Shown: positions 1 to 64,000 of the stretch, one piece after another | Position numbering within the stretch: the first letter of the stretch is position 1 | Layout of the letters: each line of letters opens with the position of its first letter | IMG/VR virus record: IMGVR_UViG_3300045988_136451 | Strand: one strand, 5' to 3' | Origin: a virus | DNA length: 64,000 nt | The notes under the pieces: generated by a model | What the model was told of the DNA's origin: nothing | Database searches by the model: none | Seen by the model: only the letters and a program-made list of their open reading frames with translations | Program-made: the position numbers and the translations under genes

Positions 1-91
1 ACGTTCGCGGGCGACAGCGCGCACGGCAGCTTCGCCGTCTTCGTCTTTCCCATGACGATTCTCCTTCTCTCTTTACCGGACAGCGGCCATT

Positions 92-844
92 CTACCGCAT
101 GCTCCTTCTTCCGTCGCCGATCATCTCGGCTATCCTGCGCATCGTCGGCTCGACGAGCGCGCGTTTGTTCCACCTGCGCAGCAGCCCGCGCTCCGTCTCG
201 AACCGAACGAAGTCACGGGCATCGTCGGCTTCCGCGCCCAAAAGCACGCGGTCAACCGTCACGAACCCGCAGTCCGGGCACTTCAGGGAAGCCGAAACGT
301 AATCGGACATGGTGCCGTCTGACTTCTTCACCTCGGTCAGCAAGTCCGCATCGCAGCCGCACGCGTGGCACGGCAGGGGCGCTCCATCCTCCGCGAGGCG
401 GTTTGCCGCCCCTTCGTGGCCCAGCATCGCAAGCTCGACGGCCTCCTCTGCCGGAACGTCGGACATCGGCAGGTACGCCGCGCACGACTTCAGCGGACGA
501 TGCGCGCCCTGAAGCAGCATGATGTCGCCGAACGCCCGCGCACCGACCCTTCCGGGAAGCACCGGGCACGCCGCGAAGATGCGGCCGCCGCCCTCGTACA
601 GCTTCCAGCAGCGGGCGCAGCCCCAGCACTGCGATACCATGTACGGCTCGCGCTCGAAAAGCCCCTCCTCCGCGTTCACGTAGGTCAGCGCCTTGCCGCG
701 CAGGCCGCATTGCGGGCATGCCGCCGACATGTCGCTCAGGCTCGTCACGACCTCGACCGCGCCGCAGCTGCGGCACTCGAACGCCACGAGCCTAACGCCT
801 TCTCCCATACCGTCTCCTCTCAGAAGATCGACGGCTGCTGCCAC
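92..844 (-). CDS. Cys-rich hypothetical protein with several CxxC pairs (zinc-ribbon-like)
   Basis: 250-aa ORF on the coding strand of the island. Several CxxC pairs (CRSCG, CPQCG, CWGCARC, CHACGC, CPDCG). No recognisable catalytic motifs. Confidence 0.45.
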   Translation of the reverse strand: MAAAVDLLRGDGMGEGVRLVAFECRSCGAVEVVTSLSDMSAACPQCGLRGKALTYVNAEEGLFEREPYMVSQCWGCARCWKLYEGGGRIFAACPVLPGRVGARAFGDIMLLQGAHRPLKSCAAYLPMSDVPAEEAVELAMLGHEGAANRLAEDGAPLPCHACGCDADLLTEVKKSDGTMSDYVSASLKCPDCGFVTVDRVLLGAEADDARDFVRFETERGLLRRWNKRALVEPTMRRIAEMIGDGRRSMR

Positions 845-863
845 TCGATCTTCTCGCCGTTTC

Positions 864-1187
864 TCAGCCTTGCAGATTCAAACCTAGTTGCAGGGGGGGG
901 CACTCCTCCGAACGCGCCTCCTGCGGCCTCTGGGGCACCTTCGCGGGCGCTTTCCACCCCTCCTTGGTGTGGTACTCCGACGGGTGCCGCTCGAACTTCT
1001 GCAAGTAGTCGAGAATCTTCCCGCACGAATCGTGCCCGTAGCGGTAGAGCTTGCGCACCACCACGCACGTCAGAACCGGGTCTACCTCGTTCTCCAAGAA
1101 GCAGTCGAGGAGCGGCTTCGGGTCGTCCGGGCCGCACCTCTCCAACGCTTCGAGGAGTTCGCGGTAGCCCTTCCTCTCACCGGGCAC
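864..1187 (-). CDS. hypothetical protein
   Basis: 107-aa ORF, same strand as its neighbours. Contains a C8 run (893-900 on plus) that encodes CPPL near its C-terminus. Confidence 0.35.
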   Translation of the reverse strand: MPGERKGYRELLEALERCGPDDPKPLLDCFLENEVDPVLTCVVVRKLYRYGHDSCGKILDYLQKFERHPSEYHTKEGWKAPAKVPQRPQEARSEECPPLQLGLNLQG

Positions 1188-1303
1188 CTTCGGCCTCCCG
1201 TTCGAGCGCGCGGGCCAGCGCCTCCTCCGCGCGCCTCCCTATGTCCTCGCGCCTGCCCTTCGGCACGTTGCCCGCGCGCTCCTCGCACGCGTCGGGGCGG
1301 CGA

Positions 1304-1984
1304 TCAGACATCCTCTACCTCCTCGAAGCCGTGGTCGGAAAGCCCGCGAAGCCACACGTCGCGCCGTTCGCCGTTCTCGTCCGACAGAACCGCGCACGGG
1401 CCTCCCTCCGGGTTCACGACGGCCTCGACCCGATACCGCCTTCCGTCCTTCGCCAGCACGGCTCCGGGCGCGAAGCCTAGGTGCCCGGCCATGTCCTGCG
1501 CCGCAGCCGCCTCCTCCGCGCGCGCCCTCTCGTCAACCGCGCCGAGCGGGCGGGCGGCCTCCTTGCCCTCCATCGCCTGCGCTTCGTAGGCGGCGCTTTC
1601 GCGTTCGAGCCGTTCGATCTCGGCCCGCCATGCGCCGTCGGCCCTCTCCTCGCGGTGCGCCCGAAGGAACTCCCAATGCCCGGCTCCTTCCAGCGCCTCG
1701 TGCCGCTCGATGCTCACCAGCCTTTCCGGGTTTGCCAGCATAAGGGTGTCGGCGGGATGCAGCCCGACCTTGTTGAACTGCTCGATCACGGCCACCGGCG
1801 CGGCTTGCGCCACGGCCCAGCCGACGACGGAGAACGGCACGTCCTGATCTTCCTCGAACGCGACCTTGCTGCCGTAGAATATGGGCTTGCCGTCGGCACC
1901 TTGCGCCGAGAACAGGCCGAGCGCCCTTGCGTTCAGCGCCGCTTGGCTCCTTCCGAGCGCCCATGACGATTCGCTTCCCACCAT
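1304..1984 (-). CDS. hypothetical protein
   Basis: 226-aa ORF with balanced composition. Start uncertain because it overlaps the upstream gene end. Confidence 0.4.
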   Translation of the reverse strand: MVGSESSWALGRSQAALNARALGLFSAQGADGKPIFYGSKVAFEEDQDVPFSVVGWAVAQAAPVAVIEQFNKVGLHPADTLMLANPERLVSIERHEALEGAGHWEFLRAHREERADGAWRAEIERLERESAAYEAQAMEGKEAARPLGAVDERARAEEAAAAQDMAGHLGFAPGAVLAKDGRRYRVEAVVNPEGGPCAVLSDENGERRDVWLRGLSDHGFEEVEDV

Positions 1985-2718
1985 TTGTAATTCTCCCTTC
2001 TCGGGTATCCTTCCCGTGAGTTAATCCAATCGCATGCGGTCTGGCAGTCCCGCTTGTCGCAGAACAGGGTGTCGGAGTACAACGGGTAACAGTCGTCCTC
2101 GCCCTCGTGCTGCGTTTTGAACAGCGACGGCATGCCGCCTTCTTCCGGAAGCTCCGCGACGACGTTTTCGAGGTCGAACCGGCTTGCGCCGTCGATGTCG
2201 TCGCCCCCGCTGGGCGCGTAGTAAAGATCGCACGGCTCCGTCCCGTCTGCGCCGCTCTCGTATCTGAACCGCTTCCGCACGCTCGCCAGCACGTACTCTA
2301 CCGGCTGGTACTCGACGATGCGAACGCCGCATGTCTGGCACGTCTCGGTGTACGCGTTCCCCTGCGGCGAGGTGAACGCGATCTTGCGGTCTTCGTTGCA
2401 GTCGGGGCACTTCTCCGGCCAGTCGGTGCGAACCAAGCTGGGACGGTACGCGACGACGCGCTCCGCGAGCGCCGCAATCGCCTCTCCGAGCCATGCGTCG
2501 CGCAGCGGCTTGTCGATGCGCATGCGCGCGGAACTCAACTCGCTTTCGAGCGCCTTGCACCTTTCGCGCGTCTCATCGAGCATCCTGCGCTCCTCGTCGA
2601 GCTGGCGCTGCGTCTCTTGCAGCAGGGCCATCTCCTTCGGGTACAGCGCGCCGGTCACGAGGCGGCACACCTCCTCCGGCGTTATGTCGCGGGGAATCCC
2701 TTGCGCCTCGTCAGTCAT
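1933..2718 (-). CDS. hypothetical protein with CPDC...CQTC zinc-ribbon and N-terminal coiled coil
   Basis: ORF 1933-2757 trimmed to the internal Met (MTDEAQG). Two CxxC pairs in the central region. Confidence 0.4.
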   Translation of the reverse strand: MTDEAQGIPRDITPEEVCRLVTGALYPKEMALLQETQRQLDEERRMLDETRERCKALESELSSARMRIDKPLRDAWLGEAIAALAERVVAYRPSLVRTDWPEKCPDCNEDRKIAFTSPQGNAYTETCQTCGVRIVEYQPVEYVLASVRKRFRYESGADGTEPCDLYYAPSGGDDIDGASRFDLENVVAELPEEGGMPSLFKTQHEGEDDCYPLYSDTLFCDKRDCQTACDWINSREGYPRRENYKWWEANRHGRSEGAKRR

Positions 2719-3028
2719 CCTGCCCCTCCTTGCTCCAATCCTCGTAGCTGTCGGCAAGCGACCACAGCTTGGGGCACCCCAGCTGCTCCATGCGGTCTGC
2801 GAGCGCGCGCACGGCGTATGCGTTCTCGACCTTCATGAGGTTTTCGAGGCGCGTGCGCGCGCACGTGTCGCCCGTGCTGTACGCGACGAACGCCGTCATC
2901 CTCCCCTCGTCCACGCTCTTCACAACGCCGATCTCGCATTTGAACACGTTGCCGTCCTCGTTCATCGGCGCGTACACCACGAGGTCGCCCTTCTTGAAGA
3001 ACCCGCTCACGTACCTTTTCTCCGGCAT
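2711..3028 (-). CDS. hypothetical protein
   Basis: 105-aa ORF. ATG is preceded by RBS GAAAGGAG and a copy of the palindromic motif (3043-3058). Confidence 0.5.
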   Translation of the reverse strand: MPEKRYVSGFFKKGDLVVYAPMNEDGNVFKCEIGVVKSVDEGRMTAFVAYSTGDTCARTRLENLMKVENAYAVRALADRMEQLGCPKLWSLADSYEDWSKEGQDD

Positions 3029-3042
3029 GTCCGTCTCCTTTC

Positions 3043-3058
3043 TCGATTATTTAATTCA
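3043..3058 (-). promoter_or_regulatory. AT-rich palindromic motif copy (degenerate right arm) upstream of gene 2711-3028
   Basis: Minus strand TGAATTAAATAATCGA-GAAAGGAGACGGAC-ATG. Confidence 0.5.
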
Positions 3059-3247
3059 GGCGAGCCGACGTATCTTGCCGGTTCCCCGGAAAATATGCCA
3101 CGAGCTTACCGGCACCTTCGCCCCGCACCCTCCGCACACCAGAACGTGGTCGAACTCGAAGCGCTCGTCCCCGTCGCAGCGCAGATCGTGCTCGACAGTC
3201 CATTCCGTCGGCTTCTCGCAGCGCGGGCAGTAAAGCCAATCGTCCAC
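3056..3247 (-). CDS. small zinc-ribbon protein (CPRC...CGGCG)
   Basis: ORF track extends to 3292, but that N-terminal extension is translated through an extended -10 promoter (TGGTAAGAT, 3273-3281). A GTG at 3247 is preceded by RBS AAAGGAGG, giving a 63-aa protein with two CxxC pairs. Confidence 0.45.
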   Translation of the reverse strand: MDDWLYCPRCEKPTEWTVEHDLRCDGDERFEFDHVLVCGGCGAKVPVSSWHIFRGTGKIRRLA

Positions 3248-3264
3248 AACGGCCTCCTTTCGTC

Positions 3265-3312
3265 CTCGTGCGATCTTACCACATTCCTTCACTGTTGTCT
3301 TAACTTTTTCTC
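3265..3312 (-). promoter_or_regulatory. promoter cassette copy 1: AAGACA, 17 nt, extended -10 TGGTAAGAT
   Basis: Minus strand AAAAAGTTAAGACAACAGTGAAGGAATGTGGTAAGAT. Follows terminator 3373-3394 and precedes RBS plus GTG of gene 3056-3247. Confidence 0.55.
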
Positions 3313-3325
3313 TTAATTCTTTTTT

Positions 3326-3925
3326 TTACTTTCGTCTTTCCGCATCCTGTTGAAGAGCGGTGGAAAAGCAAAGGGGCGGCCCGATGGCCGCCCCTCTCAA
3401 TCGCCCTGAAGCCCCCCCCCGGCGCTGCTCTTCCAGCGCCTCGTCCACGCGCCTCTCGATGCGGCCTTCCACGAGCCAGCACACGACCTCCGGCACCGTG
3501 AACGGATTGGAGGCGTGCCCTCCCGTAACCTCGTCGTAGACCTTGGGCACGATGTCGAGCAGCACGCTGTAGTCGTGCAGCTCCGCAAGCACCTTCTCCT
3601 TCGAGAGCGCGCCGTCCTCGTCGGTCACGAGCCGCAGCCAGAACTCCTCGTCGAACTCGCGCCTTTCGCCCCGCTTCTTCTCCGCGACCGCGCGCCCGGT
3701 CGTGTGCTCCGTTCCGGGGAACGGCTCGAACGTCACCGTCCCGTCGCCCGACCCGTGCAGCACCGCCGCGCCCTCGTAGCAGCCGTTGCACACGTCCATG
3801 TGCGCGCCGACCGCGTACGGCTCCGTCCTCTGCCCCCATCCGTTGCGGTCGAGCCATACGGGCACCACAACGCCGACGCGGATGTCTCCGTGGCCGAACT
3901 CGCCTCCGCACACCTCGCACCTCAC
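3326..3925 (-). CDS. hypothetical protein (CEVCGG...CNGC); C-terminus set by a G9 homopolymer
   Basis: The long ORF 3326-4111 is trimmed to GTG 3925, just after the stop of the upstream gene. A G9 run (plus 3412-3420) lies 30 codons from the end. As sequenced, the frame reads through the terminator hairpin at 3373-3394. With G8 it would stop (TGA) immediately before the hairpin. Confidence 0.4.
   Translation of the reverse strand: MRCEVCGGEFGHGDIRVGVVVPVWLDRNGWGQRTEPYAVGAHMDVCNGCYEGAAVLHGSGDGTVTFEPFPGTEHTTGRAVAEKKRGERREFDEEFWLRLVTDEDGALSKEKVLAELHDYSVLLDIVPKVYDEVTGGHASNPFTVPEVVCWLVEGRIERRVDEALEEQRRGGASGRLRGAAIGPPLCFSTALQQDAERRK
3373..3394 (-). terminator. intrinsic terminator hairpin (GGGGCGGCC-ATCG-GGCCGCCCC + U-rich)
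   Basis: Perfect 9-bp GC stem, then TTTGCTTTTCC on the transcribed strand. Confidence 0.6.
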
Positions 3926-4335
3926 GGCCTTCCTCCCTTCTTCTCGGCGAGCAGCATCTTGGCGCGCATCTCCGCGTAGCCGATCTTGTTGCCGCCGCCG
4001 TCGGTCACGCTCACGCACTTGCCGAGGTGCTGGGCGCACTCGACGGCGATTGACAGGTCGCCCTCCGCCCATTCGAGCAGCCTCTTCGCGCGCATGACAC
4101 CGCAGCGGCACGCCCCGTGCACGCGCAGCACCTTCTCCGTTGTAACGTCGCTCGTCTTAGGCGCAGCGTTTGGGCACACGTCGGACGGCTCGGCGCGGCT
4201 GCTCATGACGCGCTTGCGCGTCTCTATAGGAGCGCCGGGGTACTTCGCGCAGCGGCAACGGGCAAGCGACACGTCGCCCGCGTTCCACTCGCATCCGTCG
4301 CATAGGTACCAGCACGTCGTTCCCTCGTTATCCAT
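3922..4335 (-). CDS. Cys-rich hypothetical protein
   Basis: Trimmed to MDNEGTTCWYLCDGCEW, which carries an upstream RBS AAAGGA. Twelve Cys in 138 aa. Confidence 0.4.
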   Translation of the reverse strand: MDNEGTTCWYLCDGCEWNAGDVSLARCRCAKYPGAPIETRKRVMSSRAEPSDVCPNAAPKTSDVTTEKVLRVHGACRCGVMRAKRLLEWAEGDLSIAVECAQHLGKCVSVTDGGGNKIGYAEMRAKMLLAEKKGGRP

Positions 4336-4340
4336 CTTCT

Positions 4341-4484
4341 TCAATCCTTTCTCCGCACCACGCAGAACGGCACAATGAGGAACACGAACGCGGCCAGAAC
4401 GACGAGCGCCAGCGGCACCATTGCCGCGTCCTCCATGAACCCGGCGCACCCAGACGGCTGGCGGTTCTTGTAATGCGTGCTCAT
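4341..4484 (-). CDS. small membrane protein (single TM helix)
   Basis: 47-aa product with hydrophobic stretch VPLALVVLAAFVFLIVPFCVV. Its ATG overlaps the upstream stop (ATGA). Confidence 0.35.
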   Translation of the reverse strand: MSTHYKNRQPSGCAGFMEDAAMVPLALVVLAAFVFLIVPFCVVRRKD

Positions 4485-4681
4485 AGCGGCACCCCGAGCG
4501 TCGCCTTCAAGCTGTCGCGCGCCTGCGCCTTGGTGCTTCCGCATACCGCCTCTTCGACCTCCCACCCGCATTCTTCGCAGAAGGCGAAAGCGGCGATCTT
4601 AGCTTCCTCGTACCCGGTGTACTGCGTGGCTATGCGCACCGTTGACCCGCACCTCGGGCATTCGATATCGTATTTGCTCAT
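4481..4681 (-). CDS. small zinc-ribbon protein
   Basis: 66 aa: MSKYDIECPRCGSTV...CEECGW, with two CxxC pairs. Confidence 0.45.
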   Translation of the reverse strand: MSKYDIECPRCGSTVRIATQYTGYEEAKIAAFAFCEECGWEVEEAVCGSTKAQARDSLKATLGVPL

Positions 4682-4899
4682 AGCCTGAACCTTTCTTGCG
4701 CCCAACGCCGATAGATCGCGTCGAAGCGTTCGCTGTTCTCCGCGATGTACCGCTCGGCTTCCTCGCAGTCGGGCATCCCGCCCACGTAGCAGGCGCATTC
4801 GCCGTACTCCTCGCCGAACCTCGCGTGGTCGCCCACCATGCAATCGCCGGCGCAGCTTCCTCCGCTGACCTCGAACAGGCATTCACCCGAGTAGCACAC
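4678..4899 (-). CDS. small Cys-rich protein
   Basis: GTG start chosen at 4899 after a GAGGA RBS. Nine Cys in ~74 aa. Confidence 0.35.
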   Translation of the reverse strand: MCYSGECLFEVSGGSCAGDCMVGDHARFGEEYGECACYVGGMPDCEEAERYIAENSERFDAIYRRWAQERFRL

Positions 4900-5188
4900 C
4901 GTCGTCCTCGCTTTCCATGGTTTTAGCTTCGTAGTCGATCGACATGGAGCACATGAGCTTGAATTCTCGTTCGCACACCGGGCACTCCGCCTCGTTTTCG
5001 TACTCGTCTCCGCTGATCCATCCTTCGCGATCTTCGTAATCGACTTCGAGGCGAGCGCCGCAATGCGGGCATTCGTCCGGCATGATGCGTATCCTAGCCC
5101 CGTCGAACGCCGGTGCGCTTGCAAGCGTTTCTATCTGCTCCATCGCGGCCGATTCGAGGTTCTGCGCGTATATTTTCAAGTCGCTCAT
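4883..5188 (-). CDS. small zinc-ribbon protein (CPHCG...CPVCE)
   Basis: 101-aa ORF with two CxxC pairs and an acidic composition. Confidence 0.45.
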   Translation of the reverse strand: MSDLKIYAQNLESAAMEQIETLASAPAFDGARIRIMPDECPHCGARLEVDYEDREGWISGDEYENEAECPVCEREFKLMCSMSIDYEAKTMESEDDGVLLG

Positions 5189-6360
5189 AGCGTGTTCTCC
5201 TTTTCAACAATTGCGATTCTTTCGCCAATCCATCGCATCACCGGAACTGCCATGCTGTTCCCCAGGGCCTTATAACGAGGAGCGTCGGGGCATTCGTCCG
5301 CAGACTTCCCGCGATAGGGTATGCGCGTCCATTCGTCGGGAAAGCCTTGAAGTCGCTCGCATTCGACTGGCATGAGGCGGCGAACCGATAGCCCCTGCGT
5401 TACGGAGGGCGGCATTCCGCCGCATTTGAGCGTTCCGGAGAGCTCTGTGTCGCACGCGGCATTCGCCGTATCGTCTGCCAGGCATATCACCGGTTCATTG
5501 CCCTCGATCAAAACGGCTCCGCCGTCATGGCCCCCGGTGGCGTTCGTGTAAAGGGTTTGATAGGCCCCTTCGCAATGGAACACGCGCGTCGATTGCGTAT
5601 CCCATTTGTTCAGGCAGCTGTCGTACACGACGGCTGGAACGTCAATCGTGTTCAGCGTATAGCTCACGCCTTCCTGGTTGTAGCCCACGCCGTTCTGCCC
5701 GAAGTGAGCGCCGCGCGCTATATCACCTTGGATGCAATATGGCTCTTCACAGTGCTTGCGAGCGCCGCGTAGAGCTGCGGCGGCAAGCTCCTTCCTTTTC
5801 TCCTTGCTCGATCCATGATTCCAGCGCAGGTCTTCGCCTTCAAAGAGTACTTCGGCGGCACGTTCCCCGTCACCAAGACAGCCGACAAGGAACACACGCT
5901 CGCGTCTTTGTGCCAGGTCGAAAAACTGCGCATCGAGTACTCTCCACGCCATACCGTACCCGCACGCATCCATTTCGGATAGGAGCTGTCCGAAAGCCGC
6001 CCCGCCTTCGCTCGACAACGCTCCCGGGACGTTCTCCCACACAAACCATCGTGGACGGATTGCACGAACCGCTCGTATGTACTCGAACATGAGGCCGGAT
6101 TCTCCGGCAAGCCCTTCGCGGTTTCCCGCGACGCTGAATGACTGGCATGGGCTTCCGCCTGCCACAAGGTCAATTGATCCAACTCTATCACTCCAATCAA
6201 TGCGCGTTATGTCGCCGAGGTTCGGAACGGACGGGAACCTCTCGTTAAGCACGGCGCACGCGAACGGATCTATCTCGGAGAACGCCACAGGCTCCCAGCC
6301 GAGCGGTTCCCACGCAACGCTCGCGGCCTCTATTCCGCTGAAAAGGCTGATGTACTTCAT
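5185..6360 (-). CDS. DNA (cytosine-5)-methyltransferase
   Basis: Start at MKYISLFSGIEA, with ATGA overlap to the upstream gene. Canonical C5-MTase motifs in the canonical order: FSGIEA (motif I), GGSPCQSFSVAG (PC motif IV), ENV (VI), QGFPDEW and RYKALGNSMAVPV (IX/X). Confidence 0.9.
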   Translation of the reverse strand: MKYISLFSGIEAASVAWEPLGWEPVAFSEIDPFACAVLNERFPSVPNLGDITRIDWSDRVGSIDLVAGGSPCQSFSVAGNREGLAGESGLMFEYIRAVRAIRPRWFVWENVPGALSSEGGAAFGQLLSEMDACGYGMAWRVLDAQFFDLAQRRERVFLVGCLGDGERAAEVLFEGEDLRWNHGSSKEKRKELAAAALRGARKHCEEPYCIQGDIARGAHFGQNGVGYNQEGVSYTLNTIDVPAVVYDSCLNKWDTQSTRVFHCEGAYQTLYTNATGGHDGGAVLIEGNEPVICLADDTANAACDTELSGTLKCGGMPPSVTQGLSVRRLMPVECERLQGFPDEWTRIPYRGKSADECPDAPRYKALGNSMAVPVMRWIGERIAIVEKENTL

Positions 6361-6716
6361 CGGGCACCCGCCTTCCTCGCCCTGCGCTTCTGTGCGGCCC
6401 ACTGGCTCACGGTCTTAACCGGCATCATGAGGCTTCGGGCCACGTGAGCCTCTAGCTGCGCGCCCTCGCTGCGCTCCCACCCGTCGAGCATCGCGAGGCC
6501 GTCGGCCTGCGCGATGATCGCCATGAGGGTGATCCGCATTGCCGCCGGCCACTTCTCGCCGGGTCGCACGTCCCAGTGCGGGATGCGGACGATGTAGCCG
6601 CACGCCGCCAGCTCGTCGGCTGCGGCCTCGAACGCCTCGCGGTTGTCGTTTGGCATGCCGATGAGTTCCAGCTTGTCGTCGCGGAACGTCTTGTCGATAT
6701 ACGCTATCTTAGGCAT
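6357..6716 (-). CDS. DUF4406-like (nucleoside 2-deoxyribosyltransferase-like fold) protein
   Basis: MPKIAYI...GMPNDNREAFEAA...LDGWERSEGAQLE matches the conserved pattern of the small phage DUF4406 proteins (GWE.S.GA..E). Domain assignment is from memory, not a search. Confidence 0.5.
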   Translation of the reverse strand: MPKIAYIDKTFRDDKLELIGMPNDNREAFEAAADELAACGYIVRIPHWDVRPGEKWPAAMRITLMAIIAQADGLAMLDGWERSEGAQLEAHVARSLMMPVKTVSQWAAQKRRARKAGAR

Positions 6717-7923
6717 CCTCGCCCTCCTTCTCCAAAAGCTCGTCGATCTCGTCCTGTATGAGGTGCATGCCGAGGAACCGCAGGCCGCTCGAATTGTCGA
6801 TGATCTCGCGCAGCTCGGCGCGCGCACGCTTCGACAGGCGCGGCTGCCCTTTGAGCCAGACGAGAATCTTCTTGTAGTCGCTCTTGCCGAAGGCGTTGAC
6901 GGCGGCCTCCCTGCTGGCGTTCGACGACACCTTCGCCTCCAAGCCCTCGAACTCGTCGAGCGCGTCGTCGGCGATGGCGATTATCTTGGAGACGATCTTG
7001 TTCTCCTCGTGGAACTCGCTCGCCTTGGCATCGCTGCCGAGCGCCTGCCACATGCCCTTGGTTCCGACGAACGTCCCCTCGCCGAGGCCGTTCTTCTCGA
7101 AGTAGTAGCGCTTGAAGCCCTCGCACTGGTCTTCGTCTATCTCGTCTAGGACGGAATCTGCGTCGGACACGTCCAGATGCTTCTCGTCGAACGAGTTGAC
7201 GAGCAGGCTCACGTCCCCGCACGACGTGAGGGCGCGGGCCGTAAGCTCCTTCAGCTCGTAGTGGTTGATCGCCTTGCGGTCTCGGTCGAGGCTCACGTGC
7301 TCCGGCAGGAAGTCGTAGCCGTACGCGAAGCCGGTGTCCTCCTGCACGAACAGGCCGCCGACGTAGAACTTTCCCTTGTAGCGGCTCTCCAACATGATCG
7401 TCCCGTACTCGCTCTCGCGTTTCGCGCCGATGTCGCGGCCCATGAAGCGTTCGAGGGCTATGAACCTGTCCCCGAAGGAGCGCATCATGGCGGGCGAGAT
7501 GCCGCCGATGCGGAACTCCGTGAACTCGCCGCCCGGAACGCCGGTCTCCTCCACGTCGATCTGCAACGATTCCTCGCCGAACGTCTCGGACAGGCGGAAC
7601 TCCGGTGTCCAAGTCTCCGCGTCGGTGACGACCTTCACCGGCTTGCGCTCGCGCGTCAGCACCAGAAGCGCCAGCTTGTATCCCTCGCCGTACTTCCCGA
7701 TGTAGCGCTCGTCGTCCTTGCCCGATTCGCCGAGCAGGAGCGTCGATGTCTTCAGTCGCGCGCCGTCGGTGAGAATGGACAGCGTTTCGCGGTCGTACGA
7801 CACGGACACCTCCGCCCCGTCCGCCTTCTGGTCGATGGCGTTCTGCAAAATCTCGCGGACTGCCTCCTCCACGCCCCAGCCGCTCACGTACTTGGGCGAC
7901 AGGCTCAACTCGATGGTCTTCAT
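6709..7923 (-). CDS. GHKL/Bergerat-fold ATPase domain protein
   Basis: N-terminal EAVREILQNAIDQ (N-box, ExxxNAxD), LTDGARL (D-G box) and GKYGEGYK (G2 box). ATG is preceded by RBS AAGGAGG and palindromic motif 7938-7953. Confidence 0.5.
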   Translation of the reverse strand: MKTIELSLSPKYVSGWGVEEAVREILQNAIDQKADGAEVSVSYDRETLSILTDGARLKTSTLLLGESGKDDERYIGKYGEGYKLALLVLTRERKPVKVVTDAETWTPEFRLSETFGEESLQIDVEETGVPGGEFTEFRIGGISPAMMRSFGDRFIALERFMGRDIGAKRESEYGTIMLESRYKGKFYVGGLFVQEDTGFAYGYDFLPEHVSLDRDRKAINHYELKELTARALTSCGDVSLLVNSFDEKHLDVSDADSVLDEIDEDQCEGFKRYYFEKNGLGEGTFVGTKGMWQALGSDAKASEFHEENKIVSKIIAIADDALDEFEGLEAKVSSNASREAAVNAFGKSDYKKILVWLKGQPRLSKRARAELREIIDNSSGLRFLGMHLIQDEIDELLEKEGEDA

Positions 7924-7937
7924 GGCCCTCCTTGCTC

Positions 7938-7953
7938 TCGATTAAATAATCGG
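7938..7953 (-). promoter_or_regulatory. AT-rich palindromic motif (CCGATTATTTAATCGA) upstream of GHKL ATPase gene
   Basis: Minus strand CCGATTATTTAATCGA-GAGCAAGGAGGGCC-ATG; arms CGATTA/TAATCG. Confidence 0.55.
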
Positions 7954-7954
7954 C

Positions 7955-8010
7955 CTTGACCCATCTTACCACAAGCCTTAACTCTTGTCTTAACTTTTTC
8001 TTTCTTTTTT
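7955..8010 (-). promoter_or_regulatory. promoter cassette copy 2: TTAAGACA, spacer, TGTGGTAAGAT
   Basis: ~90% identical over ~45 nt to copies at 3265-3312 and 12076-12128. Located between terminator 8027-8050 and palindromic motif 7938-7953. Confidence 0.55.
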
Positions 8011-8026
8011 TATCTTACAAAAGAAA

Positions 8027-8050
8027 AGGGGAGGGCTTGTGGCCCTCCCC
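8027..8050 (-). terminator. intrinsic terminator hairpin (GGGGAGGGC-CACAA-GCCCTCCCC + UUUUCUUUUG)
   Basis: 9-bp stem followed by a U-run, just after the stop of gene 8052-8372. Confidence 0.6.
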
Positions 8051-8051
8051 G

Positions 8052-8372
8052 TCACCACGCCGTCTGCCTGCGGAACGGGCATCTCGTCCGGGCGCACGAC
8101 TTCCTCGCCACCTCGACGGCGCAGCACGTGTTCGCCTGATCTCCGCACATAGGGGACGCCACGTGCCAGCCGGGGCCTAGAACCGTTTCGGCCAGCCGGT
8201 CGAGGGCGGCCTGCGCGTCGGTCGGCTGCGGCATGATGCCGTAGTCCCCGCCGTTGCCGGTCGCCCCGCTTTCGTCAACGAACGAGAGCGTGATCTGATA
8301 CCCTCTGTTTATGTTGTCCATCTGCTGGTCGAAGTCCTTCTTCTCCATCTTGGTCGGGAACTTCGCCTCCAT
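8052..8372 (-). CDS. hypothetical protein
   Basis: Trimmed to MEAKFPTKMEKK. Followed by an intrinsic terminator hairpin at 8027-8050. Confidence 0.35.
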   Translation of the reverse strand: MEAKFPTKMEKKDFDQQMDNINRGYQITLSFVDESGATGNGGDYGIMPQPTDAQAALDRLAETVLGPGWHVASPMCGDQANTCCAVEVARKSCARTRCPFRRQTAW

Positions 8373-8389
8373 GCTCCCGCATGCCGCCG

Positions 8390-9091
8390 TCACCCTTCGC
8401 ATGCCCCTCCTATCTCCTCCAACGTCCTGCGCTTCATGTTGCCAAGCACCTCCTCCATGGCGACGAGCCGCCGCCAGCAGTCTGGCAGGTTCTCCTTGAT
8501 CGCGCGCAGTTCCTTCTGGTTCTTGTTCTTGCAGCACCAGCACGACACCCTGTCCAAGATGTCGTACAGGCGCACGCCGTCCTGCTCCCACTCATGGCCG
8601 TGGGCGTAGCACGCGGCGAGGCAGTCGGCCTCGCGCATGCCCCAGTCAGCGAGCGGGAAGCGCTTGTAGGGCTTGCGCTCCTTTTCGAGGCGCGCCGTCT
8701 CGTCTGCGGCTATGCCGACGTACACGGTCGCCCCCCCCAGCTCCCTCTCCGCATGGCGGTCTATCGCCCGCAGCTTCTCGGTCGTGCCCCAGCGGCACGG
8801 GCCGCCGCACCAGCCGTAGCCGTGCTTGTGGACTTCGCCGGTCTTCCGGCTTTTGACCGGGCGGCAGAACATGCTCCACCAGAACGGGTCTTTGGGGCGC
8901 AGCTCGACGTAGCGGATGCCGTTCTCGCGCAGCAGCGGCAGCATGCGGTCGCGCTCGGCGTAGATCGCGTCGAACTCCATGCCCGTGTCGTAGAAGACAA
9001 CCTCGTCGAGCGGCATGCCGCGCTCGATCAGGCCGTGCAGCATGGCGAGGCTGTCCTTGCCCCAGCTGACGCTTGCGATGCAGCGCTTCAT
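8390..9091 (-). CDS. PAPS reductase / PP-loop ATP pyrophosphatase family protein
   Basis: Start MKRCIASVSWGKDSLAML; SWGKDS is the PP-loop (SGGKDS) motif. Contains an in-frame G8 run (plus 8731-8738). Family assignment is by motif. Confidence 0.75.
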   Translation of the reverse strand: MKRCIASVSWGKDSLAMLHGLIERGMPLDEVVFYDTGMEFDAIYAERDRMLPLLRENGIRYVELRPKDPFWWSMFCRPVKSRKTGEVHKHGYGWCGGPCRWGTTEKLRAIDRHAERELGGATVYVGIAADETARLEKERKPYKRFPLADWGMREADCLAACYAHGHEWEQDGVRLYDILDRVSCWCCKNKNQKELRAIKENLPDCWRRLVAMEEVLGNMKRRTLEEIGGACEG

Positions 9092-9093
9092 GG

Positions 9094-9252
9094 CTACCCT
9101 TCCCTCTCGTCGGCGCGCCTGCGCCTCGCGGCCCTCTTGTCCTGCTCGGCCTTGCACTCCGGGCCGCAGTATTTCTGGTTGCGGGAGTTCTTCGCGAACG
9201 TCCTCCCGCACACCGGGCACGTCCCCGTGCCGCGCGCCTTCCAACCGGTCAT
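9094..9252 (-). CDS. small zinc-ribbon protein (CPVCG...CGPEC)
   Basis: 52 aa. ATGA overlap with the upstream gene. Confidence 0.45.
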   Translation of the reverse strand: MTGWKARGTGTCPVCGRTFAKNSRNQKYCGPECKAEQDKRAARRRRADEREG

Positions 9253-9632
9253 CCCTCGCTCCTCTCCCTCGGCATCCCTCCACGGTAAAGCCCCGCCTCC
9301 TTCAGTCGGCGCAGGGCGAGCCGCTGCCTCGCGTTGCACCGCCCTAGGGCGCAGTCGTTCCACACGGCCACGCACCGGGTCATCTCGCACAGAGCGTCCA
9401 TGCACCCGCAGGCGGGCAGCACGTCCCACGCCTGACCCTGCTCGACGAAGCCGCGCAGGCGCATCAGCTTGCGGACGAGCCATTCCTGATGCGACGGGAC
9501 GGCGTAGTGCGGCGTTCCTCCCTCGTCGATGCACACCTCCAAGTAGTTCACGAAGGTCGCCTTGTGCGTCTCGATGTCGAAGGGGGAGCGCAGCACGCGC
9601 TGCTGCTCCGACGCTCCGGGGAGGCTACTCAT
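9249..9632 (-). CDS. hypothetical protein
   Basis: 127-aa ORF, same strand, overlapping its neighbours by a few nt. Confidence 0.45.
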   Translation of the reverse strand: MSSLPGASEQQRVLRSPFDIETHKATFVNYLEVCIDEGGTPHYAVPSHQEWLVRKLMRLRGFVEQGQAWDVLPACGCMDALCEMTRCVAVWNDCALGRCNARQRLALRRLKEAGLYRGGMPRERSEG

Positions 9633-10051
9633 CGTCCGTCTCCGTGGTCATCCAGTCCTCGACGCTGCCAAGCTCGTCTGCGGCGCACAGGATGCGCGCG
9701 AAGGGGTACTCCGGCACCTCCATGTCGCCAGCCGCCTCCAAGCCGATCACGTCGTTCAGGAGGTCGTTCGCCTCCGTGACGGCGGCGCGCCAGTCCTTCT
9801 GCGCATCGACGCTCCCGTAGGTCGCCTCGAAGATGTCGGGCTTCACGGGGTACAGCTCCCCCTTGATGCCCTTCACGATGTAGTCGCCCTTGCGCGCCGT
9901 CATGCTCCCTTCGAGCGTGCGCACCTTCGCCTCGCCGTCCGGGGTCAGGCGCAGAACGCCGCTCTCGAACGCGACGTGCCCCCCACTCCGGGGTCGCCTC
10001 CTCGCCGTAGCGCCACGCCTCGATCTCCAACGGCTTCTTCCTGTACCTCAT
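9625..10051 (-). CDS. conserved small phage protein, interrupted by a frameshift at a G6 run
   Basis: ATG at 10051 sits 5 nt after a perfect AGGAGG and encodes MRYRKKPLEIEAWRYGEEATPEW. After a G6 run (plus ~9979-9984) the sensible continuation (GHVAFESGVLRLTPDGEAKVRTLEGSMTARKGDYIVKG..., the ORF 9625-9924) is in the -1 frame. G5 would give one ~140-aa protein. Confidence 0.45.
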
Positions 10052-10218
10052 CGCCCCTCCTCGTTTTCGCACTCGTCGCATCTGTCGCTCGTCGGCTCGT
10101 AGTCTCTTATCCCCAAGTCGAGCCAGTCGCGCAAGATGCGCAGCTTGCGCGTGTCGGGTTCCTCGGGGATGACGGCCTCGTAGCGGCCTCTCTCGTCTTC
10201 CAGCTCAATTCTCGGCAT
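10048..10218 (-). CDS. hypothetical small acidic protein
   Basis: 56 aa from MPRIELEDERG; RBS AGGAG 9 nt upstream. Confidence 0.4.
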   Translation of the reverse strand: MPRIELEDERGRYEAVIPEEPDTRKLRILRDWLDLGIRDYEPTSDRCDECENEEGR

Positions 10219-10231
10219 GTCGGCGCTCCTC

Positions 10232-10453
10232 TCAATCAGTCTCGTACCGCTTGATGTCCTCGCGCCAGCGCAGCTCGTCTCCGAACCCAACGCCCTCAAG
10301 CTCGCCCGTGGAGACCACGCGCCCCTCGTCGTCCAGAGGGTACAGCGCCGTGTTGCCGTCGAACAGCGACACGACGGCTATGCGGTGCTTCAGCGTGAGG
10401 GCGGTCAGGTCTTCGAGGAACGCCGCAGCGTCCCTCGCGTCAGTCGTCCCCAT
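10232..10453 (-). CDS. hypothetical protein
   Basis: 73-aa ORF. Confidence 0.4.
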   Translation of the reverse strand: MGTTDARDAAAFLEDLTALTLKHRIAVVSLFDGNTALYPLDDEGRVVSTGELEGVGFGDELRWREDIKRYETD

Positions 10454-10733
10454 CGCAGCCGCCCTTCGGCTCGTCGAGCGCGGCCTGCGCGTCGCGCAGA
10501 GCGTCGGCGACCATGCGCCCCATGCGCCTAGCCCAGCAGAACAGCAGGAAGGCGCACAGCACGAGGAACGAGGCGTAGCACAGGAAGCCCCATGCCGCCC
10601 CGAACATCACGCCAGCGCCTATGGAGCCTACCAGCCCCGCAGCTCCGAACAGCAGGCCTCCCAGCAGCCACGAGCAGCCGATCAGCGCGTCCTCGTCCTT
10701 CTCGCTCTTGTCCACGTCGAACTCCATCCTCAT
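10440..10733 (-). CDS. small membrane protein (two predicted TM helices)
   Basis: Hydrophobic segments LIGCSWLLGGLLFGAAGLVGSIGAGVMFGAAWGFLCYASFLVLCAFLLFCW. Confidence 0.45.
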   Translation of the reverse strand: MRMEFDVDKSEKDEDALIGCSWLLGGLLFGAAGLVGSIGAGVMFGAAWGFLCYASFLVLCAFLLFCWARRMGRMVADALRDAQAALDEPKGGCDGDD

Positions 10734-11122
10734 CGCTCGCCCTCCGGCTCCGTCGGCAGCTCAATCCACCTCTTGCAGTTCTCCACGTTCTGGTCGAACG
10801 ACAGCAGCACGTCGTCCCAGCCCTCCCCGTCGGGCGGAGGGCCGAAGCTGCAAGACACCCCGGTCTCGTGCCTCTCCCCCGTGATCGTCATGACGTAGGA
10901 CAGGCGCGGCTCCTCCGCCCCGTCGCGCTTCAGCACGTCGAAGGCGTACTCGATGCCTATGGGCGTTCCAAGCCTCGCCTCCTCGCGCACCTTGGCGCGC
11001 ATGCGCTCGACGACGGCCACGAACTCGTCCGGCACCCCCGCCTCGCGCATCTCCTTCTTCCACGCCCTCGGCCCCGGCTCAACGCCGGGGACGTACCGCT
11101 GCATGCTGACCGGCCCTTCCAT
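10730..11122 (-). CDS. hypothetical protein
   Basis: Trimmed to MEGPVSMQRY. TGATG overlap with the upstream stop. Confidence 0.4.
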   Translation of the reverse strand: MEGPVSMQRYVPGVEPGPRAWKKEMREAGVPDEFVAVVERMRAKVREEARLGTPIGIEYAFDVLKRDGAEEPRLSYVMTITGERHETGVSCSFGPPPDGEGWDDVLLSFDQNVENCKRWIELPTEPEGER

Positions 11123-11397
11123 CACAGCCCCTTCCTGTGCTCGTCGTCGAGGCGCGCGTACTCCCTGCGCTCCTTCTGCGTCGATGCGCGCAGGCACGCC
11201 TCGGCCTCCTCGTCCGACACGTCGAGGCCGATGCCGTCGGGCGTGCGGAGGACGATGCGGCGCAGCCCGTTCTTCAGCGTGTACTTCATGTAGACCTTGA
11301 CCGGCGTTCCCTCCGGCGTGACCACGGGCGCGCCGTCCTCCCCGTAGGTGGTCAGGTCGCAGTCGAGGGCGTAGACGCTCCCCATGCGCTTAGTCAT
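11122..11397 (-). CDS. hypothetical protein
   Basis: Trimmed to MTKRMGSVYALDCDL. Confidence 0.4.
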   Translation of the reverse strand: MTKRMGSVYALDCDLTTYGEDGAPVVTPEGTPVKVYMKYTLKNGLRRIVLRTPDGIGLDVSDEEAEACLRASTQKERREYARLDDEHRKGL

Positions 11398-11884
11398 CGG
11401 CCCCTCCGATCTCCGCGTAGCAGCCGGGCCGCCAGCGCTCGCCCTCCACGTCCTCGGGCAGCGGCGCAACGGGGCGGATGTGCCCGTGCGAGACGTGCAG
11501 CATGTCGCAGCGGTTGCCCAGCGGCTTCAGCTCCTCCATGGCGCGAAGGGCGCGCCGCACGGTCTCCGGCAGCTTGCGCGCGTCGTCGCGCACGCCGACC
11601 GAGATGCGCAGGGAGCGACCATCGAACGGTATGCCCTCGTACGGGCCGACGGCACCGCCGCATGACAGCTGCGCGCAGAACTCGACCGTCGTGCGCATCT
11701 CCTCGCCCTCGATCTCCCCGGACGTGCTGCCGTAAAGAAGGTAGCCGCCGATCTTGCCGTTGCCCTTCGCCTCGCGCAGCATGTTCGAGCAGCGGCGCAC
11801 GGCATCGACGCTCTCGTCGTCGTCGATGCCGAACGCCTCCAAGAAGCGCTTGGCCTCCTTCAGCTCCTTGCCGTTGCCTCTCAC
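11390..11884 (-). CDS. hypothetical protein
   Basis: The track ORF (to 12085) runs through a promoter. A GTG at 11884 is preceded by RBS AAAGGAG and palindromic motif 11900-11915. Confidence 0.4.
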   Translation of the reverse strand: MRGNGKELKEAKRFLEAFGIDDDESVDAVRRCSNMLREAKGNGKIGGYLLYGSTSGEIEGEEMRTTVEFCAQLSCGGAVGPYEGIPFDGRSLRISVGVRDDARKLPETVRRALRAMEELKPLGNRCDMLHVSHGHIRPVAPLPEDVEGERWRPGCYAEIGGADD

Positions 11885-11899
11885 TCGCCGTCTCCTTTC

Positions 11900-11915
11900 T
11901 CGATTAAATAATCGG
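11900..11915 (-). promoter_or_regulatory. AT-rich palindromic motif upstream of gene 11390-11884
   Basis: CCGATTATTTAATCGA-GAAAGGAGACGGCGA-GTG. Confidence 0.55.
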
Positions 11916-12075
11916 GCCGTCGTGCTCGCCTTCGTCGGCCACAAGGCACTTGTCGTCCCCCGTCGGCGACGTAGACGAGGAACATGGCGCTCGCGCGCAA
12001 TACCTCCTTCTCGTCCCCGTCGCCCATGCCCGTGATGCTGATCTCCAAAACGGTCTCCTTCCGCTCGGTTTCGCG

Positions 12076-12128
12076 ATACGGTCATCTTACCACAAGTCTT
12101 ACACTTTTGTCTTAACTTTTTCTTTTAC
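12076..12128 (-). promoter_or_regulatory. promoter cassette copy 3 (CTTGTGGTAAGAT)
   Basis: Minus strand AAAAAGTTAAGACAAAAGTGTAAGACTTGTGGTAAGATG. The GT(T/G)TAAGA(C/T) element recurs three times at ~11-nt phasing. Confidence 0.55.
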
Positions 12129-12129
12129 A

Positions 12130-12311
12130 AACAGCGGAGGGCGCTCCCGTCCGACGGCTGAAGGGCTTCCGGCCTTTACGCGAGTTCGCCATCTGCGCTC
12201 CGATGTCGAGCGAGCCGTCACCGGCAAGGTAGCCATCGCTTTCCAGCGCCGCGTCTTGACCGCATGGGGATACGGGCGCGTGCGCGTCGCAGCCGTCGGA
12301 GAGGAGCGCCC
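12130..12311 (-). ncRNA. candidate structured non-coding RNA (no convincing ORF) flanked by 24-nt inverted repeats
   Basis: ~180-nt gap between gene 12320-12727 and promoter 12084-12125. Arms plus 12137-12160 and 12290-12313 are reverse complements (22 of 24). On the minus strand the right arm is followed by CGCUGUUUGU. The palindromic motif 12312-12327 sits at its 5' side. Confidence 0.25.
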
Positions 12312-12327
12312 TCGATTATTTAATCGG
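12312..12327 (-). promoter_or_regulatory. AT-rich palindromic motif overlapping stop of 12320-12727, upstream of the candidate ncRNA
   Basis: CCGATTAAATAATCGA, with the TAA stop inside the motif. Confidence 0.5.
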
Positions 12328-12727
12328 CGTTCGGGCGCTTCGCCACGGCAAGCGACAGAGCGTCCTCCAACAGCCCCAGCGGCGACCTCCCCGGCCAGCG
12401 CTCCGCAACCTTGTCGAGGTTGACAAGGGCCTCCATCACGATGCCGTCGGTCGTGACTATCGCCTGCTGCTGCACGACGGGCTGGCCGTCCTCGCCGACC
12501 TCGCCCGTCGGGTTCGCCCGCTGGATGCTCTGCACCGTCATGCGGTCGCCTCTGCCCGACAGCGCGCGCCACGCCCCGTCGAACGCCTCGGCGGGCGCGG
12601 TGAGCGACAGCCCGCAACCGACGCACGCGATGCGCGCGAGCGCGTCTCCCCGCACGGAGCGCCCCCAGTCCGTCGCGTCCGTCATGTCCAGCTTCCCGCC
12701 GCACAGCGGGCACCTGCTCTCCTCCAT
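12320..12727 (-). CDS. zinc-ribbon protein (CPLCGG...CVGCG)
   Basis: 135-aa ORF. Its TAA stop lies inside palindromic motif 12312-12327. Confidence 0.45.
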   Translation of the reverse strand: MEESRCPLCGGKLDMTDATDWGRSVRGDALARIACVGCGLSLTAPAEAFDGAWRALSGRGDRMTVQSIQRANPTGEVGEDGQPVVQQQAIVTTDGIVMEALVNLDKVAERWPGRSPLGLLEDALSLAVAKRPNAD

Positions 12728-12742
12728 CGTCGGTCTCCTCTC

Positions 12743-13141
12743 CTAGTAGTCGTCCCTGACCGCCGCGCAGGCCTTGCCGACCTTCAGCGCGACCTCCACG
12801 GCGCTTCCGCCCGCCTCCTTCTCCGCAGCCTCCGCGCGCATCGAGCGCGCCCACGCCAGCATGTCGGCGCAGAACTCCGCGCACCGCGCGTCGTCGAACG
12901 GCAGCGGCAGGTCGCGGCTGAAGCTGTGGCGGCGCGGCACCGGGTTGGGCAGCCTCACCGACGCTTCCTTCTCCGACACCTCGACGAAGCCCTTGCGCAG
13001 GCCCGTCTCCCTCGCCGCCTCGCACGCCTTCATCGCCACGTGCGCCAGAGACGGGCTTCCCGCCTCCATGGCCGCCTCGTACGCGTCGAACGGCTTGTCC
13101 TTCCGCTCGAACTCCATCCTTATGGCCCGCGTCACCTTCAT
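12743..13141 (-). CDS. hypothetical protein
   Basis: 132-aa ORF. Confidence 0.45.
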   Translation of the reverse strand: MKVTRAIRMEFERKDKPFDAYEAAMEAGSPSLAHVAMKACEAARETGLRKGFVEVSEKEASVRLPNPVPRRHSFSRDLPLPFDDARCAEFCADMLAWARSMRAEAAEKEAGGSAVEVALKVGKACAAVRDDY

Positions 13142-13237
13142 GGCAGCGCCTCCTTCCCACCGGCTGCTGCCGGTAAGCCTGTCTCCGAAACCCCGTTTTC
13201 AGGTCTCGACTGCTAATGTGTTTGCCTTAGCGTCCGA

Positions 13238-13636
13238 TCATGCTCCCGTTTCTGCCGATCTATCGACAGGACAGGGCACGTCGCGCCCGTCGGCGCGGAA
13301 GGGCCGCCAGACCCCTGCGGCGCGCCTCCACTCGCAGTCGGCAAGCTCCTTCGGAACGTCGTCCCACTGCCGCCAGTCGTCCGGGTCGTGGCGCGCCCAG
13401 AACTCCGACAGGTCGTAGTCCGCGCCCTCCGGGAGGTAGGGGAGCATGGGCGCTGGCCCTAAGTACTCCCCTACCAGCCTCACGGCGCGCTGGCACATGT
13501 CCGCCGCTCCCTTGGCGTAGGCCGCCCGCACCTCGTCGCGCGTCTCGTGGTACTGCTCCCGCTGGCGCATGAGGTGGTACTGAACCGTCATCGCGTCGCG
13601 CACCGTCGCCGCCGTCTGCCTCTGCTTCTTTCCCAT
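13238..13636 (-). CDS. hypothetical protein
   Basis: 132-aa ORF. Confidence 0.45.
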   Translation of the reverse strand: MGKKQRQTAATVRDAMTVQYHLMRQREQYHETRDEVRAAYAKGAADMCQRAVRLVGEYLGPAPMLPYLPEGADYDLSEFWARHDPDDWRQWDDVPKELADCEWRRAAGVWRPFRADGRDVPCPVDRSAETGA

Positions 13637-13648
13637 CGTCGTTTCCCT

Positions 13649-14092
13649 TCACCATCGTATTCCGTGCGCCGCGCGGCGCTTCAGCTCGCCCTCGAACACC
13701 GCTTTCAACGCTTCATGCCATGTGCCGAACGACGCGTACCATCCTCCGATGTGCTCCGACGGCGGCTCCTTCGGCAGCTCCATGATCTCGCCCAGCAGCC
13801 AATCGGAGGACGGGAGCCTTTTGAGCAGGTCGAGTATCGTCGAGCGGCCCATCATGGTCACGGGCTGGTAGCCGCCCTTCCATACCTCCCATTCCGACAC
13901 CCCTCCGTCGCGCCTGAAGAACCGGTCGAAGCGCTCCTTCGTTCCGGGGCTTCCGCGCCGTCGGCGAGCATGCGGCAGTCCGTGCGCCGGTCGATTGCCG
14001 GAGTTGGTGCGAACGCCGAGCGACGCTATGCGGTCGAGCACGCGTTCGTCGCGGTCGATCATGTCGTCGATGAAGTCGTCTGCCGCGCTCAC
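13649..14092 (-). CDS. hypothetical protein
   Basis: 147-aa ORF. Confidence 0.45.
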   Translation of the reverse strand: MSAADDFIDDMIDRDERVLDRIASLGVRTNSGNRPAHGLPHARRRRGSPGTKERFDRFFRRDGGVSEWEVWKGGYQPVTMMGRSTILDLLKRLPSSDWLLGEIMELPKEPPSEHIGGWYASFGTWHEALKAVFEGELKRRAAHGIRW

Positions 14093-14104
14093 GTCTGCCC
14101 CTCC

Positions 14105-14290
14105 CTACTCGAACGCAGCGTCGCGGGAAGCGTCAACCATGTCGTCGTAGTGCATGGCCTCGCGCTCCTCGAACCGCTCCCAGTACGCGCTCGCCTCGGC
14201 CTCGTACTCCTCGTAGGTGTCGAAGTCCTCCGGGTCTGGCTGGTTCTCCTCTGCCCTCATGCGGGCGTAGGCTGCTGTGAGGTTCGCCAT
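14105..14290 (-). CDS. small acidic hypothetical protein
   Basis: 61 aa. ATG preceded by RBS AAGGAG and palindromic motif 14306-14321. Confidence 0.35.
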   Translation of the reverse strand: MANLTAAYARMRAEENQPDPEDFDTYEEYEAEASAYWERFEEREAMHYDDMVDASRDAAFE

Positions 14291-14305
14291 TGTCTCTGCT
14301 CCTTC

Positions 14306-14321
14306 TCGATTATTTTATCGA
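14306..14321 (-). promoter_or_regulatory. AT-rich palindromic motif (TCGATAAAATAATCGA) upstream of gene 14105-14290
   Basis: TCGATAAAATAATCGA-GAAGGAGCAGAGACA-ATG. Confidence 0.55.
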
Positions 14322-14383
14322 CTGGGAACAGACTATCACAAATATGCTATTGTTAAAAGAAGAATTAAGAAAAAAACTAAGAT

Positions 14384-14746
14384 TTATAGATTCTGCACGG
14401 CTTCGTGCATGGCCCGCTCCATGTCGGAAGGCCCCCATACGACGAGCTGCCCCGCGCCGTCTAGGAACAAGACGGCCTCTTGGCAGCGGTCGGGAAGATG
14501 CTCCATGAGGCGCTGCACGGCCTGCCATCCTCCGCGCGCGAGCGCGTCGCGCACGGCCATGTCTATGTCTCGCTGCTCTAGCACGCCGTCTATCAGGTGG
14601 TCTAGCCCTTCGTGCTTCAGCGCCTCCCACATGCCGAACGCGTCGCCCTCCTCCTCGGCGATTCTCTCGACAAGGAGCGCCGCCGCACGGCGCTCCTCTG
14701 CGGCGCGCATGTTGTTCCTCTGCACGTGCGTCAGCCCCGCAGCCAT
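14384..14746 (-). CDS. hypothetical protein
   Basis: 120 aa. A terminator hairpin overlaps the last codons (14394-14409) and is followed by a T7 run. Confidence 0.45.
   Translation of the reverse strand: MAAGLTHVQRNNMRAAEERRAAALLVERIAEEEGDAFGMWEALKHEGLDHLIDGVLEQRDIDMAVRDALARGGWQAVQRLMEHLPDRCQEAVLFLDGAGQLVVWGPSDMERAMHEAVQNL
14394..14409 (-). terminator. hairpin (TGCACG-AAGC-CGTGCA) overlapping the last codons of gene 14384-14746, followed by a T7 run
   Basis: 6-bp stem. Downstream minus strand reads AATCTATAAATCTTAGTTTTTTTC. Confidence 0.4.
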
Positions 14747-14833
14747 GCCGCGCCTCCTCGTTCGGAAGCGCCCATGGCGCGGGGCTGCTTGTAAGACAAG
14801 AGTGAAGAAATTGAGTGCGTCATTGTAAGAGCC

Positions 14834-15055
14834 TTACTTGTCGGGGTATCCCATGCCGTCGGGGTAGAACACCTTGCACATGTTGCCGGTGCCGGTCACC
14901 TCGACCGGGTGGTTCCTCTCCTCGACGATCTCGCGGGCGCGCTCGAAGGCCGCCTCCCAGCCGTCGAACTCCCCTCCTTCGCCGAAGGGCGGGAAGCCGA
15001 TCTCCTGCGCGATCTGGATGAAGCCCTTGGGGTAGTGGAACGATGCGAACACCAT
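14834..15055 (-). CDS. hypothetical protein
   Basis: 73-aa ORF. Confidence 0.35.
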   Translation of the reverse strand: MVFASFHYPKGFIQIAQEIGFPPFGEGGEFDGWEAAFERAREIVEERNHPVEVTGTGNMCKVFYPDGMGYPDK

Positions 15056-15068
15056 TGTCCGTTCGCGG

Positions 15069-15391
15069 CTAGGCCATGGCCTTCGCCGCTTCCCCCTTCC
15101 CGGCCTTCGGAAGCGTCACCAGAGCCAGCGCCTCGTCCTGCCGGATGCTCACCTTCACGTCGATGCCCAGAGCCTCGGCTGCGGCGTTCAGGCGGTACCG
15201 GAAGGTGTGCCAGTTCTCGCGCTCCTTGTCGTCGGCCATGGGAATCTTCACGGCCTCCGCGCCCTGCTTCATCGCGATCTGGTACGCCTCTATGATCTTC
15301 AGAACGCGCTCGCTGCGCTTCTTGCCGCGCCCGTCCCCTTTGTTGACGCACTCCTCCTTGTCAAAGACAAGCTCAAAATCAGCAGCAGTCA
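15069..15391 (-). CDS. hypothetical protein
   Basis: Trimmed to MTAADFELVFDK. RBS GGAGGA 6 nt upstream. Promoter TTTACA-17-TGGTATGCT lies at 15450-15478. Confidence 0.45.
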
Positions 15392-15449
15392 TCTTATTCC
15401 TCCATCGTTTCCGTCTTCCGCTGTTTTCACAAGGTGGATTGCCTTTGAC

Positions 15450-15505
15450 AGCATACCACTTCCCCGCCCGAATGTAAAATAAGAAATTAAGAGAACAGTT
15501 AAGAC
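15450..15505 (-). promoter_or_regulatory. sigma70-type promoter TTTACA-17-TGGTATGCT with upstream TTAAGA repeats
   Basis: Minus strand GTCTTAACTGTTCTCTTAATTTCTTATTTTACATTCGGGCGGGGAAGTGGTATGCT, upstream of gene 15069-15391. Confidence 0.55.
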
Positions 15506-16146
15506 TTCCGTTCCGCCATCCGTTCCAGCTCGGCCATGCGCATGCGCCGGTCGTAGATGCGCTCGACGCGCCGCACCATAGCGTCCATCCTGTCCACCAA
15601 GTCCTTTGCCTTCTTCCAGTAGTGCGAGCAGAACTGCGCGCGCCAGCGCTCCCTCTGCGCCATGAGCGTCGCCGTGGCGGCCCTCGCGTCCACCGTGCCG
15701 GAAAGCGGCTCGTTGTACGCCTTGCTGTACACCTCGTTGTAGAACATGGTGGCGTAGGCGGCCTCGGCCTGCGCGTTGATCGACTGCTGGCTGTCGAACA
15801 CGATGTACTGCGTCGCCGCAAGCACGAACTCCTCCATGTCCTTCAGCGTGAGCTGCGTCCAGTCCTCGACGTAGCTGCCGTTCGCGTTGCGCGCGTACCC
15901 TCCGCCCGCCGCGACGGGGAGGCGCTGGCGCACCTTGGAGATGAACTGCGCCTCGATCTCGAACAGCTGGGCGTACTCGCTCGCCAGCCTCTCGTCCGCC
16001 GCCTTCAGCAGCATGTCCATCATGCGCCTGTCCTCCGGCTCGAACTTCAAGACGGAATCGAGCGGCATTGATGCCATCCCCGTCTCGTCGAGCCTCGGCT
16101 TCTCGTCCACGATCTCATCGATGGGCGGCGCTTCCCTCTCCGTCAT
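15499..16146 (-). CDS. hypothetical protein
   Basis: Trimmed to MTEREAPPIDEIV (RBS AAGGAGG). ATGA overlap with recU. Confidence 0.45.
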   Translation of the reverse strand: MTEREAPPIDEIVDEKPRLDETGMASMPLDSVLKFEPEDRRMMDMLLKAADERLASEYAQLFEIEAQFISKVRQRLPVAAGGGYARNANGSYVEDWTQLTLKDMEEFVLAATQYIVFDSQQSINAQAEAAYATMFYNEVYSKAYNEPLSGTVDARAATATLMAQRERWRAQFCSHYWKKAKDLVDRMDAMVRRVERIYDRRMRMAELERMAERKS

Positions 16147-16652
16147 AGCATTGCCTCCTTCAGCCCGTCGGTGTCGTACATCTGCCCTTTGATTCGCGGG
16201 CACTTTATCACGCTCGGCTCGTCGTCGAACGCCGCGTACGGTATCGACTTGCGACCGAGCGCCGCCATGGTCTCCTCGAAGCGAACCCACGTCCCTATGG
16301 GGACGAGGAACGCCGTGTTGAAGCTGCGCTTGTCGTCCTTGTCGTAGAAGTTGACGGCGACGAAGCCGTGAGCGTCCTCGTGGAAGCCGTCGAAGTCCAC
16401 CAGAGCGGCCCTCTGATGCTCCTGTAGGCGGTCTAAGGGCAAAGACCGTGCTGACACCGCCTTTGCCTCAACCAAGGCCGCAGAAAGGCTCTCCGCCGCT
16501 CCGAACACCCAGAAGTCCGCCTCGCTCTCCGAACTCATCGGTCGGTTGCCCGACCAGAACATCTTGTCGCTTATGCGGTGCGCCCTGAAGCCGCTGCGCT
16601 TGAAGCTCGCCAGCAGCTCGCGCTCGAACACCTTACCGTTGTCCCTCGGCAT
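16143..16652 (-). CDS. recU: Holliday junction resolvase RecU-like
   Basis: EAKAVSARSLPLDRLQEHQRAALVDF resembles the RecU catalytic region (FEAKETK..SFPL..F.DHQ). RBS GGAGG 9 nt upstream. Confidence 0.55.
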   Translation of the reverse strand: MPRDNGKVFERELLASFKRSGFRAHRISDKMFWSGNRPMSSESEADFWVFGAAESLSAALVEAKAVSARSLPLDRLQEHQRAALVDFDGFHEDAHGFVAVNFYDKDDKRSFNTAFLVPIGTWVRFEETMAALGRKSIPYAAFDDEPSVIKCPRIKGQMYDTDGLKEAML

Positions 16653-16965
16653 CGTCGGTCACCTCCACGTTCAGCCGGATGTCCGGGTTCAGCCCTAGAT
16701 GCCCCATCATCGCCGCCGCGCCGGAGAACTCCGCAAGCGCCAGCCGCATGTTGATGGACGCTTGCAGCAGCGCGTCGGCATCGGCGCGCTCGAACGCCTG
16801 CTGCGCCTCGCGCTGGAACATCTCGGCGTTCGCGGATGCCTCGCCCACGGCGTTGGCGTACGCCTCGTAGACCTCGACGACGGGTATGCTCGCGCCCTCG
16901 TCCTCCTCCACGATGAACTCGCCGTCACCGTCTATGATTATCACATCGTCGTCGGCGGTTGCCAT
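16633..16965 (-). CDS. acidic hypothetical protein
   Basis: Trimmed to MATADDDVIIIDGDGEF; RBS GGAGGG. Confidence 0.4.
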   Translation of the reverse strand: MATADDDVIIIDGDGEFIVEEDEGASIPVVEVYEAYANAVGEASANAEMFQREAQQAFERADADALLQASINMRLALAEFSGAAAMMGHLGLNPDIRLNVEVTDDAEGQR

Positions 16966-17762
16966 ATCGGTATCCCTCCTCCTCGTATCACGCCCTCGCG
17001 GCGGCAGAAGCCACGGCACGGGCAGCTCTTGAACTTCGACGTGTCGCACTCGCATTCGTAGGGAAGGAGGCTCGGGCTTCCCGCGTCAAGCGCGTCCTTG
17101 ACCTGCTGCCAACGGCGCAGCGTAGGCCCCATGTCCATCTGCTCCACCACGAACTCCTTGAAGCTGTGGGGCCTGTCCTTGCTTATGTAGAGCAGGATGC
17201 CGTACGGCAGGCCGGTCAGCATGAGGTACATGCCGAGTTGGAGGCGGTGGGCAGCGTCGGGGGCGGACAGCGACTTGAACAGGTCGGCGGTCTTGGTCTT
17301 GATCTCGATGGGCACCGGCTCCTCCACGTCGGGGAATTTCAGGATGCTGTCGATTGAACCGGCGACGCGCAGGGCCTCGTCCGTCACCTTGGCCTCGTTC
17401 TCCACGAGGTCGGGAAGCCCCTCTATGTCGGTCATGTTCTCGAACCAGTGCTGAATCATGCCGTGCAGCGCGTGCCCGATCTTGAACGTCACCTGAAGCT
17501 CCGTGTCGATCTTCTCCACCATCTGGTCGGCGTACTTCGGGTTCTTCTCGAAGTACAGGCGGCGCATGCACATAAGGCACTCGCTCGACGGGTGGAGGTT
17601 ATCGTAGTCCTTCGGCTTGTACAGGTCGTCAACCGTGTAGCTGCCGGAGTTCGGCACGAGCGCCAAGTACCGCTCGACGTACGGCACGAGGCGGGCGAAC
17701 CCGTCGGATGCCTTCGGCGGCGCTGACAGCGCGAACAGCTTTGAGCCTTCCCTAATCCTCAT
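16941..17762 (-). CDS. PD-(D/E)xK nuclease, Cas4/RecB-like, with 4-Cys cluster
   Basis: IEIKTKT (E-x-K) follows a D-containing strand. N-terminal CLMC plus C-terminal CECD...CPCRGFC fits the one-plus-three Cys arrangement of Cas4/AddB-type Fe-S nucleases. Confidence 0.5.
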   Translation of the reverse strand: MRIREGSKLFALSAPPKASDGFARLVPYVERYLALVPNSGSYTVDDLYKPKDYDNLHPSSECLMCMRRLYFEKNPKYADQMVEKIDTELQVTFKIGHALHGMIQHWFENMTDIEGLPDLVENEAKVTDEALRVAGSIDSILKFPDVEEPVPIEIKTKTADLFKSLSAPDAAHRLQLGMYLMLTGLPYGILLYISKDRPHSFKEFVVEQMDMGPTLRRWQQVKDALDAGSPSLLPYECECDTSKFKSCPCRGFCRREGVIRGGGIPIWQPPTTM

Positions 17763-18234
17763 GCACGCCCACCAGCTTCAGCATTCGCCCCAGCTCCATC
17801 GCCAAGACCTCCTCGCTCCAAGCGCCGTCGGCCATCGAGGCGACGAGCGGCAGCGCGGTCTTCTCCGATATTCCCAGCGACATCCGCACGCCCTTCTCGC
17901 ACACGGCGTAGCTGTCCCAGTTCGCCTCGTTCGCCTCCCACATCTCGCGGAAGTCGCGATGCCGCATGATTCCCACCTCGCGCCCGCTCGACAGCTTGAC
18001 CGCGACCATGGGCACGCGCATCTCGTTCATGGCCCACTCCGAGACGCTGCGCCACATCTTCGACGAGAGCGTGTACCGCTGCGTCTCGGTGTACTTGCAG
18101 TCCACGAGGAGGCGGGAGGTCTTCACGTCGCCTTTGTACCCCGTGAGGCGGCCAGACGCTTTAACGAGGTCGCCGCCTATGCGCCCGGCCATCTCCTCTT
18201 CCCAGAGCTGCCAGCCCGGTTTGCCGTAAGACAT
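17752..18234 (-). CDS. PD-(D/E)xK-like nuclease (Hjc/VRR-NUC-like), tentative
   Basis: E-rich N-terminus, then GDVKTSRLLVDCKYTE (D-x-K). G8 run (18238-18245) 3 nt upstream of the ATG acts as a G-rich SD. Confidence 0.3.
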   Translation of the reverse strand: MSYGKPGWQLWEEEMAGRIGGDLVKASGRLTGYKGDVKTSRLLVDCKYTETQRYTLSSKMWRSVSEWAMNEMRVPMVAVKLSSGREVGIMRHRDFREMWEANEANWDSYAVCEKGVRMSLGISEKTALPLVASMADGAWSEEVLAMELGRMLKLVGVHED

Positions 18235-18244
18235 TTGCCCCCCC

Positions 18245-19408
18245 CTATTCCTTGAACTCGCCAGCGCCAGCGTCGGCGGTCTTCAGGTAGCTTTCCGATT
18301 CTCCGATGACGACGGCCATGGTGTCGTCGTGCACGGCCTTGGCGAACTCCGGGTTGTCGCGCAGAAGGCCAACCATCTTCGCCTTGCCCTGCGCCTTCAC
18401 GAAGCCCTTCTCGCCCTCGGTGCCGTAGGACATCCACGAGCCGGACGTTTTCAGAACGCCGTAGGATACCGCCAAGTCCACGAGGCTGTCGGCGCTGTCA
18501 ACGCCGAACGGATGGTCTGGCGTTTCGGTGTAGTAGAACATGTACCCGGCCTCGCGGTACGGCGTTGCCAGCTTGTTCTTCCGGTTGCGCGTGATGATGC
18601 GCGTGCCGATCTTGACGCGCTCGCCGTGGATGTCGGCCCACTTGATGTCGTCGGCCTTGCCGGATGCCCTGATCTCCGTGATGGTCTTGCACATGTGCTT
18701 CAGGCCCTCTCCGCCGGAGATGATGAGGCCTCCGTGGGGCGACTTCAGGTTGATGCGGGCTTGGCCTATGTAGATGATGACGGGCAGCACAACGTCCGCA
18801 CCGGCGCGCTTGGCGTTGCTTATGCGGGTAAGCTCCGCGTTCACGCGGTTCACCATGCGCGTGATGACCCCGGCGCTACCGGCGACCTGCATGGCGTTAG
18901 CGTCGCCGCCGTCGCCCTTCTTGCCATCGACCTCAACGCCGCGCGCGACCGCGCCCAAGCTGTCAACCACGATCACGTCGAAGATGCCCTCGCGGATGAT
19001 CGCGCAGAGGCTGTTGGCGGCGTTCTCAACGGTGTCGGGGGTCGAGACCCACACGCGGTTCTTGCGCGGGTTGTCGTAGTCGAACTCTATCCCGTCGAAC
19101 TTCTCCAACCATTGCGGGGTTACGCTTCCCTCGATGTCCACGATGCACGCAAGCGCCTTCGGGTCGAACGACAGGAGACGGCCTATGGCGCAGTTGATGA
19201 GCGACGACTTGCCAGCCGAGTACTCGCCCATCACCATGTGCTGGTGCCCTCGCATCCACCCTCCGCCCAGCGCCGCATCGAGCGTGTCCGCGCCGGTCGA
19301 TATTACGCCGACCGAGTAGTCTATCTGCTGGGTCGGCACGAAGAACGAGCCGGGAGCCTCGTTCTTCAGAAGGTTGTCCAAACCTTTCTCCCTGTTCAGT
19401 CCCATCAC
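18245..19408 (-). CDS. recA: RecA/RadA-family recombinase
   Basis: LDAALGGGWMRG, then Walker A GEYSAGKSSL and Walker B VIVVDSLGA. Confidence 0.7.
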   Translation of the reverse strand: MMGLNREKGLDNLLKNEAPGSFFVPTQQIDYSVGVISTGADTLDAALGGGWMRGHQHMVMGEYSAGKSSLINCAIGRLLSFDPKALACIVDIEGSVTPQWLEKFDGIEFDYDNPRKNRVWVSTPDTVENAANSLCAIIREGIFDVIVVDSLGAVARGVEVDGKKGDGGDANAMQVAGSAGVITRMVNRVNAELTRISNAKRAGADVVLPVIIYIGQARINLKSPHGGLIISGGEGLKHMCKTITEIRASGKADDIKWADIHGERVKIGTRIITRNRKNKLATPYREAGYMFYYTETPDHPFGVDSADSLVDLAVSYGVLKTSGSWMSYGTEGEKGFVKAQGKAKMVGLLRDNPEFAKAVHDDTMAVVIGESESYLKTADAGAGEFKE

Positions 19409-22400
19409 ATTGCCTCTCTTTCTCTTTGCGGGACAACCGGCATGAAGTGCTCTAGCACGTAGTTGTCCTCGTCGTTTCTAAGCTGCTTCTTCACCTGCAT
19501 CAGGAAGTAGCAGTCCTGATCGCCGCGTATGTGGCGCTCGATCATCTCCCACATGTCCGTGAAGCACGTCACGTCGATCTGCGTGCCGTCCATGTCGCAT
19601 TTGAGGAACGCCATCGGCCTGCCCTTCTTGGTGACGATTCGCTTCACGTCCTCCAACAGCACGAGCACGTTTGCGCACGCCTCGTACGCAACGTCGTCAA
19701 GCTCGTCGGCGGAGCAGATCGAGGCCGCGTAAGGCTCGACGGCCCGCAGAACGTCCTCGTACGGGTCGAAGGTCAAGGGCATGCCTATGGCGCTCTTCTC
19801 CATCTCTATGATCTCGTCCTTGGTGAAGTCCGGCTGCTCCTGCGTGAACCGCACGGTCGAAGCGTCGCCGAACAGGTTGGCGCTCATGTCGTTGTTCTCG
19901 AACCTGTGCAGCAGGTCTTTCGCGTTGGGATGCCACTCGCGGAAGAACCTGTTCTTGACGAGGATGCGGACGACACCGTTGTTCGCGCCGCTGCGCGACT
20001 TGAAGTCCTCGAAGTCGGCGTAGGGCGCTCCCGCGAAGATGCTGCGCACGGCCTTCTCCCCTATGCCCTTCAGCGAGCCGATGCCGATGGCGATGGTGCG
20101 GTCGTCGAGGATGGCCCAGTCGTCCGATATGTTCGTCACCGACGGCATCGTGATCTGGAAGCCCTTCTTGCGGGCCTCGCGCATGTACTTCGGAAGCGCC
20201 TTCGGGTCAACCGTCTGGAAGCAGGCGCAGTAGAACTCGACGGGGTACATGAACTTCATCCACGCCGTCCAGAAGGTGATCTTCGCGTAGCTGTAGCTGT
20301 GGGCCTTGTTGAAGGAGTAGAGGCCCGATGCCTTGATCTGGTTGAAGATCACGGTCGCGTCCTCCGCCGATATGCCGCTGTGCCGCACGCACCCCTCAAC
20401 GAACTTCGGCTCCTCCGCCTCCATCTCGCGCAGCTTCTTCTTGCCGATGATCGAGCGCATGTGGTCTGCCTCCAAAGGCGTGTAGCCCGCCACCTGCTGG
20501 CATATCGCCATGGACTGCTCTTGGTAGACGATGACCCCGTACGTGTCCTTCAGGATAGGCTCTAGCTGCGGCACGACGTACGACACCTGCTCCCGCCCCA
20601 GCTTGCGGTTGATGAACACCTGCAACATCCCCGCGAGGATAACGCCGGGGCGGTAAAGCGCCACGATTGTTGACAAGTCCATGACGGAGCGCGGGGCGAG
20701 CTGCTGCGCGCAGGCCGTGATGTCCTTGCCGCCCATCTGGAAGATGCCCAGCGTGTCGCCCTCGTCGAACAGCCTCCACACCCCTTCGGGGGCCTGCGCG
20801 TCTTCGAGGGCGCGGAAGTCGATGCGCACGCCGTGGCGCTGCTCGACCATCGCCCGCGCGTTCGCGAGCGTGGACAGGTTGCGAAGCCCCAGAAGGTCGG
20901 CCTTCAGGAAGCCCAGCGCCTCGATTGCCACCTTGTCGAACTGCGCCACGATGTCGCCCGTCTTCAGCGACAGGCGCGTGGGCATCGCGCTCGAAAGCGG
21001 TATGGGGGAGACGACGTAGCCAGCCGCGTGCTGCCCCCACTGGCGCGGCACGCCGATGAGGCGCGAGACGTACTTGAAGACGTTGGGGAAGCGCTGCATC
21101 ATCGTGTCCAGCTCGCGGCGCTCCTTGTCGGACAGTATGTCGAGATGGTCGAGCCATTCCTTCGGGTTCTTCAGGGCCTTGTCGAACCGTTCCAAGGTCG
21201 CCTTGCAGCGCAGGGCCTCTTGGTGCGGAAGGCGGTAGTAGCGCGCCAAGTCCTCGAAGGCGTTCTTTATGCCGAACGTCCCGACGGTGCCCACCGCGCA
21301 CACGTGGTCTTTGCCGTACTTCTCGTTCAGGTAATCGACGACGCTGTGGCGACCGGCCACGTCGAAGTCGAGGTCGATGTCGGGAAGGCTGTCCAGCCGC
21401 CCTTCGTTGAGGAAGCGCGAGAAGATCAGGCCGCGCCCCATCGGGTCAACTTCGGTAATGCCGGTTGCCCAGCAGAGTATGGAGGCGGCGCACGACCCGC
21501 GCCCCGGCCCGACCTCCACGCCGTGCTCCTTCGCCCAGCGCGTGTAGTCCGAGACGATCAGGAAGTAGTCCGCCAGACCGTTGTCAACGATGATCGGGAA
21601 CTCGTTCTCCGCCACGTCCTTCAGGTACGGCACGAGCCGCGCCTTGTCGCCGCCCCTGTACTTGATCTTGTGGGGGTCGTCGTCGGGCAGCACCTCGCAC
21701 CCACCGGCCTTCTCGAACAGCCCCTTCGCCGTGAGGTACTTCAGGTACTCCCCGCTGTCGTCCCATCCCTCCGGCAGGGGGAACTTCGGAACCTTGTGGG
21801 AGCGGTCGAGGTCGTATTCCTCGACCATCGAGAGGAGGTGGTCTACGCCGTCGAAGCAGCGCTCCAAGTCCTCGTCGCCGATGTAGGCGAGGCGCTGGCG
21901 CACCTCGGCCTCGTCCATCATGTAGTAGTCCTGCTTCATGTGCATGTGCGTCTCGTCGTAATGCTTGCCCATGTTGCAGCCGAGCATGACGTTCTGCAAG
22001 TCGCAGTCCTGCGGACTGACGTAGTGGCTGTCGATTGCGTAGATCGTGCGGATGCCGTGCCGCTTCGCGAAGTCGAGCAGCCACATGTTGACGCTGCGCT
22101 GCTCCGGCTCGCTGTTCGTGTGAATCTCGATGAAGAACTCGTCGAAGATGGCCCGGAACCGCTCGGTGAACTCCAACGCCATCTTCTCGTCGTCGGCCTT
22201 CGCGGCCCTCGACAGGGCACCGGCGAGGCATGCGGAGCCGCATATAACGCCCTCGCGGCGCTCTCCCAAGTCCTCCCACAGCGCGTTGGTGTACGCGTCC
22301 TTCCCTTCCTCGTGCAGCCAAGCCTTCGACGAGATGTCCCAGAGGTTGTGAAGCCCCTCCAAGTTGCGCGCCCAAAGGGTCAGGTGGAAGCCCTTCTTGT

Positions 22401-22638
22401 TCGTGTTGTGGTACACGCCGTCCTTCAGGTACAGCTCGCTTCCGAGTATGGGCACGATGCCGTTGCGCTTCGCCGCCTCGAACATGGCGTAATGGCCCAC
22501 GCAATGGCCGTGGTCGGTTATCGCCTGATAGCGGCTCCCGACCTCGACCGCGCGCCTGCACATGTCCTCCGGGTCGGCGAGGCCGTCTAGGAAGCTGTAG
22601 TAGCTGTGCGCGTGAAGGTTCGCGAACTGATGAGGCAT
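19405..22638 (-). CDS. dnaE: DNA polymerase III alpha subunit (DnaE-type, N-terminal PHP domain)
   Basis: >1000 aa. PHP start MPHQFANLHAHSYYSFLDG is typical of DnaE. Start taken at the second Met (22638) behind a G8 SD-like run; the ORF track starts 21 nt upstream (MDRGGHG). Palindromic motif 22665-22680 upstream. Confidence 0.9.
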   Translation of the reverse strand: MPHQFANLHAHSYYSFLDGLADPEDMCRRAVEVGSRYQAITDHGHCVGHYAMFEAAKRNGIVPILGSELYLKDGVYHNTNKKGFHLTLWARNLEGLHNLWDISSKAWLHEEGKDAYTNALWEDLGERREGVICGSACLAGALSRAAKADDEKMALEFTERFRAIFDEFFIEIHTNSEPEQRSVNMWLLDFAKRHGIRTIYAIDSHYVSPQDCDLQNVMLGCNMGKHYDETHMHMKQDYYMMDEAEVRQRLAYIGDEDLERCFDGVDHLLSMVEEYDLDRSHKVPKFPLPEGWDDSGEYLKYLTAKGLFEKAGGCEVLPDDDPHKIKYRGGDKARLVPYLKDVAENEFPIIVDNGLADYFLIVSDYTRWAKEHGVEVGPGRGSCAASILCWATGITEVDPMGRGLIFSRFLNEGRLDSLPDIDLDFDVAGRHSVVDYLNEKYGKDHVCAVGTVGTFGIKNAFEDLARYYRLPHQEALRCKATLERFDKALKNPKEWLDHLDILSDKERRELDTMMQRFPNVFKYVSRLIGVPRQWGQHAAGYVVSPIPLSSAMPTRLSLKTGDIVAQFDKVAIEALGFLKADLLGLRNLSTLANARAMVEQRHGVRIDFRALEDAQAPEGVWRLFDEGDTLGIFQMGGKDITACAQQLAPRSVMDLSTIVALYRPGVILAGMLQVFINRKLGREQVSYVVPQLEPILKDTYGVIVYQEQSMAICQQVAGYTPLEADHMRSIIGKKKLREMEAEEPKFVEGCVRHSGISAEDATVIFNQIKASGLYSFNKAHSYSYAKITFWTAWMKFMYPVEFYCACFQTVDPKALPKYMREARKKGFQITMPSVTNISDDWAILDDRTIAIGIGSLKGIGEKAVRSIFAGAPYADFEDFKSRSGANNGVVRILVKNRFFREWHPNAKDLLHRFENNDMSANLFGDASTVRFTQEQPDFTKDEIIEMEKSAIGMPLTFDPYEDVLRAVEPYAASICSADELDDVAYEACANVLVLLEDVKRIVTKKGRPMAFLKCDMDGTQIDVTCFTDMWEMIERHIRGDQDCYFLMQVKKQLRNDEDNYVLEHFMPVVPQREREAM

Positions 22639-22664
22639 TCCGTGCCCCCCCCTATCCATGTCTC

Positions 22665-22680
22665 TCGATTATTTTATCGA
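22665..22680 (-). promoter_or_regulatory. AT-rich palindromic motif upstream of dnaE, overlapping the HNH gene stop
   Basis: TCGATAAAATAATCGA-GAGAC-ATG. The embedded TAAAAT lies 17 nt downstream of an AAGACG -35-like hexamer. Confidence 0.55.
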
Positions 22681-23171
22681 ACGTCCTTGTACGTCTTTCC
22701 ATCGCGCACCTTCTGCACCGTGCCGATGGACACTCCGAACTTTTCGGCAAGGGAGGCGAGCGTTCCGCCTCCCCTTATCTCTAAAACCTGCTCTCGCGTC
22801 AGCTTGCGCTTGTCATGATGCATGTAGTTGCCGTACGGCTCTAGCCCCTCGGCGGCGCGTCGTGCCGCATCGGCCCTGCGATGGCACGCAGTGCACATCC
22901 ACTCGACCTCCAACGGCTTCGCGTAATCGTCATGGTGCGCCTCTATGCGCTTCTCCGGCGCTGTCGCCCCGCATTTTGAGCAAACCTGCGGGTTGACCAA
23001 CACCCCGGCCTTTATGGCCTCATAAACGGCTCTCTGGGCATTCTGCTTAGTTGGGTTCTTTGAGCATGTTTTCAGCCTAGTCCCCAAAACTTTCTCCGGG
23101 TGTTCGAGCTTATACCTACGAACTCGCTCTTTGACCTTTTCTTTGTCAACTAGGTAATACTTGCCTTGCAT
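22674..23171 (-). CDS. HNH homing endonuclease with C-terminal HTH
   Basis: CSKCG...EAHHDDY...WMCTACH is an HNH/zinc motif; LASLAEKFGVSIGTVQKV looks like an HTH. Locally AT-rich codons. Own consensus promoter at 23209-23237. Free-standing between dnaE and ssb. Confidence 0.7.
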   Translation of the reverse strand: MQGKYYLVDKEKVKERVRRYKLEHPEKVLGTRLKTCSKNPTKQNAQRAVYEAIKAGVLVNPQVCSKCGATAPEKRIEAHHDDYAKPLEVEWMCTACHRRADAARRAAEGLEPYGNYMHHDKRKLTREQVLEIRGGGTLASLAEKFGVSIGTVQKVRDGKTYKDVR

Positions 23172-23208
23172 GGGGCTACCGCCTTTCTACTAATTCGGCA
23201 ATAGCCCC

Positions 23209-23237
23209 ATTATGCATCAATACTTATACCATGTCAA
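23209..23237 (-). promoter_or_regulatory. near-consensus promoter TTGACA-17-CATAAT driving the free-standing HNH endonuclease
   Basis: Minus strand TTGACATGGTATAAGTATTGATGCATAAT, between the SSB-like gene stop and the HNH start. Confidence 0.6.
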
Positions 23238-23241
23238 TCCG

Positions 23242-24561
23242 CTAAAAAGGGATATCCTCGTCGTAGACGGAAGCGCCGACGCTACCGGCAGCGTCAGTCC
23301 ACGGCACCGTAGCAGCCGGTTGCTGCGGCGCGGCCTGCGCGGGCTGCGGCGCGGGCTGGACTGGCTGCGGCTGCATGGGCTGCGAGCCGACCGGCTGCGG
23401 CATGTACGCGCTTTGCACGGGTGCCGCTGCGGGCTGCTGTGGAGCCGTCTGCGGGGCGTACTGCTGCTGGGAGGGCATCGGTGCGGGCTGGGACGCAACC
23501 GGGGCCGCAGGGGCGCTCTGAACGCCCTGCGGGGCCATCGGGGGCTGCATGGGCACGGAAGCCGGAGCCTGCGCGAACTGCTGCGTCGGAGCGGCGTACC
23601 CCTGCTGCGCGGGCGCTCCGTAGGCGGCTGCGGGCTGGGCGGCTGCTGCGAGCGTGCTCTGGGCGGCACCGGCGAGCGTCGAGGGCGCATAGCCCGGAAC
23701 CGCACCGTCTTCCGGCGTGAAGCCGGGGACGTAGATTCCCTTGCTCGTGTAGTACTGCGGCGTGCCCTTGAAGGAAACGTGCTCCGCGAGGGTGCGCGTC
23801 ATGTACGGACGGTAGCGCTCGATGTCCACCACTTCGGCGGGGCGCTGAATCTTGGTCACGACGTAGGTGCGCATGTCGCTGCGGTACACCTCGTAGTCGT
23901 AGTACGTGATCGGGTCGCAGAAGTCGTCGTCCTTGCTGGTGAGCTGCGCCCAGAAGTTGGAGTACGCCTGATCGACGATCACGACGTTCGGCACCATCGC
24001 GCCGTTGCGCTCCACCATCTCGTCCTCGATGCTCACGATCTGCTCGACCGGCATGCCGCGCCCGTCGGTTCCGCGCTCGCGGTTCACCTTGCGGATGACG
24101 GCGTAGGCGCACATGCGGTCTTGCGGGACGTTGGCCCCCATGTACTTCGTGCCGTCGCGCTTCGTCTTCTCGACCTGCGTCTGGCACAGGGGGCACGCGT
24201 AGGGCTGGTTGTTGTCGATGTCGTCGAGGCACAGGACGTAGCCCCCGTTCGGGATGTAATGGAAGCCGCCGCCGCGCACGCCCTCCTTCACCGTGATAAC
24301 GTCGGTGTCCGCGAAGGGGCGCTGGCAGATGGGGCACACGGGGTTCTGCCCCGTCTGCTCCTTCGTGCGGTTCCACATGTCCTGCGGAATCTCGATGTTG
24401 CACGAGCATCCGACCGACGCGTGGTTGACCACCACGTTGTCCACCATCGGGGACAGGAAGCGCAGCACCGCGCTCGAACCTATGTCCAGCTTGAAATAGC
24501 CGTAGCCCGAAGAACCCTTGTTCTCCGCGTTCTGCGCAAAGCGCTCTACCAATGAACTCAT
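23242..24561 (-). CDS. putative ssDNA-binding protein with SSB-type C-terminal tail (DEDIPF)
   Basis: Ends ...VYDEDIPF, the SSB acidic-tip signature, after a ~170-aa Q/P/A-rich linker. The N-terminal ~270 aa carries two CxxC pairs (CPICQ, CPLCQ), unusual for an OB-fold SSB. RBS AGAGGA. Confidence 0.45.
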   Translation of the reverse strand: MSSLVERFAQNAENKGSSGYGYFKLDIGSSAVLRFLSPMVDNVVVNHASVGCSCNIEIPQDMWNRTKEQTGQNPVCPICQRPFADTDVITVKEGVRGGGFHYIPNGGYVLCLDDIDNNQPYACPLCQTQVEKTKRDGTKYMGANVPQDRMCAYAVIRKVNRERGTDGRGMPVEQIVSIEDEMVERNGAMVPNVVIVDQAYSNFWAQLTSKDDDFCDPITYYDYEVYRSDMRTYVVTKIQRPAEVVDIERYRPYMTRTLAEHVSFKGTPQYYTSKGIYVPGFTPEDGAVPGYAPSTLAGAAQSTLAAAAQPAAAYGAPAQQGYAAPTQQFAQAPASVPMQPPMAPQGVQSAPAAPVASQPAPMPSQQQYAPQTAPQQPAAAPVQSAYMPQPVGSQPMQPQPVQPAPQPAQAAPQQPAATVPWTDAAGSVGASVYDEDIPF

Positions 24562-25133
24562 ATCGTTCCTCTTTCTCGTTGTTGTTTCTCGAACAATGCC
24601 ATCAGGACGTGCGCCATGTACTTTTGGGCTTTTCGACCACTTTCGATCATGAAGATTCTTTCGGTCTCTATCGCATATTGACGTTCGACGCGCTTCCTGA
24701 TGCCCACCTCTACCTGCATTCGTATCCTGCGCACCTGCGCAGCTTCAAGAACGTACTGTGCCCAAGCATCGACCTCCGTCTCGTCCTCGTCGGACATCAC
24801 CATGTCCGGCTCCTTGTAATATGCCGTCCTCGCGCCGCGAGGCGGCGCGACAGGCCCTATCTCGACCCGCTCCGGCACCAGCGCCACTTCCACGCTGAAC
24901 GCCGTCGCAGGCGGTCTCGCATCGTACTCCGCCCTAGCCGACGGGTCGGTGAGCGTCCGGTAGGCCCTGTACACCTCCACGAACTCGTCTTCCGAGCCTC
25001 CGTGGTCGGGGTGGGCCTCCATGAGGCGCTTCTTCGCCGCCTCCTTCAGCTCGGCATCGTCGGCATCGGGCGGCACGCCTATGAGGCGGTAGTAGCCCTC
25101 CGAATCGTGGCGCGCCCTCGGCACGTGCACCAT
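24558..25133 (-). CDS. J-domain (DnaJ-like) protein
   Basis: YYRLIGVPPDADDAELKEAAKKRLMEAHPDHGGSEDEFVEVYRAYRTLTDPSARAEYD is a complete J domain with the HPD motif. Start uncertain; it may lie upstream. Confidence 0.6.
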   Translation of the reverse strand: MVHVPRARHDSEGYYRLIGVPPDADDAELKEAAKKRLMEAHPDHGGSEDEFVEVYRAYRTLTDPSARAEYDARPPATAFSVEVALVPERVEIGPVAPPRGARTAYYKEPDMVMSDEDETEVDAWAQYVLEAAQVRRIRMQVEVGIRKRVERQYAIETERIFMIESGRKAQKYMAHVLMALFEKQQRERGTI

Positions 25134-25188
25134 CTCGGTGCCCGACCAGAAGAACGCGTCGCCGCCCGTCGCCGAGAGAACCAGCCCC

Positions 25189-25353
25189 CTAGGGACGGTC
25201 TTCGCCCTCTGGGGCTGCTTCGGGCGCGGCGCTTTCGTCAAGATCGACGACCTGTTCGGAACCCTCACCCTCACCATCGGCTCCCGCCTTCCGCTCCTCC
25301 TCGGCGACCTTCACCGCCGACGGCTTCTCCGCACTGTACTTCCTGAACGCCAT
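25189..25353 (-). CDS. small acidic hypothetical protein
   Basis: Trimmed to MAFRKYSAEKP with RBS AAAGGAG. Extended -10 promoter TGGTATGAT just upstream. Confidence 0.35.
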   Translation of the reverse strand: MAFRKYSAEKPSAVKVAEEERKAGADGEGEGSEQVVDLDESAAPEAAPEGEDRP

Positions 25354-25379
25354 TTCCGTCTCCTTTCGTCGGGGCGGCA

Positions 25380-25430
25380 ATCATACCATGGCTGTAAGCC
25401 AAAAGTTAAAACAAAAAGTTAAGAATACGC
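25380..25430 (-). promoter_or_regulatory. extended -10 promoter TGGTATGAT with upstream TCTTAACTTTT direct repeats
   Basis: Minus strand TTCTTAACTTTTTGTTTTAACTTTTGGCTTACAGCCATGGTATGAT, upstream of gene 25189-25353. Confidence 0.5.
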
Positions 25431-26351
25431 CCATGACGGCACGACTTCCCTTCCGTACACCGCCTCCCAGCATTCGCGCTTCGTCATCGCCGCCGGGTCG
25501 TCCCGCGTCGGAAGGACGGAGAAGACCTTGCAGAACGGCTCCAACATGCGCATGGCACGCAGCGTACCGGCGTGGCCCGCCTCGTCCGGGTCGTAGAAGA
25601 CCAGCACGCTGTCGAACTTCTGGCGTATCAGGCGGGCCTGACCGTCGGACAGCTGGCACCCGAACGATGCCACCGGGTTGGGGAAACCGTACTGATCGAG
25701 CATGATTGCCGAAAGCGGTGCCTCCACCAAGATGCAGCTGTCGCCCTGCGAAGCGTTGTCGTATCCGAACAGGATGATCTCGCGAGCCATGTCCTTGCTG
25801 TGGAGCCACTTCGGGAACACGTCGTTCGTGAGGGCGCGGGCCGTCCACCCGACCAGCTTGCCGCCGAAGAAGACGGGCACGACGGCTCTGTTCATCGAAG
25901 GGTCGTAGCCGAGCCTCCACTTCGCCACCGTCTGGTCGTTGAAGCCGCGCTCGCGCCAGTACGGGCAATCGTGCCTAGTCCACTCCTCAACGTCGCGCTC
26001 CAACGGCGTGAGCGTCACGGACTTGTATGAGCTTCCCGCCATGAGCTGCTGAATCTCCGAGAACGACAGGTCGCCGTACAGGAGCCGGAGCGCCTGCGAG
26101 CGCGAGCATGAACGCTGCCTCATCACCAAGCCCGCAGCGTCCCCGCTGAAGCCGCAGCTGAAGCAGTGGTGGCGCAGCGTGTTCAGGTTGATCGACCACG
26201 ACGGCTTCTTGTCGCCGTGCCGATGGTTCTCCGGGCACGGGCACGATGCCCACAGCTCGTCCCCGCTGATATATGAGTTCTTCAGCTCCAAAAGGTCTAT
26301 CAGCTTAGACGAATGAACCGGTCGCACATCGCACCTCCTCTTATGCCGCAT
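25419..26351 (-). CDS. dnaG: DNA primase (DnaG-type: CHC2 zinc finger plus TOPRIM)
   Basis: CPCPENHRHGDKKPSWSIN...HHCFSCGFSGD is a CHC2 Zn finger. ILVEAPLSAIML...VLVFYDPDEAG matches TOPRIM E and DxD. A GTG at ~26327 sits 6 nt after AGGAGG and may be the true start. Confidence 0.75.
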   Translation of the reverse strand: MRHKRRCDVRPVHSSKLIDLLELKNSYISGDELWASCPCPENHRHGDKKPSWSINLNTLRHHCFSCGFSGDAAGLVMRQRSCSRSQALRLLYGDLSFSEIQQLMAGSSYKSVTLTPLERDVEEWTRHDCPYWRERGFNDQTVAKWRLGYDPSMNRAVVPVFFGGKLVGWTARALTNDVFPKWLHSKDMAREIILFGYDNASQGDSCILVEAPLSAIMLDQYGFPNPVASFGCQLSDGQARLIRQKFDSVLVFYDPDEAGHAGTLRAMRMLEPFCKVFSVLPTRDDPAAMTKRECWEAVYGREVVPSWAYS

Positions 26352-26353
26352 CG

Positions 26354-26369
26354 TCGATTATTTTATCGG
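26354..26369 (-). promoter_or_regulatory. AT-rich palindromic motif upstream of primase gene; TAAAAT sits 17 nt from TTTACC
   Basis: GCTTTACC-17 nt-TAAAATAATCGACG-ATG. The motif doubles as a -10 element here. Confidence 0.55.
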
Positions 26370-26413
26370 ATGTTAAAGAAAAGGTAAAGCAAGAATTAAG
26401 ACAATAATGAAGA

Positions 26414-28759
26414 TTATCGGATGGTGCGCGGGTTGCCGTTGTCGTCCCTCATGAGGTCGATGAGGGCTTGGTACTTCAGCTCCCATCGCAGCTTGTAGCC
26501 CATCCTCCCGTAACGTCGGGTCTTCAGCGTGACGAGCTTCATCACGCTTATGTTCTCCTCCTCCTCGGTGCACCCCAGCGCCCAGATAACGTCCGCAAGC
26601 TGCTCGACAACCGACGAGTGCGCGATGTCCTGCGCGGTGCCTATGCCGTCCTTCGCGTTCTTAACGCCCTCTCGCGTCATCTGGTGGAGCAGCAGCACCG
26701 GCATCTTCTGGTTGTCCGAAGGCGACGCTATGAGGTTCTTCAGCGTGTAGATGCAGTCAGCCGTCTGCTCGTAAAGCGACTGAATCTTCGGGTTCTTCTT
26801 CACGAACTGAAGCTGGTCGATCACGACGAAGTTGCATCCGCACATCTTGGCGTTCTGGATGAGGGCGCTCGGCGTGCGCTCCGGCATGGGCGGCTGGTCG
26901 ATGACGAGCTTTCCGGGCAGGCCGCCTATCTCGTCGCGCGCCCTGTCGAGGGCCTGAACGTAGCGCGGCATCTCGATGCCCTTCAGGAACTTATCGACGG
27001 GAACCACGATCTGATCGCGGTTGACGTGCAGAAGCTCCGTGCGCCGCCCGATGTCGTAGGGGTCTAGCTCCAAGCTGGCGAAGTAGACGTTCCATCCTTG
27101 CCGCGCCGCCTCCAAGGCGGTCTTGGCGGCGAACCACGTGTTGTGCGTCACGATGTAATCGTCCGTCAGGTAAAGATGCTCCGGGTCGTCAACCATGATG
27201 CATTGCATCTCCGTGTCGAAGCCCAAGTCCTCGACATCGACTATCGAGACGTAGCGGTGAAGGAACTTGCGATTCGCAACGGCATCGTGCGCGCGCTCGC
27301 GACATTCGTGCTTGCCGGATGACGTGATGCTTTCGGCGGTCATCACCGACACAACCCATTCGTCCGACTTACCGGCACGGCGTTTCATTCGCGCCCGCGC
27401 GCACATTCCCAGCGAGCGGCACAACGACACGACATCATCAGCAAGCCTCTTTGAAGCCGTCGAGTAGGTCTTGCCTCCGTTGCCCATCATGCACCCGTCC
27501 GTGTCCATAAGGCCGCGAAGCAGGTCAAAACGCTGCTCTGCCGATGCTCCAAGGTAGTCGGCTGGAATGAACTTCTCATAAGATTTCACGTTCAGCCCAA
27601 GATCGACGACCGCGCTTGAAAGCGGGTTCATGTTCCACTTCGGCAGGTACGATATTCCATAAGAGCAGTTATCGGCGTTGACCTTCTTGACAGCGTAGTC
27701 TTCGCCCAGTCTCTCGCAAAGACTGTTCACCACATCGTCCTCGACGCTCGAAAACGCAAGCGAGCCTCCGGGAACCTGTGATAGGCATCCGTCGCCGATG
27801 AGCACGCCGAGCACGTAGGGGTCGATTGGAAGCTCCTTGCGCGACATCTCAACGGCATCATTGACCGGCACCCTCCAACGATACGCCTTGCCGCTCATCA
27901 GGCCACGCGCGATCATCTCGCCGAGCGTCATGGTGCGCTCCGAAACGCAAGGAATGCCGTTCGCCTTCGTCTTGTACGCCGTCGTCCACAAATGGTCGAT
28001 GCAGCAATCGGCATGTCGCCCGTCGGCAAGATGCACCCGGTACGCACGCTTTTTGCCCTGCGGGTACACTCCTATAACCCGTGCAAGCGTGCCTCGGCGC
28101 GTTCGCACCTTGTCGCCTACGCGAATCTCGCCCATCGGCTTGAACCCATGCTCCGTGAGAACCTTCGAGTAAAGCGGCTGGGCCTTGCCCTTGCCCGTCG
28201 GGGCGACGAGAACCGCAAGCTCGCCGGGCTTGATGCCGCCCGTCTCCACGTTCAGCTCCTCGAAGGGGTACGGCGCGCCGACCTCGGCCAGCTTCGCGTT
28301 CGCCATCTTCTTGTACAGCTCCATGCTCTCGCCGTCGCCGTACACGATCTTCTGCTGCCTCGGCGTTACGTTGTCAACGATCACGGACAGGGTGTCGCGC
28401 AGCATCTTCACCTTCTGCTCCGCGTCAAGCCCCATGTTCTCAACGCCCATGCGCAGCGCGTCGGTAAGCTGGAACTCGCAGTACTGGTCTTTGAGCTTCT
28501 TCGACAGGTACGACGGCGCGGCACCTGCCGCCCCCTGCGTCAGCGCGTCGTAGTCGGGGAACCGCTCGCGCAGCACGTCGAGCGTGGGCGCTCCCCTCAT
28601 GGCCGCGAAGTTCAGGAAGTAGTCGCTGGCGAAGCTGTACATCTCCGCCATCTTCGGGTCGGCGAACTGCGACGCGTCGATGCCCGATTGGTAGTAGACC
28701 ATGAGGGCGTTCGGGTCGGTCAAGGTCGCGGCGATCTCCGTCTCTACGTCGAGGGCCAT
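26414..28759 (-). CDS. dnaB: DnaB-family replicative helicase interrupted by an intein in the Walker A motif
   Basis: The track ORF (to 29395) carries a 210-aa Arg-rich bogus extension. True start MALDVE (TAATG overlap with the dnaC-like gene). Splicing out 27140-28183 restores LVAPTGKGK|TWFAAKTALEAA, a canonical A-x4-GKT P-loop. Downstream FVVIDQLQFV is a DnaB-type Walker B. Confidence 0.8.
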   Translation of the reverse strand: MALDVETEIAATLTDPNALMVYYQSGIDASQFADPKMAEMYSFASDYFLNFAAMRGAPTLDVLRERFPDYDALTQGAAGAAPSYLSKKLKDQYCEFQLTDALRMGVENMGLDAEQKVKMLRDTLSVIVDNVTPRQQKIVYGDGESMELYKKMANAKLAEVGAPYPFEELNVETGGIKPGELAVLVAPTGKGKAQPLYSKVLTEHGFKPMGEIRVGDKVRTRRGTLARVIGVYPQGKKRAYRVHLADGRHADCCIDHLWTTAYKTKANGIPCVSERTMTLGEMIARGLMSGKAYRWRVPVNDAVEMSRKELPIDPYVLGVLIGDGCLSQVPGGSLAFSSVEDDVVNSLCERLGEDYAVKKVNADNCSYGISYLPKWNMNPLSSAVVDLGLNVKSYEKFIPADYLGASAEQRFDLLRGLMDTDGCMMGNGGKTYSTASKRLADDVVSLCRSLGMCARARMKRRAGKSDEWVVSVMTAESITSSGKHECRERAHDAVANRKFLHRYVSIVDVEDLGFDTEMQCIMVDDPEHLYLTDDYIVTHNTWFAAKTALEAARQGWNVYFASLELDPYDIGRRTELLHVNRDQIVVPVDKFLKGIEMPRYVQALDRARDEIGGLPGKLVIDQPPMPERTPSALIQNAKMCGCNFVVIDQLQFVKKNPKIQSLYEQTADCIYTLKNLIASPSDNQKMPVLLLHQMTREGVKNAKDGIGTAQDIAHSSVVEQLADVIWALGCTEEEENISVMKLVTLKTRRYGRMGYKLRWELKYQALIDLMRDDNGNPRTIR
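27140..28183 (-). mobile_element. intein (Ala1-type) with LAGLIDADG homing endonuclease, inserted in helicase P-loop
   Basis: 348 aa. Block A AQPLYSKVLTEHG aligns to C-h-x-x-D-T-x-h-L-x-x-D-G with Ala at position 1. Two LAGLIDADG motifs (LGVLIGDGCL, LRGLMDTDGCM). C-terminal DDYIVTHN followed by the +1 nucleophile Thr. Confidence 0.7.
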
Positions 28760-29583
28760 TACCATATCCTCCCGCCGCGTCGGCGCTCGCGCGCTTTCTC
28801 GCGCATGTCCTCGCCGTCCACGCGCACGAGGTCGAAGCTCTCCGTGAACAACGATAGGACGTACTTGTTGTAGGCGGTCTCCAACCCCGAAGGGCACGAC
28901 AGGTTCGTCGTGACGATGGTGGGCCGCGACTGCTGCGTGCGCACGCGCAGAAGGTTCTCGATCTGCCCTATGGCGTAGTCGGTGCCCTTCGCGCCGAAGC
29001 CTCCCTCTATCTCCTTGCCGAGGTCGTCTAGGACGAGGACGCGGGCAGCGTCTATCTTGCGCTTGTACCACTTCGCGTACTTCGCGTTGTTCCACCCCCG
29101 CTTCGTGTTCTCGATGTAGTCCTTGGCCGTGGTCATGTAGCACTCGATGCCGCGCCGCACGGCCTCCTTCAGGGCGAAGGAGGCGAGCATCGTCTTCCCC
29201 GTGCCAGCCTTGCCGAACATGACGAACCCGCGCCCTTCGAGCATGTTCACGTCGAGCGCGTCGATGTATCCCTTCACGAACGCCTGCGCGTTCCGGTCTC
29301 CGAAATAGTCGTTCCAGTTCAAGCGCTGGTAGGTGAGGCCGATGCCCGCGTTCAGGTAGTGCTTGTAACGCTGTAGCTGGTCGGCGCAGTTGCACCGCAT
29401 CAGCGCGCCGTCAACGACCACCGTGCCGTCCACCCCCTCGCCGCAGTTCTTCATGCAGGTGGGGCAGAAGTACAGGTGGCTCGCTCCGAGGTCGGGGTAA
29501 ACCTCGTACAGCTCGTCAGCGTCGTCCTGCGACAGCGCCATGTCCACGAGGGCCGAATCTTCGAGCCTCCCCGTCACATCCAT
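28759..29583 (-). CDS. DnaC/IstB-like AAA+ helicase loader
   Basis: Trimmed to MDVTGRLED (RBS AAGGAG 6 nt upstream). N-terminal Zn finger CPTCMKNC...CNC. Walker A GKAGTGKTML and Walker B LVLDDLG. Confidence 0.7.
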   Translation of the reverse strand: MDVTGRLEDSALVDMALSQDDADELYEVYPDLGASHLYFCPTCMKNCGEGVDGTVVVDGALMRCNCADQLQRYKHYLNAGIGLTYQRLNWNDYFGDRNAQAFVKGYIDALDVNMLEGRGFVMFGKAGTGKTMLASFALKEAVRRGIECYMTTAKDYIENTKRGWNNAKYAKWYKRKIDAARVLVLDDLGKEIEGGFGAKGTDYAIGQIENLLRVRTQQSRPTIVTTNLSCPSGLETAYNKYVLSLFTESFDLVRVDGEDMREKARERRRGGRIW

Positions 29584-29933
29584 AGGTTCTCCTTGCCCTC
29601 GTCCGCCTTCAGCTCCGTCAGCGCAAGATCGGTGAGCCACCGGAATCGCTTCGAGAACATTTCCTTGCCAACGGGGTTCCCGCGGTTGCGCCCCTTCCAC
29701 TTCGAGAAGACGAACCGGGTTATCCTCGCCGCGTCCTCCGCGCCGTAGTCGCGGACGAACTGCTGCACGCTGCGCATCACCGGCGCGGTGAACATGGTGC
29801 GCTGCTGCATGGGGTCTACGTTGAAGAACTCGATGTAGCCCTTGCGGAAGATGTCGAACACCTTCCTCGCGTCGTCGTCCGTCGCGTATATGTTATGCGG
29901 TGTACCCGCTATCGCCGCCAAGTCCACTGGCAT
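29574..29933 (-). CDS. hypothetical protein
   Basis: ~120 aa. Confidence 0.4.
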   Translation of the reverse strand: MPVDLAAIAGTPHNIYATDDDARKVFDIFRKGYIEFFNVDPMQQRTMFTAPVMRSVQQFVRDYGAEDAARITRFVFSKWKGRNRGNPVGKEMFSKRFRWLTDLALTELKADEGKENLWM

Positions 29934-30384
29934 CACACACCTTGCCTATAACGTCTGCGGCCTCCTCCGGCCCCAGCTCCAACACAACCCCTCCGAAAGG
30001 CCCCCACAGGCTCTCTCCGACCTTGAAAACGAAGTCCAGAGGGAAGGCACCGTAAACCGCCTCATGCTCCTCTAGCAGCGTCCTGTACGGCTCGCCGCCG
30101 TCCGTGAGGTCTGCAACGTCGAACGGCGTGTCCCGGTGCACGACCAGCTGCAACGGGCGGTACAGATGGGCGAGGCCGCGCACGGCCTCGTTGACCATCA
30201 TCGCGTCGCATAGGAGCTGGTTCACCGAGAAGGCCGCTGCGGCCACGTCGCCCATGGCGAACGGGGTCTTCCTGCGGTACACCTCGAACACGCTGTTCGC
30301 ATGCCTCACGCAGGGGACGAACCGGCGGGCGAACGCCGCGCGCTCCAACGCGTCCCCTCCCGTCACGGCCACGTTGAGAATCAT
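29893..30384 (-). CDS. hypothetical protein
   Basis: 163 aa. ATGA overlap with the upstream gene. Confidence 0.4.
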   Translation of the reverse strand: MILNVAVTGGDALERAAFARRFVPCVRHANSVFEVYRRKTPFAMGDVAAAAFSVNQLLCDAMMVNEAVRGLAHLYRPLQLVVHRDTPFDVADLTDGGEPYRTLLEEHEAVYGAFPLDFVFKVGESLWGPFGGVVLELGPEEAADVIGKVCDASGLGGDSGYTA

Positions 30385-30692
30385 CGCCGCGCCGCCGCCT
30401 GCTGCTGCGCGAGCATCGCCTTGTTGGCGATCTTCTGCGCGATGCTGTCTATCTCCTCCTCGCAGATGGCCTCGCAGTCATGGTTCATCTGGTGCATGAC
30501 GGCGGCGAGGTATTCCGTTGGCGGGTAGCCGGGGCCGATCTTGGCCGTCAGGGCCGCGCCCTTCTTTATCCAGTCGCCGTTGGGGGACTGGATGGAGAAG
30601 TTCACGCTTATCTCCGCCTCGACATGGTACACGCCGAGCTGCGCCGTGGTCTGCGGCTGGCCCTGCTGCGGCGCGGTCTGCTGCCCCTCCAT
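30381..30692 (-). CDS. hypothetical protein
   Basis: 103 aa with a Q-rich N-terminus. Confidence 0.4.
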   Translation of the reverse strand: MEGQQTAPQQGQPQTTAQLGVYHVEAEISVNFSIQSPNGDWIKKGAALTAKIGPGYPPTEYLAAVMHQMNHDCEAICEEEIDSIAQKIANKAMLAQQQAAARR

Positions 30693-30693
30693 G

Positions 30694-31281
30694 CTACTTC
30701 ACCACCAGAGACGATGCGATCTTGCCCTGCGCGGCGGCCTTCTCGTCGGCCTTGGAGAACTGGCGCAGCATGGTCTTGAAGGTGGCGGGGACGCTCACGG
30801 AGACCTCCGGGTCGTCGAACAGCTCCTTCGGCACCTTCAGGTTCTGGCCGAGCATCGCCTGCTCCAACTTCGCCTCGTCGATCTCGCGGGGCATCGAGAC
30901 GGGGCGCGTGACCGACTTGAAAGCGTCCCAAGCCCTGCCGCTGCGGTCGTTGATGTCCTCTTCGTAGAGGCGGCACAGACCGGCGAGAAGCCCCTGCTCG
31001 GTGATGTCAACGGCCTCCTTGCGCGCGAACTCGCGGCACACCTTCTTCTGCTCCTCCATGCCGTACACGGACACGGGGGTTCCGTTGTCGGTGTACTCCT
31101 CCGTGAGGCGCGCCGCCTCTTCCTTCATGGCCTCGTATTCGAGTTCGGCGATCTCCGCCGCCTTCTTCTTCTCGGCGTACAGCTTCACGAAGGCGTTTGC
31201 CTTCGCCGGGTCTGACAGGTCTTTGGGCTGGTAGTCTTGGATTGCGAGGACTTCCTTGCCGACCTTGATGATCTCTGCCAT
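30694..31281 (-). CDS. hypothetical protein
   Basis: Trimmed to MAEIIKVGK (RBS AAGGAG 8 nt). Promoter TTTACA-17-TAACAT, with a hairpin palindrome in the spacer, immediately upstream. Confidence 0.45.
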   Translation of the reverse strand: MAEIIKVGKEVLAIQDYQPKDLSDPAKANAFVKLYAEKKKAAEIAELEYEAMKEEAARLTEEYTDNGTPVSVYGMEEQKKVCREFARKEAVDITEQGLLAGLCRLYEEDINDRSGRAWDAFKSVTRPVSMPREIDEAKLEQAMLGQNLKVPKELFDDPEVSVSVPATFKTMLRQFSKADEKAAAQGKIASSLVVK

Positions 31282-31319
31282 CGTTCCATCTCCTTTTGTT
31301 GGTTGCAATGACAAGTCAT

Positions 31320-31378
31320 ATGTTAAACGGTCTCGCGACCGTTGTAAAGATAAAAGTTAAGAATAAAAGTTAAGACTT
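31320..31378 (-). promoter_or_regulatory. promoter TTTACA-17-TAACAT with perfect 7-bp hairpin (AACGGTC GCGA GACCGTT) in the spacer and tandem TCTTAACTTTTAT repeats upstream
   Basis: Minus strand GTCTTAACTTTTATTCTTAACTTTTATCTTTACAACGGTCGCGAGACCGTTTAACAT, upstream of gene 30694-31281. Confidence 0.5.
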
Positions 31379-31718
31379 ACTGCACGACATCCCATGTCTC
31401 GCCGCCGTCTGCGGACTGCGTGATGAAGGTGCTCGGCGGGAAGTTCGCGACGGCGTAGTCAACCATCGCCTTCAGCTTGGACGGGTCTCGGTCGAATATC
31501 TCGAAGCCGATCTGCGGGGCGCTCCCCGACTGCGCCATCACGGCCAGAAGCTCCAAGCCGGTGCAGGTGATGCAGTCCCACGAGAAGGCCAGCCAGCCGA
31601 TGCCGTGGTTAAGCTCTACGGCGCGGGGGTCGTCCGTCCACACGTAGTTCGTCCTCATGTTCTCCGGCGTGCGCGCCAGCCACACGTTGATGCGCGCCGC
31701 TACGAATCTGCGTCCCAT
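31377..31718 (-). CDS. hypothetical protein
   Basis: 113 aa; RBS GGAG. Confidence 0.45.
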   Translation of the reverse strand: MGRRFVAARINVWLARTPENMRTNYVWTDDPRAVELNHGIGWLAFSWDCITCTGLELLAVMAQSGSAPQIGFEIFDRDPSKLKAMVDYAVANFPPSTFITQSADGGETWDVVQ

Positions 31719-31727
31719 TCCCGCTCC

Positions 31728-33488
31728 TTAAAAGCCGAGTAAGTATTCCATGTCGTTCATCATATCATTCTCGCCAGCCGCTTCATACTCGCCTATGCCC
31801 ATCTCCTGCGCCAGCGCCTTGCGGCCCGCCATGGTCTCCTCTATGCGCTCCTCGATTGTGTCGCGCGTCACGAAGCGGTATATGGTCACGCAGTCGTGCT
31901 TGGAGCTGATGCGGTGGATGCGGTCGCTGCGCTGCTGGTAGCGCGAATGCAGCGGCGGCGTGTCGTAGTGGAGCAGGTAGCGCCCCTCCGGAAGGTCTAT
32001 GCCCTCGCGCCCAGCGTCGGACATGAGCATGAGGTTGTAGGTGCTCCCCTCTCGGAAAGACCGCTCGATCACGCCGCGCTGCGCGTCCGTCTGCCCTCCC
32101 ATGTACATGAGCGGGCGGTAGCGCTCCAAGTGCTTCGACAGCGGTATGAGGCAGTTGTGCGTGTGCTGGGCGAACACCACCATCTTCTCGCCGCCTCCCA
32201 TGATCTGGTCTACCAGCTCCTCGGTCGCCTTCAGCTTCTCGCTGTTCTTAGACCCCGCAAGCTCCGGCGCGTGGCGCTGCACTATCCGGCGAATCTCGCG
32301 CAGCTGCTCGTCCCAGAACGGGTTGTCGCCTTCGTAGCGCCACACGTCCTCCATCAGAAGAACCTCCGGCATCCTGCACACGCGCTGAAGCATGAGCATG
32401 AACAGCGAGCGCTGCTTCTCGTCCCGGTCTACGCTGCCGCCGTACGCGGCGATCTCGTCGTACAGGGCGCGCTCCGGCGGCGACAGCTCCAAGTCAAGCA
32501 CGATCTCCTGACGCTTGGGGAACTCCGCCGCTATCTCCGGGTTGGTCTTCTCCGCCATGAACACGCGGGGAGCCGAAAGCAGCCCCATAACGTCGAGGTT
32601 CTGGAAGCCGAGGTAGCGGTTCCACATGTCGCGCTCGCCGTTGCCGTACGTGAAGTAGTGCTCGAAGTCCTTCACGGTGCCGTAGATCGAGGCATCGAGG
32701 ATGCGCCATTCGTTGTAGTAGTCCTCCGGGCTTTTCTCCAACGGCGTGGCGGTCAGGCCGCACTTGAACCTGATGTCGAGCGTCTTTTCCAGCTTCTTGA
32801 ACTTCTGGTGGCGGGGCCGCGCTCGGCTCTTCAACCGCTGAACCTCGTCGTACACGAAGAAAAGGTGCTTCCCGCGCAGGGCGCGCTCTATGAAGTTCCA
32901 GTCCTTCGTGTTGGTTCGGTCGTAGTTGACGACCCATATGTCGGAATCGTCGGTGTTGTACCACGCTTGGCGCTTCGCGGGCTTCGCGTTGCGGTTGACC
33001 GTGCCGACCGTCAGGCTCGTCGCCTTCTCCAACCACGGCACCCACTGCTTGACGAGCGGGGCCGGGCAGAACACCACGATCTTATCGACGGTGCCACGGT
33101 CGAACTCGCGCACGGCGAGCATCGTCCCCATGGCCGTCTTCCCCGTCCCGCACGAGCATATGAGCATGGTGTTGGGAACTCCGTCGAGCGCGTGGCCGCA
33201 TCTGTTCTGAAACCTCTTCAGCTCGAACGGGAGCGTGAGGGACGGAGATTCGATGGGCGATTCGTCGCGCACCTGCCGCAAGCGCTCCGCCGCCCGCTCC
33301 GTGAACATGACCTCCATCGTCCTCGCCATGGTCTGGCACAGCTCGACGATGCGGTCGGAGTTCTTCAGCAGATGGTCGCGGGCGAGTATCCCGCTGTGGA
33401 CGAACGGCATCAGCGCCGCCTCGTCGCCGTTGATCTTGAACTGCCCTCGGAACTCCTCGGACAGGTCAACGCAGACCGTCTCTTTCAA
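31728..33488 (-). CDS. SNF2/SF2-family helicase
   Basis: Motifs in SF2 order: I ICSCGTGKT, II VYDEVQRL (DExx), III GLTATPLEKSPEDYYN, V LMLMSDAGREGIDL, VI QQRSDRIHRIS. TTG start after GGAGG. Confidence 0.75.
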   Translation of the reverse strand: MKETVCVDLSEEFRGQFKINGDEAALMPFVHSGILARDHLLKNSDRIVELCQTMARTMEVMFTERAAERLRQVRDESPIESPSLTLPFELKRFQNRCGHALDGVPNTMLICSCGTGKTAMGTMLAVREFDRGTVDKIVVFCPAPLVKQWVPWLEKATSLTVGTVNRNAKPAKRQAWYNTDDSDIWVVNYDRTNTKDWNFIERALRGKHLFFVYDEVQRLKSRARPRHQKFKKLEKTLDIRFKCGLTATPLEKSPEDYYNEWRILDASIYGTVKDFEHYFTYGNGERDMWNRYLGFQNLDVMGLLSAPRVFMAEKTNPEIAAEFPKRQEIVLDLELSPPERALYDEIAAYGGSVDRDEKQRSLFMLMLQRVCRMPEVLLMEDVWRYEGDNPFWDEQLREIRRIVQRHAPELAGSKNSEKLKATEELVDQIMGGGEKMVVFAQHTHNCLIPLSKHLERYRPLMYMGGQTDAQRGVIERSFREGSTYNLMLMSDAGREGIDLPEGRYLLHYDTPPLHSRYQQRSDRIHRISSKHDCVTIYRFVTRDTIEERIEETMAGRKALAQEMGIGEYEAAGENDMMNDMEYLLGF

Positions 33489-33517
33489 CGCGCCTCCATC
33501 TCCCTTGGTTTTCCTCT

Positions 33518-33546
33518 AGTGTAAGACAAGAAGTTAAGAAAATCAA
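33518..33546 (-). promoter_or_regulatory. promoter TTGATT-17-TACACT upstream of SNF2 helicase gene
   Basis: Minus strand TTGATTTTCTTAACTTCTTGTCTTACACT, directly downstream of terminator 33556-33584. Confidence 0.5.
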
Positions 33547-33555
33547 GTAAAAGAA

Positions 33556-33584
33556 GAACCCCCTCGGATTGCCGTAGGGGGTTC
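33556..33584 (-). terminator. strong intrinsic terminator (GAACCCCCT-ACGGCAATCCG-AGGGGGTTC + UUCUUUU)
   Basis: 9-bp stem with an 11-nt loop and a U-rich tail, ~50 nt after the stop of fibre gene 33638-35526. Marks the end of the structural operon. Confidence 0.65.
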
Positions 33585-33637
33585 TCGGCGCTCATTCAAG
33601 CAAGGAGATGGAATCACGCCTCGCTCATTATACCTCA

Positions 33638-35526
33638 TCAGAAGAAGGAATACATGTAGTTTATCGTGTGCGTCGTGCTTCCCCCGACCGCGCTCTTGTA
33701 CGTCACGACTATCTCGCCGTGCGAAAGGTCGATGGATGCCGGGAATGTCAGCGCTATGTCCTTCCCGACCGTGGCCGTTATGCCCGTCTGGGCCGTCTCG
33801 GAGCCGGGGTAGAAGCCGTTCACCTTGACCGACGATATGAAGGCCGTCGGCAGGACGGAGGGGTCGTAGCTCGCCTCCCCTTCGTATATGACGTACGCGC
33901 TGACGTGTATGGTGCGCGCCTGCACGCCGATCATGTTGAGCTGGTCGGTGACGCGCAGCCCGTCGGGGCCGACGTAGTACACGTCCGCGTAGCTGGCGAT
34001 GGCGTTGAACCTCGCGGTCTTCGCCGCCACTCCGGGGAAGGTGATTCCGAGCGTGTTGTTCGAGGTCGTCGCCGTCCCCTTCCAATGCACGAGGTAGTCG
34101 TTCCCCGCCACCGTCTCGAAGTCGGTGAGCGTCTTGGAGAACGTCGGCTTGTAGGCGCTCATGTACTTGTCGTGGACGCTCTTCACGTCCCCCGTTGACA
34201 GGCTCAAATGCGGGTTCAGCAGCACGTAGGAAGACGTGCTCCATATCGCCGCGCCGAAGCTGGCGCTCGGAAGGTAGAACTCGGCTCCGTCCATACTGCC
34301 CTGCGCGTCAGAATAGTAGAAGTAGCCGGGGTCGAACGCCGTGATGGCGGCCAGAGAGCTTGTTATGGCGAGCGTCGCCGTGCTCTGGTTCACCTTGACC
34401 GTGAGCGTCGCCGTGCCAGCGGCCACGTAATCGACGGAGCAGGTCTTGCCGACGGTCATGCGGAACGCCGTCGTGTTGCTTATCGTCCACGTCGCCGCCG
34501 ACGAGCCGTTGCGCGTGTCGTACCGGATGTCGCCGATGACGTAGGTCGCGTAGAACTCGTTCGTATAGCTCACGTAGTCCGTCGCGCCGAGGCGGTTGAT
34601 CTTCAGCTCCTTTATGTGGGGGTCGAGCGCAACGCCGGAGCTGTCGATGGCGGAGACCGTGTACGTCTTGGAAGGGTCGTAGTTCTCCAACTGGTAGGAG
34701 GTGAGGCGCGTCTTGCCCACCAGCTTGTCGTCCGCGTAGATGTAGTAGACGAACACGCCGTTGCCGCCCTTCGCCTCCGTCCACGTCGCATAGCCGACAA
34801 TCGACACGGCGAAGTCGCTCTCGCCGTCTGCGGTGTTCCACGTGAGCGCGTCAGGCGTTCCGAGCTGGTAGTCGGGCTGCGGTATGAGGGCGAACGCCTG
34901 AAGCCATTCCTCCGGGTTGTTGCTCATGACGCGCGCCTTCAGCGTGTTCGTCGGGCGCGGGAGCGTCATCCGGGAGTAGGCCTTGTTCGGAAGGTCGTAC
35001 CACTGGTACCACTTGTTGCCGCCGTCCGGGCTGAACTCCCACAGGAGGTTCGAGTAGAGGAACATCGAGTTGTCGAACCACGCGGTTCCCGCGCCGGTCG
35101 TGTACAGATCGAACGAGAGGCCCACGCTCTCCGTGGTGTCGTCGTTCTTGCCCCAGCTGCGCCCCTTCTCCATCTCCTGCGGGTAGTAGCCGAACGTCTG
35201 GCGCGTATGGTACTCCGGGCCTTCGCCCTGCGGGCCGATCTCGTCGAGGACGGCGAACATGTTAGCGCCCGTCGTCGCGCGCGGGTCGGTGGGCGGCTCG
35301 AACGTGGGTGTCCACGCCGACTTGGTGCGGGCGAAGAAGCGGGCGGCCTCGTCCACCGTCTTGCGCTCGCCGATGCCGGTCTCCACCGACGGGTCGAACA
35401 CGTTGTAGGAGTATTCGCCGAGCCGCCTCTGCCCGTAGCGCACCATGCGCACGAAGCCCTTGGCGGGCTTCCCGTCCTCGAAGCAGTTTCCTATCCTCAT
35501 CGTAGGGTTCACAGCGTCCTCCATTT
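33638..35526 (-). CDS. putative tail fibre / receptor-binding protein (Ser/Thr/Gly-rich beta-rich repeats)
   Basis: ~630 aa. C-terminal half has many T/S/G-rich beta-strand-like segments (TWTISNTTAF, TATLTVKV...). Position in the structural block. A strong terminator follows at 33556-33584. Confidence 0.4.
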
Positions 35527-36894
35527 GCCGCGAGCGAAGACGTAGACCGCCTCCGATTCTCTCCACTTGCCGTTGACGTACACGCTCGCGAGGCCCTGAT
35601 GCCATCTCGCGCCGTTCGGAACGTCGTAGCGCCATATCAGGCCGCCGTAGTAATCGACGACCGCCTGAACGTCCGCGCCGTTGCGCATATGAACCGCGCG
35701 CCCCTTCGCGTCGTAGGAGCGCAGCGTGAACGTCTGGGAGGTGCGCGGCCTCTGCCGCTTCAAAGCCACCTCGACCGACTTGATTCCGGCCTGCTCGCTT
35801 CGGGCATCGGATGCCTTCCACGAGCGCACGAGGCCGTCAACGCTCCCCACAAGCTCGTAGCGCGCCACGGGGTAGGAGCCGTCTTCCCAGCCGGAGTAGT
35901 AGAACCTCACGGTCTCCCCGGCGCACAGAACCTCGTTCCGCGTTCCCCTGCGACCGATGCACCAGAGCTGCGTCGGGCCGTAGCTGGGTATCTCGAAGTA
36001 GGACACCGCGTCAGACCAAGCGACCTGCTTGCTCCACGCCTGACCGTCGTAGGTGCGGATGCCGAAGAACAGCTTGTCGCCCGTCTTGATGTCGAAGAAC
36101 GACGACGGCTGAACGCTGGCCGACGTGCTGCCGATGCCCTCGACCGCCCGCACGAACTTCGCGTGCTGCGCAACGGTGTCGGGGTTGCGAGCGCCCGACG
36201 GCACCGAATCGCCACGGTAGACGAACAGGTCGTACCCCTTCGCGCCGTTGCAGCGGTTCCACGACACCGCCACGGGCTGCGTGGCGGCTTGGATTATCTC
36301 GATCTTCGGAGGCTCGGCCTTGACATACGACGGGGTTGCGGGGCGCGGGTACGCGCCCTCGTGCCACGTGACGGTGTACATGCCGTCCTTGTTGTTCATG
36401 AACGCGCCGTCCTGCGGGCACGGCCTGCTGGCGTAGTAGCCTTGGCCGTAGCGCCCTTCCCAGTTCGTGATCTCGTTGTCCTCGAAGCTGCCCGTCCACG
36501 GGCGCACGATCATGGGGCATATCGTCAGGTTCTCGTCGTCGGTTCCTATGGGAACGTCCGCGTCGAAGACGGTGTAGGGGCCGTGCCACATGGTGCCGTC
36601 CCGGTCTCCGGCCCACGAGCCGTTAAGCCCCCAGTCGGCGTACTGCCCCCAGAACTTCCGCCCGCTCTTGATGGTCGCGCTCTGGTACACGCCGTTGACC
36701 CAGCACTGGTGCCCGATGGCGTAGCTGAAGAACGAGTTGTAGTACCTCATGCGAACCCAGCACTTTATGCGCACATGGGTGGAGCGCGCGGTGCGGCCCC
36801 ACGTCTCCACGGTGTAGCTGTACATGGTGTTGGGCTGTCCGTTGCTCTGCGTCCAGCCCTCTAGCGGCATGCCTTTGACGAACCATCCCATCAT
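35509..36894 (-). CDS. putative tail-associated (fibre/lectin-like) protein, Trp/Gly-rich
   Basis: 461 aa, W/Y/G-rich with no catalytic motifs. Lies in the structural block next to the fibres. Confidence 0.4.
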   Translation of the reverse strand: MMGWFVKGMPLEGWTQSNGQPNTMYSYTVETWGRTARSTHVRIKCWVRMRYYNSFFSYAIGHQCWVNGVYQSATIKSGRKFWGQYADWGLNGSWAGDRDGTMWHGPYTVFDADVPIGTDDENLTICPMIVRPWTGSFEDNEITNWEGRYGQGYYASRPCPQDGAFMNNKDGMYTVTWHEGAYPRPATPSYVKAEPPKIEIIQAATQPVAVSWNRCNGAKGYDLFVYRGDSVPSGARNPDTVAQHAKFVRAVEGIGSTSASVQPSSFFDIKTGDKLFFGIRTYDGQAWSKQVAWSDAVSYFEIPSYGPTQLWCIGRRGTRNEVLCAGETVRFYYSGWEDGSYPVARYELVGSVDGLVRSWKASDARSEQAGIKSVEVALKRQRPRTSQTFTLRSYDAKGRAVHMRNGADVQAVVDYYGGLIWRYDVPNGARWHQGLASVYVNGKWRESEAVYVFARGKWRTL

Positions 36895-37460
36895 CTCACC
36901 GCCATATCTTCATATCTCCAAACATATCCAGCAGCCGTATGATGTCCACGTTTCCCGCTGCATATTAGGTATATGTTTTGAACGGTCGTCGATACATTTC
37001 TCGCCGCATCCGCAATGGAAGAGAAACGACCGATTTCCTTGCCACTCAACGGGTCTATCTGAACAACCGCCCTGCCACGCTGCTCGGTTTTGCTCCTCCT
37101 CATGCGCTCTTTCGTCGGGGCGTAATTGATATTGTCGGATGCAGTGACCCATTCGAGATTCGACACTCGGTTATTCGACCTGTCGCAATCAATATGGTTT
37201 ATAAAGGGCTTGCCGTCATCGTTCTGAATGAATGCAGCCGCTACAAGACGATGGACAAGCGCATTCTCAACGTTCTTGTTTCGGGTCAGCCGAACCACCA
37301 TGTAGCCGTTGGACATGACCTTCTGCTTTAGCACAATTCCCGCATATTCACGAACCGTGCCGTTCCTGTACCTAACAATTCGGTCAAGACTTCGCACGCG
37401 TCCAAGATCACTCACCTGATAGCAGCCCTCGTAGCCCTTTATGTCGCGCCACTCTTCCAT
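36891..37460 (-). CDS. HNH homing endonuclease (NUMOD4 plus HNH_3 type)
   Basis: WRDIKGYEGCYQVSDLGRVRS (NUMOD4), then HRLVAAAF...INHIDCDRSNNRVSNLEWVTASDN (HNH_3). AT-rich codon island inside the structural operon. Confidence 0.75.
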   Translation of the reverse strand: MEEWRDIKGYEGCYQVSDLGRVRSLDRIVRYRNGTVREYAGIVLKQKVMSNGYMVVRLTRNKNVENALVHRLVAAAFIQNDDGKPFINHIDCDRSNNRVSNLEWVTASDNINYAPTKERMRRSKTEQRGRAVVQIDPLSGKEIGRFSSIADAARNVSTTVQNIYLICSGKRGHHTAAGYVWRYEDMAVR

Positions 37461-37472
37461 CGTATGCATCCT

Positions 37473-38069
37473 TTAGTCGATGTAACGAATGTACAGATCG
37501 CCGTCGCGCAGGTCTTTCGGCAGCGATGCCCTGTCCGGGTCTGCCGTGCCGTAGAAGATGCGGTAGAGGTCGGTGATCTGGCTCATGGTGTGGGTGTGAA
37601 CCTTGGCGGCGGCGGGAAGCGTAACGTCTTCAGCGCCGTCGATGAACGTGTCGGCAGCGCCGTCTATCTTGATCGTGAAGCCGGGGTCGAGCTTCCCCGA
37701 CGCGCTGGCGCTGTCGGCGTTGGGGACGTGCTCCGGCGTTGGATGGTAGTGCTGGGTCGTGACCCATCGCGTCATGCCTCCGGGCTTGCCGTCGTCCGCG
37801 CGCTTCTGAAGGTAGGCATCGACCATGAAGGTGCCGTCGGCGGGAACGGTCGCCACCACGATGGGGTCGCCGTTCTCGTCCTTGCCGACGGTTATGTTCG
37901 CGCTGCCCCCGTTCGAGACGAGCTTGGCCTTCTCGATCTTGTCGAAGATCGCGCCGCCCACCTGTTTGCGGAACAGCGCCACGTCCTGCGCGGTGTCGGC
38001 CTCCCCCTGCTGCGGGGCCGGGAAGTCCCAATCTCGGTCGGCTGCGTCGATTTCGAGGGTGTAGGCCAT
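37473..38069 (-). CDS. hypothetical tail-associated protein
   Basis: Trimmed to MAYTLEIDAADR (RBS AAGGAG 8 nt). Confidence 0.4.
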   Translation of the reverse strand: MAYTLEIDAADRDWDFPAPQQGEADTAQDVALFRKQVGGAIFDKIEKAKLVSNGGSANITVGKDENGDPIVVATVPADGTFMVDAYLQKRADDGKPGGMTRWVTTQHYHPTPEHVPNADSASASGKLDPGFTIKIDGAADTFIDGAEDVTLPAAAKVHTHTMSQITDLYRIFYGTADPDRASLPKDLRDGDLYIRYID

Positions 38070-38080
38070 CTTACCTCTCC

Positions 38081-41000
38081 TTAGTACACGCCGTTGTCGT
38101 AGACGGCTTCGTTGTACACGTTGTTTATGCACTCGCGCTGCACGCCGTCAATCCACACGTCCATGCTGCGCCTGTTCTTGTCGTTCGGGTCGATGCGCCC
38201 CGGCGCGGAATGCACCGGCTCGCTGCCCTGCTCGCCCCATTGTATCAGCACGTAGGACTTCACGCCCGCCTTGAACGGCGCGGGGCTTTTGTCCGCGAAG
38301 GTGTTCACGAAGCCGTCAGGCTCGACTATGCGCACCATGAGCTGCTGTTCGTAGGTGTAGACGCTGAAGCGCCTGCTCTCGTCCATGTAGTCGATGATGT
38401 AGCGCTCCTCGGCGGTGCCGCGCTGCCCCGACGGCACGCGGGCCAATGCCTCGTCCGGGATGTACTCGAACGTCAGGAAGCCCGCGCCAGCGTCGATGCG
38501 GAACGCCTCCTCGATCTGAAGCGACGCTTCCGCGTCGTCGATGTGAGCGCCCTTCTTCGCCTCGTAGGATATGGTTCCCCTCGGGTCGTTCACGGCCATC
38601 TCGTAGCACGGCTGCTCCAAGGGCTTGAACACCTTGTGGTAGTCCCTCATCGGAGCGCGCGTCTCGTTCGGGTTCCCGAAGTACACGTAGTACGCCCCCA
38701 CGAACTGGTTGAGGTCGTAGTCGTAGTAGCCCTCCGCTTTCGTGCCTGCGGGAATCTCGTCCTGCACCCGGAACCACAGCTCCATGTTGTCCGTGATGTC
38801 GCAGTCGATCTCTTGGCACTCCACGCCGTTGTAGTAGATCACGCGGAAGTCCTTCAGGTCTTGGCGCACCATGGGCGCTGTCTGCGCCCGCAGGATGGAG
38901 AAGTCGATGTTCGGCACGAACACCGTGGTTCCGGTCGGCACGAAGCCCGACAGCGGTATGCGCAGGCGGTAGTCGTACGCGTTGCTCCACCACATGCCGC
39001 CGGTCTGGGGCGTGAACACCGTGCCGATGGTCGTCCACTTGCCGCCCTCGACTTCGTAGCGCATGTTGAACACTTCCTCGTCGGAGAGGTCTTTGCAGCG
39101 CAGGTTCCACGTCCGCGCCTCGACGCTGAACACGTCAACCTGAACCGACGCTATGGCCTGCGAGCGGACGAGCTTGCTCTGCGACTGTATGCCGATCTCG
39201 TCGCCGTCGTCGGGTGCCGGTGTGTACGGTGTCGCCTTGCTCCCCGATTCCAGCTTCAGGGTGCCCTTCCTCACCTCGACCCATTTGGTAGCGTCGTACG
39301 AAGCGAGCCCGTAGAACAGCAGGACTTGGTAGTTCGTCCTGACGTTCGCGTTCGCCATGCTGAACGTCCATTCGTACCTGTTCCACTCGGTCTCCGACAT
39401 GGCGGACGGGTTCTTCGACGCTATCGACACGTTCGGTGCCGTCTTCTGCAAGAAGTAGAACGAGCCGAACGAATCTATGTTCCCACGGTACTCGAAGGAC
39501 AGCGTTACCGTCTCGCCGTCCTGCACGCAGCCGGGGAACGCGAGCGGCACCGACATGTTCGCGCCTCTGCCGAACGTCAGGCGCAGGGCCTCCCCCACGT
39601 CGGTCAGCTTGCCCGAACTTGCGATGTACATGCTTATGCCGTCCTGCCCGTTCGCCGTCGCCGTTATGGGCATCTCCTTGGTGAACTTCAGCAGGTTCAC
39701 CCCCGGCCCGCTGGCGGGAGCGTCCATCTTCAGCACGGTTCCCGAAACGCCGAACTCGGTGCTCTCAACCTCGGCGTTCAGGCCGCTCCACTCCTCGATC
39801 ATGTCGGAAGGGTGGTCGAACACCTCGCGCGGCGGGTTCTGGTTCACGGCGAAGTCGAAGCTCTTGAACGCCACCGCGCTGTTCATGTTGACGAACTCCA
39901 AGCTGTTCATCTCCTCGGTGGAGGGAACCATGCGCTCGTCGCGCGTCAGCTCGAAGCCCACGTTCTTGTCGATCACCGAAGCGTCGTTGGCGAACGCTAG
40001 GAACTCGCTGTCAGGCTCGACCGCCGCGCGGAGGCCCGACAGGCCGAACGACACCTCGCGTATGGCCGCGACGAACGCAAGCTCGTCGGAGCGCTCGCGG
40101 CGCACGGTCTTGTAGGCGTGCCGCCCGTCTTCGTAGAAGCGCATCTTCACCGTCTTGCCCTCGACCGGCTCGCGCGGCGACTGCGGAAGCTGCCGCTCGT
40201 AGCGCATGTTCTCCGCGAGGACGGAGCTGATCGCCCCGTTGTCCGTGAAGCGCCAGCTCGCCGGTGTCACCAGCGAGGGGAGGTACAGGGGATTGTAGCT
40301 CTGCGATATGATGTCCTCGATGCCGCGCTGGCGCTCGGCCTCTTGGTAGATGTTCGACGTTCCGATGGCATCGTACACCCCGAGCCGGTCTTCGTAGATC
40401 GGGCTGTCCTGCGTGGTGAGGAGCTGGCGGTACAGCTCGGTCGCGTAGGTGCTGGCGGGCTGCTGCTCGAAGTAGTGCTTCACCTCGTAGGGGTATTCCA
40501 GCTCCTCGACCTCGATGCCGTCCGACACAACCGTGTAGGGGATGGCCGACAGGCCGGTGAACTCCAACTTGACGAACGTGCACTTGCGCAGCGGCAGCGA
40601 GTAGTCGGCGCTCTGCAAGGAGTACACGGCGGGGTACGGCTTCCACGATGCCGTCTCCCAGTCGCCGTCCTCCGTCGAGTAGACGTTCATCTGGCATCCG
40701 CCGTAAACCGCGTCGATTCTCATGGAGTTCACGCGCGAGGCGTTGCCGCTCGCGTCCCTCAAATCGAACACGAGCCATTCTAAGGCGCTCTGCGTGACGT
40801 TCGGCTTGCTGCACCAGAACGTGGACGGCATGCCGTCGTGCAGCCTCTCCGGGCCGCTCACGGCCATCTCCGTCTCCACCTTGTTGCCGAACGGGTCGGA
40901 GAACACGGCGGGCGCGAAGTCATCTGCGTCCATCACGTCGTAATGGAGCGACAGACCGGCCATGTCTATGGAGAACGGGAAGTCGTCGGCCTTCAGAGCG

Positions 41001-42469
41001 CCGTCCGGCAGCGTCTTGTAGTAGGGCGCTTCGAGGCGCGTGAAGACGAGGCGGAAGCCGTAGGCCGTCGCGAGGTTGAAGCGGAACGTAACCGTCGCCA
41101 TGTCGCCCGTCACCGAAGCGCCGCCCCACGAGCGCGAGGTGTAGGACAGCGGCGTGCCAAGCTCGTTGGTGAGCCGAAGCCACGTTCCGGCCTCCTCGTC
41201 CACGAGGACGTACGGGACGATCTCCACGGGCTTCTTCGACACCTCGAACTCCAAGCGGTTCACCGGCACGCCCTTCTGAAGGCGAACCTCGAACCACTCG
41301 TGCGGCCTGTCCGCCGGATAGGCCTCGTCGCTCGACCAGATGCGCGAGCTGCGCGCGTCCTCGCTGAACTGGCGCTGCACGACGAGGATGTACTCGACGG
41401 GGTACGACCAGTCCACCATGCCGTCGGAGCCGTAGTACGAAGCGCTGTAAAGGCGGCTCGCAACGTCGGACACGGCGTTCGCCGCCTTCTGCAAGTCCGT
41501 CCGCTCCGACGTGCCGAGCGACCTGAACGCCGCCGCATGGCGCACGTCGTACGCCCCTATGTGCTCCGTCGATGCCGTCGCGTCCTCGATGGTGTAGGTG
41601 AAGTCGAACGTCTCCTCCTGATGGTTCACGAGGGCCTGCGTGGGGGCCTCGCGCCGCTCGTTGGGGGAGACCCACAGGTTCAGGTCGTCGTCAACGTCGT
41701 ACTCCCAGTCGGGCCGCCCCGTGACGTAGCGCTTGATCTGCCACAGGGAGCTTGACGCGAAGACATCTGCCACGGGCACGTCGGAATCGGGCCTCGTCTC
41801 CAAGATGAGGCTGTTGAAGAACTCGTCGCGCTGCACGACGGTTATGACCGCATCCTGCGGCCTTATCCTCTTCGTTACCTTGTTGATGTTGTAGCGCTCC
41901 GCCTCGGTCACCTCGTCGGCATCGACGACCACAACGTACTCGTTGTAGTCGGCCTGCGGGTACACGCCGGGCCGAAGGCTCGCCTGATCGCCGTCGTCCA
42001 CGTTGACGCTCTCGTAGAACTTCCACGCTTCGAGAACCTTGCACGGCTTTCCGCACGCCGCCTCCGATGCGAGGCGTATGCCGAAGGCGGTGCCGCCGTA
42101 CTGGAAGGCCGTCACGTACTTGTGGATGCGCGCGCGGTACTTGGCATCCTTCGCGTCGGCCTCGTCCTCCTGCTCCTTCGTGACGAGGCGCGTGCGCGGG
42201 TCGAACGCGTACGATTCGCTTTCCAGCCGCCTGAAGCCGAGCACGCGACCGTAGAACTCGTCGAGGTCGTTGTAGTGCGTCTCGTCGAGGCTCGTCTGCA
42301 AGCGCTTCAGCATGAGGTGGTTGCGCGCGGCCTCGACACCAGCGCCGCCGCAGAGAGCGTCGAGCAGGCGCACCATGTGCGACGAGCGCTTCTTGCTGTA
42401 GACCTCCTCCGGGAGGCCGGAAAGGTACTCCGCCCTGTTCGTCGGGCGCAGCTTGTTCACGCCGCCCAT
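38081..42469 (-). CDS. large tail fibre / host-specificity protein
   Basis: 1462 aa. Largest ORF, located after the baseplate-J-like gene. Confidence 0.45.
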   Translation of the reverse strand: MGGVNKLRPTNRAEYLSGLPEEVYSKKRSSHMVRLLDALCGGAGVEAARNHLMLKRLQTSLDETHYNDLDEFYGRVLGFRRLESESYAFDPRTRLVTKEQEDEADAKDAKYRARIHKYVTAFQYGGTAFGIRLASEAACGKPCKVLEAWKFYESVNVDDGDQASLRPGVYPQADYNEYVVVVDADEVTEAERYNINKVTKRIRPQDAVITVVQRDEFFNSLILETRPDSDVPVADVFASSSLWQIKRYVTGRPDWEYDVDDDLNLWVSPNERREAPTQALVNHQEETFDFTYTIEDATASTEHIGAYDVRHAAAFRSLGTSERTDLQKAANAVSDVASRLYSASYYGSDGMVDWSYPVEYILVVQRQFSEDARSSRIWSSDEAYPADRPHEWFEVRLQKGVPVNRLEFEVSKKPVEIVPYVLVDEEAGTWLRLTNELGTPLSYTSRSWGGASVTGDMATVTFRFNLATAYGFRLVFTRLEAPYYKTLPDGALKADDFPFSIDMAGLSLHYDVMDADDFAPAVFSDPFGNKVETEMAVSGPERLHDGMPSTFWCSKPNVTQSALEWLVFDLRDASGNASRVNSMRIDAVYGGCQMNVYSTEDGDWETASWKPYPAVYSLQSADYSLPLRKCTFVKLEFTGLSAIPYTVVSDGIEVEELEYPYEVKHYFEQQPASTYATELYRQLLTTQDSPIYEDRLGVYDAIGTSNIYQEAERQRGIEDIISQSYNPLYLPSLVTPASWRFTDNGAISSVLAENMRYERQLPQSPREPVEGKTVKMRFYEDGRHAYKTVRRERSDELAFVAAIREVSFGLSGLRAAVEPDSEFLAFANDASVIDKNVGFELTRDERMVPSTEEMNSLEFVNMNSAVAFKSFDFAVNQNPPREVFDHPSDMIEEWSGLNAEVESTEFGVSGTVLKMDAPASGPGVNLLKFTKEMPITATANGQDGISMYIASSGKLTDVGEALRLTFGRGANMSVPLAFPGCVQDGETVTLSFEYRGNIDSFGSFYFLQKTAPNVSIASKNPSAMSETEWNRYEWTFSMANANVRTNYQVLLFYGLASYDATKWVEVRKGTLKLESGSKATPYTPAPDDGDEIGIQSQSKLVRSQAIASVQVDVFSVEARTWNLRCKDLSDEEVFNMRYEVEGGKWTTIGTVFTPQTGGMWWSNAYDYRLRIPLSGFVPTGTTVFVPNIDFSILRAQTAPMVRQDLKDFRVIYYNGVECQEIDCDITDNMELWFRVQDEIPAGTKAEGYYDYDLNQFVGAYYVYFGNPNETRAPMRDYHKVFKPLEQPCYEMAVNDPRGTISYEAKKGAHIDDAEASLQIEEAFRIDAGAGFLTFEYIPDEALARVPSGQRGTAEERYIIDYMDESRRFSVYTYEQQLMVRIVEPDGFVNTFADKSPAPFKAGVKSYVLIQWGEQGSEPVHSAPGRIDPNDKNRRSMDVWIDGVQRECINNVYNEAVYDNGVY

Positions 42470-42470
42470 G

Positions 42471-44465
42471 CTACATCCACCCCTGCTGCGTGCGGCTGTA
42501 GAAATGGACGTACTGGACGTAGAAGCATTCGTTGCCCTTCTGCCTGAAGTCGGTCGTGTACTGCGCCTTCTGCGTCTTCCCGTCGCGTTCGTACTCCACG
42601 ATGCCGTACGCGCCGAAGGTGCCGGAGCCGTCGGCCACCTTACCGGCAGCGTCGGCCTGCGTCGAAACCCTCACGTTATCGACACCGGCGACGTTGGCCG
42701 CCACCGTCTCGATGTCGGAGAACTGGATTGTCTGGCCGAACGGAAGCGAGTTGGCCCAGTCTATCACGGCCTTCTCCACCGATGCCTTTATCGCGTCCCG
42801 CGTGTACACGCTGAACATGAGCGTGAGGTGAACGCCGTACCTGCGTCGGCGCACCTCGTGAACCAGCGTGTTGGCCGTGACCACGCTCTGCTTCCCCACG
42901 AGCTTCTGCACCTCGGAGGGCACCGTGTTGTAGACGAACGGGATGTTCAGCGGTGTCTCGTTGGTCAAGCTGATGTTCGTGCCAGCCGGAACGAAACTGT
43001 TCTTATCGCCGCTGTAGGTGCCCATAAGCTCCACAGCGTCCATGGCGCGCGAGCTGCCGTCTCGGTTCGCGTAGCCGGAATCGTACAGCATGCGGAACTG
43101 CTTGCCTTCTTGCAGGATGATGTCCGCGCCGACGTTTATCATGCCGTTGTAAGAGCGCATGACGGGCTGGTAGGACAGGGGTATGTACAGATTGTTCTCG
43201 GTCGGCATCGTCCCGTCGTCGTGCCGCCAGTTCCCACGGTTCTGCGCCGTGACGAGCTTGTTGAAGTCGATGAACTGAAGGTCGGCGACCGTCTGCCCGC
43301 TCTCGCCGTCCACGAACACCTCGACCGTCTTGATGCCGCCACGGTTCAGGTTGGACAGGTAGTCGTACTCGATGGTGATGAAGTCGCCGATGCTCGCCGC
43401 CTTGTAGACGTAGGACACCAGAACGGTCTGGCCCACGTAGTCGGCGGGGAACGAGGACGTTATCGTGATCTGGTTCCCGGACACCGTGAAGCCCGTCGTG
43501 ATCGGCGTAACGCCGTCGTTCGACGTGATGCCGGACACGCGCAGGACGTTGGGCTGCGAAAGCGAGTAGGAGTTGCCCCGCATGACGGGGCCGATAAGCT
43601 CGGTCGTCGCCACGTCGTGGAAGGTTATCACGGCGTTCTCCGCGTCAACGTCGTACTCGCCGCGAGAGTACAGCTTGTCGGTGTCCGCGTTGCGCACCCA
43701 GAAGCGGTTCTGCACATCGAGCATTTCGGCAACCTCGTCGATTGAGTACGTCGCCGTGTAGTTGCTCTGGACTGCCACCGTCTCCGTCCACGTGCTCTCC
43801 TGCCCGATGACCGATGCGCGGCTGTCGGCGGCATGCGCGAGCGCGAGGCCCAAGTACTGGTCTACGGTGCCGAACTCGCCACGGAATATCGTGTTCACGA
43901 TTCGGGTGCGGAACTCCGCGTCCGTCTCCAAGTCGCGCCCGCCGGTCATGGGGAGGTCGTTCGTCACGCCGAAGTAGCCGGTGTAGCTCACGGAGTACGT
44001 GACGGTGTTGGCCGCGACGTTCGCCGCGCTGCCAGCGACGGTGGCGACCACGGGTATCTCCGCCTTGGTGACCCCCTTCGCCATCTCCTGATAGCTCGTC
44101 GTCTGGAAGTACACGGCGGCCTGCGTCGCGGTCGCGGGCTTGTAGAACTGCGCGCCGTAGGCTATCGCCTGCACGCTGTCGGCGTTGTCGCGCGTGATGG
44201 AGATTGTGCCGCTCGCCGCCTGCGCCTGCTGGCGCGCGAAGCCGAACATCGCGCCGAAAGCGTCAAGCTCGGAGCCGCTGTAGGAATCGACCGACCACAG
44301 GGTGGTCGTTGTGTTCTCGTCAACCACGAGGCTCGCGAGCTGCGATGCCACGGCGGTGATGATCTTGCGCGTCGGAGTGCCGAGCGTCGTGCTCAACGTG
44401 GGGTCTACCGTCGCGAGCTGGTTTATGATGCTGGCCTCGAATTGCGCCTGCGTTTGTGCTGCCAT
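42471..44465 (-). CDS. baseplate J-like protein (tentative)
   Basis: 664 aa, positioned between a small gpW/XkdS-like gene and the large fibre, as in PBSX/P2-type baseplate clusters. Assignment by synteny and size only. Confidence 0.35.
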   Translation of the reverse strand: MAAQTQAQFEASIINQLATVDPTLSTTLGTPTRKIITAVASQLASLVVDENTTTTLWSVDSYSGSELDAFGAMFGFARQQAQAASGTISITRDNADSVQAIAYGAQFYKPATATQAAVYFQTTSYQEMAKGVTKAEIPVVATVAGSAANVAANTVTYSVSYTGYFGVTNDLPMTGGRDLETDAEFRTRIVNTIFRGEFGTVDQYLGLALAHAADSRASVIGQESTWTETVAVQSNYTATYSIDEVAEMLDVQNRFWVRNADTDKLYSRGEYDVDAENAVITFHDVATTELIGPVMRGNSYSLSQPNVLRVSGITSNDGVTPITTGFTVSGNQITITSSFPADYVGQTVLVSYVYKAASIGDFITIEYDYLSNLNRGGIKTVEVFVDGESGQTVADLQFIDFNKLVTAQNRGNWRHDDGTMPTENNLYIPLSYQPVMRSYNGMINVGADIILQEGKQFRMLYDSGYANRDGSSRAMDAVELMGTYSGDKNSFVPAGTNISLTNETPLNIPFVYNTVPSEVQKLVGKQSVVTANTLVHEVRRRRYGVHLTLMFSVYTRDAIKASVEKAVIDWANSLPFGQTIQFSDIETVAANVAGVDNVRVSTQADAAGKVADGSGTFGAYGIVEYERDGKTQKAQYTTDFRQKGNECFYVQYVHFYSRTQQGWM

Positions 44466-44474
44466 GCCTTCTCC

Positions 44475-44912
44475 TTAGAGCGTCTGCGCGACGGAGACCT
44501 GCGTGGCCGCCGCCGTGCTCACGATGACGAGGACGTTCACGTTCGTGCCGGTCGCGCTGACCGTTATGCTGTTGAGGGTGGAAACTATGTCGTCGTCCGT
44601 CCAGACCTGTAGGAACTCGTTGTCCGAGAGGCGCTGCTTGTCCCTTGCGATCTGCTCGTTCTGGGCCGCTATGTAGTTCGTCACGACGCGGTTGACCTCC
44701 GAGCGGATGGCCGTCAGGTTGTCGTCGAACGCGGGTGCCCCTATGTAGTTCCAGAGGTCGGAGCCGAACTTGGGGTAGACGGCATCCGTGCCGATAGGTT
44801 CGAGCAGCCAAAGCGCCATCTCCTGCTGGATGCGCGCGGCCCCCTCGACCATCACGGGCTTGCCGTCCCCTCCTATGACTATATCGCCATCCGCGACCTT
44901 GATACACTTCAT
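44475..44912 (-). CDS. small baseplate protein (gpW/XkdS-like, tentative)
   Basis: 145 aa. N-terminal VADGDIVIGGDG fits the DUF2634/gpW-like pattern. Synteny supports it. Confidence 0.35.
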   Translation of the reverse strand: MKCIKVADGDIVIGGDGKPVMVEGAARIQQEMALWLLEPIGTDAVYPKFGSDLWNYIGAPAFDDNLTAIRSEVNRVVTNYIAAQNEQIARDKQRLSDNEFLQVWTDDDIVSTLNSITVSATGTNVNVLVIVSTAAATQVSVAQTL

Positions 44913-44980
44913 GCGGTCGTCTCCTTACCCTAGTCGTCTTACGGACATTCTAGCAGCAAGGGCGGTCGGCGGCGACGGCC

Positions 44981-46864
44981 TTACGCGTCGCGGGAAACGG
45001 AGAACACGAACAGCTCGCTCGCAAGCTCGGTGAGCATGCTTTCCGCGAGAACGTCTATCCCCATGTACACGTGCCTGTCGCGGACGAGGACGGGTGCGTT
45101 CACGACCACATTGACAATGTTTTCAGCGCTCTGCACCTGATCGTAGCCCGTCGCCCTCCCCTTTCCCATGACGGTGAGCAGCCCGGTTGCCCCAAGCCCT
45201 ATGTAGAACGAGCGGTCGTAGTCCGAAACCAAGCCGCCGTCGAGCGTGACCGAGTAGATGTACTCGCGGATGTTCGCTGCGCTCTCGCCGAACAGGCCGA
45301 CGAACGGGTACGGTCGCATCTCCACGGTGTCGTCCACGTAGTATCCGCACCGACCGACGAGGCAGACGTACTTCCCGCCGCTCTCGATTATTTTATCGAC
45401 AACCGCAATCGCGTCGGCCTCCATGTTCGACACCATGAACAGGCATGTGGCGGCGTTCCGGCTGTACTTGTCCTCATGCTTCAGATCGTCATCGAAGAGA
45501 ACCCTCATGCGGTTGCTCGTCTTGTCGATCATGAGCGATGCCATGGAGTACCACGCCTCCATGTACGACACGTTGGCCTCGGTCTGCCAGTTCGCCGCCT
45601 GAAGCGAGCGCATGGACAGCGCCATGCCGTTGTAATCGGAGGCGTTGCGCTCCGATATGCGGTACTTGTCCATCGCGGCCCACAGCTCGATCACCTTCTC
45701 GTCCGATAGAAGGCGGTAGTCGGAGTAGTCGCCCACGACGACCTGCGAGGCGTTGTACTTCGCGAGCACGGAGAACATTCCGTCGGGCTGCGTTATGTCG
45801 GGCACGTCGAGCACGAATACCGGCTTGCACGCCTCCCCGATGCGGCAGCACACGGCGGTCAACGCCTCGAAGCTGCGAAGCTCGCTCTGCTCGTCGGTGC
45901 TCTTCTGGTACTTCATGGGCATGCCCGCATAGGCCCAGCCGTACGTGCCGAAGTCGGACGCTATGCCGCTCCTCGCATACCCGGCACCGTCGGAATCGAC
46001 TAGGCAGTAGGCGTAGTCGGGAACTATTGCCGTGAGGGCCGTCTGCCCTATCTTGGACTTGATCGAGACGCACAGCGCGCGCTGCTCCTCCGCGAGGAAC
46101 GAGCGCCACAGCAGGTAGTCGTCGTCCACCCCGTTGATGACGTAGCGGTCGCTGGGCATGACGCGGTTCCGCTCGTAGAAGTTCCTGTCAGCCGTCGCGT
46201 TGCGGTCGTATCGCAGACCGGCAAGCCCGATGCCGTCGAGGCAGTACCCGTACACGTCGGTTCCGTGCATCGTGCGCAGCTCGTCGATGAGGGCGGTGAG
46301 CGCGTCCTTCGCCCCGGACGGCGAAAACATGCGCGAGTACTCGCCCGTGCTCGACCTCTGCTGGTACGGATGGAAGTCGGGGTTCGTCGTGTCGCTCCAC
46401 AACTCTGACGACACGGCGCACGTCACGGCCACGTTGCGGTGCCTGAAACGGTCGAGCAGCTGCTTCAGAACCGGGTTCTTGCCCAGCCCGTAATCGGCGG
46501 CGACCTCGCTGTCCCAGTAAACCATGCCGTCCTTTGCGACGGTCAGAAGCACCTCGTCGAAGCCTGCGGACGCTATGTCCTCGACCACGACCCGCTCCTT
46601 GCCCACGCAGTCCGCCGCGTTCAGGCGGATGGCGTACCGCATCACGTTCGTCTCGCCGTTGGTGACGCGGTTCCACAGCTTCCACTTGTTCGAGGCGATG
46701 CGCTGGATGAGCCACACTTCGTTGACCTTCGGCGGCTGGTCGAAGCCCGACAGGTCGAACGATATGGTGAGCTTGCCGGTCTGCGTCATGCATGTTATTC
46801 CGTCGCTGCCAACGTTGGTTATCATCGCGGGCAGCATCTCGTTCTTGTTCATGTTCCTCTGCAT
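44981..46864 (-). CDS. hypothetical virion-associated protein (possible glycosidase-like)
   Basis: 627 aa. Carries an internal copy of the palindromic motif (~45384-45399, encoding VDKIIES). Confidence 0.4.
   Translation of the reverse strand: MQRNMNKNEMLPAMITNVGSDGITCMTQTGKLTISFDLSGFDQPPKVNEVWLIQRIASNKWKLWNRVTNGETNVMRYAIRLNAADCVGKERVVVEDIASAGFDEVLLTVAKDGMVYWDSEVAADYGLGKNPVLKQLLDRFRHRNVAVTCAVSSELWSDTTNPDFHPYQQRSSTGEYSRMFSPSGAKDALTALIDELRTMHGTDVYGYCLDGIGLAGLRYDRNATADRNFYERNRVMPSDRYVINGVDDDYLLWRSFLAEEQRALCVSIKSKIGQTALTAIVPDYAYCLVDSDGAGYARSGIASDFGTYGWAYAGMPMKYQKSTDEQSELRSFEALTAVCCRIGEACKPVFVLDVPDITQPDGMFSVLAKYNASQVVVGDYSDYRLLSDEKVIELWAAMDKYRISERNASDYNGMALSMRSLQAANWQTEANVSYMEAWYSMASLMIDKTSNRMRVLFDDDLKHEDKYSRNAATCLFMVSNMEADAIAVVDKIIESGGKYVCLVGRCGYYVDDTVEMRPYPFVGLFGESAANIREYIYSVTLDGGLVSDYDRSFYIGLGATGLLTVMGKGRATGYDQVQSAENIVNVVVNAPVLVRDRHVYMGIDVLAESMLTELASELFVFSVSRDA
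45384..45399 (-). promoter_or_regulatory. AT-rich palindromic motif copy inside coding sequence of gene 44981-46864
   Basis: TCGATAAAATAATCGAGAG encodes VDKIIES in frame. A full 17+ nt match is very unlikely by chance in 64 kb of GC-rich DNA. Confidence 0.4.
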
Positions 46865-46865
46865 G

Positions 46866-48284
46866 TCACTTCTCCCACGAGACCATGCCGGGGAACCGAG
46901 TGTCGCCCTTCTCGCACTGCGGGCACACGAGCGTCACGCTCGTGCTGTACTGGCCCGCGTTCGGGCCTCCGCTGTGCTGCACGTTGGTGACGTACCCGGA
47001 AAGCCCCAAGCTCTTCACCTTCACGCGCATGCCGGGCCAGATGTTCGGCATCCACGTTATCTGCAAGCTCATCTGGTACTGGTTGGCCCAGTTTCGCATG
47101 AACTCGTACAGCGCGTAAAGGAACGGGAGGATGTACTGCGGGTTCGCGTCCGTCCCTCCGCTCGTCCCGCTGTCGTTCGGCTTCTCGATGACGTGCTGAA
47201 GCTGCTTCTTGGCGGGCCTCGCCCCGTAGCGGCGGTACAGCTCGCGCGGCGTGAACCGCCACTCCTCGCCCTCCGGTATGTTGATGAGCTTCTTCAGCAG
47301 CTCGCTCGGCTCGTTCGATATGGCGTTCTCCCCGACATCGTTCAAAACGCCCGACGACAAGGCGGCTGTGTTGCTCTCGATGGACACCACGCCCTGCGTG
47401 AGCGCCCATTGCATGTCGGAGGTCTGGCCGCTGCTTGTGAGGTACTGCCCGCCGGTGTTCACGCCTGCGCAGAACTGATGGCTCACGAACGTGTCGTCGG
47501 ACTGGGTTATCTTCAGGTCGATCAGCTCGATGTCGTCGAGCAGAAGGCACGGCGTGTTGCCAGAAACGCCCCAGTAGTCGGGATACCACGCCATGAAGGT
47601 ACCGTCCGGCCCGGCCATCACCGTGCGCATGGACGAGTTGAATATGTCCTTGACCGTGTTCCACACCGGCTCGTCGTTCGCCAGCGCGCGCTCGCCGACG
47701 AGCAGCTGGGATGCCGCCGCGTTCATCGTGTCGCCGAAGCTCGATGCGAAGAACCACGCCGTCGAGGCGAGGGAGCCTGACGAGGAGTTCGCCCCTCCGC
47801 CCTGCGCCTCGGCCTCCTCGGTGCTGTCAGCATCGCCGCCGTACTCGCTCGCCGTTATTCCGTCCTTGCTCTGAACGTACCTCGGCGTAACAAACAAGAA
47901 GCCGCCGCTGTCGTACACGTTCACCGACAAGTTGTACTTCAGGGCATAGGACGATATTGCGTTGACGGCGTTCAACTTGGTTCGCTCGCCAACGTCGATA
48001 AGGGAGAACTCCCATGCAAGCCCGTAGCCGAAATAATGTATGTACTGCAAGAACTTGACGTTGCCGTCCTCGGCCCACCTCTCGGCGCTCTCCTTTGACA
48101 CGTAGCCTGAATAGCCGAAGTCTATGGTAAGCCCGTTGTAGTTCTTTTCGAGGTCTGCCGCAAACAGGCGACACGCCGCCTCGAACGCGCCTTGGAGGCC
48201 GTTCGTGCCCTCTCCGCGCGTTTCGGCCTCGTTAACCCCCGCGTACTTGTCGTCGTCGGTTGGCACGAAGTACTTCCCTAGCAT
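46866..48284 (-). CDS. hypothetical virion-associated protein
   Basis: Trimmed to MLGKYFVPTDDD (RBS GGAGGA 5 nt; start overlaps upstream stop). Confidence 0.4.
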   Translation of the reverse strand: MLGKYFVPTDDDKYAGVNEAETRGEGTNGLQGAFEAACRLFAADLEKNYNGLTIDFGYSGYVSKESAERWAEDGNVKFLQYIHYFGYGLAWEFSLIDVGERTKLNAVNAISSYALKYNLSVNVYDSGGFLFVTPRYVQSKDGITASEYGGDADSTEEAEAQGGGANSSSGSLASTAWFFASSFGDTMNAAASQLLVGERALANDEPVWNTVKDIFNSSMRTVMAGPDGTFMAWYPDYWGVSGNTPCLLLDDIELIDLKITQSDDTFVSHQFCAGVNTGGQYLTSSGQTSDMQWALTQGVVSIESNTAALSSGVLNDVGENAISNEPSELLKKLINIPEGEEWRFTPRELYRRYGARPAKKQLQHVIEKPNDSGTSGGTDANPQYILPFLYALYEFMRNWANQYQMSLQITWMPNIWPGMRVKVKSLGLSGYVTNVQHSGGPNAGQYSTSVTLVCPQCEKGDTRFPGMVSWEK

Positions 48285-48285
48285 C

Positions 48286-49431
48286 CTATCCTCCGAACTG
48301 GTCGTACGCCGACCGGGCATATGCGATGCGCTTCTCCATCATGGGGACGGAACCGCGCGTGTACACCCGCTCGAACGCCTCCGTTGCCCATGGCAGATCG
48401 GTGATCGCCTTGAACTGGTCGAACGTCATCTTCTCCGCTATCCACGCCTGCGCGCCGTTCGGATACGTGTAAACTCCGTTGCCGGTGAAAGCGTCGAACT
48501 GGGCGGGTGCCTCGCTGACGAAGAACAAGAGCTGCGCCTGTATGTCCGTCCATTCGGTGCCGCGCTCCGACGCGAAGGCGCACAGGTCGCTGAACCGGCC
48601 AGAACCGGCCTCCCACTGAAGCAGCCCGCGTCCGGGGCCTCCGCCTCCTTGGCACGCCGCCGGGTCTACGCCGCTCTCCTGCTGCATGTTCCCGATCACG
48701 CCAGCCGCCGCCTGCTTGCTGAAGCCTTGGCTCATGCAGAAGTTCCACACCACCTCCGCGTTGCTGTTGCCGCTGAAGTCGGCAGCGCCGCCGGACGACG
48801 AGCCTCCGCTTGCGCCGCCTATGGTCGGCCCCGACGTTTGGAGCATCGCGTAAATCTGCGCCACCATGTCCGCGCCTTGGGTGTCCGATAGCTTCGCTTG
48901 GTACATGGATGTCGCCCACTCGATCACGTCGCTCGGTATCTGGCCCACGCTGATCTTCGACGCGGGCCAGTCCGCGACCGCTTGGAGCACCTTGACCCCG
49001 CTCTTCCAATAGCCGCCGTCCTGCTCCGCATCGTCCTGTCCACGGTAGACGAGCCAGAAGCTCTCCTCCAAGCCCGCGTCCCAGTAGAGCTTCTGCAAGC
49101 GGTACAGGACATCGCGCCCCCTTATCTCAACCTCGTCGGTGTTGAGGTTGTAGTAAGGGGCCTTCGTGACGTAGCCCGCGAGGACTTGGTAGCGGTCGGC
49201 CTTGGAGAGGTATATGGCTATCTTGTCCATGGGCATGAGAAGCCCGGTGTACTTCTTCCCCTCGTTCTTCAGATGCAGGATGAAGTCGCTCGAATCGTCC
49301 GTCTTCAGGTTGACGGTGAACCGCGTGATGTCGTCCGAGAGGTCGTACGCGGTCGTCCTCCCGTCGCGCGTCAGCGACACGTTGGCCTCGACCATGGGGG
49401 TGTATGTAAGGATAGCCGTCATGGCTGACAT
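48286..49431 (-). CDS. tail-associated cell-wall hydrolase: conserved N-terminal module plus lysozyme/transglycosylase-like C-terminus (paralog A)
   Basis: N-terminus MTAILTYTPMV...SVGQIPSDVIEWATSMYQAKLSDTQGADMV is shared with 53364-54455 and 54452-55552. C-terminal GVIGNMQQESGVDP...GRGLLQW resembles phage tail lysozyme / lytic transglycosylase motifs. Confidence 0.5.
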   Translation of the reverse strand: MSAMTAILTYTPMVEANVSLTRDGRTTAYDLSDDITRFTVNLKTDDSSDFILHLKNEGKKYTGLLMPMDKIAIYLSKADRYQVLAGYVTKAPYYNLNTDEVEIRGRDVLYRLQKLYWDAGLEESFWLVYRGQDDAEQDGGYWKSGVKVLQAVADWPASKISVGQIPSDVIEWATSMYQAKLSDTQGADMVAQIYAMLQTSGPTIGGASGGSSSGGAADFSGNSNAEVVWNFCMSQGFSKQAAAGVIGNMQQESGVDPAACQGGGGPGRGLLQWEAGSGRFSDLCAFASERGTEWTDIQAQLLFFVSEAPAQFDAFTGNGVYTYPNGAQAWIAEKMTFDQFKAITDLPWATEAFERVYTRGSVPMMEKRIAYARSAYDQFGG

Positions 49432-49472
49432 TCTACCATTCGCGGCGCTCCCCCTCCATGCAGCTCGGCACC

Positions 49473-49488
49473 TCGATTATTTTATCGA
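49473..49488 (-). promoter_or_regulatory. AT-rich palindromic motif overlapping stop of C39-like peptidase gene, upstream of hydrolase paralog A
   Basis: TCGATAAAATAATCGA, with the TAA stop inside the motif. Confidence 0.5.
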
Positions 49489-50184
49489 GCGGAGACTGTA
49501 GAAGTAGAGCCACTGCGTGGCGTTAAGCTCCTCATCGGAATAAGGGCGCTGCGAGTTGTCGCCGCTCTTGGGGTCGCGGACGCGAACGTCGCCGTCGAAG
49601 CTCTGCCACAGCAGCACGACGTGGCCGCCGTAGCAGTTGCCCTGCCCGCCGAGCTGCCCGGTCATACCTGCGAACACCACCGCGCCGTCCGCGCACTCCG
49701 CCAGCGCCTCGTCGAGCGTCCAGTAGATTTCGGAGCCGTCGAGGCCGTAAGCCTCCTCCGCGTACGCGCAGAACTTGCCGGGGTCGTTGACCCCATCGGT
49801 CAGGCACGTGTCGCCAACGACCGCCGCGAGGTCGCGCGGGTAGGTGATCTGGTTCGTAAGGTACTCTATCGCCATGGCGGCGCACACGAGGCCGCACCCG
49901 GCCTGCGAGATCGACGAGCCTGCGTACTCGATTCCTCCCCACTGCGGGTCGTCCTGAAGGTACAGCGGCATGTTGTAGCCCGTCGGTATGGCCCTCTGGG
50001 CCTCTGTGGCGGGCGCTGGGAGGTCGTTAGCGTCGAAGTCGAGATAGGGTTCATCTTCGAGCCAAACGGGGGTTCTGGGAGGCTCTGCGTCCGTCTGTGG
50101 CACATCGGAGAAAACCGAATAGCCGATGATCGCCGCGAACAGCGCGGCGACCGCCAGACATTTTATGTAGCCGTTTCGTCTCAT
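49477..50184 (-). CDS. membrane-anchored papain-like (peptidase C39-like) cysteine peptidase, possible SAR-type lysin
   Basis: N-terminal TM/signal-anchor IKCLAVAALFAAIIGYSVF. Then QDDPQWG...SQAGCGLVCAAMAIEY, a C39-like active-site Cys. Its stop lies inside palindromic motif 49473-49488. Confidence 0.45.
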   Translation of the reverse strand: MRRNGYIKCLAVAALFAAIIGYSVFSDVPQTDAEPPRTPVWLEDEPYLDFDANDLPAPATEAQRAIPTGYNMPLYLQDDPQWGGIEYAGSSISQAGCGLVCAAMAIEYLTNQITYPRDLAAVVGDTCLTDGVNDPGKFCAYAEEAYGLDGSEIYWTLDEALAECADGAVVFAGMTGQLGGQGNCYGGHVVLLWQSFDGDVRVRDPKSGDNSQRPYSDEELNATQWLYFYSLRSIK

Positions 50185-50217
50185 GGCCGATGATTATACC
50201 CCAGCGGGAGCCAAGCG

Positions 50218-50637
50218 TCACCCGGTTCGCTCCCACAGCGGCACCGCCACCGACAACGGCATGTTGTTGTGAGGCCGGTTCTGCGCCATGGGCACGTCGT
50301 CCCTGTGGTTCTCCTCGTCGTTGATGAAGCCCCACCCGGAGGTACCGGTGCCTTGGAAGAACTCGACCCCCGACATGCTCGAACCAGAGGCTAGGTTGCA
50401 CAGGAGCGCGTGCGCATGCCACGGAAGCTCCGCAGCGGTGAGCGCGTGCGCGTTCTCCCCGTACCTTCCGCCCGTCCGGTACGTGCCGCCAGCCGCCACG
50501 AGGTACACGCCCTCGTCGTGGCGCTCCCACGTGGTGCCGGGCCACTCCGCGTTCGGGTCGCCCTTGCAGAACACGAACTCGCCGACGGCGTGCGGGCAGT
50601 AAACGGAGCGCTTCGGCCCGAAGAGGATGCTAGTCAC
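50218..50637 (-). CDS. tail-collar-domain (MdpB-like) protein, paralog 1
   Basis: YCPHAVGEF...WPGTTWERHDEG...ENAHALTAAELPWHAH...PHNNMP family signature. GTG start after AAGGAGG. Confidence 0.5.
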   Translation of the reverse strand: MTSILFGPKRSVYCPHAVGEFVFCKGDPNAEWPGTTWERHDEGVYLVAAGGTYRTGGRYGENAHALTAAELPWHAHALLCNLASGSSMSGVEFFQGTGTSGWGFINDEENHRDDVPMAQNRPHNNMPLSVAVPLWERTG

Positions 50638-50649
50638 GATGCGCCTCCT

Positions 50650-51126
50650 TCAGAGCGAGAAGCCCCCCCCCGACGTGCACTTCCACACGTAGGCTGCGAT
50701 GTACGGCGGAACGTTGTTGTGAGGCTTGTCGCCGCCCGTGTAGTAAATCAGGTTCTGCACCCAGTTCGACCACGCCCCCTCCGTGTAGGCCACGGTGCCG
50801 TCGTCCACCCTGTAGTCCCCGGAAGCGCTCATGTTGAACTTCTTCCCGTTCGGATTGTCGGGGGAGTGCGTGTGCCGGGGCATCTCATCGACCGTGAGGA
50901 CGTGCGCGGCCTCGCCGCCCGTGCTGCCGACTGCGTACGCTCCGGAGGCCGCGCCCGCGCACACGAACGTCCCGGCGGCCAAAAGCTCCCACTTCGTCCC
51001 CGGCCATCTTGCTGACGGGTCGGTGTCCGACAGCGTGAAGTACAGGTCTCCCGCGTCGTACGGGCACAAGACCGATTTACCGCCGCCGCTCTGAACCTTG
51101 ACCGTCATAGCGGCATCGCCCCGCAC
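50650..51126 (-). CDS. tail-collar-domain protein, paralog 2 (G9 run at C-terminus)
   Basis: Same family (WPGTKW...AAHVLTVDEMPRHTH...KPHNNVPPYIAAYVWK). G9 run (plus 50663-50671) encodes SGGG, 4 codons before the stop. Confidence 0.5.
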   Translation of the reverse strand: MRGDAAMTVKVQSGGGKSVLCPYDAGDLYFTLSDTDPSARWPGTKWELLAAGTFVCAGAASGAYAVGSTGGEAAHVLTVDEMPRHTHSPDNPNGKKFNMSASGDYRVDDGTVAYTEGAWSNWVQNLIYYTGGDKPHNNVPPYIAAYVWKCTSGGGFSL

Positions 51127-51129
51127 AGA

Positions 51130-51531
51130 TCACGCGGTGCGCCTCCACAGCGGGACGCATACGGAGTACGGCATGTTGTTGTGGGGCTGGCCTCCGCCCG
51201 TGTGGACGGAACTGCTGTCAATCCAGTTGTTGCCAGAAACAGCGGCGTACCTCCCCGTGTTGCCGCCCTTCGACAGCTCGACGTTCCAGTTGTTGCCGCC
51301 GTCGCCGGTGTGGCTGTGGCTCGGAATCTCCTCGATGGTGAGGATGTGCGAGTTCTCCCCACGGTTCGTGAGCGTCTTGAAGTTGTCGCCGGAAGAGACG
51401 AGGTAGGTTGCCTCCTCGTATCTGGCCCATGTGGTGCCGGGCCACTCGCCGTTGGGGTCGAACTCGCAGTGCAGCCACGTTCCAACAGGATGCGGGCAGT
51501 AGTAGCCCTTCCCCTTGACGTTAAGCCGCAT
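51130..51531 (-). CDS. tail-collar-domain protein, paralog 3
   Basis: YCPHPVGTWLHCEFDPNGEWPGTTWARY...ENSHILTIEEIPSHSH...QPHNNMPYSVCVPLWRRTA. Confidence 0.5.
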   Translation of the reverse strand: MRLNVKGKGYYCPHPVGTWLHCEFDPNGEWPGTTWARYEEATYLVSSGDNFKTLTNRGENSHILTIEEIPSHSHTGDGGNNWNVELSKGGNTGRYAAVSGNNWIDSSSVHTGGGQPHNNMPYSVCVPLWRRTA

Positions 51532-51549
51532 GGCGCATCACGGAGGCGG

Positions 51550-51987
51550 CTATGCCCCCCCCCTGATCGTGCGCAGGTTTATCTTCACGGGCCAATTAGA
51601 CCCGTTGCAGGTTCCGTCGACATCGGAGAACGTCACCTTCGTCCCGGATATGGCGGCCCTCGCGCGCCAAAGGCACGAGTTGCCCCCAATCGCGGTTCCG
51701 AAATGGAGGTCTACCGTCTTGCCGTTCGGTGAGTACACGCGGAAGGTCGGGAGCCAAACGCCGTCTTCGTACATGAACTCGAAGTCGAGCCACTGGTAGC
51801 TCGCGGCGCTCGCGCTCAACGCGTACACGTTGCCGTTGCTCAAAAGATGGCTGCCGCTCCACAAGGTCGCTACGCCCTGCTTCGAGTACGGGATGGTCGG
51901 TATCTTCGCGAGCGTGAGCGTCGGTATCTGCGCGATGTTGAGCACGGGCGTTTGAACGCCGGACGAGTTACGGTACTTCAGGTACAT
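51550..51987 (-). CDS. hypothetical protein within the collar-paralog array (unrelated sequence; G9 run at C-terminus)
   Basis: Start MYLKYRNSSGV after AGGAGG. Ends ...RTIRGGA, with a G9 run (plus 51555-51563) in the last four codons. Confidence 0.4.
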   Translation of the reverse strand: MYLKYRNSSGVQTPVLNIAQIPTLTLAKIPTIPYSKQGVATLWSGSHLLSNGNVYALSASAASYQWLDFEFMYEDGVWLPTFRVYSPNGKTVDLHFGTAIGGNSCLWRARAAISGTKVTFSDVDGTCNGSNWPVKINLRTIRGGA

Positions 51988-52007
51988 CTCATGCCTCCTC
52001 TCGGAGG

Positions 52008-52445
52008 CTACGCGGTGCGCCTCCACATATCGACGGAAAGGTACGGGGGCCTGTTCTCATGCGGCTTGTTCCTTCCGGGGAGCCGAACGTACGTATCTTC
52101 CCACTTGACCTTACCGTATTCGCTCGCAATGCCCCAAGCGTCTGCTCCGCCGCTATTGTCGCGCTGCTTCGATTGCAGATTGATTTGCGGCAAAGCGTCT
52201 GCCGACAACGTGACGGAGGCAGCGCCTCCGGTCTTGCCGACGGCGTAATCGCCGGTCGTCGCGCCTCCGCTCGACACGAGGAAGGTGCCCGCAGCGATGC
52301 GCGTCCAAGTCGTCCCCGGCCAGAGAGCGGACGGCGTGACGTTGGATGCGCTGATGTAAACCCCTCCCACCGGGAACGGGCAGAACTGCTGAACGGATGC
52401 TCCGTTGCGCCATTTGAGGACGGACAGGTTAGCCATGCAGACCAC
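52008..52445 (-). CDS. tail-collar-domain protein, paralog 4
   Basis: FCPFPVGGVYIS...WPGTTWTRIAAG...VTLSADALPQ...KPHENRPPYLSVDMWRRTA. Confidence 0.45.
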   Translation of the reverse strand: MVCMANLSVLKWRNGASVQQFCPFPVGGVYISASNVTPSALWPGTTWTRIAAGTFLVSSGGATTGDYAVGKTGGAASVTLSADALPQINLQSKQRDNSGGADAWGIASEYGKVKWEDTYVRLPGRNKPHENRPPYLSVDMWRRTA

Positions 52446-52457
52446 CGCCCGAAGATG

Positions 52458-52870
52458 CTACGCGGTGCGCTTCCACATGTACACGGCGAGCCAAGGCGGC
52501 ATGTTGTTGTGCGCCGCGCCGCGCCGCCGGTATTTGCGATTCCGCCGTCCTGCCACCTGCTGCTGGGCGGCGACGGAGTATGCCACTCCCAGCCCCATGT
52601 GGCGACGTTGCCGCCGTCCTCGACCGCAAGAAGCTGATGATGATGGCTCGGCATCTCGTCGATTGTGAGCACGTGCGTGTTGGAGCCGTACGTATTGTTG
52701 ACCTTGTAGGTGTCGCCCGCCGAGACGAGGTAATGGCCCTCTCCATGCCGATGCCACGTCGTGCCCGGCCAGACCGCGTTGGGGTCGTACAGGCAGAAAA
52801 GGCACGTGCCGACAGGGAACGGGCAGTACTCCTCGAACGACGCGCCTTGGCGGAACTTGATCTTAGCCAC
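52458..52870 (-). pseudogene. tail-collar-domain protein, paralog 5, split by a +1 frameshift
   Basis: N-terminus MAKIKFRQGASFEEYCPFPVGTCLFCLYDPNAVWPGTTWHRH...HVLTIDEMPSHHH is in one frame. The family C-terminus ...AAHNNMPPWLAVYMWKRTA is in the +1 frame. The switch occurs in the GC-rich stretch ACCGGCGGCGCGGCGCGCAC (~52575-52600). Confidence 0.4.
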
Positions 52871-52885
52871 GGGAAGCCTCCCGCG

Positions 52886-53308
52886 CTACGCCGTCCTCTT
52901 CCAGACGTTGACGGAGATATGCAGGGGGTAGTAATCTGCCCCCCCTCCCGTCGCTCTACAGGCATCCATGTCCCAGTTGTACTTTTTATCTTGGGCGATC
53001 CATGGCGGGTAAGAGCCTCTAAGCGTTGTCGTACCAGCCTCGCTGTTGTAGCCGTAATACTCGTGAGTATGCGACGGCATCTGCGCGATGCCTATCTTCT
53101 TCGAGCCTCCGGTTGAACCCGCTGCGGCATAACCGGCCGTTCCGGCGCAAGCCAGTACGCCGCCCGTCAGCTTCGCCCACGAACCGCCCAAGACGGTGGC
53201 GGGGTTCTCCGAGCCGACGGTGAGGTAGAGGCTGTTCACCGGGTACACGAGGTCGAGCATCGTCTTGCCGATGCCGCCCTCCAGATGGAACCCGCTCAAT
53301 CTTGCCAT
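52886..53308 (-). CDS. tail-collar-domain protein, paralog 6
   Basis: Start after AGGAGG. ...KKIGIAQMPSHTH...YYPLHISVNVWKRTA. Confidence 0.45.
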   Translation of the reverse strand: MARLSGFHLEGGIGKTMLDLVYPVNSLYLTVGSENPATVLGGSWAKLTGGVLACAGTAGYAAAGSTGGSKKIGIAQMPSHTHEYYGYNSEAGTTTLRGSYPPWIAQDKKYNWDMDACRATGGGADYYPLHISVNVWKRTA

Positions 53309-53363
53309 TGCCGCCTCCTGTGGTGTCGAATGCTGAAATGATAGCACAGGGCCGCGCGCTCGG

Positions 53364-54455
53364 CTACGCCGCCTTCTCGTAGCGGAAGAAGTGCGTCCAG
53401 CTGCCGGAGATTTTCACCACGGATATCTCGTCGCCCGTCTGGTCTCCGCCCTGCCCGTATATGCCGCCGTCCTCGGCGCTGTGAGCGCCCGCCGTCTCGC
53501 CGTTGCCGATATACCATTCCGTGTGAGCGGCGCGCCACATGATGTCGCCGCGCTTCAGCGAGCCGACGTTGCCGTCGTACGGGTACATCTTCCATCCGAT
53601 GGGCGGAAGAACCTCCTGCATGCGCGTCGTGTTGAACGTCCAGCTTCCAAGCTCCTCGCGCGTCCATCCACCGGCGAGGAGCGAGTAGAAGACCAATGAC
53701 GAGCAGTCGTAGTCGGGGTTCCCGTCGCGGTTCCCCTGACTGTACCCGTGGCTGTCGTCGTTGCATATCTGTATGGCCCACTGCACGGCCTTCTCGACCG
53801 CCTCGTACGAGGCGGTTCCCCCTCCGGCTGACGACGAGCCGCCGGAGCCTATGGCGGGGCCTGACGTTTGCAGCATCTTGTAAATCTGGTTCACCATGTC
53901 CGCGCCTTGGGTGTCGGCCAGCTTGACGCGGTACATCGACGTTGCGAACTCGATCACGTCGTCGGGCAGCTGCCCTATGGCGATCTTCGACGCGTCCCAG
54001 TTGGCGACGTTGGTGAGCACGTTCGCCCCCACGCGCCAGTACTCATCGTGCGTCTTCCACGTCGAGCTGTTCGTGAACAGGAGCTGCTGCGATTCGTACA
54101 GCCCCGCGTCCCAGTAGAGCGCTTGGAGGCGGTAGAGCGCGCACTTCCCGGACATCTCGAAGTCGGCGTTGTAAAGCCGCCAGAAGTCGCACTTGGTGAT
54201 GTACCCGGCGAAGACCGGGTACTCGTCGCCCTTGGACAGGCGTATGACGATTCTGTCCATGGGGGTGAACGCCCCGTTGTACTTCCCTCCCTTGTTCTGA
54301 AGGGACAGGGAGAACGTGGAGCAGCTATCGACGTTCAGGTTTATCTTGAAGCCGGTGATGTCGTCGGTGAGGTCGTACGCGCGCACGGAGCCGTCCGGCT
54401 GGCGCACCGCCACCTCGGCCTTGACCATCGGCGTGTAGGCGAGTATGGCCGTCAT
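53364..54455 (-). CDS. tail-associated cell-wall hydrolase: conserved N-terminal module plus NlpC/P60-like C-terminus (paralog B)
   Basis: N-terminus MTAILAYTPMVKAEV... is shared with paralogs A and C. C-terminal ...YDCSSLVFYSL... resembles the NlpC/P60 catalytic Cys context (YDCSGF). Confidence 0.5.
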   Translation of the reverse strand: MTAILAYTPMVKAEVAVRQPDGSVRAYDLTDDITGFKINLNVDSCSTFSLSLQNKGGKYNGAFTPMDRIVIRLSKGDEYPVFAGYITKCDFWRLYNADFEMSGKCALYRLQALYWDAGLYESQQLLFTNSSTWKTHDEYWRVGANVLTNVANWDASKIAIGQLPDDVIEFATSMYRVKLADTQGADMVNQIYKMLQTSGPAIGSGGSSSAGGGTASYEAVEKAVQWAIQICNDDSHGYSQGNRDGNPDYDCSSLVFYSLLAGGWTREELGSWTFNTTRMQEVLPPIGWKMYPYDGNVGSLKRGDIMWRAAHTEWYIGNGETAGAHSAEDGGIYGQGGDQTGDEISVVKISGSWTHFFRYEKAA

Positions 54456-55552
54456 GGCAGAAGCCCCGGCCTGCACGGATAGGCCTCGTCGAGTATAACG
54501 CCGCCGTTCCAGCCCCACCCGGTGCCCTGCGGCACGTAGGTGTTGCCGGAGTTCACCCATTCCGTCAGCGACCACTCGTGCACGTACCCTATGTTGTCGA
54601 GAACCACGCCGTTGCCGACGTAGATTCCCACATGGCCGTACACGCATCCGGGGTTGCCGGAGTTGTCCCAGCCGTAGCCGAACACGGCTGCTCCGACCTT
54701 GACCTTGCTCCAATCCGTCGATGCGCCCCACGCCCGCGCCGCCTCGCGCGCCGAAGACTTGCGGGGTATCTTGATTCCGGCAGCGTCGAACACGTCGTCA
54801 ACCCACTTCTGGCAGAAGCCGCCCTGCGTGGTTATGCCGTACCTCTCGGAGTTCTTCGCGACCTCGACGATCTTCTTCTGCGCCTCGGTCACGTCGCCGT
54901 CGAACACGTCCCCGCCGAGGCCCCCGATGTCCCCCGTCGCCTCCGTGAAGGTAGGCCCCGACACCTGCAACATCGAGTAGATTTGATTCACCATGTCGGC
55001 TCCCTGCGTGTCGGCCAGCCTCGCATCGTACATCGACAGCGCCCACTCGATGACCTCGGTCGGTATCTGGCCCACGCTGATGCGCTCGGCGGGCCAACCG
55101 GCGACGCTCATCAGGACGTTGGCTGCGGCGCGCCAGTAGCCGCCGTCCTGATCGGAGCTTTCGGCGCTCTGGAAAGTGACAAGCTCGCGAGACGCGAGAA
55201 GGCCGCTGTCCCAGTAAAGGGCCTGCAAGCGCCATAGAACGTCCTTGCCCGTTATGGTGACGGGCTGCGAGTTCAGCATGAACATGGGAACCTTCGTGAC
55301 GTAGCCCGCTAGGACTTGGTAGCGGTTCGCCTTGGAGAGGTATATGGCTATCGCGTCCATGGGCTTGAACGCCCCGTCGTACTTGCCGCCGACGTTCTGA
55401 AGCGTGAGCGAGAACGTGGAGCAGCCGTCGGTGTTCAGCGTCACGGAGAAGTCGGTGATGTCGTCGGTGAGGTCGTAGTACTTGTAGCCGTTCGCCGTCT
55501 GCGCCCTCACCTGCGCGCTCACCATCGGCGTGTAGGCGAGTATGGCCGTCAT
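54452..55552 (-). CDS. tail-associated cell-wall hydrolase: conserved N-terminal module plus CHAP/NlpC-like C-terminus (paralog C)
   Basis: Shared N-terminal module. C-terminal GGFCQKWV...YGHVGIYVGNG is a Cys...His papain-like (CHAP-type) arrangement. Confidence 0.5.
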   Translation of the reverse strand: MTAILAYTPMVSAQVRAQTANGYKYYDLTDDITDFSVTLNTDGCSTFSLTLQNVGGKYDGAFKPMDAIAIYLSKANRYQVLAGYVTKVPMFMLNSQPVTITGKDVLWRLQALYWDSGLLASRELVTFQSAESSDQDGGYWRAAANVLMSVAGWPAERISVGQIPTEVIEWALSMYDARLADTQGADMVNQIYSMLQVSGPTFTEATGDIGGLGGDVFDGDVTEAQKKIVEVAKNSERYGITTQGGFCQKWVDDVFDAAGIKIPRKSSAREAARAWGASTDWSKVKVGAAVFGYGWDNSGNPGCVYGHVGIYVGNGVVLDNIGYVHEWSLTEWVNSGNTYVPQGTGWGWNGGVILDEAYPCRPGLLP

Positions 55553-56061
55553 GCCCCGGTCGCCTCCCCACGGAACGCAGCGTCGCCCTGCGCCTTGATA
55601 TCGTCCTGCTCAACCTTGTCGGCGGGGATGTCGCCAACGCCTCCGGTGTTCTCGCTCTCGTTGCCCTCCTCGCCCGTCTCGTCCTTGACGATGACGCACT
55701 GGTAGGAGTTCTGATAGACGGAATCGCCGAACTTCACGTCAACCGGGAAGCTGGTGAACGCGATGGAGTAGGACTTCTTTATGACGGGGATGGACAGCAC
55801 CATGTGGCTCGGCTTGGTCATCGAGGTGAGGTACATGTGGTACTCGGCTATCCAGCGCGAGAACTCCAAGTACTCCTCCCGGCTCCTGAACGCGAGGCCG
55901 AGCGTTATGTCGCTCTTGCGCCAGTTGCGGGGGTACGCCGTCTGCCCCTGCCGCGCGTACGACGTTGCCGTGAGGCCGAGCGACATGCCGAAGGCGAAGT
56001 CCTCGACTATGACATCCTTGCTCCTGCCGTTGTACGTCAGCGTCCCGTTGAACGTTCCCAT
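55549..56061 (-). CDS. hypothetical baseplate-region protein
   Basis: 170 aa, between the hydrolase paralogs and the post-TMP gene. Confidence 0.4.
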   Translation of the reverse strand: MGTFNGTLTYNGRSKDVIVEDFAFGMSLGLTATSYARQGQTAYPRNWRKSDITLGLAFRSREEYLEFSRWIAEYHMYLTSMTKPSHMVLSIPVIKKSYSIAFTSFPVDVKFGDSVYQNSYQCVIVKDETGEEGNESENTGGVGDIPADKVEQDDIKAQGDAAFRGEATGA

Positions 56062-56062
56062 G

Positions 56063-56776
56063 TCAGCTCACCCTGTTGTAGGAGCCGTCTTCGTTCCACA
56101 CGTAGCGAACCATCTCCGACGTGCCGCCCGACACTTCGAGGCGCACCACGCCGTCGTCGGTCGTGACCTCTCCCTCGTCGTTCTGCCTGATCTTCTCGTA
56201 CTGCTCGTAGAGGCTCGCGCCGTAAGCATCGTAGCTCCCGCTGTTCTCCACGACCTGCTTCAGCGCCTTCAGCATGTCTTCCCAGTTGTTCGTGTCGGGC
56301 GTGTTGTACACGCTGCGCGTCCACCCAACGCCGTCGGGGATGGCGTTGAGCGCGTCGGTCGCCACGATCTCCTTGATGGTGTCGAAGCCGGTATCGACGA
56401 AGAACGTGAGCTGGTAGCTTATGGCCGCGACCTTCGGGCTGTAGCTGAACTTCGACACGTCCTTCAGGAACACCTTCCCGTTCCATCCGAGCACCGGGAA
56501 GTAGAACGTGACCGGGTTGCCGGTGTCCACGTGGTACTGCATGATGTCGGCCATCTTCTGCTGGAACTCCTCCATGCGCTGGTAGCGGTTCTCGTTCGTG
56601 AGGCCGCGCGCCGAGAGGTAGCCGGTGATGGTGAGGTCGCTGATGTTGCGCGCGATGATCTGGACGACGGTGCCGCCCTTCGTCTGAATCTTGTTCGTCT
56701 TCAGCTCGTAGCCCCATTTCGCCGTGCTGGGGTCGATGCCGAACGCGTAGTTGCCGAGCCTCGCCGTAGCCATCAC
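56063..56776 (-). CDS. hypothetical baseplate/distal-tail protein (first gene after tape measure)
   Basis: 237 aa. ATGA overlap with the TMP stop. Confidence 0.4.
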   Translation of the reverse strand: MMATARLGNYAFGIDPSTAKWGYELKTNKIQTKGGTVVQIIARNISDLTITGYLSARGLTNENRYQRMEEFQQKMADIMQYHVDTGNPVTFYFPVLGWNGKVFLKDVSKFSYSPKVAAISYQLTFFVDTGFDTIKEIVATDALNAIPDGVGWTRSVYNTPDTNNWEDMLKALKQVVENSGSYDAYGASLYEQYEKIRQNDEGEVTTDDGVVRLEVSGGTSEMVRYVWNEDGSYNRVS

Positions 56777-58983
56777 ATGCCCCCGTTGTCCGACTGCATC
56801 TGCTCGCGCCCGTTCTCGACCATGATGGCGAGCACCTTTTCAGCGTCGTCCTGCCACCTCACGGTCAGCGCCACGGGCGTTTCTCCCGTGTCGGAATCGG
56901 AGTAGCCGTACCACGCGCCCTTGTCCTGCCAGTCGAACTTGCCCGACAGGAACGACGCAGCGCCCGTCTGGTTGCCGAGCCAGTCCTTGCCGTACTCGCC
57001 GTAAGACCACGCGGTGTCGCTGAACATGCGGGCCATGCCCTCGTCGGTCATCCCGGCCATGTCCTCTGCGGTCACTTCGCCGGAAAGCTCCATGGCCTGC
57101 ATGAAGATGGCCTTCTCGTCGTCCGACAGGCTCGCGTAGTCCTTCGACAGGATGTCCTTCAGAACCGCGTCGCCCTTCTTGTCGCCCATGCTAAGGCCGC
57201 TCACGTAGTTGGACATCCCGCTGACCTCGATGATGCCCGCCTCGGAGTACGTGTTGATGCTCGATGCCTCGGTGCTTCCGCCAAGCTCCTTCGCACGTTC
57301 GAGCATGGAGTTCACGCCGTCGCCGCCCACCGATTCCTGCTGGGCGCGGTTCGCGCCGCCCACGAGAACGTCGGACAGCATGTCGAACACCCCGTCGGGG
57401 TCTTCTATGAGGCTCATTGGAAGCTGCTTCATGCCGAACAGGGACGCGAGCTGCTGCTGCACGCTTATCTGCTTCGCCATGCCGTCGATGCCGAGGCCGC
57501 TTGCGCTCTTCAGCTCGCCCACCACGCTGTTGAACTTGTCCCGGTCGCCGCTCATGACCGCGCCGATGAGCGCTTCCACGTCGCCGCCCTTCGTCTGCGC
57601 GGCGTACCCGACCGTCTGCTGTATGGCGGCTGCGTACGCCTGACCGGTGTCCATGCCCTGCGCGATGTTCTGCGACACGTTGTTCTGGAACATGGGGTTG
57701 CTCCCGTACGCGCTTATGAAGCCGTTGGCGGCGCTGTAGGTGTTGCCGCTCGCGTCGCCGAAGAAGCGGGTGAGGTCAACGCCGACCTCCTGCGCCTCGA
57801 CCGACGAGCCGGTAAGCCCCTCCATGGTCTTCGCGAAGCCCTCCTGCTGCTCCTGTATGGACGACAGGGACGCGCCCGTGCTCTCCGCCACCTGCGCGAG
57901 CGTGTCGAACTTCTCGTTCAGGTAATCGACGCTCTTGCCGCCCTTCACGACGGCCTTCACGTACTCGTCGGTCGCCTTCGAGGCGGACAGGCCGCGCTCC
58001 TGCGTCGCGTTCACGACCCAATCGTATCCCTGTCCGTACGTCTCGCTGCCGTAGGTCGCGCCGCCCGACATGAGGCCCTGCTGAATCGTCTGCACGTCCT
58101 TGTCCGAGAGGTTGGTCGTGAACTCCGTGAGCTTCGACTGGATGCCCTGCTCCACGCCGACGTTGAGGTTGCCGGTGCCGCCGGTCGCCTCCAACGAGGC
58201 GTTCTTCAGACCTTGGAACTGGTCGATGCCGCTCTCCACGAGGTTGAGACCCGCAACGGCGGTGCCGAGCACCGCGCCCACGGGGCCGAGGAACTTCAGC
58301 ACGCCGCCCGCCTTTGAAAGGACGTTGGCGATGGTGCCCATGCCGCGCGTGCCGCCAGCCCCCAGAGCGCCTATGACGGACGTAGCGCCCTGCGCGACCT
58401 CCGCTGCGGTTCCCGCGCCCTGCATGACGCGATCTGCCGTGCTAGGCCCTTCATAGCTCTCCACAAGCCTATCGAAGGAGCTTTGCTGCGCAGACGCGCT
58501 GCCCTGACGCACGACGTTCGAGTACAGCTTGTCCATGAACTCGTCGTCGCGCGCCCGCATGTCCTCCGCCATCTGTCGGCGGTCGTCGTCGAGGGCGCGT
58601 ATGAACTCATCGACCTTCTTGGTTCGCTCCGCCTGCTCCTTGTCGATCTTCTCCTGAAGACTGGCGAACGTCTCCCTCGTCTCGCGAGCGGCATCCGTCT
58701 GCTCCTCAACCGCCTTGGTGAGTTCGGGGGTTTCGAGAACCATGGCCGCGCCGGTGCCGTTGCCGTCGATGCCGACGCTGCCGCCTAGGTCGCGTATCTC
58801 CTCGATGTAGTCTTGGAACACCCCTATCTGCTTGGTCATCTTATCGACCTCGGAGACGAGGGAGGTTGCCGCCTCCTCGACAACGCTCTTCGACGCGTCG
58901 GCGCGCTGCACCAGCTCGCCCATGCGCTGCGCAACGTCCGTGGAGGACGTTACGGGCCTGCGTACCACGTTGTCTTCGGCCAT
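56773..58983 (-). CDS. tail tape measure protein
   Basis: 736 aa, A/G/Q-rich with long predicted helical stretches (IGALGAGGTRGMGTIANVLSKAGGVLKFLGPVGAVLG...). Sits immediately downstream of the G/GT chaperone pair. Confidence 0.65.
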   Translation of the reverse strand: MAEDNVVRRPVTSSTDVAQRMGELVQRADASKSVVEEAATSLVSEVDKMTKQIGVFQDYIEEIRDLGGSVGIDGNGTGAAMVLETPELTKAVEEQTDAARETRETFASLQEKIDKEQAERTKKVDEFIRALDDDRRQMAEDMRARDDEFMDKLYSNVVRQGSASAQQSSFDRLVESYEGPSTADRVMQGAGTAAEVAQGATSVIGALGAGGTRGMGTIANVLSKAGGVLKFLGPVGAVLGTAVAGLNLVESGIDQFQGLKNASLEATGGTGNLNVGVEQGIQSKLTEFTTNLSDKDVQTIQQGLMSGGATYGSETYGQGYDWVVNATQERGLSASKATDEYVKAVVKGGKSVDYLNEKFDTLAQVAESTGASLSSIQEQQEGFAKTMEGLTGSSVEAQEVGVDLTRFFGDASGNTYSAANGFISAYGSNPMFQNNVSQNIAQGMDTGQAYAAAIQQTVGYAAQTKGGDVEALIGAVMSGDRDKFNSVVGELKSASGLGIDGMAKQISVQQQLASLFGMKQLPMSLIEDPDGVFDMLSDVLVGGANRAQQESVGGDGVNSMLERAKELGGSTEASSINTYSEAGIIEVSGMSNYVSGLSMGDKKGDAVLKDILSKDYASLSDDEKAIFMQAMELSGEVTAEDMAGMTDEGMARMFSDTAWSYGEYGKDWLGNQTGAASFLSGKFDWQDKGAWYGYSDSDTGETPVALTVRWQDDAEKVLAIMVENGREQMQSDNGGM

Positions 58984-58984
58984 G

Positions 58985-59350
58985 CTACACTCCCTGCTGC
59001 TCCATCATCCGCATAAGGCCCTCCATGGTGTCGGACGTGATGCACACGTCGTCCGCCTCCTGCGACTTGCGCCATTGGCGCATCTCAATCGACTTCTGGT
59101 AGCTGTCCGGGTGCTCGTAGGAAAGCCAGAAGTCCTTGTCCTCCCTATTATCGAGGAGTTCGCGCGCCCGTTCAAGACGCTTGGCGATGTCGAGCGCCGT
59201 GATCTGCACGACGTTCAGGTCTCCTTCGAGCATCCGCCGATGATAGGCCTGCTGGCACTGCGAGAAGGCGAGCGCGACACCTCGCGGCAGCTCGTCCTCG
59301 CTGCCAGTCAGGCCGATTATTTTTTTAGCGCGCCCGCCACCTCGGCGCAC
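58985..59350 (-). CDS. tail assembly chaperone, T-frame (reached by -1 frameshift from the G gene)
   Basis: Overlaps the G gene by 34 nt in the -1 frame. The A7 slippery run lies in the overlap. Confidence 0.55.
   Translation of the reverse strand: MRRGGGRAKKIIGLTGSEDELPRGVALAFSQCQQAYHRRMLEGDLNVVQITALDIAKRLERARELLDNREDKDFWLSYEHPDSYQKSIEMRQWRKSQEADDVCITSDTMEGLMRMMEQQGV
59317..59332 (-). other. programmed -1 ribosomal frameshift site (A AAA AAA) for the G/GT chaperone fusion
   Basis: Minus strand reads GCGCUAAAAAAAUAAUCGGC. The A7 run (plus ~59320-59326) is in the last two sense codons of the G frame. A -1 slip continues ...ALKK IIGLTGSEDELP... in the T frame. Confidence 0.6.
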
Positions 59351-59721
59351 GACCTGCTCATGGCCTTGTACTCGTCGTAAAGGAACTCGACGACCGTGGC
59401 GTACCAGTTCTTCATCTGCTCCGCCTTGGTCGCGATGGGGTCTACCTCCGGCTGTATGCCGCCGAGCATCGACTGGCCGTCAACGCTCTGCACCGCCGCC
59501 GCGACGGTGTAGAGCTTCAGAGCGCTTATCTCGTTGCGGCAACCCACGTACTCGCGCGTGAGCTGCCCCACGCGCAGCTCCTCGCCCTGCGTGAGCGTCT
59601 TCAGCGCGATCTTGTGCCCCGCGTACTCAACGGTCTTCGTCATGGCCCCGACGTAAAGCAGCCCTAGGAAGGGCTGCTTGTATTCTTCGGGGAAGACCTC
59701 GCCGATAGCTTTCTCGGCCAT
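59317..59721 (-). CDS. tail assembly chaperone, G-frame
   Basis: Trimmed to MAEKAIGEVFPEEYK (RBS GGGAGG 8 nt). Ends ...GALKK* on CUA AAA AAA UAA. Confidence 0.55.
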   Translation of the reverse strand: MAEKAIGEVFPEEYKQPFLGLLYVGAMTKTVEYAGHKIALKTLTQGEELRVGQLTREYVGCRNEISALKLYTVAAAVQSVDGQSMLGGIQPEVDPIATKAEQMKNWYATVVEFLYDEYKAMSRSCAEVAGALKK

Positions 59722-59741
59722 TGTTCGTCCTCCCTGTCGCG

Positions 59742-60317
59742 TTAGTATGTGATGCCGCCTGCGGTGTCGCGCTCGGCGACGGTGAGCGTCTGCACGAGGC
59801 GGCGGGTGTACTTGATCTCGATGTCCACGGTCATCTCCATGGTGCGGCTCTCGAACGTCTCCGGCTGGATGCAGTTCGTGATGACCGCGCCTTCGTAGGT
59901 GATGACCCTCCAAAGGTTGTCGCTCGCGCCGCTACCGGCCCGCTCGAACTTCTTCACGAGGATGCGGTTGCCCGCCTTGCGCTGCGCCTCGAACACCTCG
60001 TAGATGTTCACGAGGCGGTTGGCCTCCGTGGGGCCGCCGAGCACGTTGGTGTTCTCCAACGCCGTCGCGATGCCCTCCTTTCCCCAGAGCTGCCATACGC
60101 GGCAGCGGATGGTGCCGGAGCCTTGCACGACGGGCGGAACGATCTCGACGGGGCAGAACGAGCCTACCGGGATGATGTCAACGGCGCTCGTGACGGCGGT
60201 GCCGGGGGTGTCGGTCGCCTGCGCCATGAAGCGCATGGGCTTGGTGGAACCCCCTTCGTCGCCGATGGCGATGAACGTGTTGCCGCCGCCTGCGACGCGT
60301 ACTTGGGAATCAGGCAT
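59742..60317 (-). CDS. tail tube protein (tentative)
   Basis: 191 aa, immediately after the sheath gene and before the chaperones. RBS AAGGAG 8 nt. Confidence 0.5.
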   Translation of the reverse strand: MPDSQVRVAGGGNTFIAIGDEGGSTKPMRFMAQATDTPGTAVTSAVDIIPVGSFCPVEIVPPVVQGSGTIRCRVWQLWGKEGIATALENTNVLGGPTEANRLVNIYEVFEAQRKAGNRILVKKFERAGSGASDNLWRVITYEGAVITNCIQPETFESRTMEMTVDIEIKYTRRLVQTLTVAERDTAGGITY

Positions 60318-60330
60318 TTCTCACTCCTTC

Positions 60331-62262
60331 CTAGACTGCGGTGGTGCCGTTGATGGAGAACTTGATGTAGATGCGGTTGATGCCGTAGGTCGGCGTGTAC
60401 CCCAAGCTGATGTTCACCTGCGTGGGGTCGGTCGCATCCTGCTCCACCGACGGGTCGGTGTACTCGGTCAGGTACCCGTCGGTCTGCATGCGCGACAGGA
60501 GCGCGGCGGTGCTGGACTTGATGTCGAGGAGCACCTGCGCGGTGGCGACAGAGCCGATGAAGCCCGACGCGAACGCGCGGCGCAGCGACTTCACGATGTA
60601 GAGCTTGCACATCTGGATGTTCAGCTCGCGCTTGACGACGGACGCGGTGGACGTGGTGATTCCTTGGATGACCGTCATGGCCGCGTTGATGTAGTCGATG
60701 AACAGAAGGCCGTTGTTCACTTGGTTCGTCTTGACCGTGGTGGTGAACGTCTCGTTCGGGCCGTACAGCCCGAGCACCTTCTTGTGCGTGAGCGGGTTGT
60801 ACTGCGCCATGGATGACGCGAGACCGGCGACCGCCGCCGCGCCGTAGAAACCGGCGATTGCCTCGACCACGTTGGTCTGGCGGTTGCGGAACTGGAACGT
60901 CGCGGGCGAGACCAGCACGCAGTCCTCGCTCGCGATGGACTTCGCGTAGGCGATCATCTGGTCGGAGGTCACGGCCTCCTCGGTTCCGTCAGCGCCCATG
61001 AACGCTATGCGCTCGTCCGCGTTCTCCTTCATGGTGCGGATGTGCGCCTGCGCGGCGTTCCACACCTCCGGTGAGCCGGACACGGGGACAACGATGTCGA
61101 TTCCCGAGACCTTGGTAAGCTGCTCGAACGCGTCCTCGAACGACTGGACGGTGTAGGTCGCGGCGCTGCCGCCCTGCGTGGCCGGGTTGCACGCAGCCGC
61201 GTAGAAGCCCGACAGGCCGCACAGCGACGCGATGTAGATCGCGAGGGACAGCGGGGACTGCACGTTGCCCGCAGCGTCCCACGGCACGCCGTACACGTCG
61301 ATGCACTCGTTGTAGGACGCGAAGTACTGCGGTGCGGTGTAAGCGTCCCCCTTGTAGTTGTACGAAACGACAACGCGGTCGCCGCTGCGGATGCCGCAAT
61401 AGGCGTACGCGGCGTACATGTAGTTGCCCTTCGATTCGTCGAACGTCGGGATGCGGCTCGACGGCGTGCGCGATATGCGCCCCGTCTGGTAGTCCACAAC
61501 GAAGTCGATGCCCTCGACGTATCCGCCCTCGACCTGACCGCTGCCGTTGCCGTCCGGAGTGTCGCCGTAGGCGTTGCCGTCGGTCGCGCTGGACACGATG
61601 ACCACGGTGCTCTCGCCCGATTCGTCCTTCGACACGTAGGGATGGGAGAGCGTGTAGGCCGCCTCGCCGTTGAGCTGGACAGGCTCCGCCGTCGCCCAGT
61701 CGAACGATATGGACAGCTTGGTGTTGTTCGCCAGCGCCCCGCCGATCTTGGACGAGAACGTGCCCGTCTGGTAGTTGATGATGTAGTCGGTTCCCTCCAC
61801 GTAGTTCTTCGACTTGTCGTCCTTGACCACGACCGTACCGGCGATGACGAAGCCCTCGATGGGGTTGTTCTCGCCGTCGAAGAGGATGGAGAAGCTGGGC
61901 TGCGCGGAGAAATAGGTGTACTGCTTCTCCGTCACGGTATTCTTCGTGGTTGTGCTGCGCAGCAGCTTTCGCGCGATTGTCGCCTTCTGGTCTGCGCCCT
62001 GCACGACGGTGTAGTCCTGCTCGTTCACGAACTGAACGCCGCTGGACGCACTTGTGACGGTGTAGCTGTCGGCTATAACGCCCGCGTTGTTCAGCGGCAC
62101 AGCGGTCACGCCTTCGAGCGTGATCTGCTGCGTGGCCGTGCGGAAGCCGATTGCGGGGCCGACGAAAGCGACCACGGCGTTCCCACCCACTGTGGTATTC
62201 AGACGGGGGCCTTCTACTTCCTCCGTGTAGATACCCGGCAGCGAGTTGTTCAAATCAGCCAT
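60331..62262 (-). CDS. contractile tail sheath protein
   Basis: Trimmed to MADLNNSLPGIYTEEV (RBS AAGGAG). The N-terminal PG(I/V)Y(T/I)EE motif and ~640-aa size are typical of phage sheath proteins. Confidence 0.65.
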   Translation of the reverse strand: MADLNNSLPGIYTEEVEGPRLNTTVGGNAVVAFVGPAIGFRTATQQITLEGVTAVPLNNAGVIADSYTVTSASSGVQFVNEQDYTVVQGADQKATIARKLLRSTTTKNTVTEKQYTYFSAQPSFSILFDGENNPIEGFVIAGTVVVKDDKSKNYVEGTDYIINYQTGTFSSKIGGALANNTKLSISFDWATAEPVQLNGEAAYTLSHPYVSKDESGESTVVIVSSATDGNAYGDTPDGNGSGQVEGGYVEGIDFVVDYQTGRISRTPSSRIPTFDESKGNYMYAAYAYCGIRSGDRVVVSYNYKGDAYTAPQYFASYNECIDVYGVPWDAAGNVQSPLSLAIYIASLCGLSGFYAAACNPATQGGSAATYTVQSFEDAFEQLTKVSGIDIVVPVSGSPEVWNAAQAHIRTMKENADERIAFMGADGTEEAVTSDQMIAYAKSIASEDCVLVSPATFQFRNRQTNVVEAIAGFYGAAAVAGLASSMAQYNPLTHKKVLGLYGPNETFTTTVKTNQVNNGLLFIDYINAAMTVIQGITTSTASVVKRELNIQMCKLYIVKSLRRAFASGFIGSVATAQVLLDIKSSTAALLSRMQTDGYLTEYTDPSVEQDATDPTQVNISLGYTPTYGINRIYIKFSINGTTAV

Positions 62263-62336
62263 GGGTACTCTCCTTCGATTGCTCGACATTGACAATGACC
62301 CCATTTTAGACGAGAAAGATGCCCTCCGCCATGCCC

Positions 62337-63026
62337 TTAGATCGCAGGCTCGACGAACATGCCCTCCTCCGCCTGCTTCTCGCCCGTGATTATCACGTCA
62401 AGCTCGTCGGCGTCTATCATGAGATGCAGCTTGATCTTCTCGATGAACGTGGGGTTCACGCGGTCGATGTAGTAGAACTCGCCGCGCACCTTGAACGAGA
62501 ACTGCTTGAACACCGTCACCAAGTCGTCGTCCCACGGAGTGCCCTTGCTGTCGTTGTTCGTCGTGTTCGATAGCGTCGCCATGTTAGGCTCTATGTTCAC
62601 GTACGGGTTGTCCCGCAGGCACTGGCGGTACTTCGGGTCGATTCCGATTCCGCTCACGATGCAGTCGGCGAGGATGGCACCCTCGACGGGGGAGTTCGCG
62701 TACACGTCGATGGTCACCCTGCCGCTGAAAACGTAGGCCGCAACGTCAACCCTGCCGCCGGTGCTCTTGTCGGTCACCATGACCCACTCGTTCGGGGCGG
62801 CTGGCTGGAAGTCCTCGTTCACGTATCCCACGCGGACGTAGGGCCACGCCTCGGCCACGATGGGGTAGTCCGATTCGACCTTCAGGTCTTTGTAGCCGTG
62901 GACGGCGACCATCTCGGGAGATTGCAGGAACTTCCTGATGCTGTCGGTCGCAGCCGTAAGGCAGCTGTAGAAGTACCCCACGTGCTTCGGCTCGTGCCAT
63001 ACCATGTGCCCGTCGTTACTCATCAA
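62337..63026 (-). CDS. hypothetical virion protein (upstream of sheath)
   Basis: 229-aa ORF. Confidence 0.4.
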   Translation of the reverse strand: MMSNDGHMVWHEPKHVGYFYSCLTAATDSIRKFLQSPEMVAVHGYKDLKVESDYPIVAEAWPYVRVGYVNEDFQPAAPNEWVMVTDKSTGGRVDVAAYVFSGRVTIDVYANSPVEGAILADCIVSGIGIDPKYRQCLRDNPYVNIEPNMATLSNTTNNDSKGTPWDDDLVTVFKQFSFKVRGEFYYIDRVNPTFIEKIKLHLMIDADELDVIITGEKQAEEGMFVEPAI

Positions 63027-63990
63027 TCCACTCCATCATCCCGCCGACGAAGGCGTAGTCTATGTCCTCGCTGTGCATCGCTATCGCGTCGTCTATCGCG
63101 TCGGCGATGAACTGCACGGGGCCGTGGCCCGGATGCACCCAGCTCCTCGATTGGCGCGTCTCCGGCATAAGCTCGCCGTCCTGACCGCGCACCCAGTACG
63201 TCTTCTCGCCCTTGCGCCACTGGTTGATGTTCGTCACCTTGCGGAACACGAGCTGGCCGCCGATCACCATGGGGACGGTGTTGTGCGTGACTATGTAATC
63301 GTTCGTGACGTACAACCCGTCCGCACTATCGACGAGGATGCAACGGCACTCCTCGCGTCCGGAAAAGGAAACGCTCTTGAATCTCCTGCACCAACACTTT
63401 GCGCTCTGATGCGCAACGTTGTCAAGATAGCGCTTCAGCTTCTTTTCGTAAGGGGCGAGGAACGGCACAACGCCGTTGTCGAACCTCATCTCGACGATGT
63501 ACGCCACACCGTTTCGATATTTGCCGCTGCGCCTGTCCTCGTGAATATACGCATGGCCTCCGAGCGAAAGCGCTAGGCTCCGCACCTGCACCGCGAGGTC
63601 GCGGCACACCGTGGTGTACTGGCATATCGCACCGCGAGCGGCGCACGAGCCGTCCGTGTCCATGAGGCCCTGCAATAGAAGGACGCGATCTTCGACGCAC
63701 GAAAGCATGTACTCTTCTGGGATGGTCTTGCCGTATGCGTCATGCCCCCATAGTCCGAGCGACCTGAACGCATCTATGAGCGGCGATGTCGAATTGCCGC
63801 CGCGCCCCCAACGCGACGGCGCGGCATTGTAGCCGGGAGCGCCGCACGCCAACGCTATTCTAGCTCCATCTTCAGCGACCGCATGGGGGGTGACGCACTC
63901 CGGCACGAACCTCATGAACGTGTCGATGCCAGCCCCGTCATAACAGCAGAAGTACGGATACGGCCCCCGGAGGCATCCATCGCCTATCAT
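63016..63990 (-). CDS. C-terminal part of an intein-containing virion/packaging protein (gene continues beyond the window)
   Basis: The frame is open to the window edge. 63280-63990 is the intein C-terminal half (LAGLIDADG motifs MIGDGCL and LLQGLMDTDGS, terminal NDYIVTHN|T). 63016-63279 is the C-extein (TVPMVIGGQLVFRKV...). Confidence 0.55.
   Translation of the reverse strand: MIGDGCLRGPYPYFCCYDGAGIDTFMRFVPECVTPHAVAEDGARIALACGAPGYNAAPSRWGRGGNSTSPLIDAFRSLGLWGHDAYGKTIPEEYMLSCVEDRVLLLQGLMDTDGSCAARGAICQYTTVCRDLAVQVRSLALSLGGHAYIHEDRRSGKYRNGVAYIVEMRFDNGVVPFLAPYEKKLKRYLDNVAHQSAKCWCRRFKSVSFSGREECRCILVDSADGLYVTNDYIVTHNTVPMVIGGQLVFRKVTNINQWRKGEKTYWVRGQDGELMPETRQSRSWVHPGHGPVQFIADAIDDAIAMHSEDIDYAFVGGMMEWIDE
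63280..63990 (-). mobile_element. intein (partial; LAGLIDADG endonuclease plus C-terminal splicing block), related to the helicase intein
   Basis: C-terminal block LYVTNDYIVTHNT is near-identical to the helicase intein LYLTDDYIVTHNT. Truncated by the window edge. Confidence 0.6.
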
Positions 63991-64000
63991 CGCTCCGACA

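Follow-up and report, generated by a model that had tools for sequence, protein, structure and literature searches.

The 64,000-nucleotide stretch of viral DNA analysed here (the window) has a GC content of 63%, and a short palindromic motif recurs along it as an AT island, which raises the question of what this element is and what would read it.

Distribution of the motif in the window and in phage LE2-3

The window was scanned with the pattern TCGATWWWWTAATCGA, allowing up to two mismatches. The scan returned 18 strand-matches, corresponding to nine loci located exactly at positions 3043, 7938, 11900, 12312, 14306, 22665, 26354, 45384 and 49473; all nine near-perfect copies listed in the first-pass annotation were thus recovered. 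Dinucleotide-preserving shuffles gave a mean of 0.13 copies and a maximum of two, bearing out the earlier statement that the recurrence is not due to chance. The consensus, read on the minus strand, is YCGATWAWWTAATCGA followed by G (16–17 bp), and all of the window genes lie on that strand according to the GC3 analysis and the annotation of LE2-3. A degenerate tenth copy had been proposed at around 59313 (CTAAAAAAATAATCGG). This sequence carries five mismatches, was missed by every search and was rejected as a member of the family; the AT run at this position stems from the A7 slippery site of the tail chaperone.

The window is ~99% identical to LE2-3, a large Eggerthella phage in which 16 copies were found per 112 kb. 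Eleven of the 16 are located at gene boundaries, where they touch the non-coding 5.8% of the genome (binomial P ~1e-10). The motif is therefore non-random and associated with gene boundaries. The genes downstream of the copies belong to all functional classes and not to one temporal class. Copies are spread over the whole genome, the tail module included.

Three spacer variants were distinguished, A (TAAAAT), B (TTATTT) and C (TTAAAT), and the nine window copies, all on the minus strand, are as follows. The copy at 3043–3058, with a degenerate left arm (TGAATTAAATAATCGA) and an orthologue at 1893 in LE2-3, provides with its first three bases the TGA stop of the upstream gene, and is followed by GAAAGGAG and by an ATG 15 nt past the motif end. 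The variant B copy at 7938–7953 (CCGATTATTTAATCGA) belongs to a window-specific island, 14 nt before an ATG and 9 nt downstream of the extended -10 TGGTAAGAT (7963–7971), a class II promoter-like repeat that comes after a terminator-like hairpin (8028–8050). Downstream of another variant B copy (11900–11915) come GAAAGGAG and, 15 nt past the motif, a GTG; the promoter search at this locus revealed no recognisable promoter upstream. The variant C copy at 12312–12327 (CCGATTAAATAATCGA) holds the TAA stop of an upstream 135-aa zinc-ribbon gene, with no gene start directly after it. The variant A copy at 14306–14321 (TCGATAAAATAATCGA), with an ATG 15 nt past the motif, is found 8 nt downstream from an element resembling a class I promoter (TTCTTAATT at 14363–14371, TTTAAC at 14352–14357 and TGaTAGTCT at 14330–14338) and spans about +2 to +17 of the predicted transcript.

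The remaining four copies are also of variant A. The one at 22665–22680, 27 nt upstream of the dnaE ATG, holds the TAA stop of a window-specific endonuclease-like ORF (22674–23171), and homology with LE2-3 picks up again exactly at this motif. At 26354–26369 (CCGATAAAATAATCGA), 24 nt upstream of the primase ATG, TAAAAT (26360–26365) stands 17 nt after TTTACC (26383–26388) in a class I promoter-like element, an arrangement also found in L104. The 45384–45399 copy is intragenic, within a 627-aa gene of the tail/baseplate region (44981–46864), and is translated with rare codons as V-D-K-I-I-E. The 49473–49488 copy, of variant C in LE2-3, holds the TAA stop of the upstream gene, and its centre is ~57 nt before the start site predicted for TGGTAGAAT (49430–49438), a promoter without a -35 that lies 7 nt before an ATG. 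The tail gene that starts at 49422 would be transcribed from it as a leaderless mRNA.

Several positional claims of the first-pass annotation could be refined with these data. A start codon 5–15 nt after the motif had been described in six cases; four copies have it at 14–15 nt, but the distances at primase (24 nt) and dnaE (27 nt) are longer. The three overlaps with a TAA stop were confirmed (12312, 22665 and 49473), although the 3043 copy overlaps a stop as well, a TGA, and the single copy within a coding region is that at 45384.

Architecture and conservation of the motif

The general form of the element is YCGAT-W6-ATCGA(G), 16–17 bp long, with arms of 5–7 bp, a centre of 2–6 bp composed only of A/T, and arm centres 11 bp apart, that is, one helical turn. 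Spacers A, B and C swap freely at orthologous sites. Such interchangeable central bases fit a non-contacted spacer, in which swaps are tolerated, and would not be compatible with a -10 hexamer. No enrichment was seen for half-sites by themselves, TAATCGA occurring just once outside the full copies. In low-GC relatives TCGAT/ATCGA becomes TCAAT/ATTGA, both arms being altered in mirror fashion, and every copy in the relatives with 38–41% GC has this mirrored change (TCAAT...ATTGA). Since the arms switch together and half-sites alone are unenriched, the comparison indicates that the dyad symmetry is required; this fits a dimeric DNA-binding protein, in line with the earlier suggestion made from the arms.

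The motif is also clearly polar. Its right half, TAATCGAG, never varies, and 14 of 14 deviations among 17 copies fall in the left half (P ~6e-5); the left-arm deviations (C at position 1 in six copies, TGAAT at 3043) are accompanied by no compensating change in the right arm. A simple symmetric dimer would not predict such polarity. With nearly every gene on the same strand, polarity relative to transcription is inseparable from polarity relative to the genome strand. Start codons are found 12–17 nt after the motif in 8 of ~30 copies, with the motif directly abutting the Shine-Dalgarno sequence. The motif itself contains no Shine-Dalgarno sequence and, where linked to a start, lies 12–27 nt from it.

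The positional conservation of the motif at orthologous genes, on which its significance had been proposed to depend, was found in relatives of 38–64% GC, which retain it upstream of dnaE and primase, and within the tail gene, RtcB and the replication-initiator gene. Upstream of dnaE it is present in the window, LE2-3, L104 and L106, as variant B after a terminator-like hairpin in LE2-3 and L104 and as TCAATAAATTAATTGA in L106; upstream of primase, in the window, LE2-3 and L104. The copy inside the tail gene is shared by the window, L112 and L110, with the same codons in L112 and with switched arms in L110 (GTC AAT AAA ATA ATT GAG), forcing a change from Asp to Asn. The terminator-loop, initiator-internal and post-initiator copies are kept in LE2-3, L113 and L114, although the sequences flanking these copies have diverged; the initiators are 65–66% identical in amino acids. 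The RtcB-internal copy was found in LE2-3 and L113 only, RtcB lying outside the L114 contig. Three copies occur within 76 bp in L105 and two copies 36 bp apart in L106. L105 has neither terminator nor motif at dnaE, and the motif is absent from a sister clade with the same gene order. Additionally, the coding copy at 45384 uses GAT AAA ATA ATC GAG, although AAA accounts for 3.9% of the codons for Lys and GAT for 10% of those for Asp (P ~7e-4). These data show that selection acts on the nucleotide sequence of the motif, even where this imposes rare codons, and that the element is functional.

Promoters, candidate readers and competing explanations

The phage has separate families of predicted sigma-A-type promoters, most of them without the motif. 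Relative to these promoters, the motif lies over the -10 (primase), at +0.5 to +10.5 (four loci) or at -52 to -58 (four loci), the last distances following no fixed helical register. These position groups are typical of operators and upstream activator sites. For about half of the copies, the promoter search detected no recognisable promoter nearby.

When ~110 ORFs from the window and LE2-3 were compared with Pfam and PHROGs, none was recognised as an HTH repressor, a sigma factor, an RNA polymerase or ParB, and no integrase or repressor was detected in the ORFs scanned, in agreement with the previous reading that no regulator is recognisable in the window. The proposal that the motif is the main transcriptional switch of the phage is not sustained by this result, nor by the heterogeneous positions with respect to promoters. 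The sole winged-helix candidate is the replication initiator LE23_54 (phrog_270, E = 2.7e-14; weak MarR_2 match). Its gene carries one motif copy in the interdomain region and one just after the stop, both kept in L113 and L114 and both adjoining a strongly conserved origin-like block with its own repeats, different from the motif. The more probable target of LE23_54 is another conserved block within its gene, not the motif. Two observations favour a reader encoded by the phage itself: the motif follows the phage lineage through relatives of very different GC content, and the sister clade lacks it.

The explanation that we prefer, with a probability of about 0.45, is that the motif is the predicted site of a phage-encoded dimeric DNA-binding protein controlling transcription. 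This sequence-specific protein would bind YCGAT-W6-ATCGA(G) as a dimer across the AT-rich, easily deformed spacer and would act on transcription at the boundaries of transcription units. From the patterns above we infer that the reader is a protein acting on DNA, that the phage encodes it, and the direction of regulation at each kind of site. A site over the -10 or the first transcript bases (primase, 14306, 7938 and the post-initiator copy in LE2-3) would shut the promoter off, and a site ~52–58 bp upstream of the -35-less extended -10 promoters of the late/structural region could help RNA polymerase, while other intergenic and intragenic copies could be roadblocks or spare sites. As the variant A spacer reads TAAAAT in the gene direction, the site doubles as a minimal actinobacterial -10 element.

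The motif might instead be the core of a phage-specific promoter class, for example of middle genes. Host RNA polymerase, aided by a sigma-like or activator protein of the phage that escaped recognition, would then initiate a few bases past the motif and produce very short leaders beginning at the Shine-Dalgarno sequence. The polarity with gene direction, the invariant right half and the G at position 17 agree with this, as do the 8 of ~30 copies placed 12–17 nt before a start codon and the short or absent leaders used elsewhere in the phage, such as that of TGGTAGAAT. The earlier view of the core as a -10 hexamer stands for variant A, the only one resembling it (TAAAAT matches TANNNT and has G17 at the distance of +1; at least 13 loci carry it in the sense orientation, versus two exceptions), and for the primase promoter, where the 17-nt spacing from TTTACC proved correct, also in L104. 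It does not stand for variants B and C, which lack the essential A at -11 in any register and yet replace A at orthologous sites, dnaE in LE2-3 and L104 among them. The AAGACG reported 17 nt before TAAAAT at dnaE is in fact 15 nt away, within an inserted gene absent from LE2-3. In LE2-3, L104 and L106, the motif at dnaE comes after a terminator-like hairpin, and no alternative promoter fits ahead of the start codon; L105 lacks both hairpin and motif at this place. Nevertheless, a promoter does not need dyad symmetry, yet the arms co-vary across genomes; neither a sigma factor nor an RNA polymerase was recognised with Pfam and PHROGs; three copies lie 1–9 nt downstream of another promoter's -10, which would require overlapping promoters; and the downstream genes are not of one temporal class. 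A promoter core is thus considered unlikely.

An action in mRNA is distinctly unlikely. In this reading, an RNA-binding protein or endoribonuclease of the phage would recognise a small A/U-rich hairpin, or a sequence just 5' of the ribosome-binding site, serving as an operator or enhancer of translation, as a site of processing between cistrons or as an antitermination signal like boxB. Polarity with transcription, the frequent position immediately 5' of the Shine-Dalgarno sequence or, at 14306 and 7938, where the transcript is predicted to begin, the sense orientation of all intragenic copies and the copy in the apical loop of a conserved terminator stem (LE2-3, L113 and L114) are consistent with it, and the change from G3:C14 to A3:U14 preserves pairing. 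However, the hairpins are predicted to be weak, with -2.9 to -3.4 kcal/mol where the arms are TCGAT and -1.1 to -2.2 kcal/mol where they are TCAAT, as in low-GC relatives; the 3043 copy is unable to fold, and no deviation in one arm is compensated in the other. The arms have switched across whole genomes, not in single copies, and G:U intermediates are not seen; predicted starts within or after the motif at primase and at the post-initiator copy would leave transcripts without it, and no Rfam family matched. A role of the DNA element in replication, recombination or genome mobility and not in gene expression, be it as an auxiliary box for the winged-helix initiator, an unwinding element or a junction for exchanged gene cassettes or homing-endonuclease genes, is very unlikely. 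The conserved copies beside the origin-like block of LE23_54, the clusters in L105 and L106, and the positions before primase and dnaE, the best conserved intergenic ones, point to it; the endonuclease-like insertion before dnaE stops exactly at the motif, and strand polarity would be indistinguishable from genome-strand polarity. Against it, the copies are dispersed genome-wide, tail module included, only one of five indel junctions between the window and LE2-3 has the motif, the origin-like block carries its own repeats, and the close coupling to ribosome-binding sites would be left unexplained.

Comparison with known dispersed phage repeats

Dual-function regulators such as phi29 p4 and P2 Ogr use upstream dyad sites to repress the promoters of early genes and to activate those of late genes, the Ogr dyad being centred near -55. 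The motif resembles these systems in lying over early-type promoters and ~52–58 bp upstream of -35-less promoters of the structural region. In those phages, however, a handful of sites occupy fixed positions, whereas here about half of the copies are away from recognisable promoters, the distances vary by 6 bp and the regulator is putative.

The start-associated sequences (SAS) and extended SAS (ESAS) of Cluster K mycobacteriophages (PMC3203893) are, like this motif, oriented repeats right upstream of the translation starts of a subset of genes, sometimes holding the upstream stop codon. The consensus varies by subgroup in both, from which the SAS authors infer a changed specificity of a DNA-binding protein, and ESAS are imperfect inverted repeats (PMC3203893). 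The SAS, however, is an asymmetric 13-bp sequence that holds the Shine-Dalgarno core 3–7 bp from the start of non-structural genes only (PMC3203893), whereas this motif lacks that core, lies 12–27 nt from starts, and is also found at structural genes, in a terminator loop and far from starts.

The stoperators of Cluster A mycobacteriophages, the sites of L5 gp71-type repressors, serve as operators at promoters and as elongation blocks elsewhere (PMC9283540, PMC6550527). They share with this motif the many dispersed copies of a single short sequence, the location of most copies in narrow gaps between genes, the frequent overlap with stop or start codons and the orientation with transcription (PMC9283540, PMC6550527). 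By contrast, they are asymmetric 13-bp sites bound by the monomeric immunity repressor of a temperate phage; the present motif is a dyad, its binder is putative, and the ORFs scanned contain no integrase or repressor.

Cluster O mycobacteriophages carry 17-bp repeats with dyad symmetry, 5'-TGTTCGGNNNCCGAACA (PMC4351075). As here, the repeats are short and inverted, with arms that do not vary around a changing, mostly A/T centre, and are present in tens of copies over the genome of a non-temperate actinobacteriophage, many of them intergenic, about one third intragenic and most off predicted promoters; a dimeric DNA-binding protein is predicted for both (PMC4351075). This motif differs in its unrelated sequence, its fewer copies (16 per 112 kb) and its nature as an AT island in 63% GC. 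It is also clearly polar and often closely linked to start codons, two properties reported absent in Cluster O (PMC4351075), and conservation over very different GC contents with a mirrored arm change has been shown for it. The motif family joins the known kinds of dispersed phage repeats, namely the stoperators, the Cluster O dyad repeats and the SAS/ESAS of Actinobacteria phages.

Occurrence, symmetry and polarity of the palindrome

The window is ~99% identical, in reverse orientation, to the Eggerthella phage LE2-3 (MW679026.1), a circular record of 111,961 bp with a contractile-tail gene set and with E. lenta DSM 2243 as host. Since essentially all genes of the window were assigned to the minus strand by GC3 analysis and the annotation of LE2-3, the palindrome was read on that strand, where its consensus is Y-C-G-A-T-W-A-W-W-T-A-A-T-C-G-A, followed by G. 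The nine copies reported by the first-pass annotation, at 3043, 7938, 11900, 12312, 14306, 22665 (before dnaE), 26354 (before the primase gene), 45384 (in a tail gene) and 49473, were all recovered at precisely these coordinates by a mismatch-tolerant search. The sequence at 59313 (CTAAAAAAATAATCGG), which it had proposed as a tenth copy, was dropped from the set: with five mismatches to the motif, it is simply the A7 slippery run in the frameshift site of the tail chaperone. The whole genome of LE2-3 contains 16 copies, 11 of which touch non-coding DNA, a fraction amounting to 5.8% of the genome (binomial P ~1e-10). Dinucleotide-preserving shuffles gave a mean of 0.13 matches and a maximum of 2, and the G+C content of the window is 59–68% along its whole length. 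A chance or compositional artefact was ruled out by the shuffles, by the enrichment at gene boundaries and by the conservation of the motif in low-GC relatives, in which AT-richness is not unusual.

Three types of centre were distinguished on the gene strand: variant A (TCGATAAAATAATCGA), variant B (TCGATTATTTAATCGA) and variant C (TCGATTAAATAATCGA), the last being the reverse complement of B. Variant A nearly always lies in the gene direction (at least 13 independent loci versus two B-like exceptions), and B and C occur in a ratio of 7:4. Among the 17 independent copies from GC-rich genomes, positions 10–16 (TAATCGA) were invariant in all 17 and position 17 was G in 15. All 14 deviations from symmetry in these copies were located in the upstream half (P ~6e-5), consisting of C at position 1 (six copies) or A at position 6 (eight copies), and the motif is therefore a dyad with polarity. 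The centres of its arms are spaced 11 bp apart. Variants were swapped at the same site between phages: A in the window and B in LE2-3 and the relative L104 at dnaE, A in the window and C in LE2-3 at the tail site, and B in LE2-3 and the relative L113 and A in the relative L114 at the site internal to the initiator gene. Half-sites alone were not enriched. A function of the half-site only, such as TAATCGAG acting as a −10 plus discriminator, was rejected, as TAATCGA was detected just once outside the full copies.

Conservation in related phages and differences from LE2-3

A graded series of syntenic relatives was found through primase homologues. Positional conservation, raised by the first-pass annotation as a check on its reading, was indeed observed, with the motif at orthologous sites such as those upstream of dnaE and the primase gene. 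In L104 (primase 79% identical; 51.5% GC), TCGATAAAATAATCGA precedes the primase gene and TCGATTATTTAATCGA precedes dnaE, in the same places as in the window. In the 113-kb contig comprising L105 and L110 (63% identical; 39–41% GC) and in L106 (62% identical; 38% GC), both arms are mirror-changed, giving TCAATWAWWTAATTGA. The former contains nine copies in ~40 kb, eight of them exact and one ending in TTGG, and the latter contains three in 21 kb, one of which is located 17 nt before the dnaE ATG. The mirror change is present in all copies of these low-GC relatives, so the two halves of the dyad are jointly constrained. No copies were found in the sister clade L107–L109, which has the same gene order (primase 46–51% identical) and whose intergenic regions carry ordinary TATAAT-type promoters instead. 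In a scan of IMG/VR, multiple copies were detected solely in contig 3300045988_151925, the most likely source of the window, and distant primase relatives (26–29% identity) were devoid of the motif. Among the matches listed in a scan of bacterial and archaeal genomes, there were scattered single copies and none in multiple copies.

The copy at 45384 gives the most telling evidence for a function of the motif. It lies within the gene of a 627-aa tail-region protein and is read as V-D-K-I-I-E (GTC GAT AAA ATA ATC GAG). In the window genome, AAA accounts for 3.9% of Lys codons and GAT for 10% of Asp codons, and the probability of this spelling was calculated from codon usage as ~7e-4. The motif is kept at the same codons in the relative L112 (82% aa identity), and in L110 (70% aa identity) these codons are GTC AAT AAA ATA ATT GAG, the arm switch having turned Asp into Asn. 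Four more copies of LE2-3 are retained despite diverged flanks in L113 and L114, whose initiators are 65–66% identical. Three of them, in the apical loop of a terminator-like stem, inside the replication-initiator gene and just after it, are present in LE2-3, L113 and L114; the fourth, inside RtcB, was seen in LE2-3 and L113 and not in L114 because RtcB falls outside that contig.

Other arrangements were observed in these genomes. In L105 (39% GC), three copies of the motif lie in 76 bp (11422–11497) inside a DnaJ-domain gene, each read as N-K-I-I-E/G; this clustering may reflect an origin-like array or one for cooperative binding. No copies are present in the window's DnaJ-domain gene. The initiator gene of LE2-3, LE23_54, includes a block (~30240–30345 of the LE2-3 segment L001, outside the window) that is nearly identical in nucleotides in LE2-3, L113 and L114, the proteins being only 65–66% identical. 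Within it are the palindrome CCCTCCCATCA(W5)TGATGGGAGGG, two AGACTTCCC repeats and an A6 tract; it is likely a replication origin inside the initiator gene, as in lambdoid phages.

Several genes of the window are additional to LE2-3. A 6.6-kb island (4917–11561) is missing from LE2-3, in which its flanks are contiguous; it has the appearance of an anti-defence or accessory island. Its products are a C-5 cytosine DNA methylase (5185–6402), a DUF4406 protein (6357–6827), a GHKL-ATPase-like protein (phrog_6077, 6709–7923), a Tad8 (Thoeris inhibitor) domain protein (8052–8591), a PAPS-reductase-like protein (8390–9283) and a holin-like protein (10440–10733). An HNH/NUMOD4 homing endonuclease gene (36891–37469) and an endonuclease-like ORF (phrog_2340, 22674–23171), inserted between dnaE and its upstream gene, are also extra, and the downstream junction of the latter insertion coincides exactly with the dnaE copy of the motif (22665–22680). 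LE2-3, in turn, is longer by ~835 bp (71244–72079) at window ~52463–52513, where small paralogous tail genes form an array and cross-match at 68–75% identity; this is consistent with recombination between paralogues. Moreover, the DnaB-type helicase ORF (26414–29395) is 993 aa long, or 781 aa as annotated, compared with 433–438 aa in relatives, which points to an intein or another insertion. In LE2-3, the portal, the ‘tRNA synthetase’-annotated and the PhoH-family proteins (58–3279, 5222–8335 and 19054–20673 of segment L002) contain intein, Hint or LAGLIDADG domains, and an intein was found in the DnaE of L109.

Placement relative to promoters, terminators and start codons

Two classes of AT-rich promoter-like repeats, distinct from the motif, were recognized, which are probably early promoters read by the host sigma-A. 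Class I repeats (TTCTTAAYT ... TTTAC(W), 16–17 nt, TAnnnT) number ~11 in LE2-3 and six in the window (near 33540, 31363, 26402, 25425, 15493 and 14371), and were also found in L104–L106. Class II repeats (AAAAAGTTAAGACAARAGTTAAG..TGGTAAGAT) were found in four copies, at 8026–7960 and 12123–12057 of the window and also in LE2-3, as a ~68-bp repeat with TGGTAAGAT at its end. Additionally, the structural region of LE2-3 and the window contains −35-less extended −10 elements of the form TGnTAGAAT. At 49422–49438, one of these (TGGTAGAAT) is separated by 7 nt from the ATG of a tail gene lacking a Shine-Dalgarno sequence, which suggests a leaderless mRNA. Further intergenic elements resembling it were noticed in the structural module of LE2-3.

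The majority of the predicted promoter repeats lack the motif, and nine motif loci fall into three geometry groups relative to predicted promoters. The motif lies over the −10 at the primase gene, where TAAAAT follows TTTACC by 17 nt in both the window and L104. At four loci (14306, 7938, the post-initiator copy of LE2-3, L113 and L114, and L105_17772), the centre of the motif is placed +0.5 to +10.5 relative to the predicted start. It is located 52–58 bp upstream of the predicted start at 49473, LE2-3 27443 (also in L113 and L114), LE2-3 57046 and L106_3446. No recognizable promoter was found at 11900, 12312, LE2-3 13430, dnaE or the intragenic copies. Eight of the ~30 copies abut a Shine-Dalgarno sequence, 12–17 nt before the start codon; the overall distance from motif to start is 12–27 nt, and some half of the copies do not precede a start. 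In LE2-3, L104 and L106, the motif at dnaE comes directly after a terminator-like hairpin, and both hairpin and motif are missing from the dnaE site of L105. The motif itself was rejected as an intrinsic terminator: its own stem is 5 bp with two G:C pairs, there is no G+C-rich stem with a U tract, and at dnaE of LE2-3 and L104 the T-rich variant B only follows the separate G+C-rich hairpin.

Recurring runs of 7–10 G, mostly followed by CA, were also observed on the gene strand (22645–22652, 18238–18245, 51555–51563, 50663–50671, 8731–8738, 3412–3420 and 52939–52945; LE2-3 17335–18894). Some are found immediately ahead of start codons (those of dnaE and of the gene that follows recA) and others inside tail genes. 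Run length at orthologous sites of the window and LE2-3 differs by one base (8 against 9), and four runs of LE2-3 share the context GTAACWG8-9CA...GTCAAG between minus-strand tail-fibre genes. These runs could be slippage-prone tracts or assembly errors.

Readings of the motif and comparison with known phage repeats

A dimeric protein that binds double-stranded DNA is favoured by several features together: the need for mirrored arms, a centre in which any A/T combination is tolerated, arm centres 11 bp apart, deviating copies without compensatory changes, and the weak hairpin. The motif follows the phage lineage across very different GC contents, and the sister clade, with the same gene order, is devoid of it; these points speak for a reader encoded by the phage rather than for a universal host component. 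Judged from sequence comparison, the motif is a putative site for a dimeric phage-encoded DNA-binding protein acting on transcription, a tentative reading to which we give a probability of about 0.45. The regulator proposed by the first-pass annotation is plausible and is now much better supported, by the comparative evidence. Neither an HTH or RHH protein nor any other regulator was recognized in Pfam searches of ~110 ORFs of the window and LE2-3 and PHROGs searches of ten of these ORFs, nor was a sigma factor, an RNA polymerase or a ParB-like protein; the first-pass annotation had likewise recognized no regulator in the window. Most of the ORFs match no family whatever. A PDB sequence search with LE23_54 returned nothing significant, and the small proteins whose genes directly follow motif copies do not resemble DNA-binding proteins; the one after 14306, for example, is a strongly acidic 61-aa product.

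The motif could instead be a phage-specific promoter or an RNA-level element, and both alternatives are kept alive by the polarity of the motif, by the TAAAAT variant being sense-only and by the tight link to ribosome-binding sites. The former, which we regard as rather unlikely, is weakened by the requirement for symmetry and by variants B (TTATTT/TATTTA) and C (TTAAAT/TAAATA), which have no TANNNT in any register and yet replace A at orthologous sites. The claim that the centre resembles a −10 hexamer consequently held for variant A and the primase promoter and not for B and C. Only the primase copy has a −35-like hexamer 16–18 nt upstream or a TG extension, there as TTTACC at the 17 nt originally reported, and no conserved sequence precedes the other copies; the AAGACG suggested as a −35 at dnaE is separated by 15 nt rather than 17. 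An RNA-level element is quite improbable in view of the thermodynamics and the lack of copy-by-copy covariation. Predicted hairpin energies are −2.9 to −3.4 kcal/mol for the TCGAT type and −1.1 to −2.2 for the TCAAT type, marginal values on which a stable RNA or DNA hairpin was rejected. Copies with a deviating left arm show no compensatory change in the right arm, the genome-wide switch being the sole covariation. A known RNA family was discarded, with no Rfam match at gathering thresholds.

A replication or recombination site is very unlikely. Such a role is suggested by two observations: two copies, one within the winged-helix initiator gene LE23_54 (phrog_270, E = 2.7e-14) and one after it, are conserved, and the endonuclease-gene junction lies at the dnaE motif. 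However, LE23_54 holds a different strongly conserved block resembling the origin proper. Of the five indel junctions that separate the window from LE2-3, only one coincides with a copy, and the motif was accordingly rejected as a general mosaic junction.

The motif belongs to the general kind of dispersed repeats of actinobacteriophages and to no single family, since in sequence or symmetry it departs from what defines each of them. In Cluster O, 17-bp dyad repeats, whose function is unexplained, occur in non-temperate phages with a third of the copies intragenic, and a dimeric binder has been predicted for them (PMC4351075); architecture and distribution are alike, but their consensus (TGTTCGG-N3-CCGAACA) differs. 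The stoperators of Cluster A, oriented intergenic sites that combine operator function with a block to elongation (PMC9283540, PMC6550527), share with the motif its polarity and its dispersed, mostly intergenic and transcription-oriented placement. By contrast, they are asymmetric 13-bp sites for a monomeric immunity repressor of temperate phages, and no repressor or integrase was recognized in the LE2-3 annotation or among the ORFs scanned in the window and LE2-3. The SAS/ESAS of Cluster K are oriented and start-associated, with a consensus that varies between subclusters (PMC3203893), and part of the start association is common to both. However, SAS contain a Shine-Dalgarno core and lie 3–7 bp before the start, whereas the motif lacks GGAG and starts follow it at 12–27 nt. 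In the literature searched, no paper on LE2-3 or the motif was found, and phiKL11 was discarded as a relevant relative, being an unrelated 44-kb siphovirus.

If a dimeric phage protein does bind the motif, binding over the −10 or +1 of early-type promoters would be expected to repress them, binding near −55 of −35-less promoters would possibly activate them, and the remaining sites may serve as roadblocks or spare sites, as for stoperators. In a broader version, which we consider unlikely, one protein would read the motif genome-wide as an early-to-late switch, its specificity having co-evolved with the site. Strong early promoters would be shut off where the site covers −10 or +1, −35-less late promoters would be activated from ~−55, and both arms of the site would have changed (CG to CA/TG) during the spread of this family of large gut myoviruses over relatives with 38–64% GC. 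If true, this switch would amount to a new family of regulators, with an operator-regulator pair that is both portable and orthogonal.

There is essentially no published molecular biology of the present lineage of large phages of Eggerthella and related gut bacteria. A motif conserved from 38% to 64% GC, overriding codon usage and one amino acid, offers a sharp handle on the regulator of these phages and would also aid the mapping of their transcription units. Moreover, dispersed repeats are unexplained in several actinobacteriophage clusters (Cluster O and the SAS/ESAS of Cluster K), and the natural specificity variants TCGAT and TCAAT could make this question experimentally tractable.

Follow-up and report, generated by a model that had tools for sequence, protein, structure and literature searches.

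A triplicated cassette in an Eggerthella lenta myophage, probably an extended -10 promoter read by the host primary sigma factor

What reads a short intergenic cassette that recurs three times in a phage genome, and what is the role of the repeated units within it? We addressed these questions in the window, that is, the whole 64-kb stretch of DNA (64,000 nt) that was analyzed. The window is 97 to 99.6% identical to its close relative Eggerthella phage LE2-3, all of its genes lie on the minus strand, and the phage is an LE2-3-like lytic myophage of Eggerthella lenta. The GC content of the genome is 63%, and the cassettes account for three of the only 15 AT-rich islands in the 64 kb. A search of positions 1 to 36000 of the window against Rfam returned no known RNA family, and in the literature we found neither transcriptome or 5'-end data for LE2-3-like phages nor a description of the promoter consensus of the Coriobacteriia, the class to which the host belongs.

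The three copies of the cassette, here termed class A promoters, lie on the minus strand. Copy 1 has its core at 3273..3312 (GAGAAAAAGTTAAGACAACAGTGAAGGAATGTGGTAAGAT), with a -10 element TAAGAT at 3278-3273, TGTG at 3283-3280, and a GTTAAG box at 3304-3299. The core of copy 2 spans 7963..8002 (AAGAAAAAGTTAAGACAAGAGTTAAGGCTTGTGGTAAGAT; -10 at 7968-7963, GTTAAG box at 7994-7989), and that of copy 3 spans 12084..12124 (AAGAAAAAGTTAAGACAAAAGTGTAAGACTTGTGGTAAGAT; -10 at 12089-12084, GTTAAG box at 12116-12111), with one additional base between units. In pairwise comparisons, the cores (GAGAAAAAGTTAAGAC to TGTGGTAAGAT) were 85 to 93% identical across 40 to 41 nt; the triplication claimed in the earlier note is thus real, with these values in place of ~90% over ~45 nt. 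The TGTGGTAAGAT motif had exactly three minus-strand sites (3273-3283, 7963-7973, and 12084-12094), compared with 0.16 in shuffled sequences, and an nhmmer profile of the cassette run over the 64 kb returned only these three strong sites (E values of 1e-12 to 1e-15). Furthermore, AAGTTAAGA occurred 7 times against an expectation of 0.06, on the minus strand in the 3 cassettes and on the plus strand 4 times, in arrays at other promoters. All cassettes are intergenic, 20 to 35 nt 5' of an RBS and start codon, and in all three the -10 element, TAAGAT, is separated from the start codon by 25 to 39 nt, with the RBS in between. The ORFs at 3056-3292 and 11390-12085 do run through -10 elements, as had been pointed out, and better starts with an RBS are found at 3247 and 12048.

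Downstream of the cassettes are three consecutive minus-strand operons: one at 12.05 to 8.05 kb, a second at 7.92 to ~3.4 kb, and a third that begins at 3.25 kb and continues in the direction of position 1. Terminators close the first two. An intrinsic terminator at 8018..8050 (minus strand; 9-bp stem, then TTTTCTTTTG) lies 5' of copy 2 and closes the operon begun by copy 3; another at 3362..3396 (minus strand; 11-bp GC stem, 4-nt loop, then TTTGCTTTT), whose hairpin is present in the centroid structure, lies 5' of copy 1 and closes the operon begun by copy 2. Upstream of copy 3, folding was no better than in shuffled sequences (z = +1.0), and the claim of a terminator or hairpin before each copy therefore holds for copies 1 and 2, with hairpin and T-tract, and fails for copy 3. 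A palindrome was said to follow two of the copies, but one lies directly 3' of copy 2 only (CCGATTATTTAATCGAG, 7953-7937); those nearest copy 3 are ~170 nt downstream and ~190 nt upstream, and none was found at copy 1.

The first gene of the copy 1 operon (3056..3259, minus strand; RBS AAGGAGG at 3259-3253, GTG start at 3247) encodes a 63-amino-acid zinc-ribbon-like protein corresponding to LE23_5. The copy 2 operon begins at 6709..7953 (minus strand; the palindrome, then an RBS at 7933-7926 and ATG at 7923) with a 404-amino-acid protein whose HATPase_c_3 match is weak and below threshold, and further along it encodes a DUF4406 protein and a cytosine methyltransferase. The copy 3 operon opens with a 55-amino-acid protein corresponding to LE23_140 (11881..12060, minus strand; RBS AAGGAGA at 12060-12054, TTG start at 12048). 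The operons consist of small accessory genes, some with weak matches to anti-defence families: a Tad8-like protein lies just over the Pfam cutoff, Lar-like matches are weak, and the cytosine methyltransferase was recognized by motif. This content suggests that the cassettes are probably early promoters.

Next, we looked into which positions of the cassette are conserved across eight distinct versions from two lineages: three from the window, two from LE2-3, and three from the L011/L047 lineage, in which the PolIII protein is 78% identical and the GC content is 52 to 54%. The conserved block extends from about -46 to -7, and similarity in the alignment ends right after the -10 element. T-17, G-16, T-15, G-14, T-12, A-11, A-8, and T-7 were invariant in all eight versions, while -10, -9, and everything downstream varied (-10 hexamers TAAGAT, TAACAT, TAATAT, and TAGAAT), which leaves TGTG-n-TA..AT common to all. 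Variation at -10 and -9 beside fixed T-12, A-11, A-8, and T-7 is the pattern expected of -10 reading by sigma-70. With TGTG at -17..-14 in 8/8 versions, the extended -10 proposed in the earlier note is correct, but its -35-like TAAGACA is doubtful, as two of the three L011/L047 versions have AAGGAA or AGGAAT at -35..-30. AAGACA agrees with TTGACA at 4/6 positions, and its distance to the -10 element is 17 nt in the first two copies and 18 nt in the third; taking GTTAAG as the -35 would require a 19-nt spacer. The cassettes reached 8/12 hexamer matches in a plain sigma-70 scan with a threshold of 9/12 and were not called. Extended -10 promoters can dispense with a -35, and a weak or absent -35, as in the cassettes, is common in Actinobacteria.

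The SigA consensus of Corynebacterium glutamicum is itself an extended -10, tgngnTA(c/t)aaTgg (PMC1779776), and it is matched by the cassette TGTGGTAAGATGG, although this is the consensus of Corynebacterium and the host is a member of the Coriobacteriia. In addition, TAnnnT-G(G/T) is common to all promoter classes of the genome, including structural-gene promoters with a -10 only, which points to a single sigma factor. The homing-endonuclease insert of the window carries a canonical TTGACA-17-CATAAT, and Ptac is active in E. lenta (PMC9734109). The promoter reading of the cassettes has good support from their position, their sequence, and the comparisons with relatives. Reasoning from the sequence, we consider it probable, at about 0.65, that they are strong promoters read by the host primary sigma factor (SigA/sigma-70 type): the cassettes would head the three operons, host polymerase would read them, and recognition would rest on the extended -10, TGTG-n-TAAGAT.

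The extended -10 of each cassette is preceded by two upstream 12- to 13-nt copies of AAAAGTTAAGAC, and the same unit recurs inverted elsewhere. No fewer than seven other promoters of the window (class B) carry forward tandem arrays of TCTTAACTTTT, of which AAAAGTTAAGA is the reverse complement, with units near -36, -49, and -62; there the unit has the opposite orientation to that in class A. Units were spaced by 12 nt in 12 cases and by 13 nt in 20, and never by 10, 11, 14, or 15 nt, which contradicts the 11-nt phasing reported earlier. C was found at position 2 in 44/59 units, one of the fixed G/C positions in the unit, and a 10-mer (AAAGTTAAGA / TCTTAACTTT) appears in either orientation, at differing positions. 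Related repeats had been listed at five other promoters in either orientation; all five sites carry the unit, and all are opposite to the cassettes. That list lacked the arrays at 26.4 kb and 14.8 kb.

All class B arrays described here have minus-strand orientation. In the promoter that precedes the SNF2 gene (33518..33546, TTGATT-17-TACACT), forward TCTTAAC/TCTTACA units occupy the spacer and make up the -10. At 31320..31375, the order is TCTTAACTTTTAT / TCTTAACTTTTA / TCTTTACA-17-TAACAT. The promoter upstream of the primase gene (26360..26413) has four forward units and TTTACC-17-TAAAAT, with the -10 overlapping a palindrome copy. The promoter at 25380..25424 has TCTTAAC, TTTTAAC, and CTTACA units followed by ATGGTATGAT, and that at 15450..15504, also called in the plain sigma-70 scan, has TCTTAAC / TCTTAAT / TTTTACA-17-(GTGG)TATGCT. 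At 14330..14382, units TCTTAG / TCTTAAT / TTTTAAC are followed by TGTGATAGTCT, with a palindrome at 14320-14307 after them, and a two-unit forward array at 14789..14808 (TCTTCACTCTTG / TCTTACAA) has no confident -10. In L011 and L014, the orthologs of class B promoters kept the -35/-10 hexamers with changed spacers: L011 kept TTGATA-17-TACAAT at the SNF2 promoter and TTTACA-17-TAACAT, with a different spacer, at that of 31320..31375, and L014 has TTTACA-17-(ATGG)TAAGATGGG at that of 15450..15504. The TTnAC core of TCTTAACTTTT would supply a conventional -35 at replication-module promoters.

Through the two upstream units, the cassettes have an A5G tract at -44..-39, the location in E. coli of the proximal UP subsite for the alpha C-terminal domain, and the invariant GTTAAG at -38..-33. 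We infer that the units raise polymerase recruitment in a genome of 63% GC. In E. coli, the rrnB P1 UP element comprises a proximal AAAAAARNR at -46..-38 and a distal NNAWWWWWTTTTN (PMC4132738). Positions -46..-38 of copy 2 match the proximal consensus at 8/9, the cassettes are AT-rich between -40 and -60, and the distal region is A-rich in the first two copies but not in the third. Unlike an UP element, the cassettes fix G/C positions, have a 12- to 13-nt period, and carry a unit within the spacer; neither the fixed G/C positions nor the period would be expected from an A-tract or UP element alone, which counts against such an explanation. The earlier note offered UP-like sequences or binding sites of a second regulator, and these two fairly describe the alternatives.

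The second of these alternatives is possible, if somewhat unlikely: the cassettes would be promoters and the units operators of a sequence-specific DNA-binding protein of phage or host. On class A sites at about -8, -20, and -32, such a protein, once bound, would block the promoter and turn early genes off; on class B sites, at -36 and further upstream and inverted, it could recruit or compete with polymerase, giving a temporal switch. The conserved G/C positions, the strict 12- to 13-nt spacing, and the use of the 10-mer in both orientations at different positions all favor such a protein. Moreover, GTTAAG at -38/-39 is kept in 8/8 versions, and AGT-n-AAG of the second unit (-27..-21) is conserved across lineages despite its location in the spacer, which polymerase usually does not read, both where the nominal -35 varies. 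TCTTAA(T/C) arrays with the same period also persist in relatives of 38 to 39% GC, where AT-richness is not distinctive, and L016, which is more distantly related, carries a unit of its own, T(A/G)TTTACTTTTCC, and encodes a 63-amino-acid sigma-70 region-4-like HTH protein. However, that protein has no homolog in the window or LE2-3, and searches of 32 small early proteins encoded in the window, 30 of them against Pfam and 20 against PHROGs, yielded no HTH, sigma, or other DNA-binding family, although remote homologs may escape such searches. A 12- to 13-bp period, which differs from the helical repeat of DNA, would also put successive sites on different faces of the helix, and in most class B promoters one unit doubles as an ordinary -35, 17 nt away from the -10, so that polymerase suffices. 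Only tentatively do we suggest that TCTTAACTTTT / AAAAGTTAAGA is the binding site of a new regulator in a family of Coriobacteriia myophages, with the outcome set by how the array is oriented and where it lies: inverted arrays (-8 to -45) would turn the promoters of early accessory genes off, and forward arrays (-36 to -62) would control replication-module promoters. If true, a single asymmetric site would underlie a temporal switch with a new logic.

Improbable in our judgment is that the unit architecture is an evolutionary by-product: AT-rich promoter DNA would have arisen in a GC-rich genome when slippage duplicated a short segment resembling a -35/-10, with one inversion giving the cassette type, so that only the extended -10, and a -35 if present, is functional. 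The copies would be nearly identical because a mobile promoter cassette had recently undergone duplication or gene conversion. Two periods (24 to 25 nt) do equal the distance from -35 to -10, and a forward unit can provide a -35 (TTTACA) or a -10 (TACACT) as an inverted one provides TAAGAT. Copy 2 and the 9.4-kb copy of LE2-3 share ~75 nt, a stretch that reaches upstream through the terminator T-tract to ~8025; the DNA downstream of the two is unrelated, one copy preceding a protein gene and the other a tRNA region. In one metagenomic genome (L048), this copy has 8 nt of its second unit deleted. Yet the upstream units are kept, in position as well as in sequence, in a lineage whose flanks are unalignable, which indicates purifying selection on the units, and across 28 metagenomic contigs the units hardly varied, A-tract length excepted.

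A phage-encoded sigma factor or RNA polymerase in place of host SigA is highly improbable: the copies resemble one another closely, as promoters of phage polymerases typically do, and most proteins of the phage have no assigned function, but the conserved positions are those of a primary-sigma extended -10 matching the actinobacterial SigA consensus, neither the proteins tested nor the LE2-3 annotation yielded a sigma or polymerase domain, and all other promoter types of the genome share the -10 signature.

With reading by host sigma as the favored explanation, the promoters themselves are ordinary phage biology, the exception being the 12- to 13-base repeat unit used in both orientations. With actinobacterial SigA extended -10 promoters, the cassettes share TGTG-n-TAnnAT, often followed by GG, and invariant T-12, A-11, and T-7, but the C. 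glutamicum consensus lacks their two conserved upstream units. Promoters under tandem direct-repeat sites include the SARP heptamers of Streptomyces, phi29 p4, TP901-1 Alt, the omega-protein heptads, and the T4 MotA box; these too have asymmetric head-to-tail units near -35, in either orientation, with the -10 kept and the -35 box replaced, and the cassettes differ from them in period and sequence. In lytic phages such as T7 (A1-A3), T5 (P25/P26/P28), T4, and SPO1, unmodified host polymerase reads families of strong early promoters that are nearly identical to one another. The cassettes resemble these families in having several copies conserved beyond the hexamers, an AT-rich upstream region, and terminator-bounded operons of small genes, and differ in carrying a tandem 12- to 13-nt unit that is reused, inverted, in a second promoter class.

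The triplication of the promoter cassette proposed in the earlier note was confirmed. On the minus (coding) strand, copy 1 (3312-3273, GAGAAAAAGTTAAGACAACAGTGAAGGAATGTGGTAAGAT), copy 2 (8002-7963, AAGAAAAAGTTAAGACAAGAGTTAAGGCTTGTGGTAAGAT) and copy 3 (12124-12084, AAGAAAAAGTTAAGACAAAAGTGTAAGACTTGTGGTAAGAT) had cores that were 85 to 93% identical pairwise, and a profile HMM scored them with E values of 1e-12 to 1e-15, with no other site that strong. They made up 3 of the 15 AT-rich islands in the 64 kb, and TGTGGTAAGAT occurred exactly three times (0.16 expected). Similarity among the aligned copies began near position -46 and stopped precisely with the final T of TAAGAT; 25 to 39 nt, including a Shine-Dalgarno sequence, separated each core from its start codon. 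The two ORF extensions said to read through these promoters do cross -10 elements, and at 3247 (GTG) and 12048 (TTG) there are better start codons, each with a ribosome-binding site ahead of it, in agreement with LE23_5 and LE23_140, respectively, of the closely related Eggerthella lenta phage LE2-3. A terminator or weak hairpin had been placed ahead of each copy: a strong hairpin with a T-tract precedes copies 1 and 2, but folding ahead of copy 3 was no better than in shuffled sequences. Similarly, the palindrome CGAT(T/A)A(T/A)(T/A)TAATCG, reported after two copies, directly follows copy 2 alone. The 11-nt phasing of the repeat units was not reproduced, as units in the window and LE2-3 were spaced by 12 nt (n = 12) or 13 nt (n = 20) and never by 10, 11, 14 or 15 nt.

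Most of the window matched LE2-3 (MW679026.1, a 111,961-bp record; host strain E. lenta DSM 2243, gene set of the myovirus type) at 97.7 to 99.7% identity by megablast. The window (GC content of about 63%) corresponds to the reverse complement of that record, which places essentially all annotated genes on the window's minus strand. Copy 2 lies in a 6.6-kb segment (4917-11561) that the LE2-3 record lacks. The right boundary of this segment, 11561, falls precisely at the ends of the "circular" record, across whose end junction LE23_141 is annotated; the record is therefore possibly incomplete here, and the segment may be absent from the LE2-3 assembly rather than from the phage. Genes in the segment encode a cytosine methyltransferase identified by its motif, a protein that matches HATPase_c_3 weakly, a DUF4406 protein and a Tad8-like Thoeris-inhibitor homolog; another product looks PAPS-reductase-like by eye only. 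The cassettes were rejected as recombination breakpoints, since the breaks between the window and LE2-3 (4917 and 11561) and between the window and IMG/VR (7687) fall elsewhere. Compared with LE2-3, the window has an inserted gene for a 165-aa homing endonuclease (PHROG 2340/HNH) in a low-GC island at 22674-23237, just upstream of PolIII alpha; this gene has its own canonical promoter, TTGACA-17-CATAAT (23237-23209). A second stretch not matching LE2-3 (36891-37474) contains a low-GC3 ORF, and a LAGLIDADG-type intein-like insert is present in the DnaB-type helicase at 26414-28759, which is 781 aa long compared with 433 aa for the orthologs of relatives L011-L013.

The complete LE2-3 genome has four cassette sites, at 1.6, 9.4, 50.8 and 111.4 kb. 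The 9.4-kb cassette lies between two tRNA genes and has TAACAT as its -10. The 50.8-kb cassette, a fifth copy when those of the window are counted and located outside it at LE2-3 50787-50852 (787-852 in L005, a locus of that record), sits inside ORF LE23_73 ("antirestriction protein"), with an in-frame ATG and a ribosome-binding site about 30 nt downstream; it is either an internal promoter yielding a 75-aa C-terminal product or a sign that the ORF is over-extended. Three more cassettes were found in a related lineage (PolIII protein 78% identical, GC content of 52 to 54%), at 22.8 kb in L011 and at 3.7 and 15.4 kb in L047; the 3.7-kb cassette precedes an ortholog of the gene behind copy 2, and the palindrome again follows. 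A metagenome scan yielded 28 human-gut contigs with the cassette, at the same five loci in all. One metagenomic genome (ENA contig k141_107074, about 18640-18671 in L048) carries a natural variant of the tRNA-region cassette, AAAGTTAAGACAAGAGTGTGGTAACAT, in which a deletion between AGT repeats removes 8 nt of the second unit, so that the GTTAAG box lies 8 nt nearer the -10. Two viral-contig scans found no cassette beyond LE2-3-like contigs, and BLAST found none in GenBank phages other than LE2-3; in the viral contigs, metagenomes and GenBank phages searched, the cassette is confined to this phage lineage. In a scan of 185,579 genomes for AAAGTTAAG-N15-17-TGTGNTANNAT, the matches listed came from unrelated taxa, with no Coriobacteriia among them. 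ThyX, used as an anchor, belongs to a family too widespread to single out phage relatives and served to extend a low-GC relative.

Next, we compared the eight distinct cassette versions. T-17, G-16, T-15, G-14, T-12, A-11, A-8 and T-7 were invariant in 8 of 8, while positions -10 and -9 varied (TAAGAT, TAACAT, TAATAT and TAGAAT); this pattern marks an extended -10 recognized by a primary sigma factor. The earlier note's -35-like element, AAGACA, 17 to 18 nt from the -10, was not conserved, being AAGGAA or AGGAAT in two of the three related-lineage versions. GTTAAG was conserved at -38 to -33 in six versions and at -39 to -34 in two, with an A-tract ahead of it (-43 to -39) and a second unit copy, AGT-n-AAG, at -27 to -21. 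These conserved upstream boxes indicate that the cassette consists of three head-to-tail 12- to 13-nt units, AAAAGTTAAGAC/AAAAGTTAAGAC/TTGTGGTAAGAT, the last of which forms the -10. No known RNA families were found in window 1-36000 (Rfam, gathering thresholds).

The same unit occurs in the opposite orientation: TCTTAACTTT read on the other strand gives AAAGTTAAGA. Forward units are carried by at least seven further intergenic sites of the window (14.3, 14.8, 15.5, 25.4, 26.4, 31.3 and 33.5 kb) and by four more elsewhere in LE2-3; on the coding strand, the window sites show two to four units, T-C-T-T-(T)-A-(A/C)-C, with a T-rich tail after them. Arrays of two or more units numbered 7 in the window versus 0.075 in shuffles preserving local composition, and unit position 2 was C in 44 of 59 units (manual segmentation). 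Among these promoters (class B), most use one unit as a normal -35 (TTTACA, TTTACT or TTTACC), separated by 17 nt from a TAnnnT; a TG often precedes this hexamer. The remaining units are found near -49 and -62 and, in some cases, near -24. In the L011 and L014 orthologs, both hexamers (-35 and -10) are retained but the spacers have changed (e.g., TTTACA-17-TAACAT with unrelated spacers). TCTTAAT arrays with a 12- to 13-nt period are still present in relatives of 38 to 39% GC, and L016, a 45%-identity relative, has its own 13-nt unit, T(A/G)TTTACTTTTCC. An antisense promoter, by which the inverted array might in principle direct plus-strand transcription, was rejected: none of the plus-strand TTnAC units is followed by a TAnnnT at 16 to 18 nt, and the arrays continue into the upstream terminators.

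In the intergenic regions checked (LE2-3 coordinates), neither array architecture was present upstream of structural and some other genes. A third promoter type was observed before structural and lysis genes, at LE2-3 15466-15531, 29367-29514, 33589-33658 and 36323-36394 and at 61352-61427, 70325-70381, 75114-75169 and 79610-79679 (the latter four at about window 44.9-62.3 kb). It consists of a -10 alone plus a conserved downstream part (TAGAATGTCC, TATAATGTCC or TACAATGGGG) in GC-rich DNA, with neither an AT-rich array nor a -35. A TAnnnT-G(G/T) signature is common to all three architectures, which appear to correspond to three gene modules. The operon headed by copy 3 spans 12.05 to 8.05 kb, with the Tad8-like gene and a terminator at its end. 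The copy 2 operon, up to the terminator at 3396-3362, includes the genes for the cytosine methyltransferase, the DUF4406 protein and the weakly HATPase_c_3-matching protein (404 aa), and copy 1 stands at the head of a series of genes for small proteins of zinc-ribbon and weakly Lar-like types. Class B promoters serve the module of SNF2, helicase, primase, DnaJ and recombination genes. This three-way split fits putative early accessory, replication and late genes, and the cassettes provide a first working map of LE2-3-like transcription units.

The palindrome was present in eight copies in the window (0.07 expected), at 7939-7952, 11901-11914, 12313-12326, 14307-14320, 22666-22679, 26355-26368, 45385-45398 and 49474-49487. 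Of these, at least five are followed within about 25 nt by a recognizable ribosome-binding site or start codon, some of them with no promoter nearby. This arrangement suggests an operator acting at the translational or RNA level, not one of the classical promoter type. In the same place, relatives have different palindromes, CTCAATAAATTAATTGAG in L013 and L045 and CCCTAAATAAATATTTAGGG in L016. Seven runs of eight or nine Gs were also seen (893-900, 3412-3420, 8731-8738, 18238-18245, 22645-22652, 50663-50671 and 51555-51563), six of them on the coding strand. Two occupy a Shine-Dalgarno position, TAGGGGGGGGCAAATG at 18.2 kb and ATAGGGGGGGGCACGGAATG ahead of PolIII alpha; the PolIII run is kept in relative L014, and a similar one lies upstream of the L011 primase.

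We consider it probable (about 0.65) that host polymerase with its primary sigma factor would use the extended -10, its recruitment being raised by the two upstream units. This leaves the conserved G/C positions of the unit, the conserved unit in the spacer and the 12- to 13-nt period unexplained, and these three features keep alive the tentative alternative that the unit is an operator for a putative regulator. However, neither a candidate regulator nor a phage-encoded sigma factor was found among 32 small early proteins (Pfam on 30, PHROGs on 20), and no homolog of the 63-aa sigma-70 region-4-like protein encoded by L016 was found in the window, in LE2-3 or in L011-L015. That the units are a by-product of slippage and inversion is improbable and is weakened by their conserved positions in a lineage whose flanks cannot be aligned. 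Reading of the cassettes by a phage sigma factor or polymerase is very unlikely.

To our knowledge, almost nothing is known about promoters of Coriobacteriia and their phages; we found no paper describing transcription in LE2-3-like phages, and phage PhiKL11 (44 kb), followed as a literature lead, proved unrelated. The cassette is compact (about 45 nt), probably strong and available in natural variants, which makes it a candidate expression part for E. lenta genetics, and if the unit were indeed a regulator site, it would define gene timing in this phage family. Promoters of the E. coli type, such as Ptac, function in E. lenta (PMC9734109). The cassette sequence TGTGGTAAGATGG agrees with the Corynebacterium glutamicum SigA consensus, tgngnTA(c/t)aaTgg (PMC1779776). 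The A5G tract occupies the position bound by the alpha C-terminal domain in E. coli, and copy 2 from -46 to -38 agrees at 8 of 9 positions with the proximal UP-subsite consensus of that species, AAAAAARNR (PMC4132738). The cassettes probably belong to a known kind, phage promoters read by the host primary sigma factor; their unusual feature is a repeat unit used in two orientations, and this aside, they represent ordinary phage promoter biology.

What the first reader, a model, noticed from the sequence alone, without database searches (positions are those of the whole stretch)
12130..12327. Gene-free ~180-nt segment flanked by 24-nt inverted repeats: candidate structured sRNA
Arms 12137-12160 and 12290-12313 pair 22 of 24 (CAGCCGTCGGAxxGGAGCGCCCTC). 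The 5' side carries a palindromic motif copy with its TAAAAT-like core. The 3' side ends in a U-rich stretch just before promoter cassette copy 3. The only internal ORFs are 15 and 45 codons of Arg/Gly-rich junk. The long closing helix would bring the 5' and 3' ends together, as in regulatory sRNAs or attenuator-like elements. A recombination site is also possible.
Basis: seen in the sequence. Interest (0 to 1): 0.55.

Follow-up and report, generated by a model that had tools for sequence, protein, structure and literature searches.

The report
Orphan inverted-repeat RNA element, phage operon end
A real, non-coding 177-base segment closed by a 24-base-pair inverted repeat ends one gene block of a gut Eggerthella phage, where sister sites carry an ordinary terminator hairpin; it probably shapes the end of the messenger RNA, but it is dispensable, has no relatives elsewhere, and is not shown to be a regulatory RNA.

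Summary
Arms 12137-12160 and 12290-12313 pair at 22 of 24 positions, the best inverted repeat in the 64-kb window; block shuffles reach only 18-20 of 24.

The window is a close relative of Eggerthella phage LE2-3, and all genes here run on the minus strand. The element follows the stop codon of a 135-aa gene and precedes a sigma-70-like promoter cassette. The other two copies of that cassette have a canonical terminator hairpin in this slot.

The segment is non-coding:
- It shows no GC3 periodicity.
- It carries a 1-nt indel polymorphism.
- Its open frame has no protein homologues.

It matches no Rfam family, and its sequence was found only in LE2-3-like genomes. The 129-nt interior is no more structured than shuffled sequence. 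Relatives are about 99% identical, so covariation is uninformative. Natural variants lack the 5' arm or the whole element.

Best reading (about 0.4): a co-transcribed long-range RNA helix at an operon end, acting as a terminator-like, 3'-protective or RNase III-type structure. It may have arisen by insertion into a terminator. The sRNA idea is neither confirmed nor excluded. Interest is low to moderate.

The parts
12313..12326 (-). Near-palindromic 14-mer CGATTAAATAATCG. It overlaps the TAA stop of the 135-aa gene and abuts the 5' arm.
   Evidence: The motif CGATTAWWTAATCG occurs 9 times in the window against 0.13 expected. Most copies sit just 5' of a Shine-Dalgarno sequence plus start codon. 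Here the inverted-repeat arm follows in place of an SD.
12290..12313 (-). 5' arm of the closing helix; minus-strand RNA GAGGGCGCUCCUCUCCGACGGCUG.
   Evidence: Identical in all intact copies among the LE2-3-like genomes examined, apart from the transition-rich contig L033. Deleted in the natural variant L035.
12161..12289 (-). 129-nt interior: non-coding and not unusually structured. Predicted hairpins are H1 at 12246-12285 (CCCC loop) and GCCG-GUGA-CGGC at 12214-12225.
   Evidence: Fold z = +1.5 (minus strand) and +0.7 (plus strand) against shuffles. GC by codon phase is 0.61/0.78/0.71, against 0.86-0.96/0.65-0.72/0.45-0.53 in flanking genes.
12195..12203 (-). Interior segment UCGGAGCGC, a partial third copy of the arm. 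It can pair with the 5' arm as a transient alternative helix.
   Evidence: Prefix folding at 145 nt shows GCGCUCC of the 5' arm paired with this segment before the 3' arm is made.
12172..12177 (-). Mutation hot spot: six alleles, including a 1-nt indel, among genomes that are otherwise about 99% identical here.
   Evidence: and P0015. The indel breaks any reading frame across the element.
12137..12160 (-). 3' arm of the closing helix; minus-strand RNA CAGCCGUCGGACGGGAGCGCCCUC. It can also form a weak local hairpin.
   Evidence: local hairpin -11 kcal/mol; long-range duplex -50 kcal/mol.
12126..12136 (-). Degenerate U-rich tail CGCUGUUUGUA.
   Evidence: Read. It is not called a terminator by the consensus scan. 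It lines up with the T-tracts that follow the canonical terminators of cassette copies 1 and 2.
12080..12125 (-). Promoter cassette copy 3: AAAGTTAAGA box, -35-like AAGACA, TGG-TAAGAT extended -10. It starts the next transcription unit.
   Evidence: The same cassette is present in distant relatives L008 and L009.

Best explanation
The element is a non-coding segment specific to the LE2-3-like phages. It is transcribed as the 3' end of the five-gene minus-strand unit that ends with the 135-aa gene (12320-12727).

Proposed mechanism: once the 3' arm is made, it pairs with the 5' arm made about 150 nt earlier, giving a 24-bp helix of about -50 kcal/mol. That helix sits directly in front of a weak U-tract and the next early-type promoter.

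Proposed role: the helix does what a simple terminator hairpin does at the two sister cassettes. It marks and insulates the operon end in one or more of three ways: partial termination, blocking 3' exonucleases, or cleavage by RNase III (24 bp is the right length for a substrate). A by-product would be a ~150-190-nt RNA derived from the 3' UTR.

What is shown: the helix, its position in the terminator slot, the non-coding nature, and the dispensability.

What is inferred: transcription through the element, termination or processing at the helix, and accumulation of any RNA species.

Origin: the outer 11 bp (GAGGGCGCUCC/GGAGCGCCCUC) resemble the stem of the sister terminators. The element may therefore have arisen by insertion of about 155 nt into a terminator loop.
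For: 1. The inverted repeat is real and unique in 64 kb. The duplex energy is -50 kcal/mol, and the minus strand has one extra G-U pair.
2. All neighbouring genes are on the minus strand. No promoter or terminator lies between the 135-aa gene's stop codon and the element.
3. Cassette copies 1 (3276-3354) and 2 (7963-8040) are each immediately preceded by a canonical GC hairpin plus T-tract, at -26 and -21 kcal/mol. At copy 3 the closing helix and the tail CGCUGUUUGU occupy that same slot.
4. The segment is not coding.
5. The element is intact in 15 genomes examined (the window, LE2-3 and 13 metagenome contigs), while both flanking genes vary. The 135-aa gene is only 57-80% identical at protein level, and the downstream 102-aa gene is cut down to 55 aa.
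6. From established knowledge: RNA duplexes of about 20 bp or more are RNase III substrates, and phage T7 early mRNAs are processed at intercistronic hairpins. This is an inference, not tested here.
Against: - The U-tract is poor and starts after the stem, and the consensus scan calls no terminator.
- A 129-nt 'loop' is far outside normal terminator geometry.
- The interior shows no excess structure.
- There is no covariation. Conservation is no higher than the 95-100% background identity of this shallow clade.
- Variant L035 lacks the 5' arm. The P0009 lineage, with contigs up to 117.5 kb, lacks the whole element plus cassette 3. The element is therefore not essential.
- Folding energies do not favour the minus strand over the plus strand.
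- No transcript data were available.
Confidence: 0.4

Rival explanations
1. The element is a relic of a foreign insertion: a MITE-like, non-autonomous element with terminal inverted repeats that landed in or next to a terminator. The RNA helix would then be a passive consequence and the element would have no selected function now.
For: - A 24-bp near-perfect terminal inverted repeat around an unstructured, non-coding interior of MITE-like size.
- Present only in one shallow clade and absent from distant relatives (L008, L009, L025, L028), which carry other genes in this slot.
- It lies in a deletion-prone accessory region and is itself dispensable.
- The two mismatches sit at the boundary between the outer 11 bp, which resemble a terminator stem, and the inner 12 bp.
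Against: - No second copy was found anywhere. The arms gave only single-arm chance hits in one genome per 185,579 species.
- IMG/VR returned only the same phage contig, and phages and plasmids gave nothing.
- No target-site duplication is visible at the ends (sequence).
- No transposase is annotated in LE2-3.
- The genome scan needed an exact 19-nt arm, so diverged copies would have been missed.
Confidence: 0.28
2. The element is a stand-alone, trans-acting phage RNA: a regulatory sRNA, or a decoy or sponge that counters a host defence. It would be released by a start or cleavage at the palindromic motif and by the closing helix.
For: - The palindromic motif abuts the 5' arm in the position where it normally precedes a gene start, so the element fills a 'gene slot'.
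- The H1 loop carries UCCCC, an anti-Shine-Dalgarno-like C-rich loop. The comparison with Gram-positive sRNAs is from memory.
- The neighbourhood looks like an accessory or anti-defence locus. The adjacent 135-aa zinc-ribbon gene is hypervariable and has a sub-threshold Lar match. Distant relatives carry a gene with a precomputed Pfam Gad2 hit in this slot.
- The phage encodes RtcB elsewhere.
- The six-allele hot spot could be a specificity determinant.
Against: - No Rfam match.
- No complementarity to other phage transcripts in the window beyond what shuffles give.
- The interior is not structured beyond chance, and there is no covariation.
- No recognisable promoter lies upstream.
- The element is dispensable in natural genomes.
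Confidence: 0.15
3. The element acts at the DNA level: an invertible segment (inverton), a recombination site, paired operators for DNA looping, or a replication or packaging signal.
For: - Inverted repeats of about 20-25 bp around 130-300 bp are the anatomy of invertible promoters in gut bacteria (from memory).
- The repeat is equally good on both strands at the DNA level.
- The region is recombination- and deletion-prone.
Against: - All 15 intact copies are in the same orientation.
- No promoter-like site lies inside the element.
- No invertase, integrase or recombinase is annotated in LE2-3.
- Cumulative GC skew is monotonic, so there is no origin-like switch.
- Cruciform extrusion with a 129-bp spacer is implausible.
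Confidence: 0.07
4. The segment encodes a small protein.
For: - One minus-strand frame is open across the whole element, from the TAA inside the palindromic motif to the TAA in the cassette (67 codons).
- ATG ORFs of 15, 26 and 45 codons exist.
Against: - No codon-position GC periodicity, unlike every neighbouring gene.
- The open frame has no start codon before codon 42.
- The 1-nt indel polymorphism shifts all frames.
- phmmer against 1.84 billion representatives gave one marginal hit to a 1601-aa protein, matched in five separate stretches (E = 2.3e-4).
- LE2-3 annotates no gene here.
Confidence: 0.02

Closest known systems
Intrinsic (Rho-independent) terminators, as found before the sister promoter cassettes of this same phage
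   Same: A GC-rich helix at the end of a transcription unit, directly upstream of the same promoter cassette. The outer stem GAGGGC...GCCCUC and the tail ..UGUUUGUAA line up with GGGGAGGGC...GCCCUCCCC UUUUCUUUUGUAA of cassette copy 2.
   Different: The loop is 129 nt rather than 4-5 nt, the stem is 24 bp rather than 9, and the U-tract is degenerate and offset. The element fails the terminator scan.
Correia (CREE/NEMIS) elements of Neisseria and similar bacterial MITEs (ERIC, RUP). The comparison is from memory.
   Same: Intergenic elements of about 100-180 bp with terminal inverted repeats of about 25 bp. They are co-transcribed with neighbouring genes, and their RNA hairpin is an RNase III target that alters mRNA fate.
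   Different: Those elements are present in tens to hundreds of copies with a target-site duplication. Here there is a single copy in a phage, no duplication, and no other copy in any collection searched.
RNase III processing stalks: phage T7 intercistronic R sites, and the long-range helices flanking 16S and 23S rRNA. From established knowledge.
   Same: A long-range or local duplex of about 20 bp or more between cistrons that brings together the sequences flanking a segment to be excised.
   Different: No cleavage data exist. T7 sites are compact hairpins of about 60 nt with an internal loop, and there is no sequence similarity.
3'-UTR-derived bacterial sRNAs (CpxQ, SroC type)
   Same: An RNA lying between a stop codon and the operon-end structure, which would share its 3' end with the mRNA.
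   Different: There is no evidence of a stable species, of a conserved seed, or of targets.
Invertible promoters (invertons) of gut bacteria
   Same: Inverted repeats of about 20-25 bp bracketing a short non-coding segment.
   Different: Only one orientation is seen in 15 genomes, there is no internal promoter, and no invertase is annotated.

Membership tests
Intrinsic terminator | GC-rich stem directly at the end of a transcription unit | tested here: met
   A 24-bp helix of -50 kcal/mol lies after the stop codon of the 135-aa gene. It occupies the slot taken by canonical terminators at cassettes 1 and 2.
Intrinsic terminator | Short loop (3-8 nt) and a run of at least 5 U in the 8 nt directly after the stem | tested here: not met
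   The loop is 129 nt and the tail is CGCUGUUUGU. The scan of 11000-14500 found no terminator-like site.
MITE / Correia-like element | Terminal inverted repeats bounding a short non-coding element | tested here: met
   A 24-nt terminal inverted repeat bounds a 177-nt element with no coding signal.
MITE / Correia-like element | Multiple copies in a host or phage genome | tested here: not met
   There is one copy in the window and one in LE2-3. The exact-arm scan of 185,579 species genomes gave only nine single-arm chance hits. IMG/VR returned only the same contig. The scans were exact-match only, so diverged copies are not excluded.
MITE / Correia-like element | Target-site duplication flanking the element | tested here: not met
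   The flanks ...AAUAAUC| and |CGCUGUU share no direct repeat (sequence).
Any Rfam family (riboswitches, ribozymes, 6S, Y/YrlA, SRP, tmRNA and others) | Covariance-model score at or near the gathering threshold | tested here: not met
   No hits at gathering thresholds over 64 kb. With permissive filters there were only two chance hits at E = 2 and 4.8. ARAGORN found no tRNA or tmRNA.
Conserved structured RNA (generic) | Compensatory base changes that preserve helices | tested here: inconclusive
   None of 65 predicted pairs covaries, because the helices are invariant. The relatives are about 99% identical.
Conserved structured RNA (generic) | Folding energy below that of shuffled sequence | tested here: inconclusive
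   The whole element gives z = -2.9 (minus strand) and -3.4 (plus strand), driven by the closing helix. The interior alone gives z = +1.5 and +0.7.
RNase III processing site | dsRNA helix of about 20 bp or more in a transcript | tested here: met
   22 Watson-Crick pairs plus 1 G-U across 24 positions on the mRNA strand. Transcription is inferred from gene orientation.
RNase III processing site | Staggered cleavage in the helix, in vivo or in vitro | not testable with these tools
   Needs 5'/3'-end mapping or an enzyme assay.
Inverton | Both orientations present in populations, with an invertase nearby | tested here: not met
   All 15 genomes with an intact copy are collinear. No recombinase is annotated in LE2-3. 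Read-level data were not examined.
Retron ncRNA (msr-msd) | Inverted repeats a1/a2 with an adjacent reverse transcriptase gene | tested here: not met
   An inverted repeat is present, but none of the ten neighbouring proteins has an RT domain in Pfam or PHROGs.
Small protein gene | Conserved ORF with the genome's codon bias | tested here: not met

The most novel reading that the evidence does not exclude
The element could be a phage-made RNA that is excised by cleavage of its 24-bp closing stalk. It might even be ligated or circularised, since the phage carries an RtcB RNA ligase. It would act as a decoy or sponge against a host defence, from an anti-defence island whose neighbours are a hypervariable Lar-like zinc-ribbon gene and, in relatives, a gene with a Pfam Gad2 hit in this slot. 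The six-allele hot spot would then be its specificity determinant, or alternatively a CRISPR-escape site.
Probability: 0.07. Interest if true: 0.7.

Novelty: new member of a known kind. Interest (0 to 1): 0.27.

Why it matters
Little is known about transcript architecture in phages of Coriobacteriia from the human gut. If the reading is right, this is a small but concrete example of an operon-end signal built from a long-range helix instead of a simple hairpin. It may also record how a terminator was remodelled by an insertion.

The practical value is modest. The element marks the boundary between two transcription units in an accessory, deletion-prone region of LE2-3-like phages. Natural deletion variants (L035 and the P0009 lineage) give ready-made controls for testing it.

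It would matter more only if a stable RNA with a trans-acting or anti-defence role were demonstrated.

Tried and rejected
- **Rfam and ARAGORN:** the Rfam gathering search and the permissive search and ARAGORN found nothing.
- **Distant homologues for covariation:**
  - Neighbour-protein searches, all 12 contig look-ups, the JGI metagenome scan and the IMG/VR scans gave only copies about 99% identical, or relatives with no element (L008, L009, L024, L025, L028).
  - RNAalifold therefore found no covarying pair.
- **MITE test:** the exact-arm scan of GTDB species genomes gave only chance single-arm hits. Phage and plasmid blastn found nothing.
- **Coding test:** GC3 periodicity, the indel and a phmmer search of the open frame all reject coding.
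- **Trans-target search:** complementarity to other minus-strand transcripts in the window is no better than for shuffled sequence.
- **Pseudogene test:** the interior shows no homology to the genes in this slot in L008 and L009, so a decayed-gene origin is not supported; only the palindromic motif matched.
- **Neighbour function:**
  - Pfam and PHROGs on ten neighbours gave only sub-threshold Lar and holin-like hits.
  - An AlphaFold model of the 163-aa neighbour (pLDDT 68.5) had no PDB fold match with E below 0.1.
- **Conservation argument dropped:** the element looked ultra-conserved next to a gene only 57-80% identical at protein level. A sliding identity profile showed the whole clade is 95-100% identical, with mosaic divergent patches.
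- **L033 set aside:** 82 of its 89 differences from the window are A>G or T>C.
- **Literature:** no paper mentioning LE2-3 was found.

Full report
**1. Observation**

The inverted repeat exists exactly as described. Arms 12137-12160 and 12290-12313 are 24 nt long, match at 22 of 24 positions, and lie 129 nt apart.

It is the best inverted repeat with arms at most 400 nt apart in the whole 64-kb window. A direct count finds one pair with at least 22 of 24 matches in the real sequence. Eight block shuffles gave none, with a best of 18-20 of 24.

On the minus strand the RNA helix has 22 Watson-Crick pairs, one G-U and one C-C mismatch. Its duplex energy is about -50 kcal/mol.

The flanking details also hold:
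- The near-palindromic 14-mer at 12313-12326 overlaps the upstream stop codon.
- The tail CGCUGUUUGUA is modestly U-rich.
- The promoter cassette lies at 12080-12125.
- ATG ORFs of 15 and 45 codons exist, plus one of 26 codons.

**2. Context**

The window is 98% identical to Eggerthella phage LE2-3. LE2-3 is a 112-kb myovirus (tail-sheath and baseplate genes are annotated) isolated from activated sludge on E. lenta DSM 2243. It annotates nothing between its genes LE23_139 and LE23_140. All genes in this region run on the minus strand.

Read 5' to 3' on that strand, the layout is:
- a five-gene unit that starts at the AT-rich island near 14306-14406 and ends with a 135-aa zinc-ribbon gene (12320-12727);
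- the palindromic motif;
- the 177-nt element;
- the U-rich tail;
- promoter cassette 3, with -35-like AAGACA and TGG-TAAGAT;
- a 55-aa ORF;
- a second motif copy;
- a 163-aa gene.

The 55-aa ORF is a deletion derivative of a 102-aa gene that is intact in L011 and L012.

The same promoter cassette occurs at 3276-3354 and 7963-8040. In both places a canonical terminator immediately precedes it: a 9-12-bp GC hairpin of -26 or -21 kcal/mol, followed by a T-tract.

At copy 3 the closing helix occupies that slot. Its outer stem and tail (GAGGGC...GCCCUC CGCUGUUUGUAA) line up with copy 2 (GGGGAGGGC...GCCCUCCCC UUUUCUUUUGUAA). The tail fails a consensus terminator scan.

**3. Not coding**

- Flanking genes show strong GC periodicity by codon position: 0.86-0.96 / 0.65-0.72 / 0.45-0.53. 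The element shows 0.61 / 0.78 / 0.71 on the minus strand and nothing better on the plus strand.
- One frame is open across the element but has no start codon before codon 42.
- A phmmer search of that frame against 1.84 billion representative proteins gave a single marginal hit to a 1601-aa protein, matched in five separate stretches.
- A 1-nt indel polymorphism inside the element shifts every frame.

**4. Not a known RNA, and the interior is not specially structured**

Rfam gave no hit at gathering thresholds over the whole window. Under permissive settings it gave only two chance hits. ARAGORN found nothing.

The 206-nt region folds better than shuffles, with z = -2.9 on the minus strand and -3.4 on the plus strand. 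That signal comes from the closing helix. The 129-nt interior alone folds worse than dinucleotide shuffles, with z = +1.5 and +0.7; background 129-nt windows average -0.5.

Hairpins predicted repeatedly are H1, with a CCCC loop, and GCCG-GUGA-CGGC. Prefix folding shows that an interior segment, UCGGAGCGC, can pair transiently with the 5' arm.

**5. Comparative evidence**

Relatives were collected through homologues of the two flanking proteins, twelve contig look-ups, and IMG/VR and JGI scans. Counting the window and LE2-3, 15 genomes carry the intact element.

The arms are identical in every intact copy except the transition-rich contig L033. Variation is limited to four scattered substitution sites and one hot spot.

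RNAalifold finds 65 pairs and none covaries. The element looked ultra-conserved next to a gene only 57-80% identical at protein level. A sliding identity profile removed that impression: the whole clade is 95-100% identical, with mosaic divergent patches. No conservation argument can therefore be made.

More distant relatives lack the element:
- L008, L009 and L025 carry a gene with a precomputed Pfam Gad2 hit, an 83-aa zinc-ribbon gene, the promoter cassette and thyX in this region.
- L028 is a low-GC relative with 75% RecA identity. It has nothing similar.

No other copy was found anywhere:
- Exact-arm scans of one genome per 185,579 species gave only single-arm chance hits.
- IMG/VR scans returned only the same phage contig.
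- Phage and plasmid blastn found nothing beyond LE2-3.

**6. Dispensability**

Three natural variants bear on this:
- L035 carries a 58-nt deletion between GCGCCCG repeats. It removes the stop codon, the motif and the whole 5' arm, and it fuses the 135-aa ORF into the remnant.
- Protein P0009 is seen on three contigs of up to 117.5 kb. It joins residue 96 of the 135-aa protein to the C-terminus of the 91-aa protein. This implies a deletion of about 1.2 kb that removes the element, cassette 3 and the 163-aa gene.
- The LE2-3 record lacks window positions of about 4918-11560, with the junction 576 nt downstream of the element.

This is a plastic accessory region, and the element is not essential.

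**7. Interpretation**

The only feature beyond chance is a very stable long-range helix on the transcribed strand, sitting in the terminator slot of an operon boundary.

My best explanation (about 0.4) is that it acts at the RNA level as an operon-end structure. It would give partial termination, 3'-end protection, RNase III-type processing, or some combination. It may have originated by insertion of about 155 nt into a terminator loop, and it may release a ~150-190-nt RNA derived from the 3' UTR. Transcription, cleavage and RNA accumulation are all inferred, not shown.

The rivals are:
- a MITE-like relic with no present function (about 0.28);
- a trans-acting or anti-defence RNA (about 0.15);
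- a DNA-level site such as an inverton (about 0.07), disfavoured because all 15 intact copies are collinear, there is no internal promoter, and no recombinase is annotated;
- a small protein (about 0.02).

No complementarity to other phage transcripts exceeds the shuffle level. Neighbour proteins gave no functional lead.

**8. Comparison with known systems, and verdict**

The element works most like an intrinsic terminator or an intercistronic processing hairpin. In anatomy it most resembles Correia-type MITEs, which are co-transcribed and cut by RNase III.

It fails defining tests for each family:
- loop size and U-tract, for a terminator;
- copy number and target-site duplication, for a MITE;
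- covariance-model score, for any Rfam family.

It is best filed as an orphan new example of a known kind of thing. Interest is low to moderate (0.27).

Noticed in passing
window 12172-12177 (plus an insertion after 12177): A mutation hot spot inside the element. There are six alleles on the minus strand (A-AAGGCC, A-GAGGCC, AGAAGGCC, AGAGGGTC, AAATGGTC, ATAGGGTC) among genomes about 99% identical over the rest of the 177 nt. On the plus strand these are positions 3-9 after a TTC at 12167-12169. That is where the seed of a type I-C protospacer would lie. E. lenta has an active I-C system with a 5'-TTC PAM (bioRxiv 10.1101/2022.05.20.492479). It may be a CRISPR-escape site; no spacer match was tested.
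   Followed up: partly
window 3044, 7939, 11901, 12313, 14307, 22666, 26355, 45385, 49474 (14-mers); L028 17890-18010 and 19370-19422: The near-palindromic motif CGATWAWWTAATCG(AGA) occurs 9 times against 0.13 expected. Most copies lie just 5' of a Shine-Dalgarno sequence and start codon, sometimes right after a promoter -10; two copies lie inside structural genes. A low-GC distant relative uses a related motif, TCAATAAAWTAATTGAGA, in tandem before promoters and gene starts. It is probably an operator or a promoter or processing signal of this phage group.
   Followed up: partly
window 12540-12720 (N-terminal half of the 135-aa gene 12320-12727): This stretch is only about 60% identical at nucleotide level between genomes that are 96-100% identical on both sides; the protein is 42-99% identical across the family. 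It has a CxxC...CxxC zinc ribbon with a sub-threshold Pfam Lar (restriction alleviation) match. It looks like an arms-race gene.
   Followed up: partly
window 11881-12048: The 55-aa ORF annotated in LE2-3 (LE23_140) is a deletion and frameshift derivative of a 102-aa gene that is intact in L011 and L012. Its GC3 is only 0.70, so it is probably a pseudogene.
   Followed up: yes
window ~4918-11560 versus MW679026 positions 111961/1-40: The LE2-3 GenBank record lacks about 6.6 kb that is present in the window. This would account for most of the gap between LE2-3 (112 kb) and the 117-118-kb metagenome contigs. The junction coincides with the record's origin and creates the joined CDS LE23_141. It is either a real deletion in the isolate or an assembly or circularisation artefact.
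   Followed up: partly
L033 (OAUV01002772.1), whole 3.3-kb locus: 82 of the 89 differences from the window are A>G or T>C transitions, spread over the whole contig. This is either a hypermutation-like signature or a library artefact.
   Followed up: partly
window 3298, 7988, 12110 (minus strand); 15495, 25402, 25415, 31353, 31366, 33530 (plus strand): The box AAAGTTAAGA occurs 9 times against 0.63 expected, in both orientations, and always in the AT-rich islands between transcription units. It is probably a regulator-binding or UP-like element of the phage promoters.
   Followed up: partly
L008 718-1299, L009 1624-2205; L008 1659-2285, L025 28-660: In distant relatives, the slot downstream of the 135-aa homologue holds a gene with a precomputed Pfam Gad2 hit, followed by a cassette-driven thyX (Thy1). 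The LE2-3 clade has the element and the 102-aa gene there instead.
   Followed up: no
L028 17760-17890: The low-GC relative has a non-coding stretch of about 130 nt. It holds a small hairpin and a canonical terminator (ACCCTGGTAAG...CTTACCAGGGT plus a T run) just before its motif array and promoter. It may be a 3'-UTR RNA there too.
   Followed up: no
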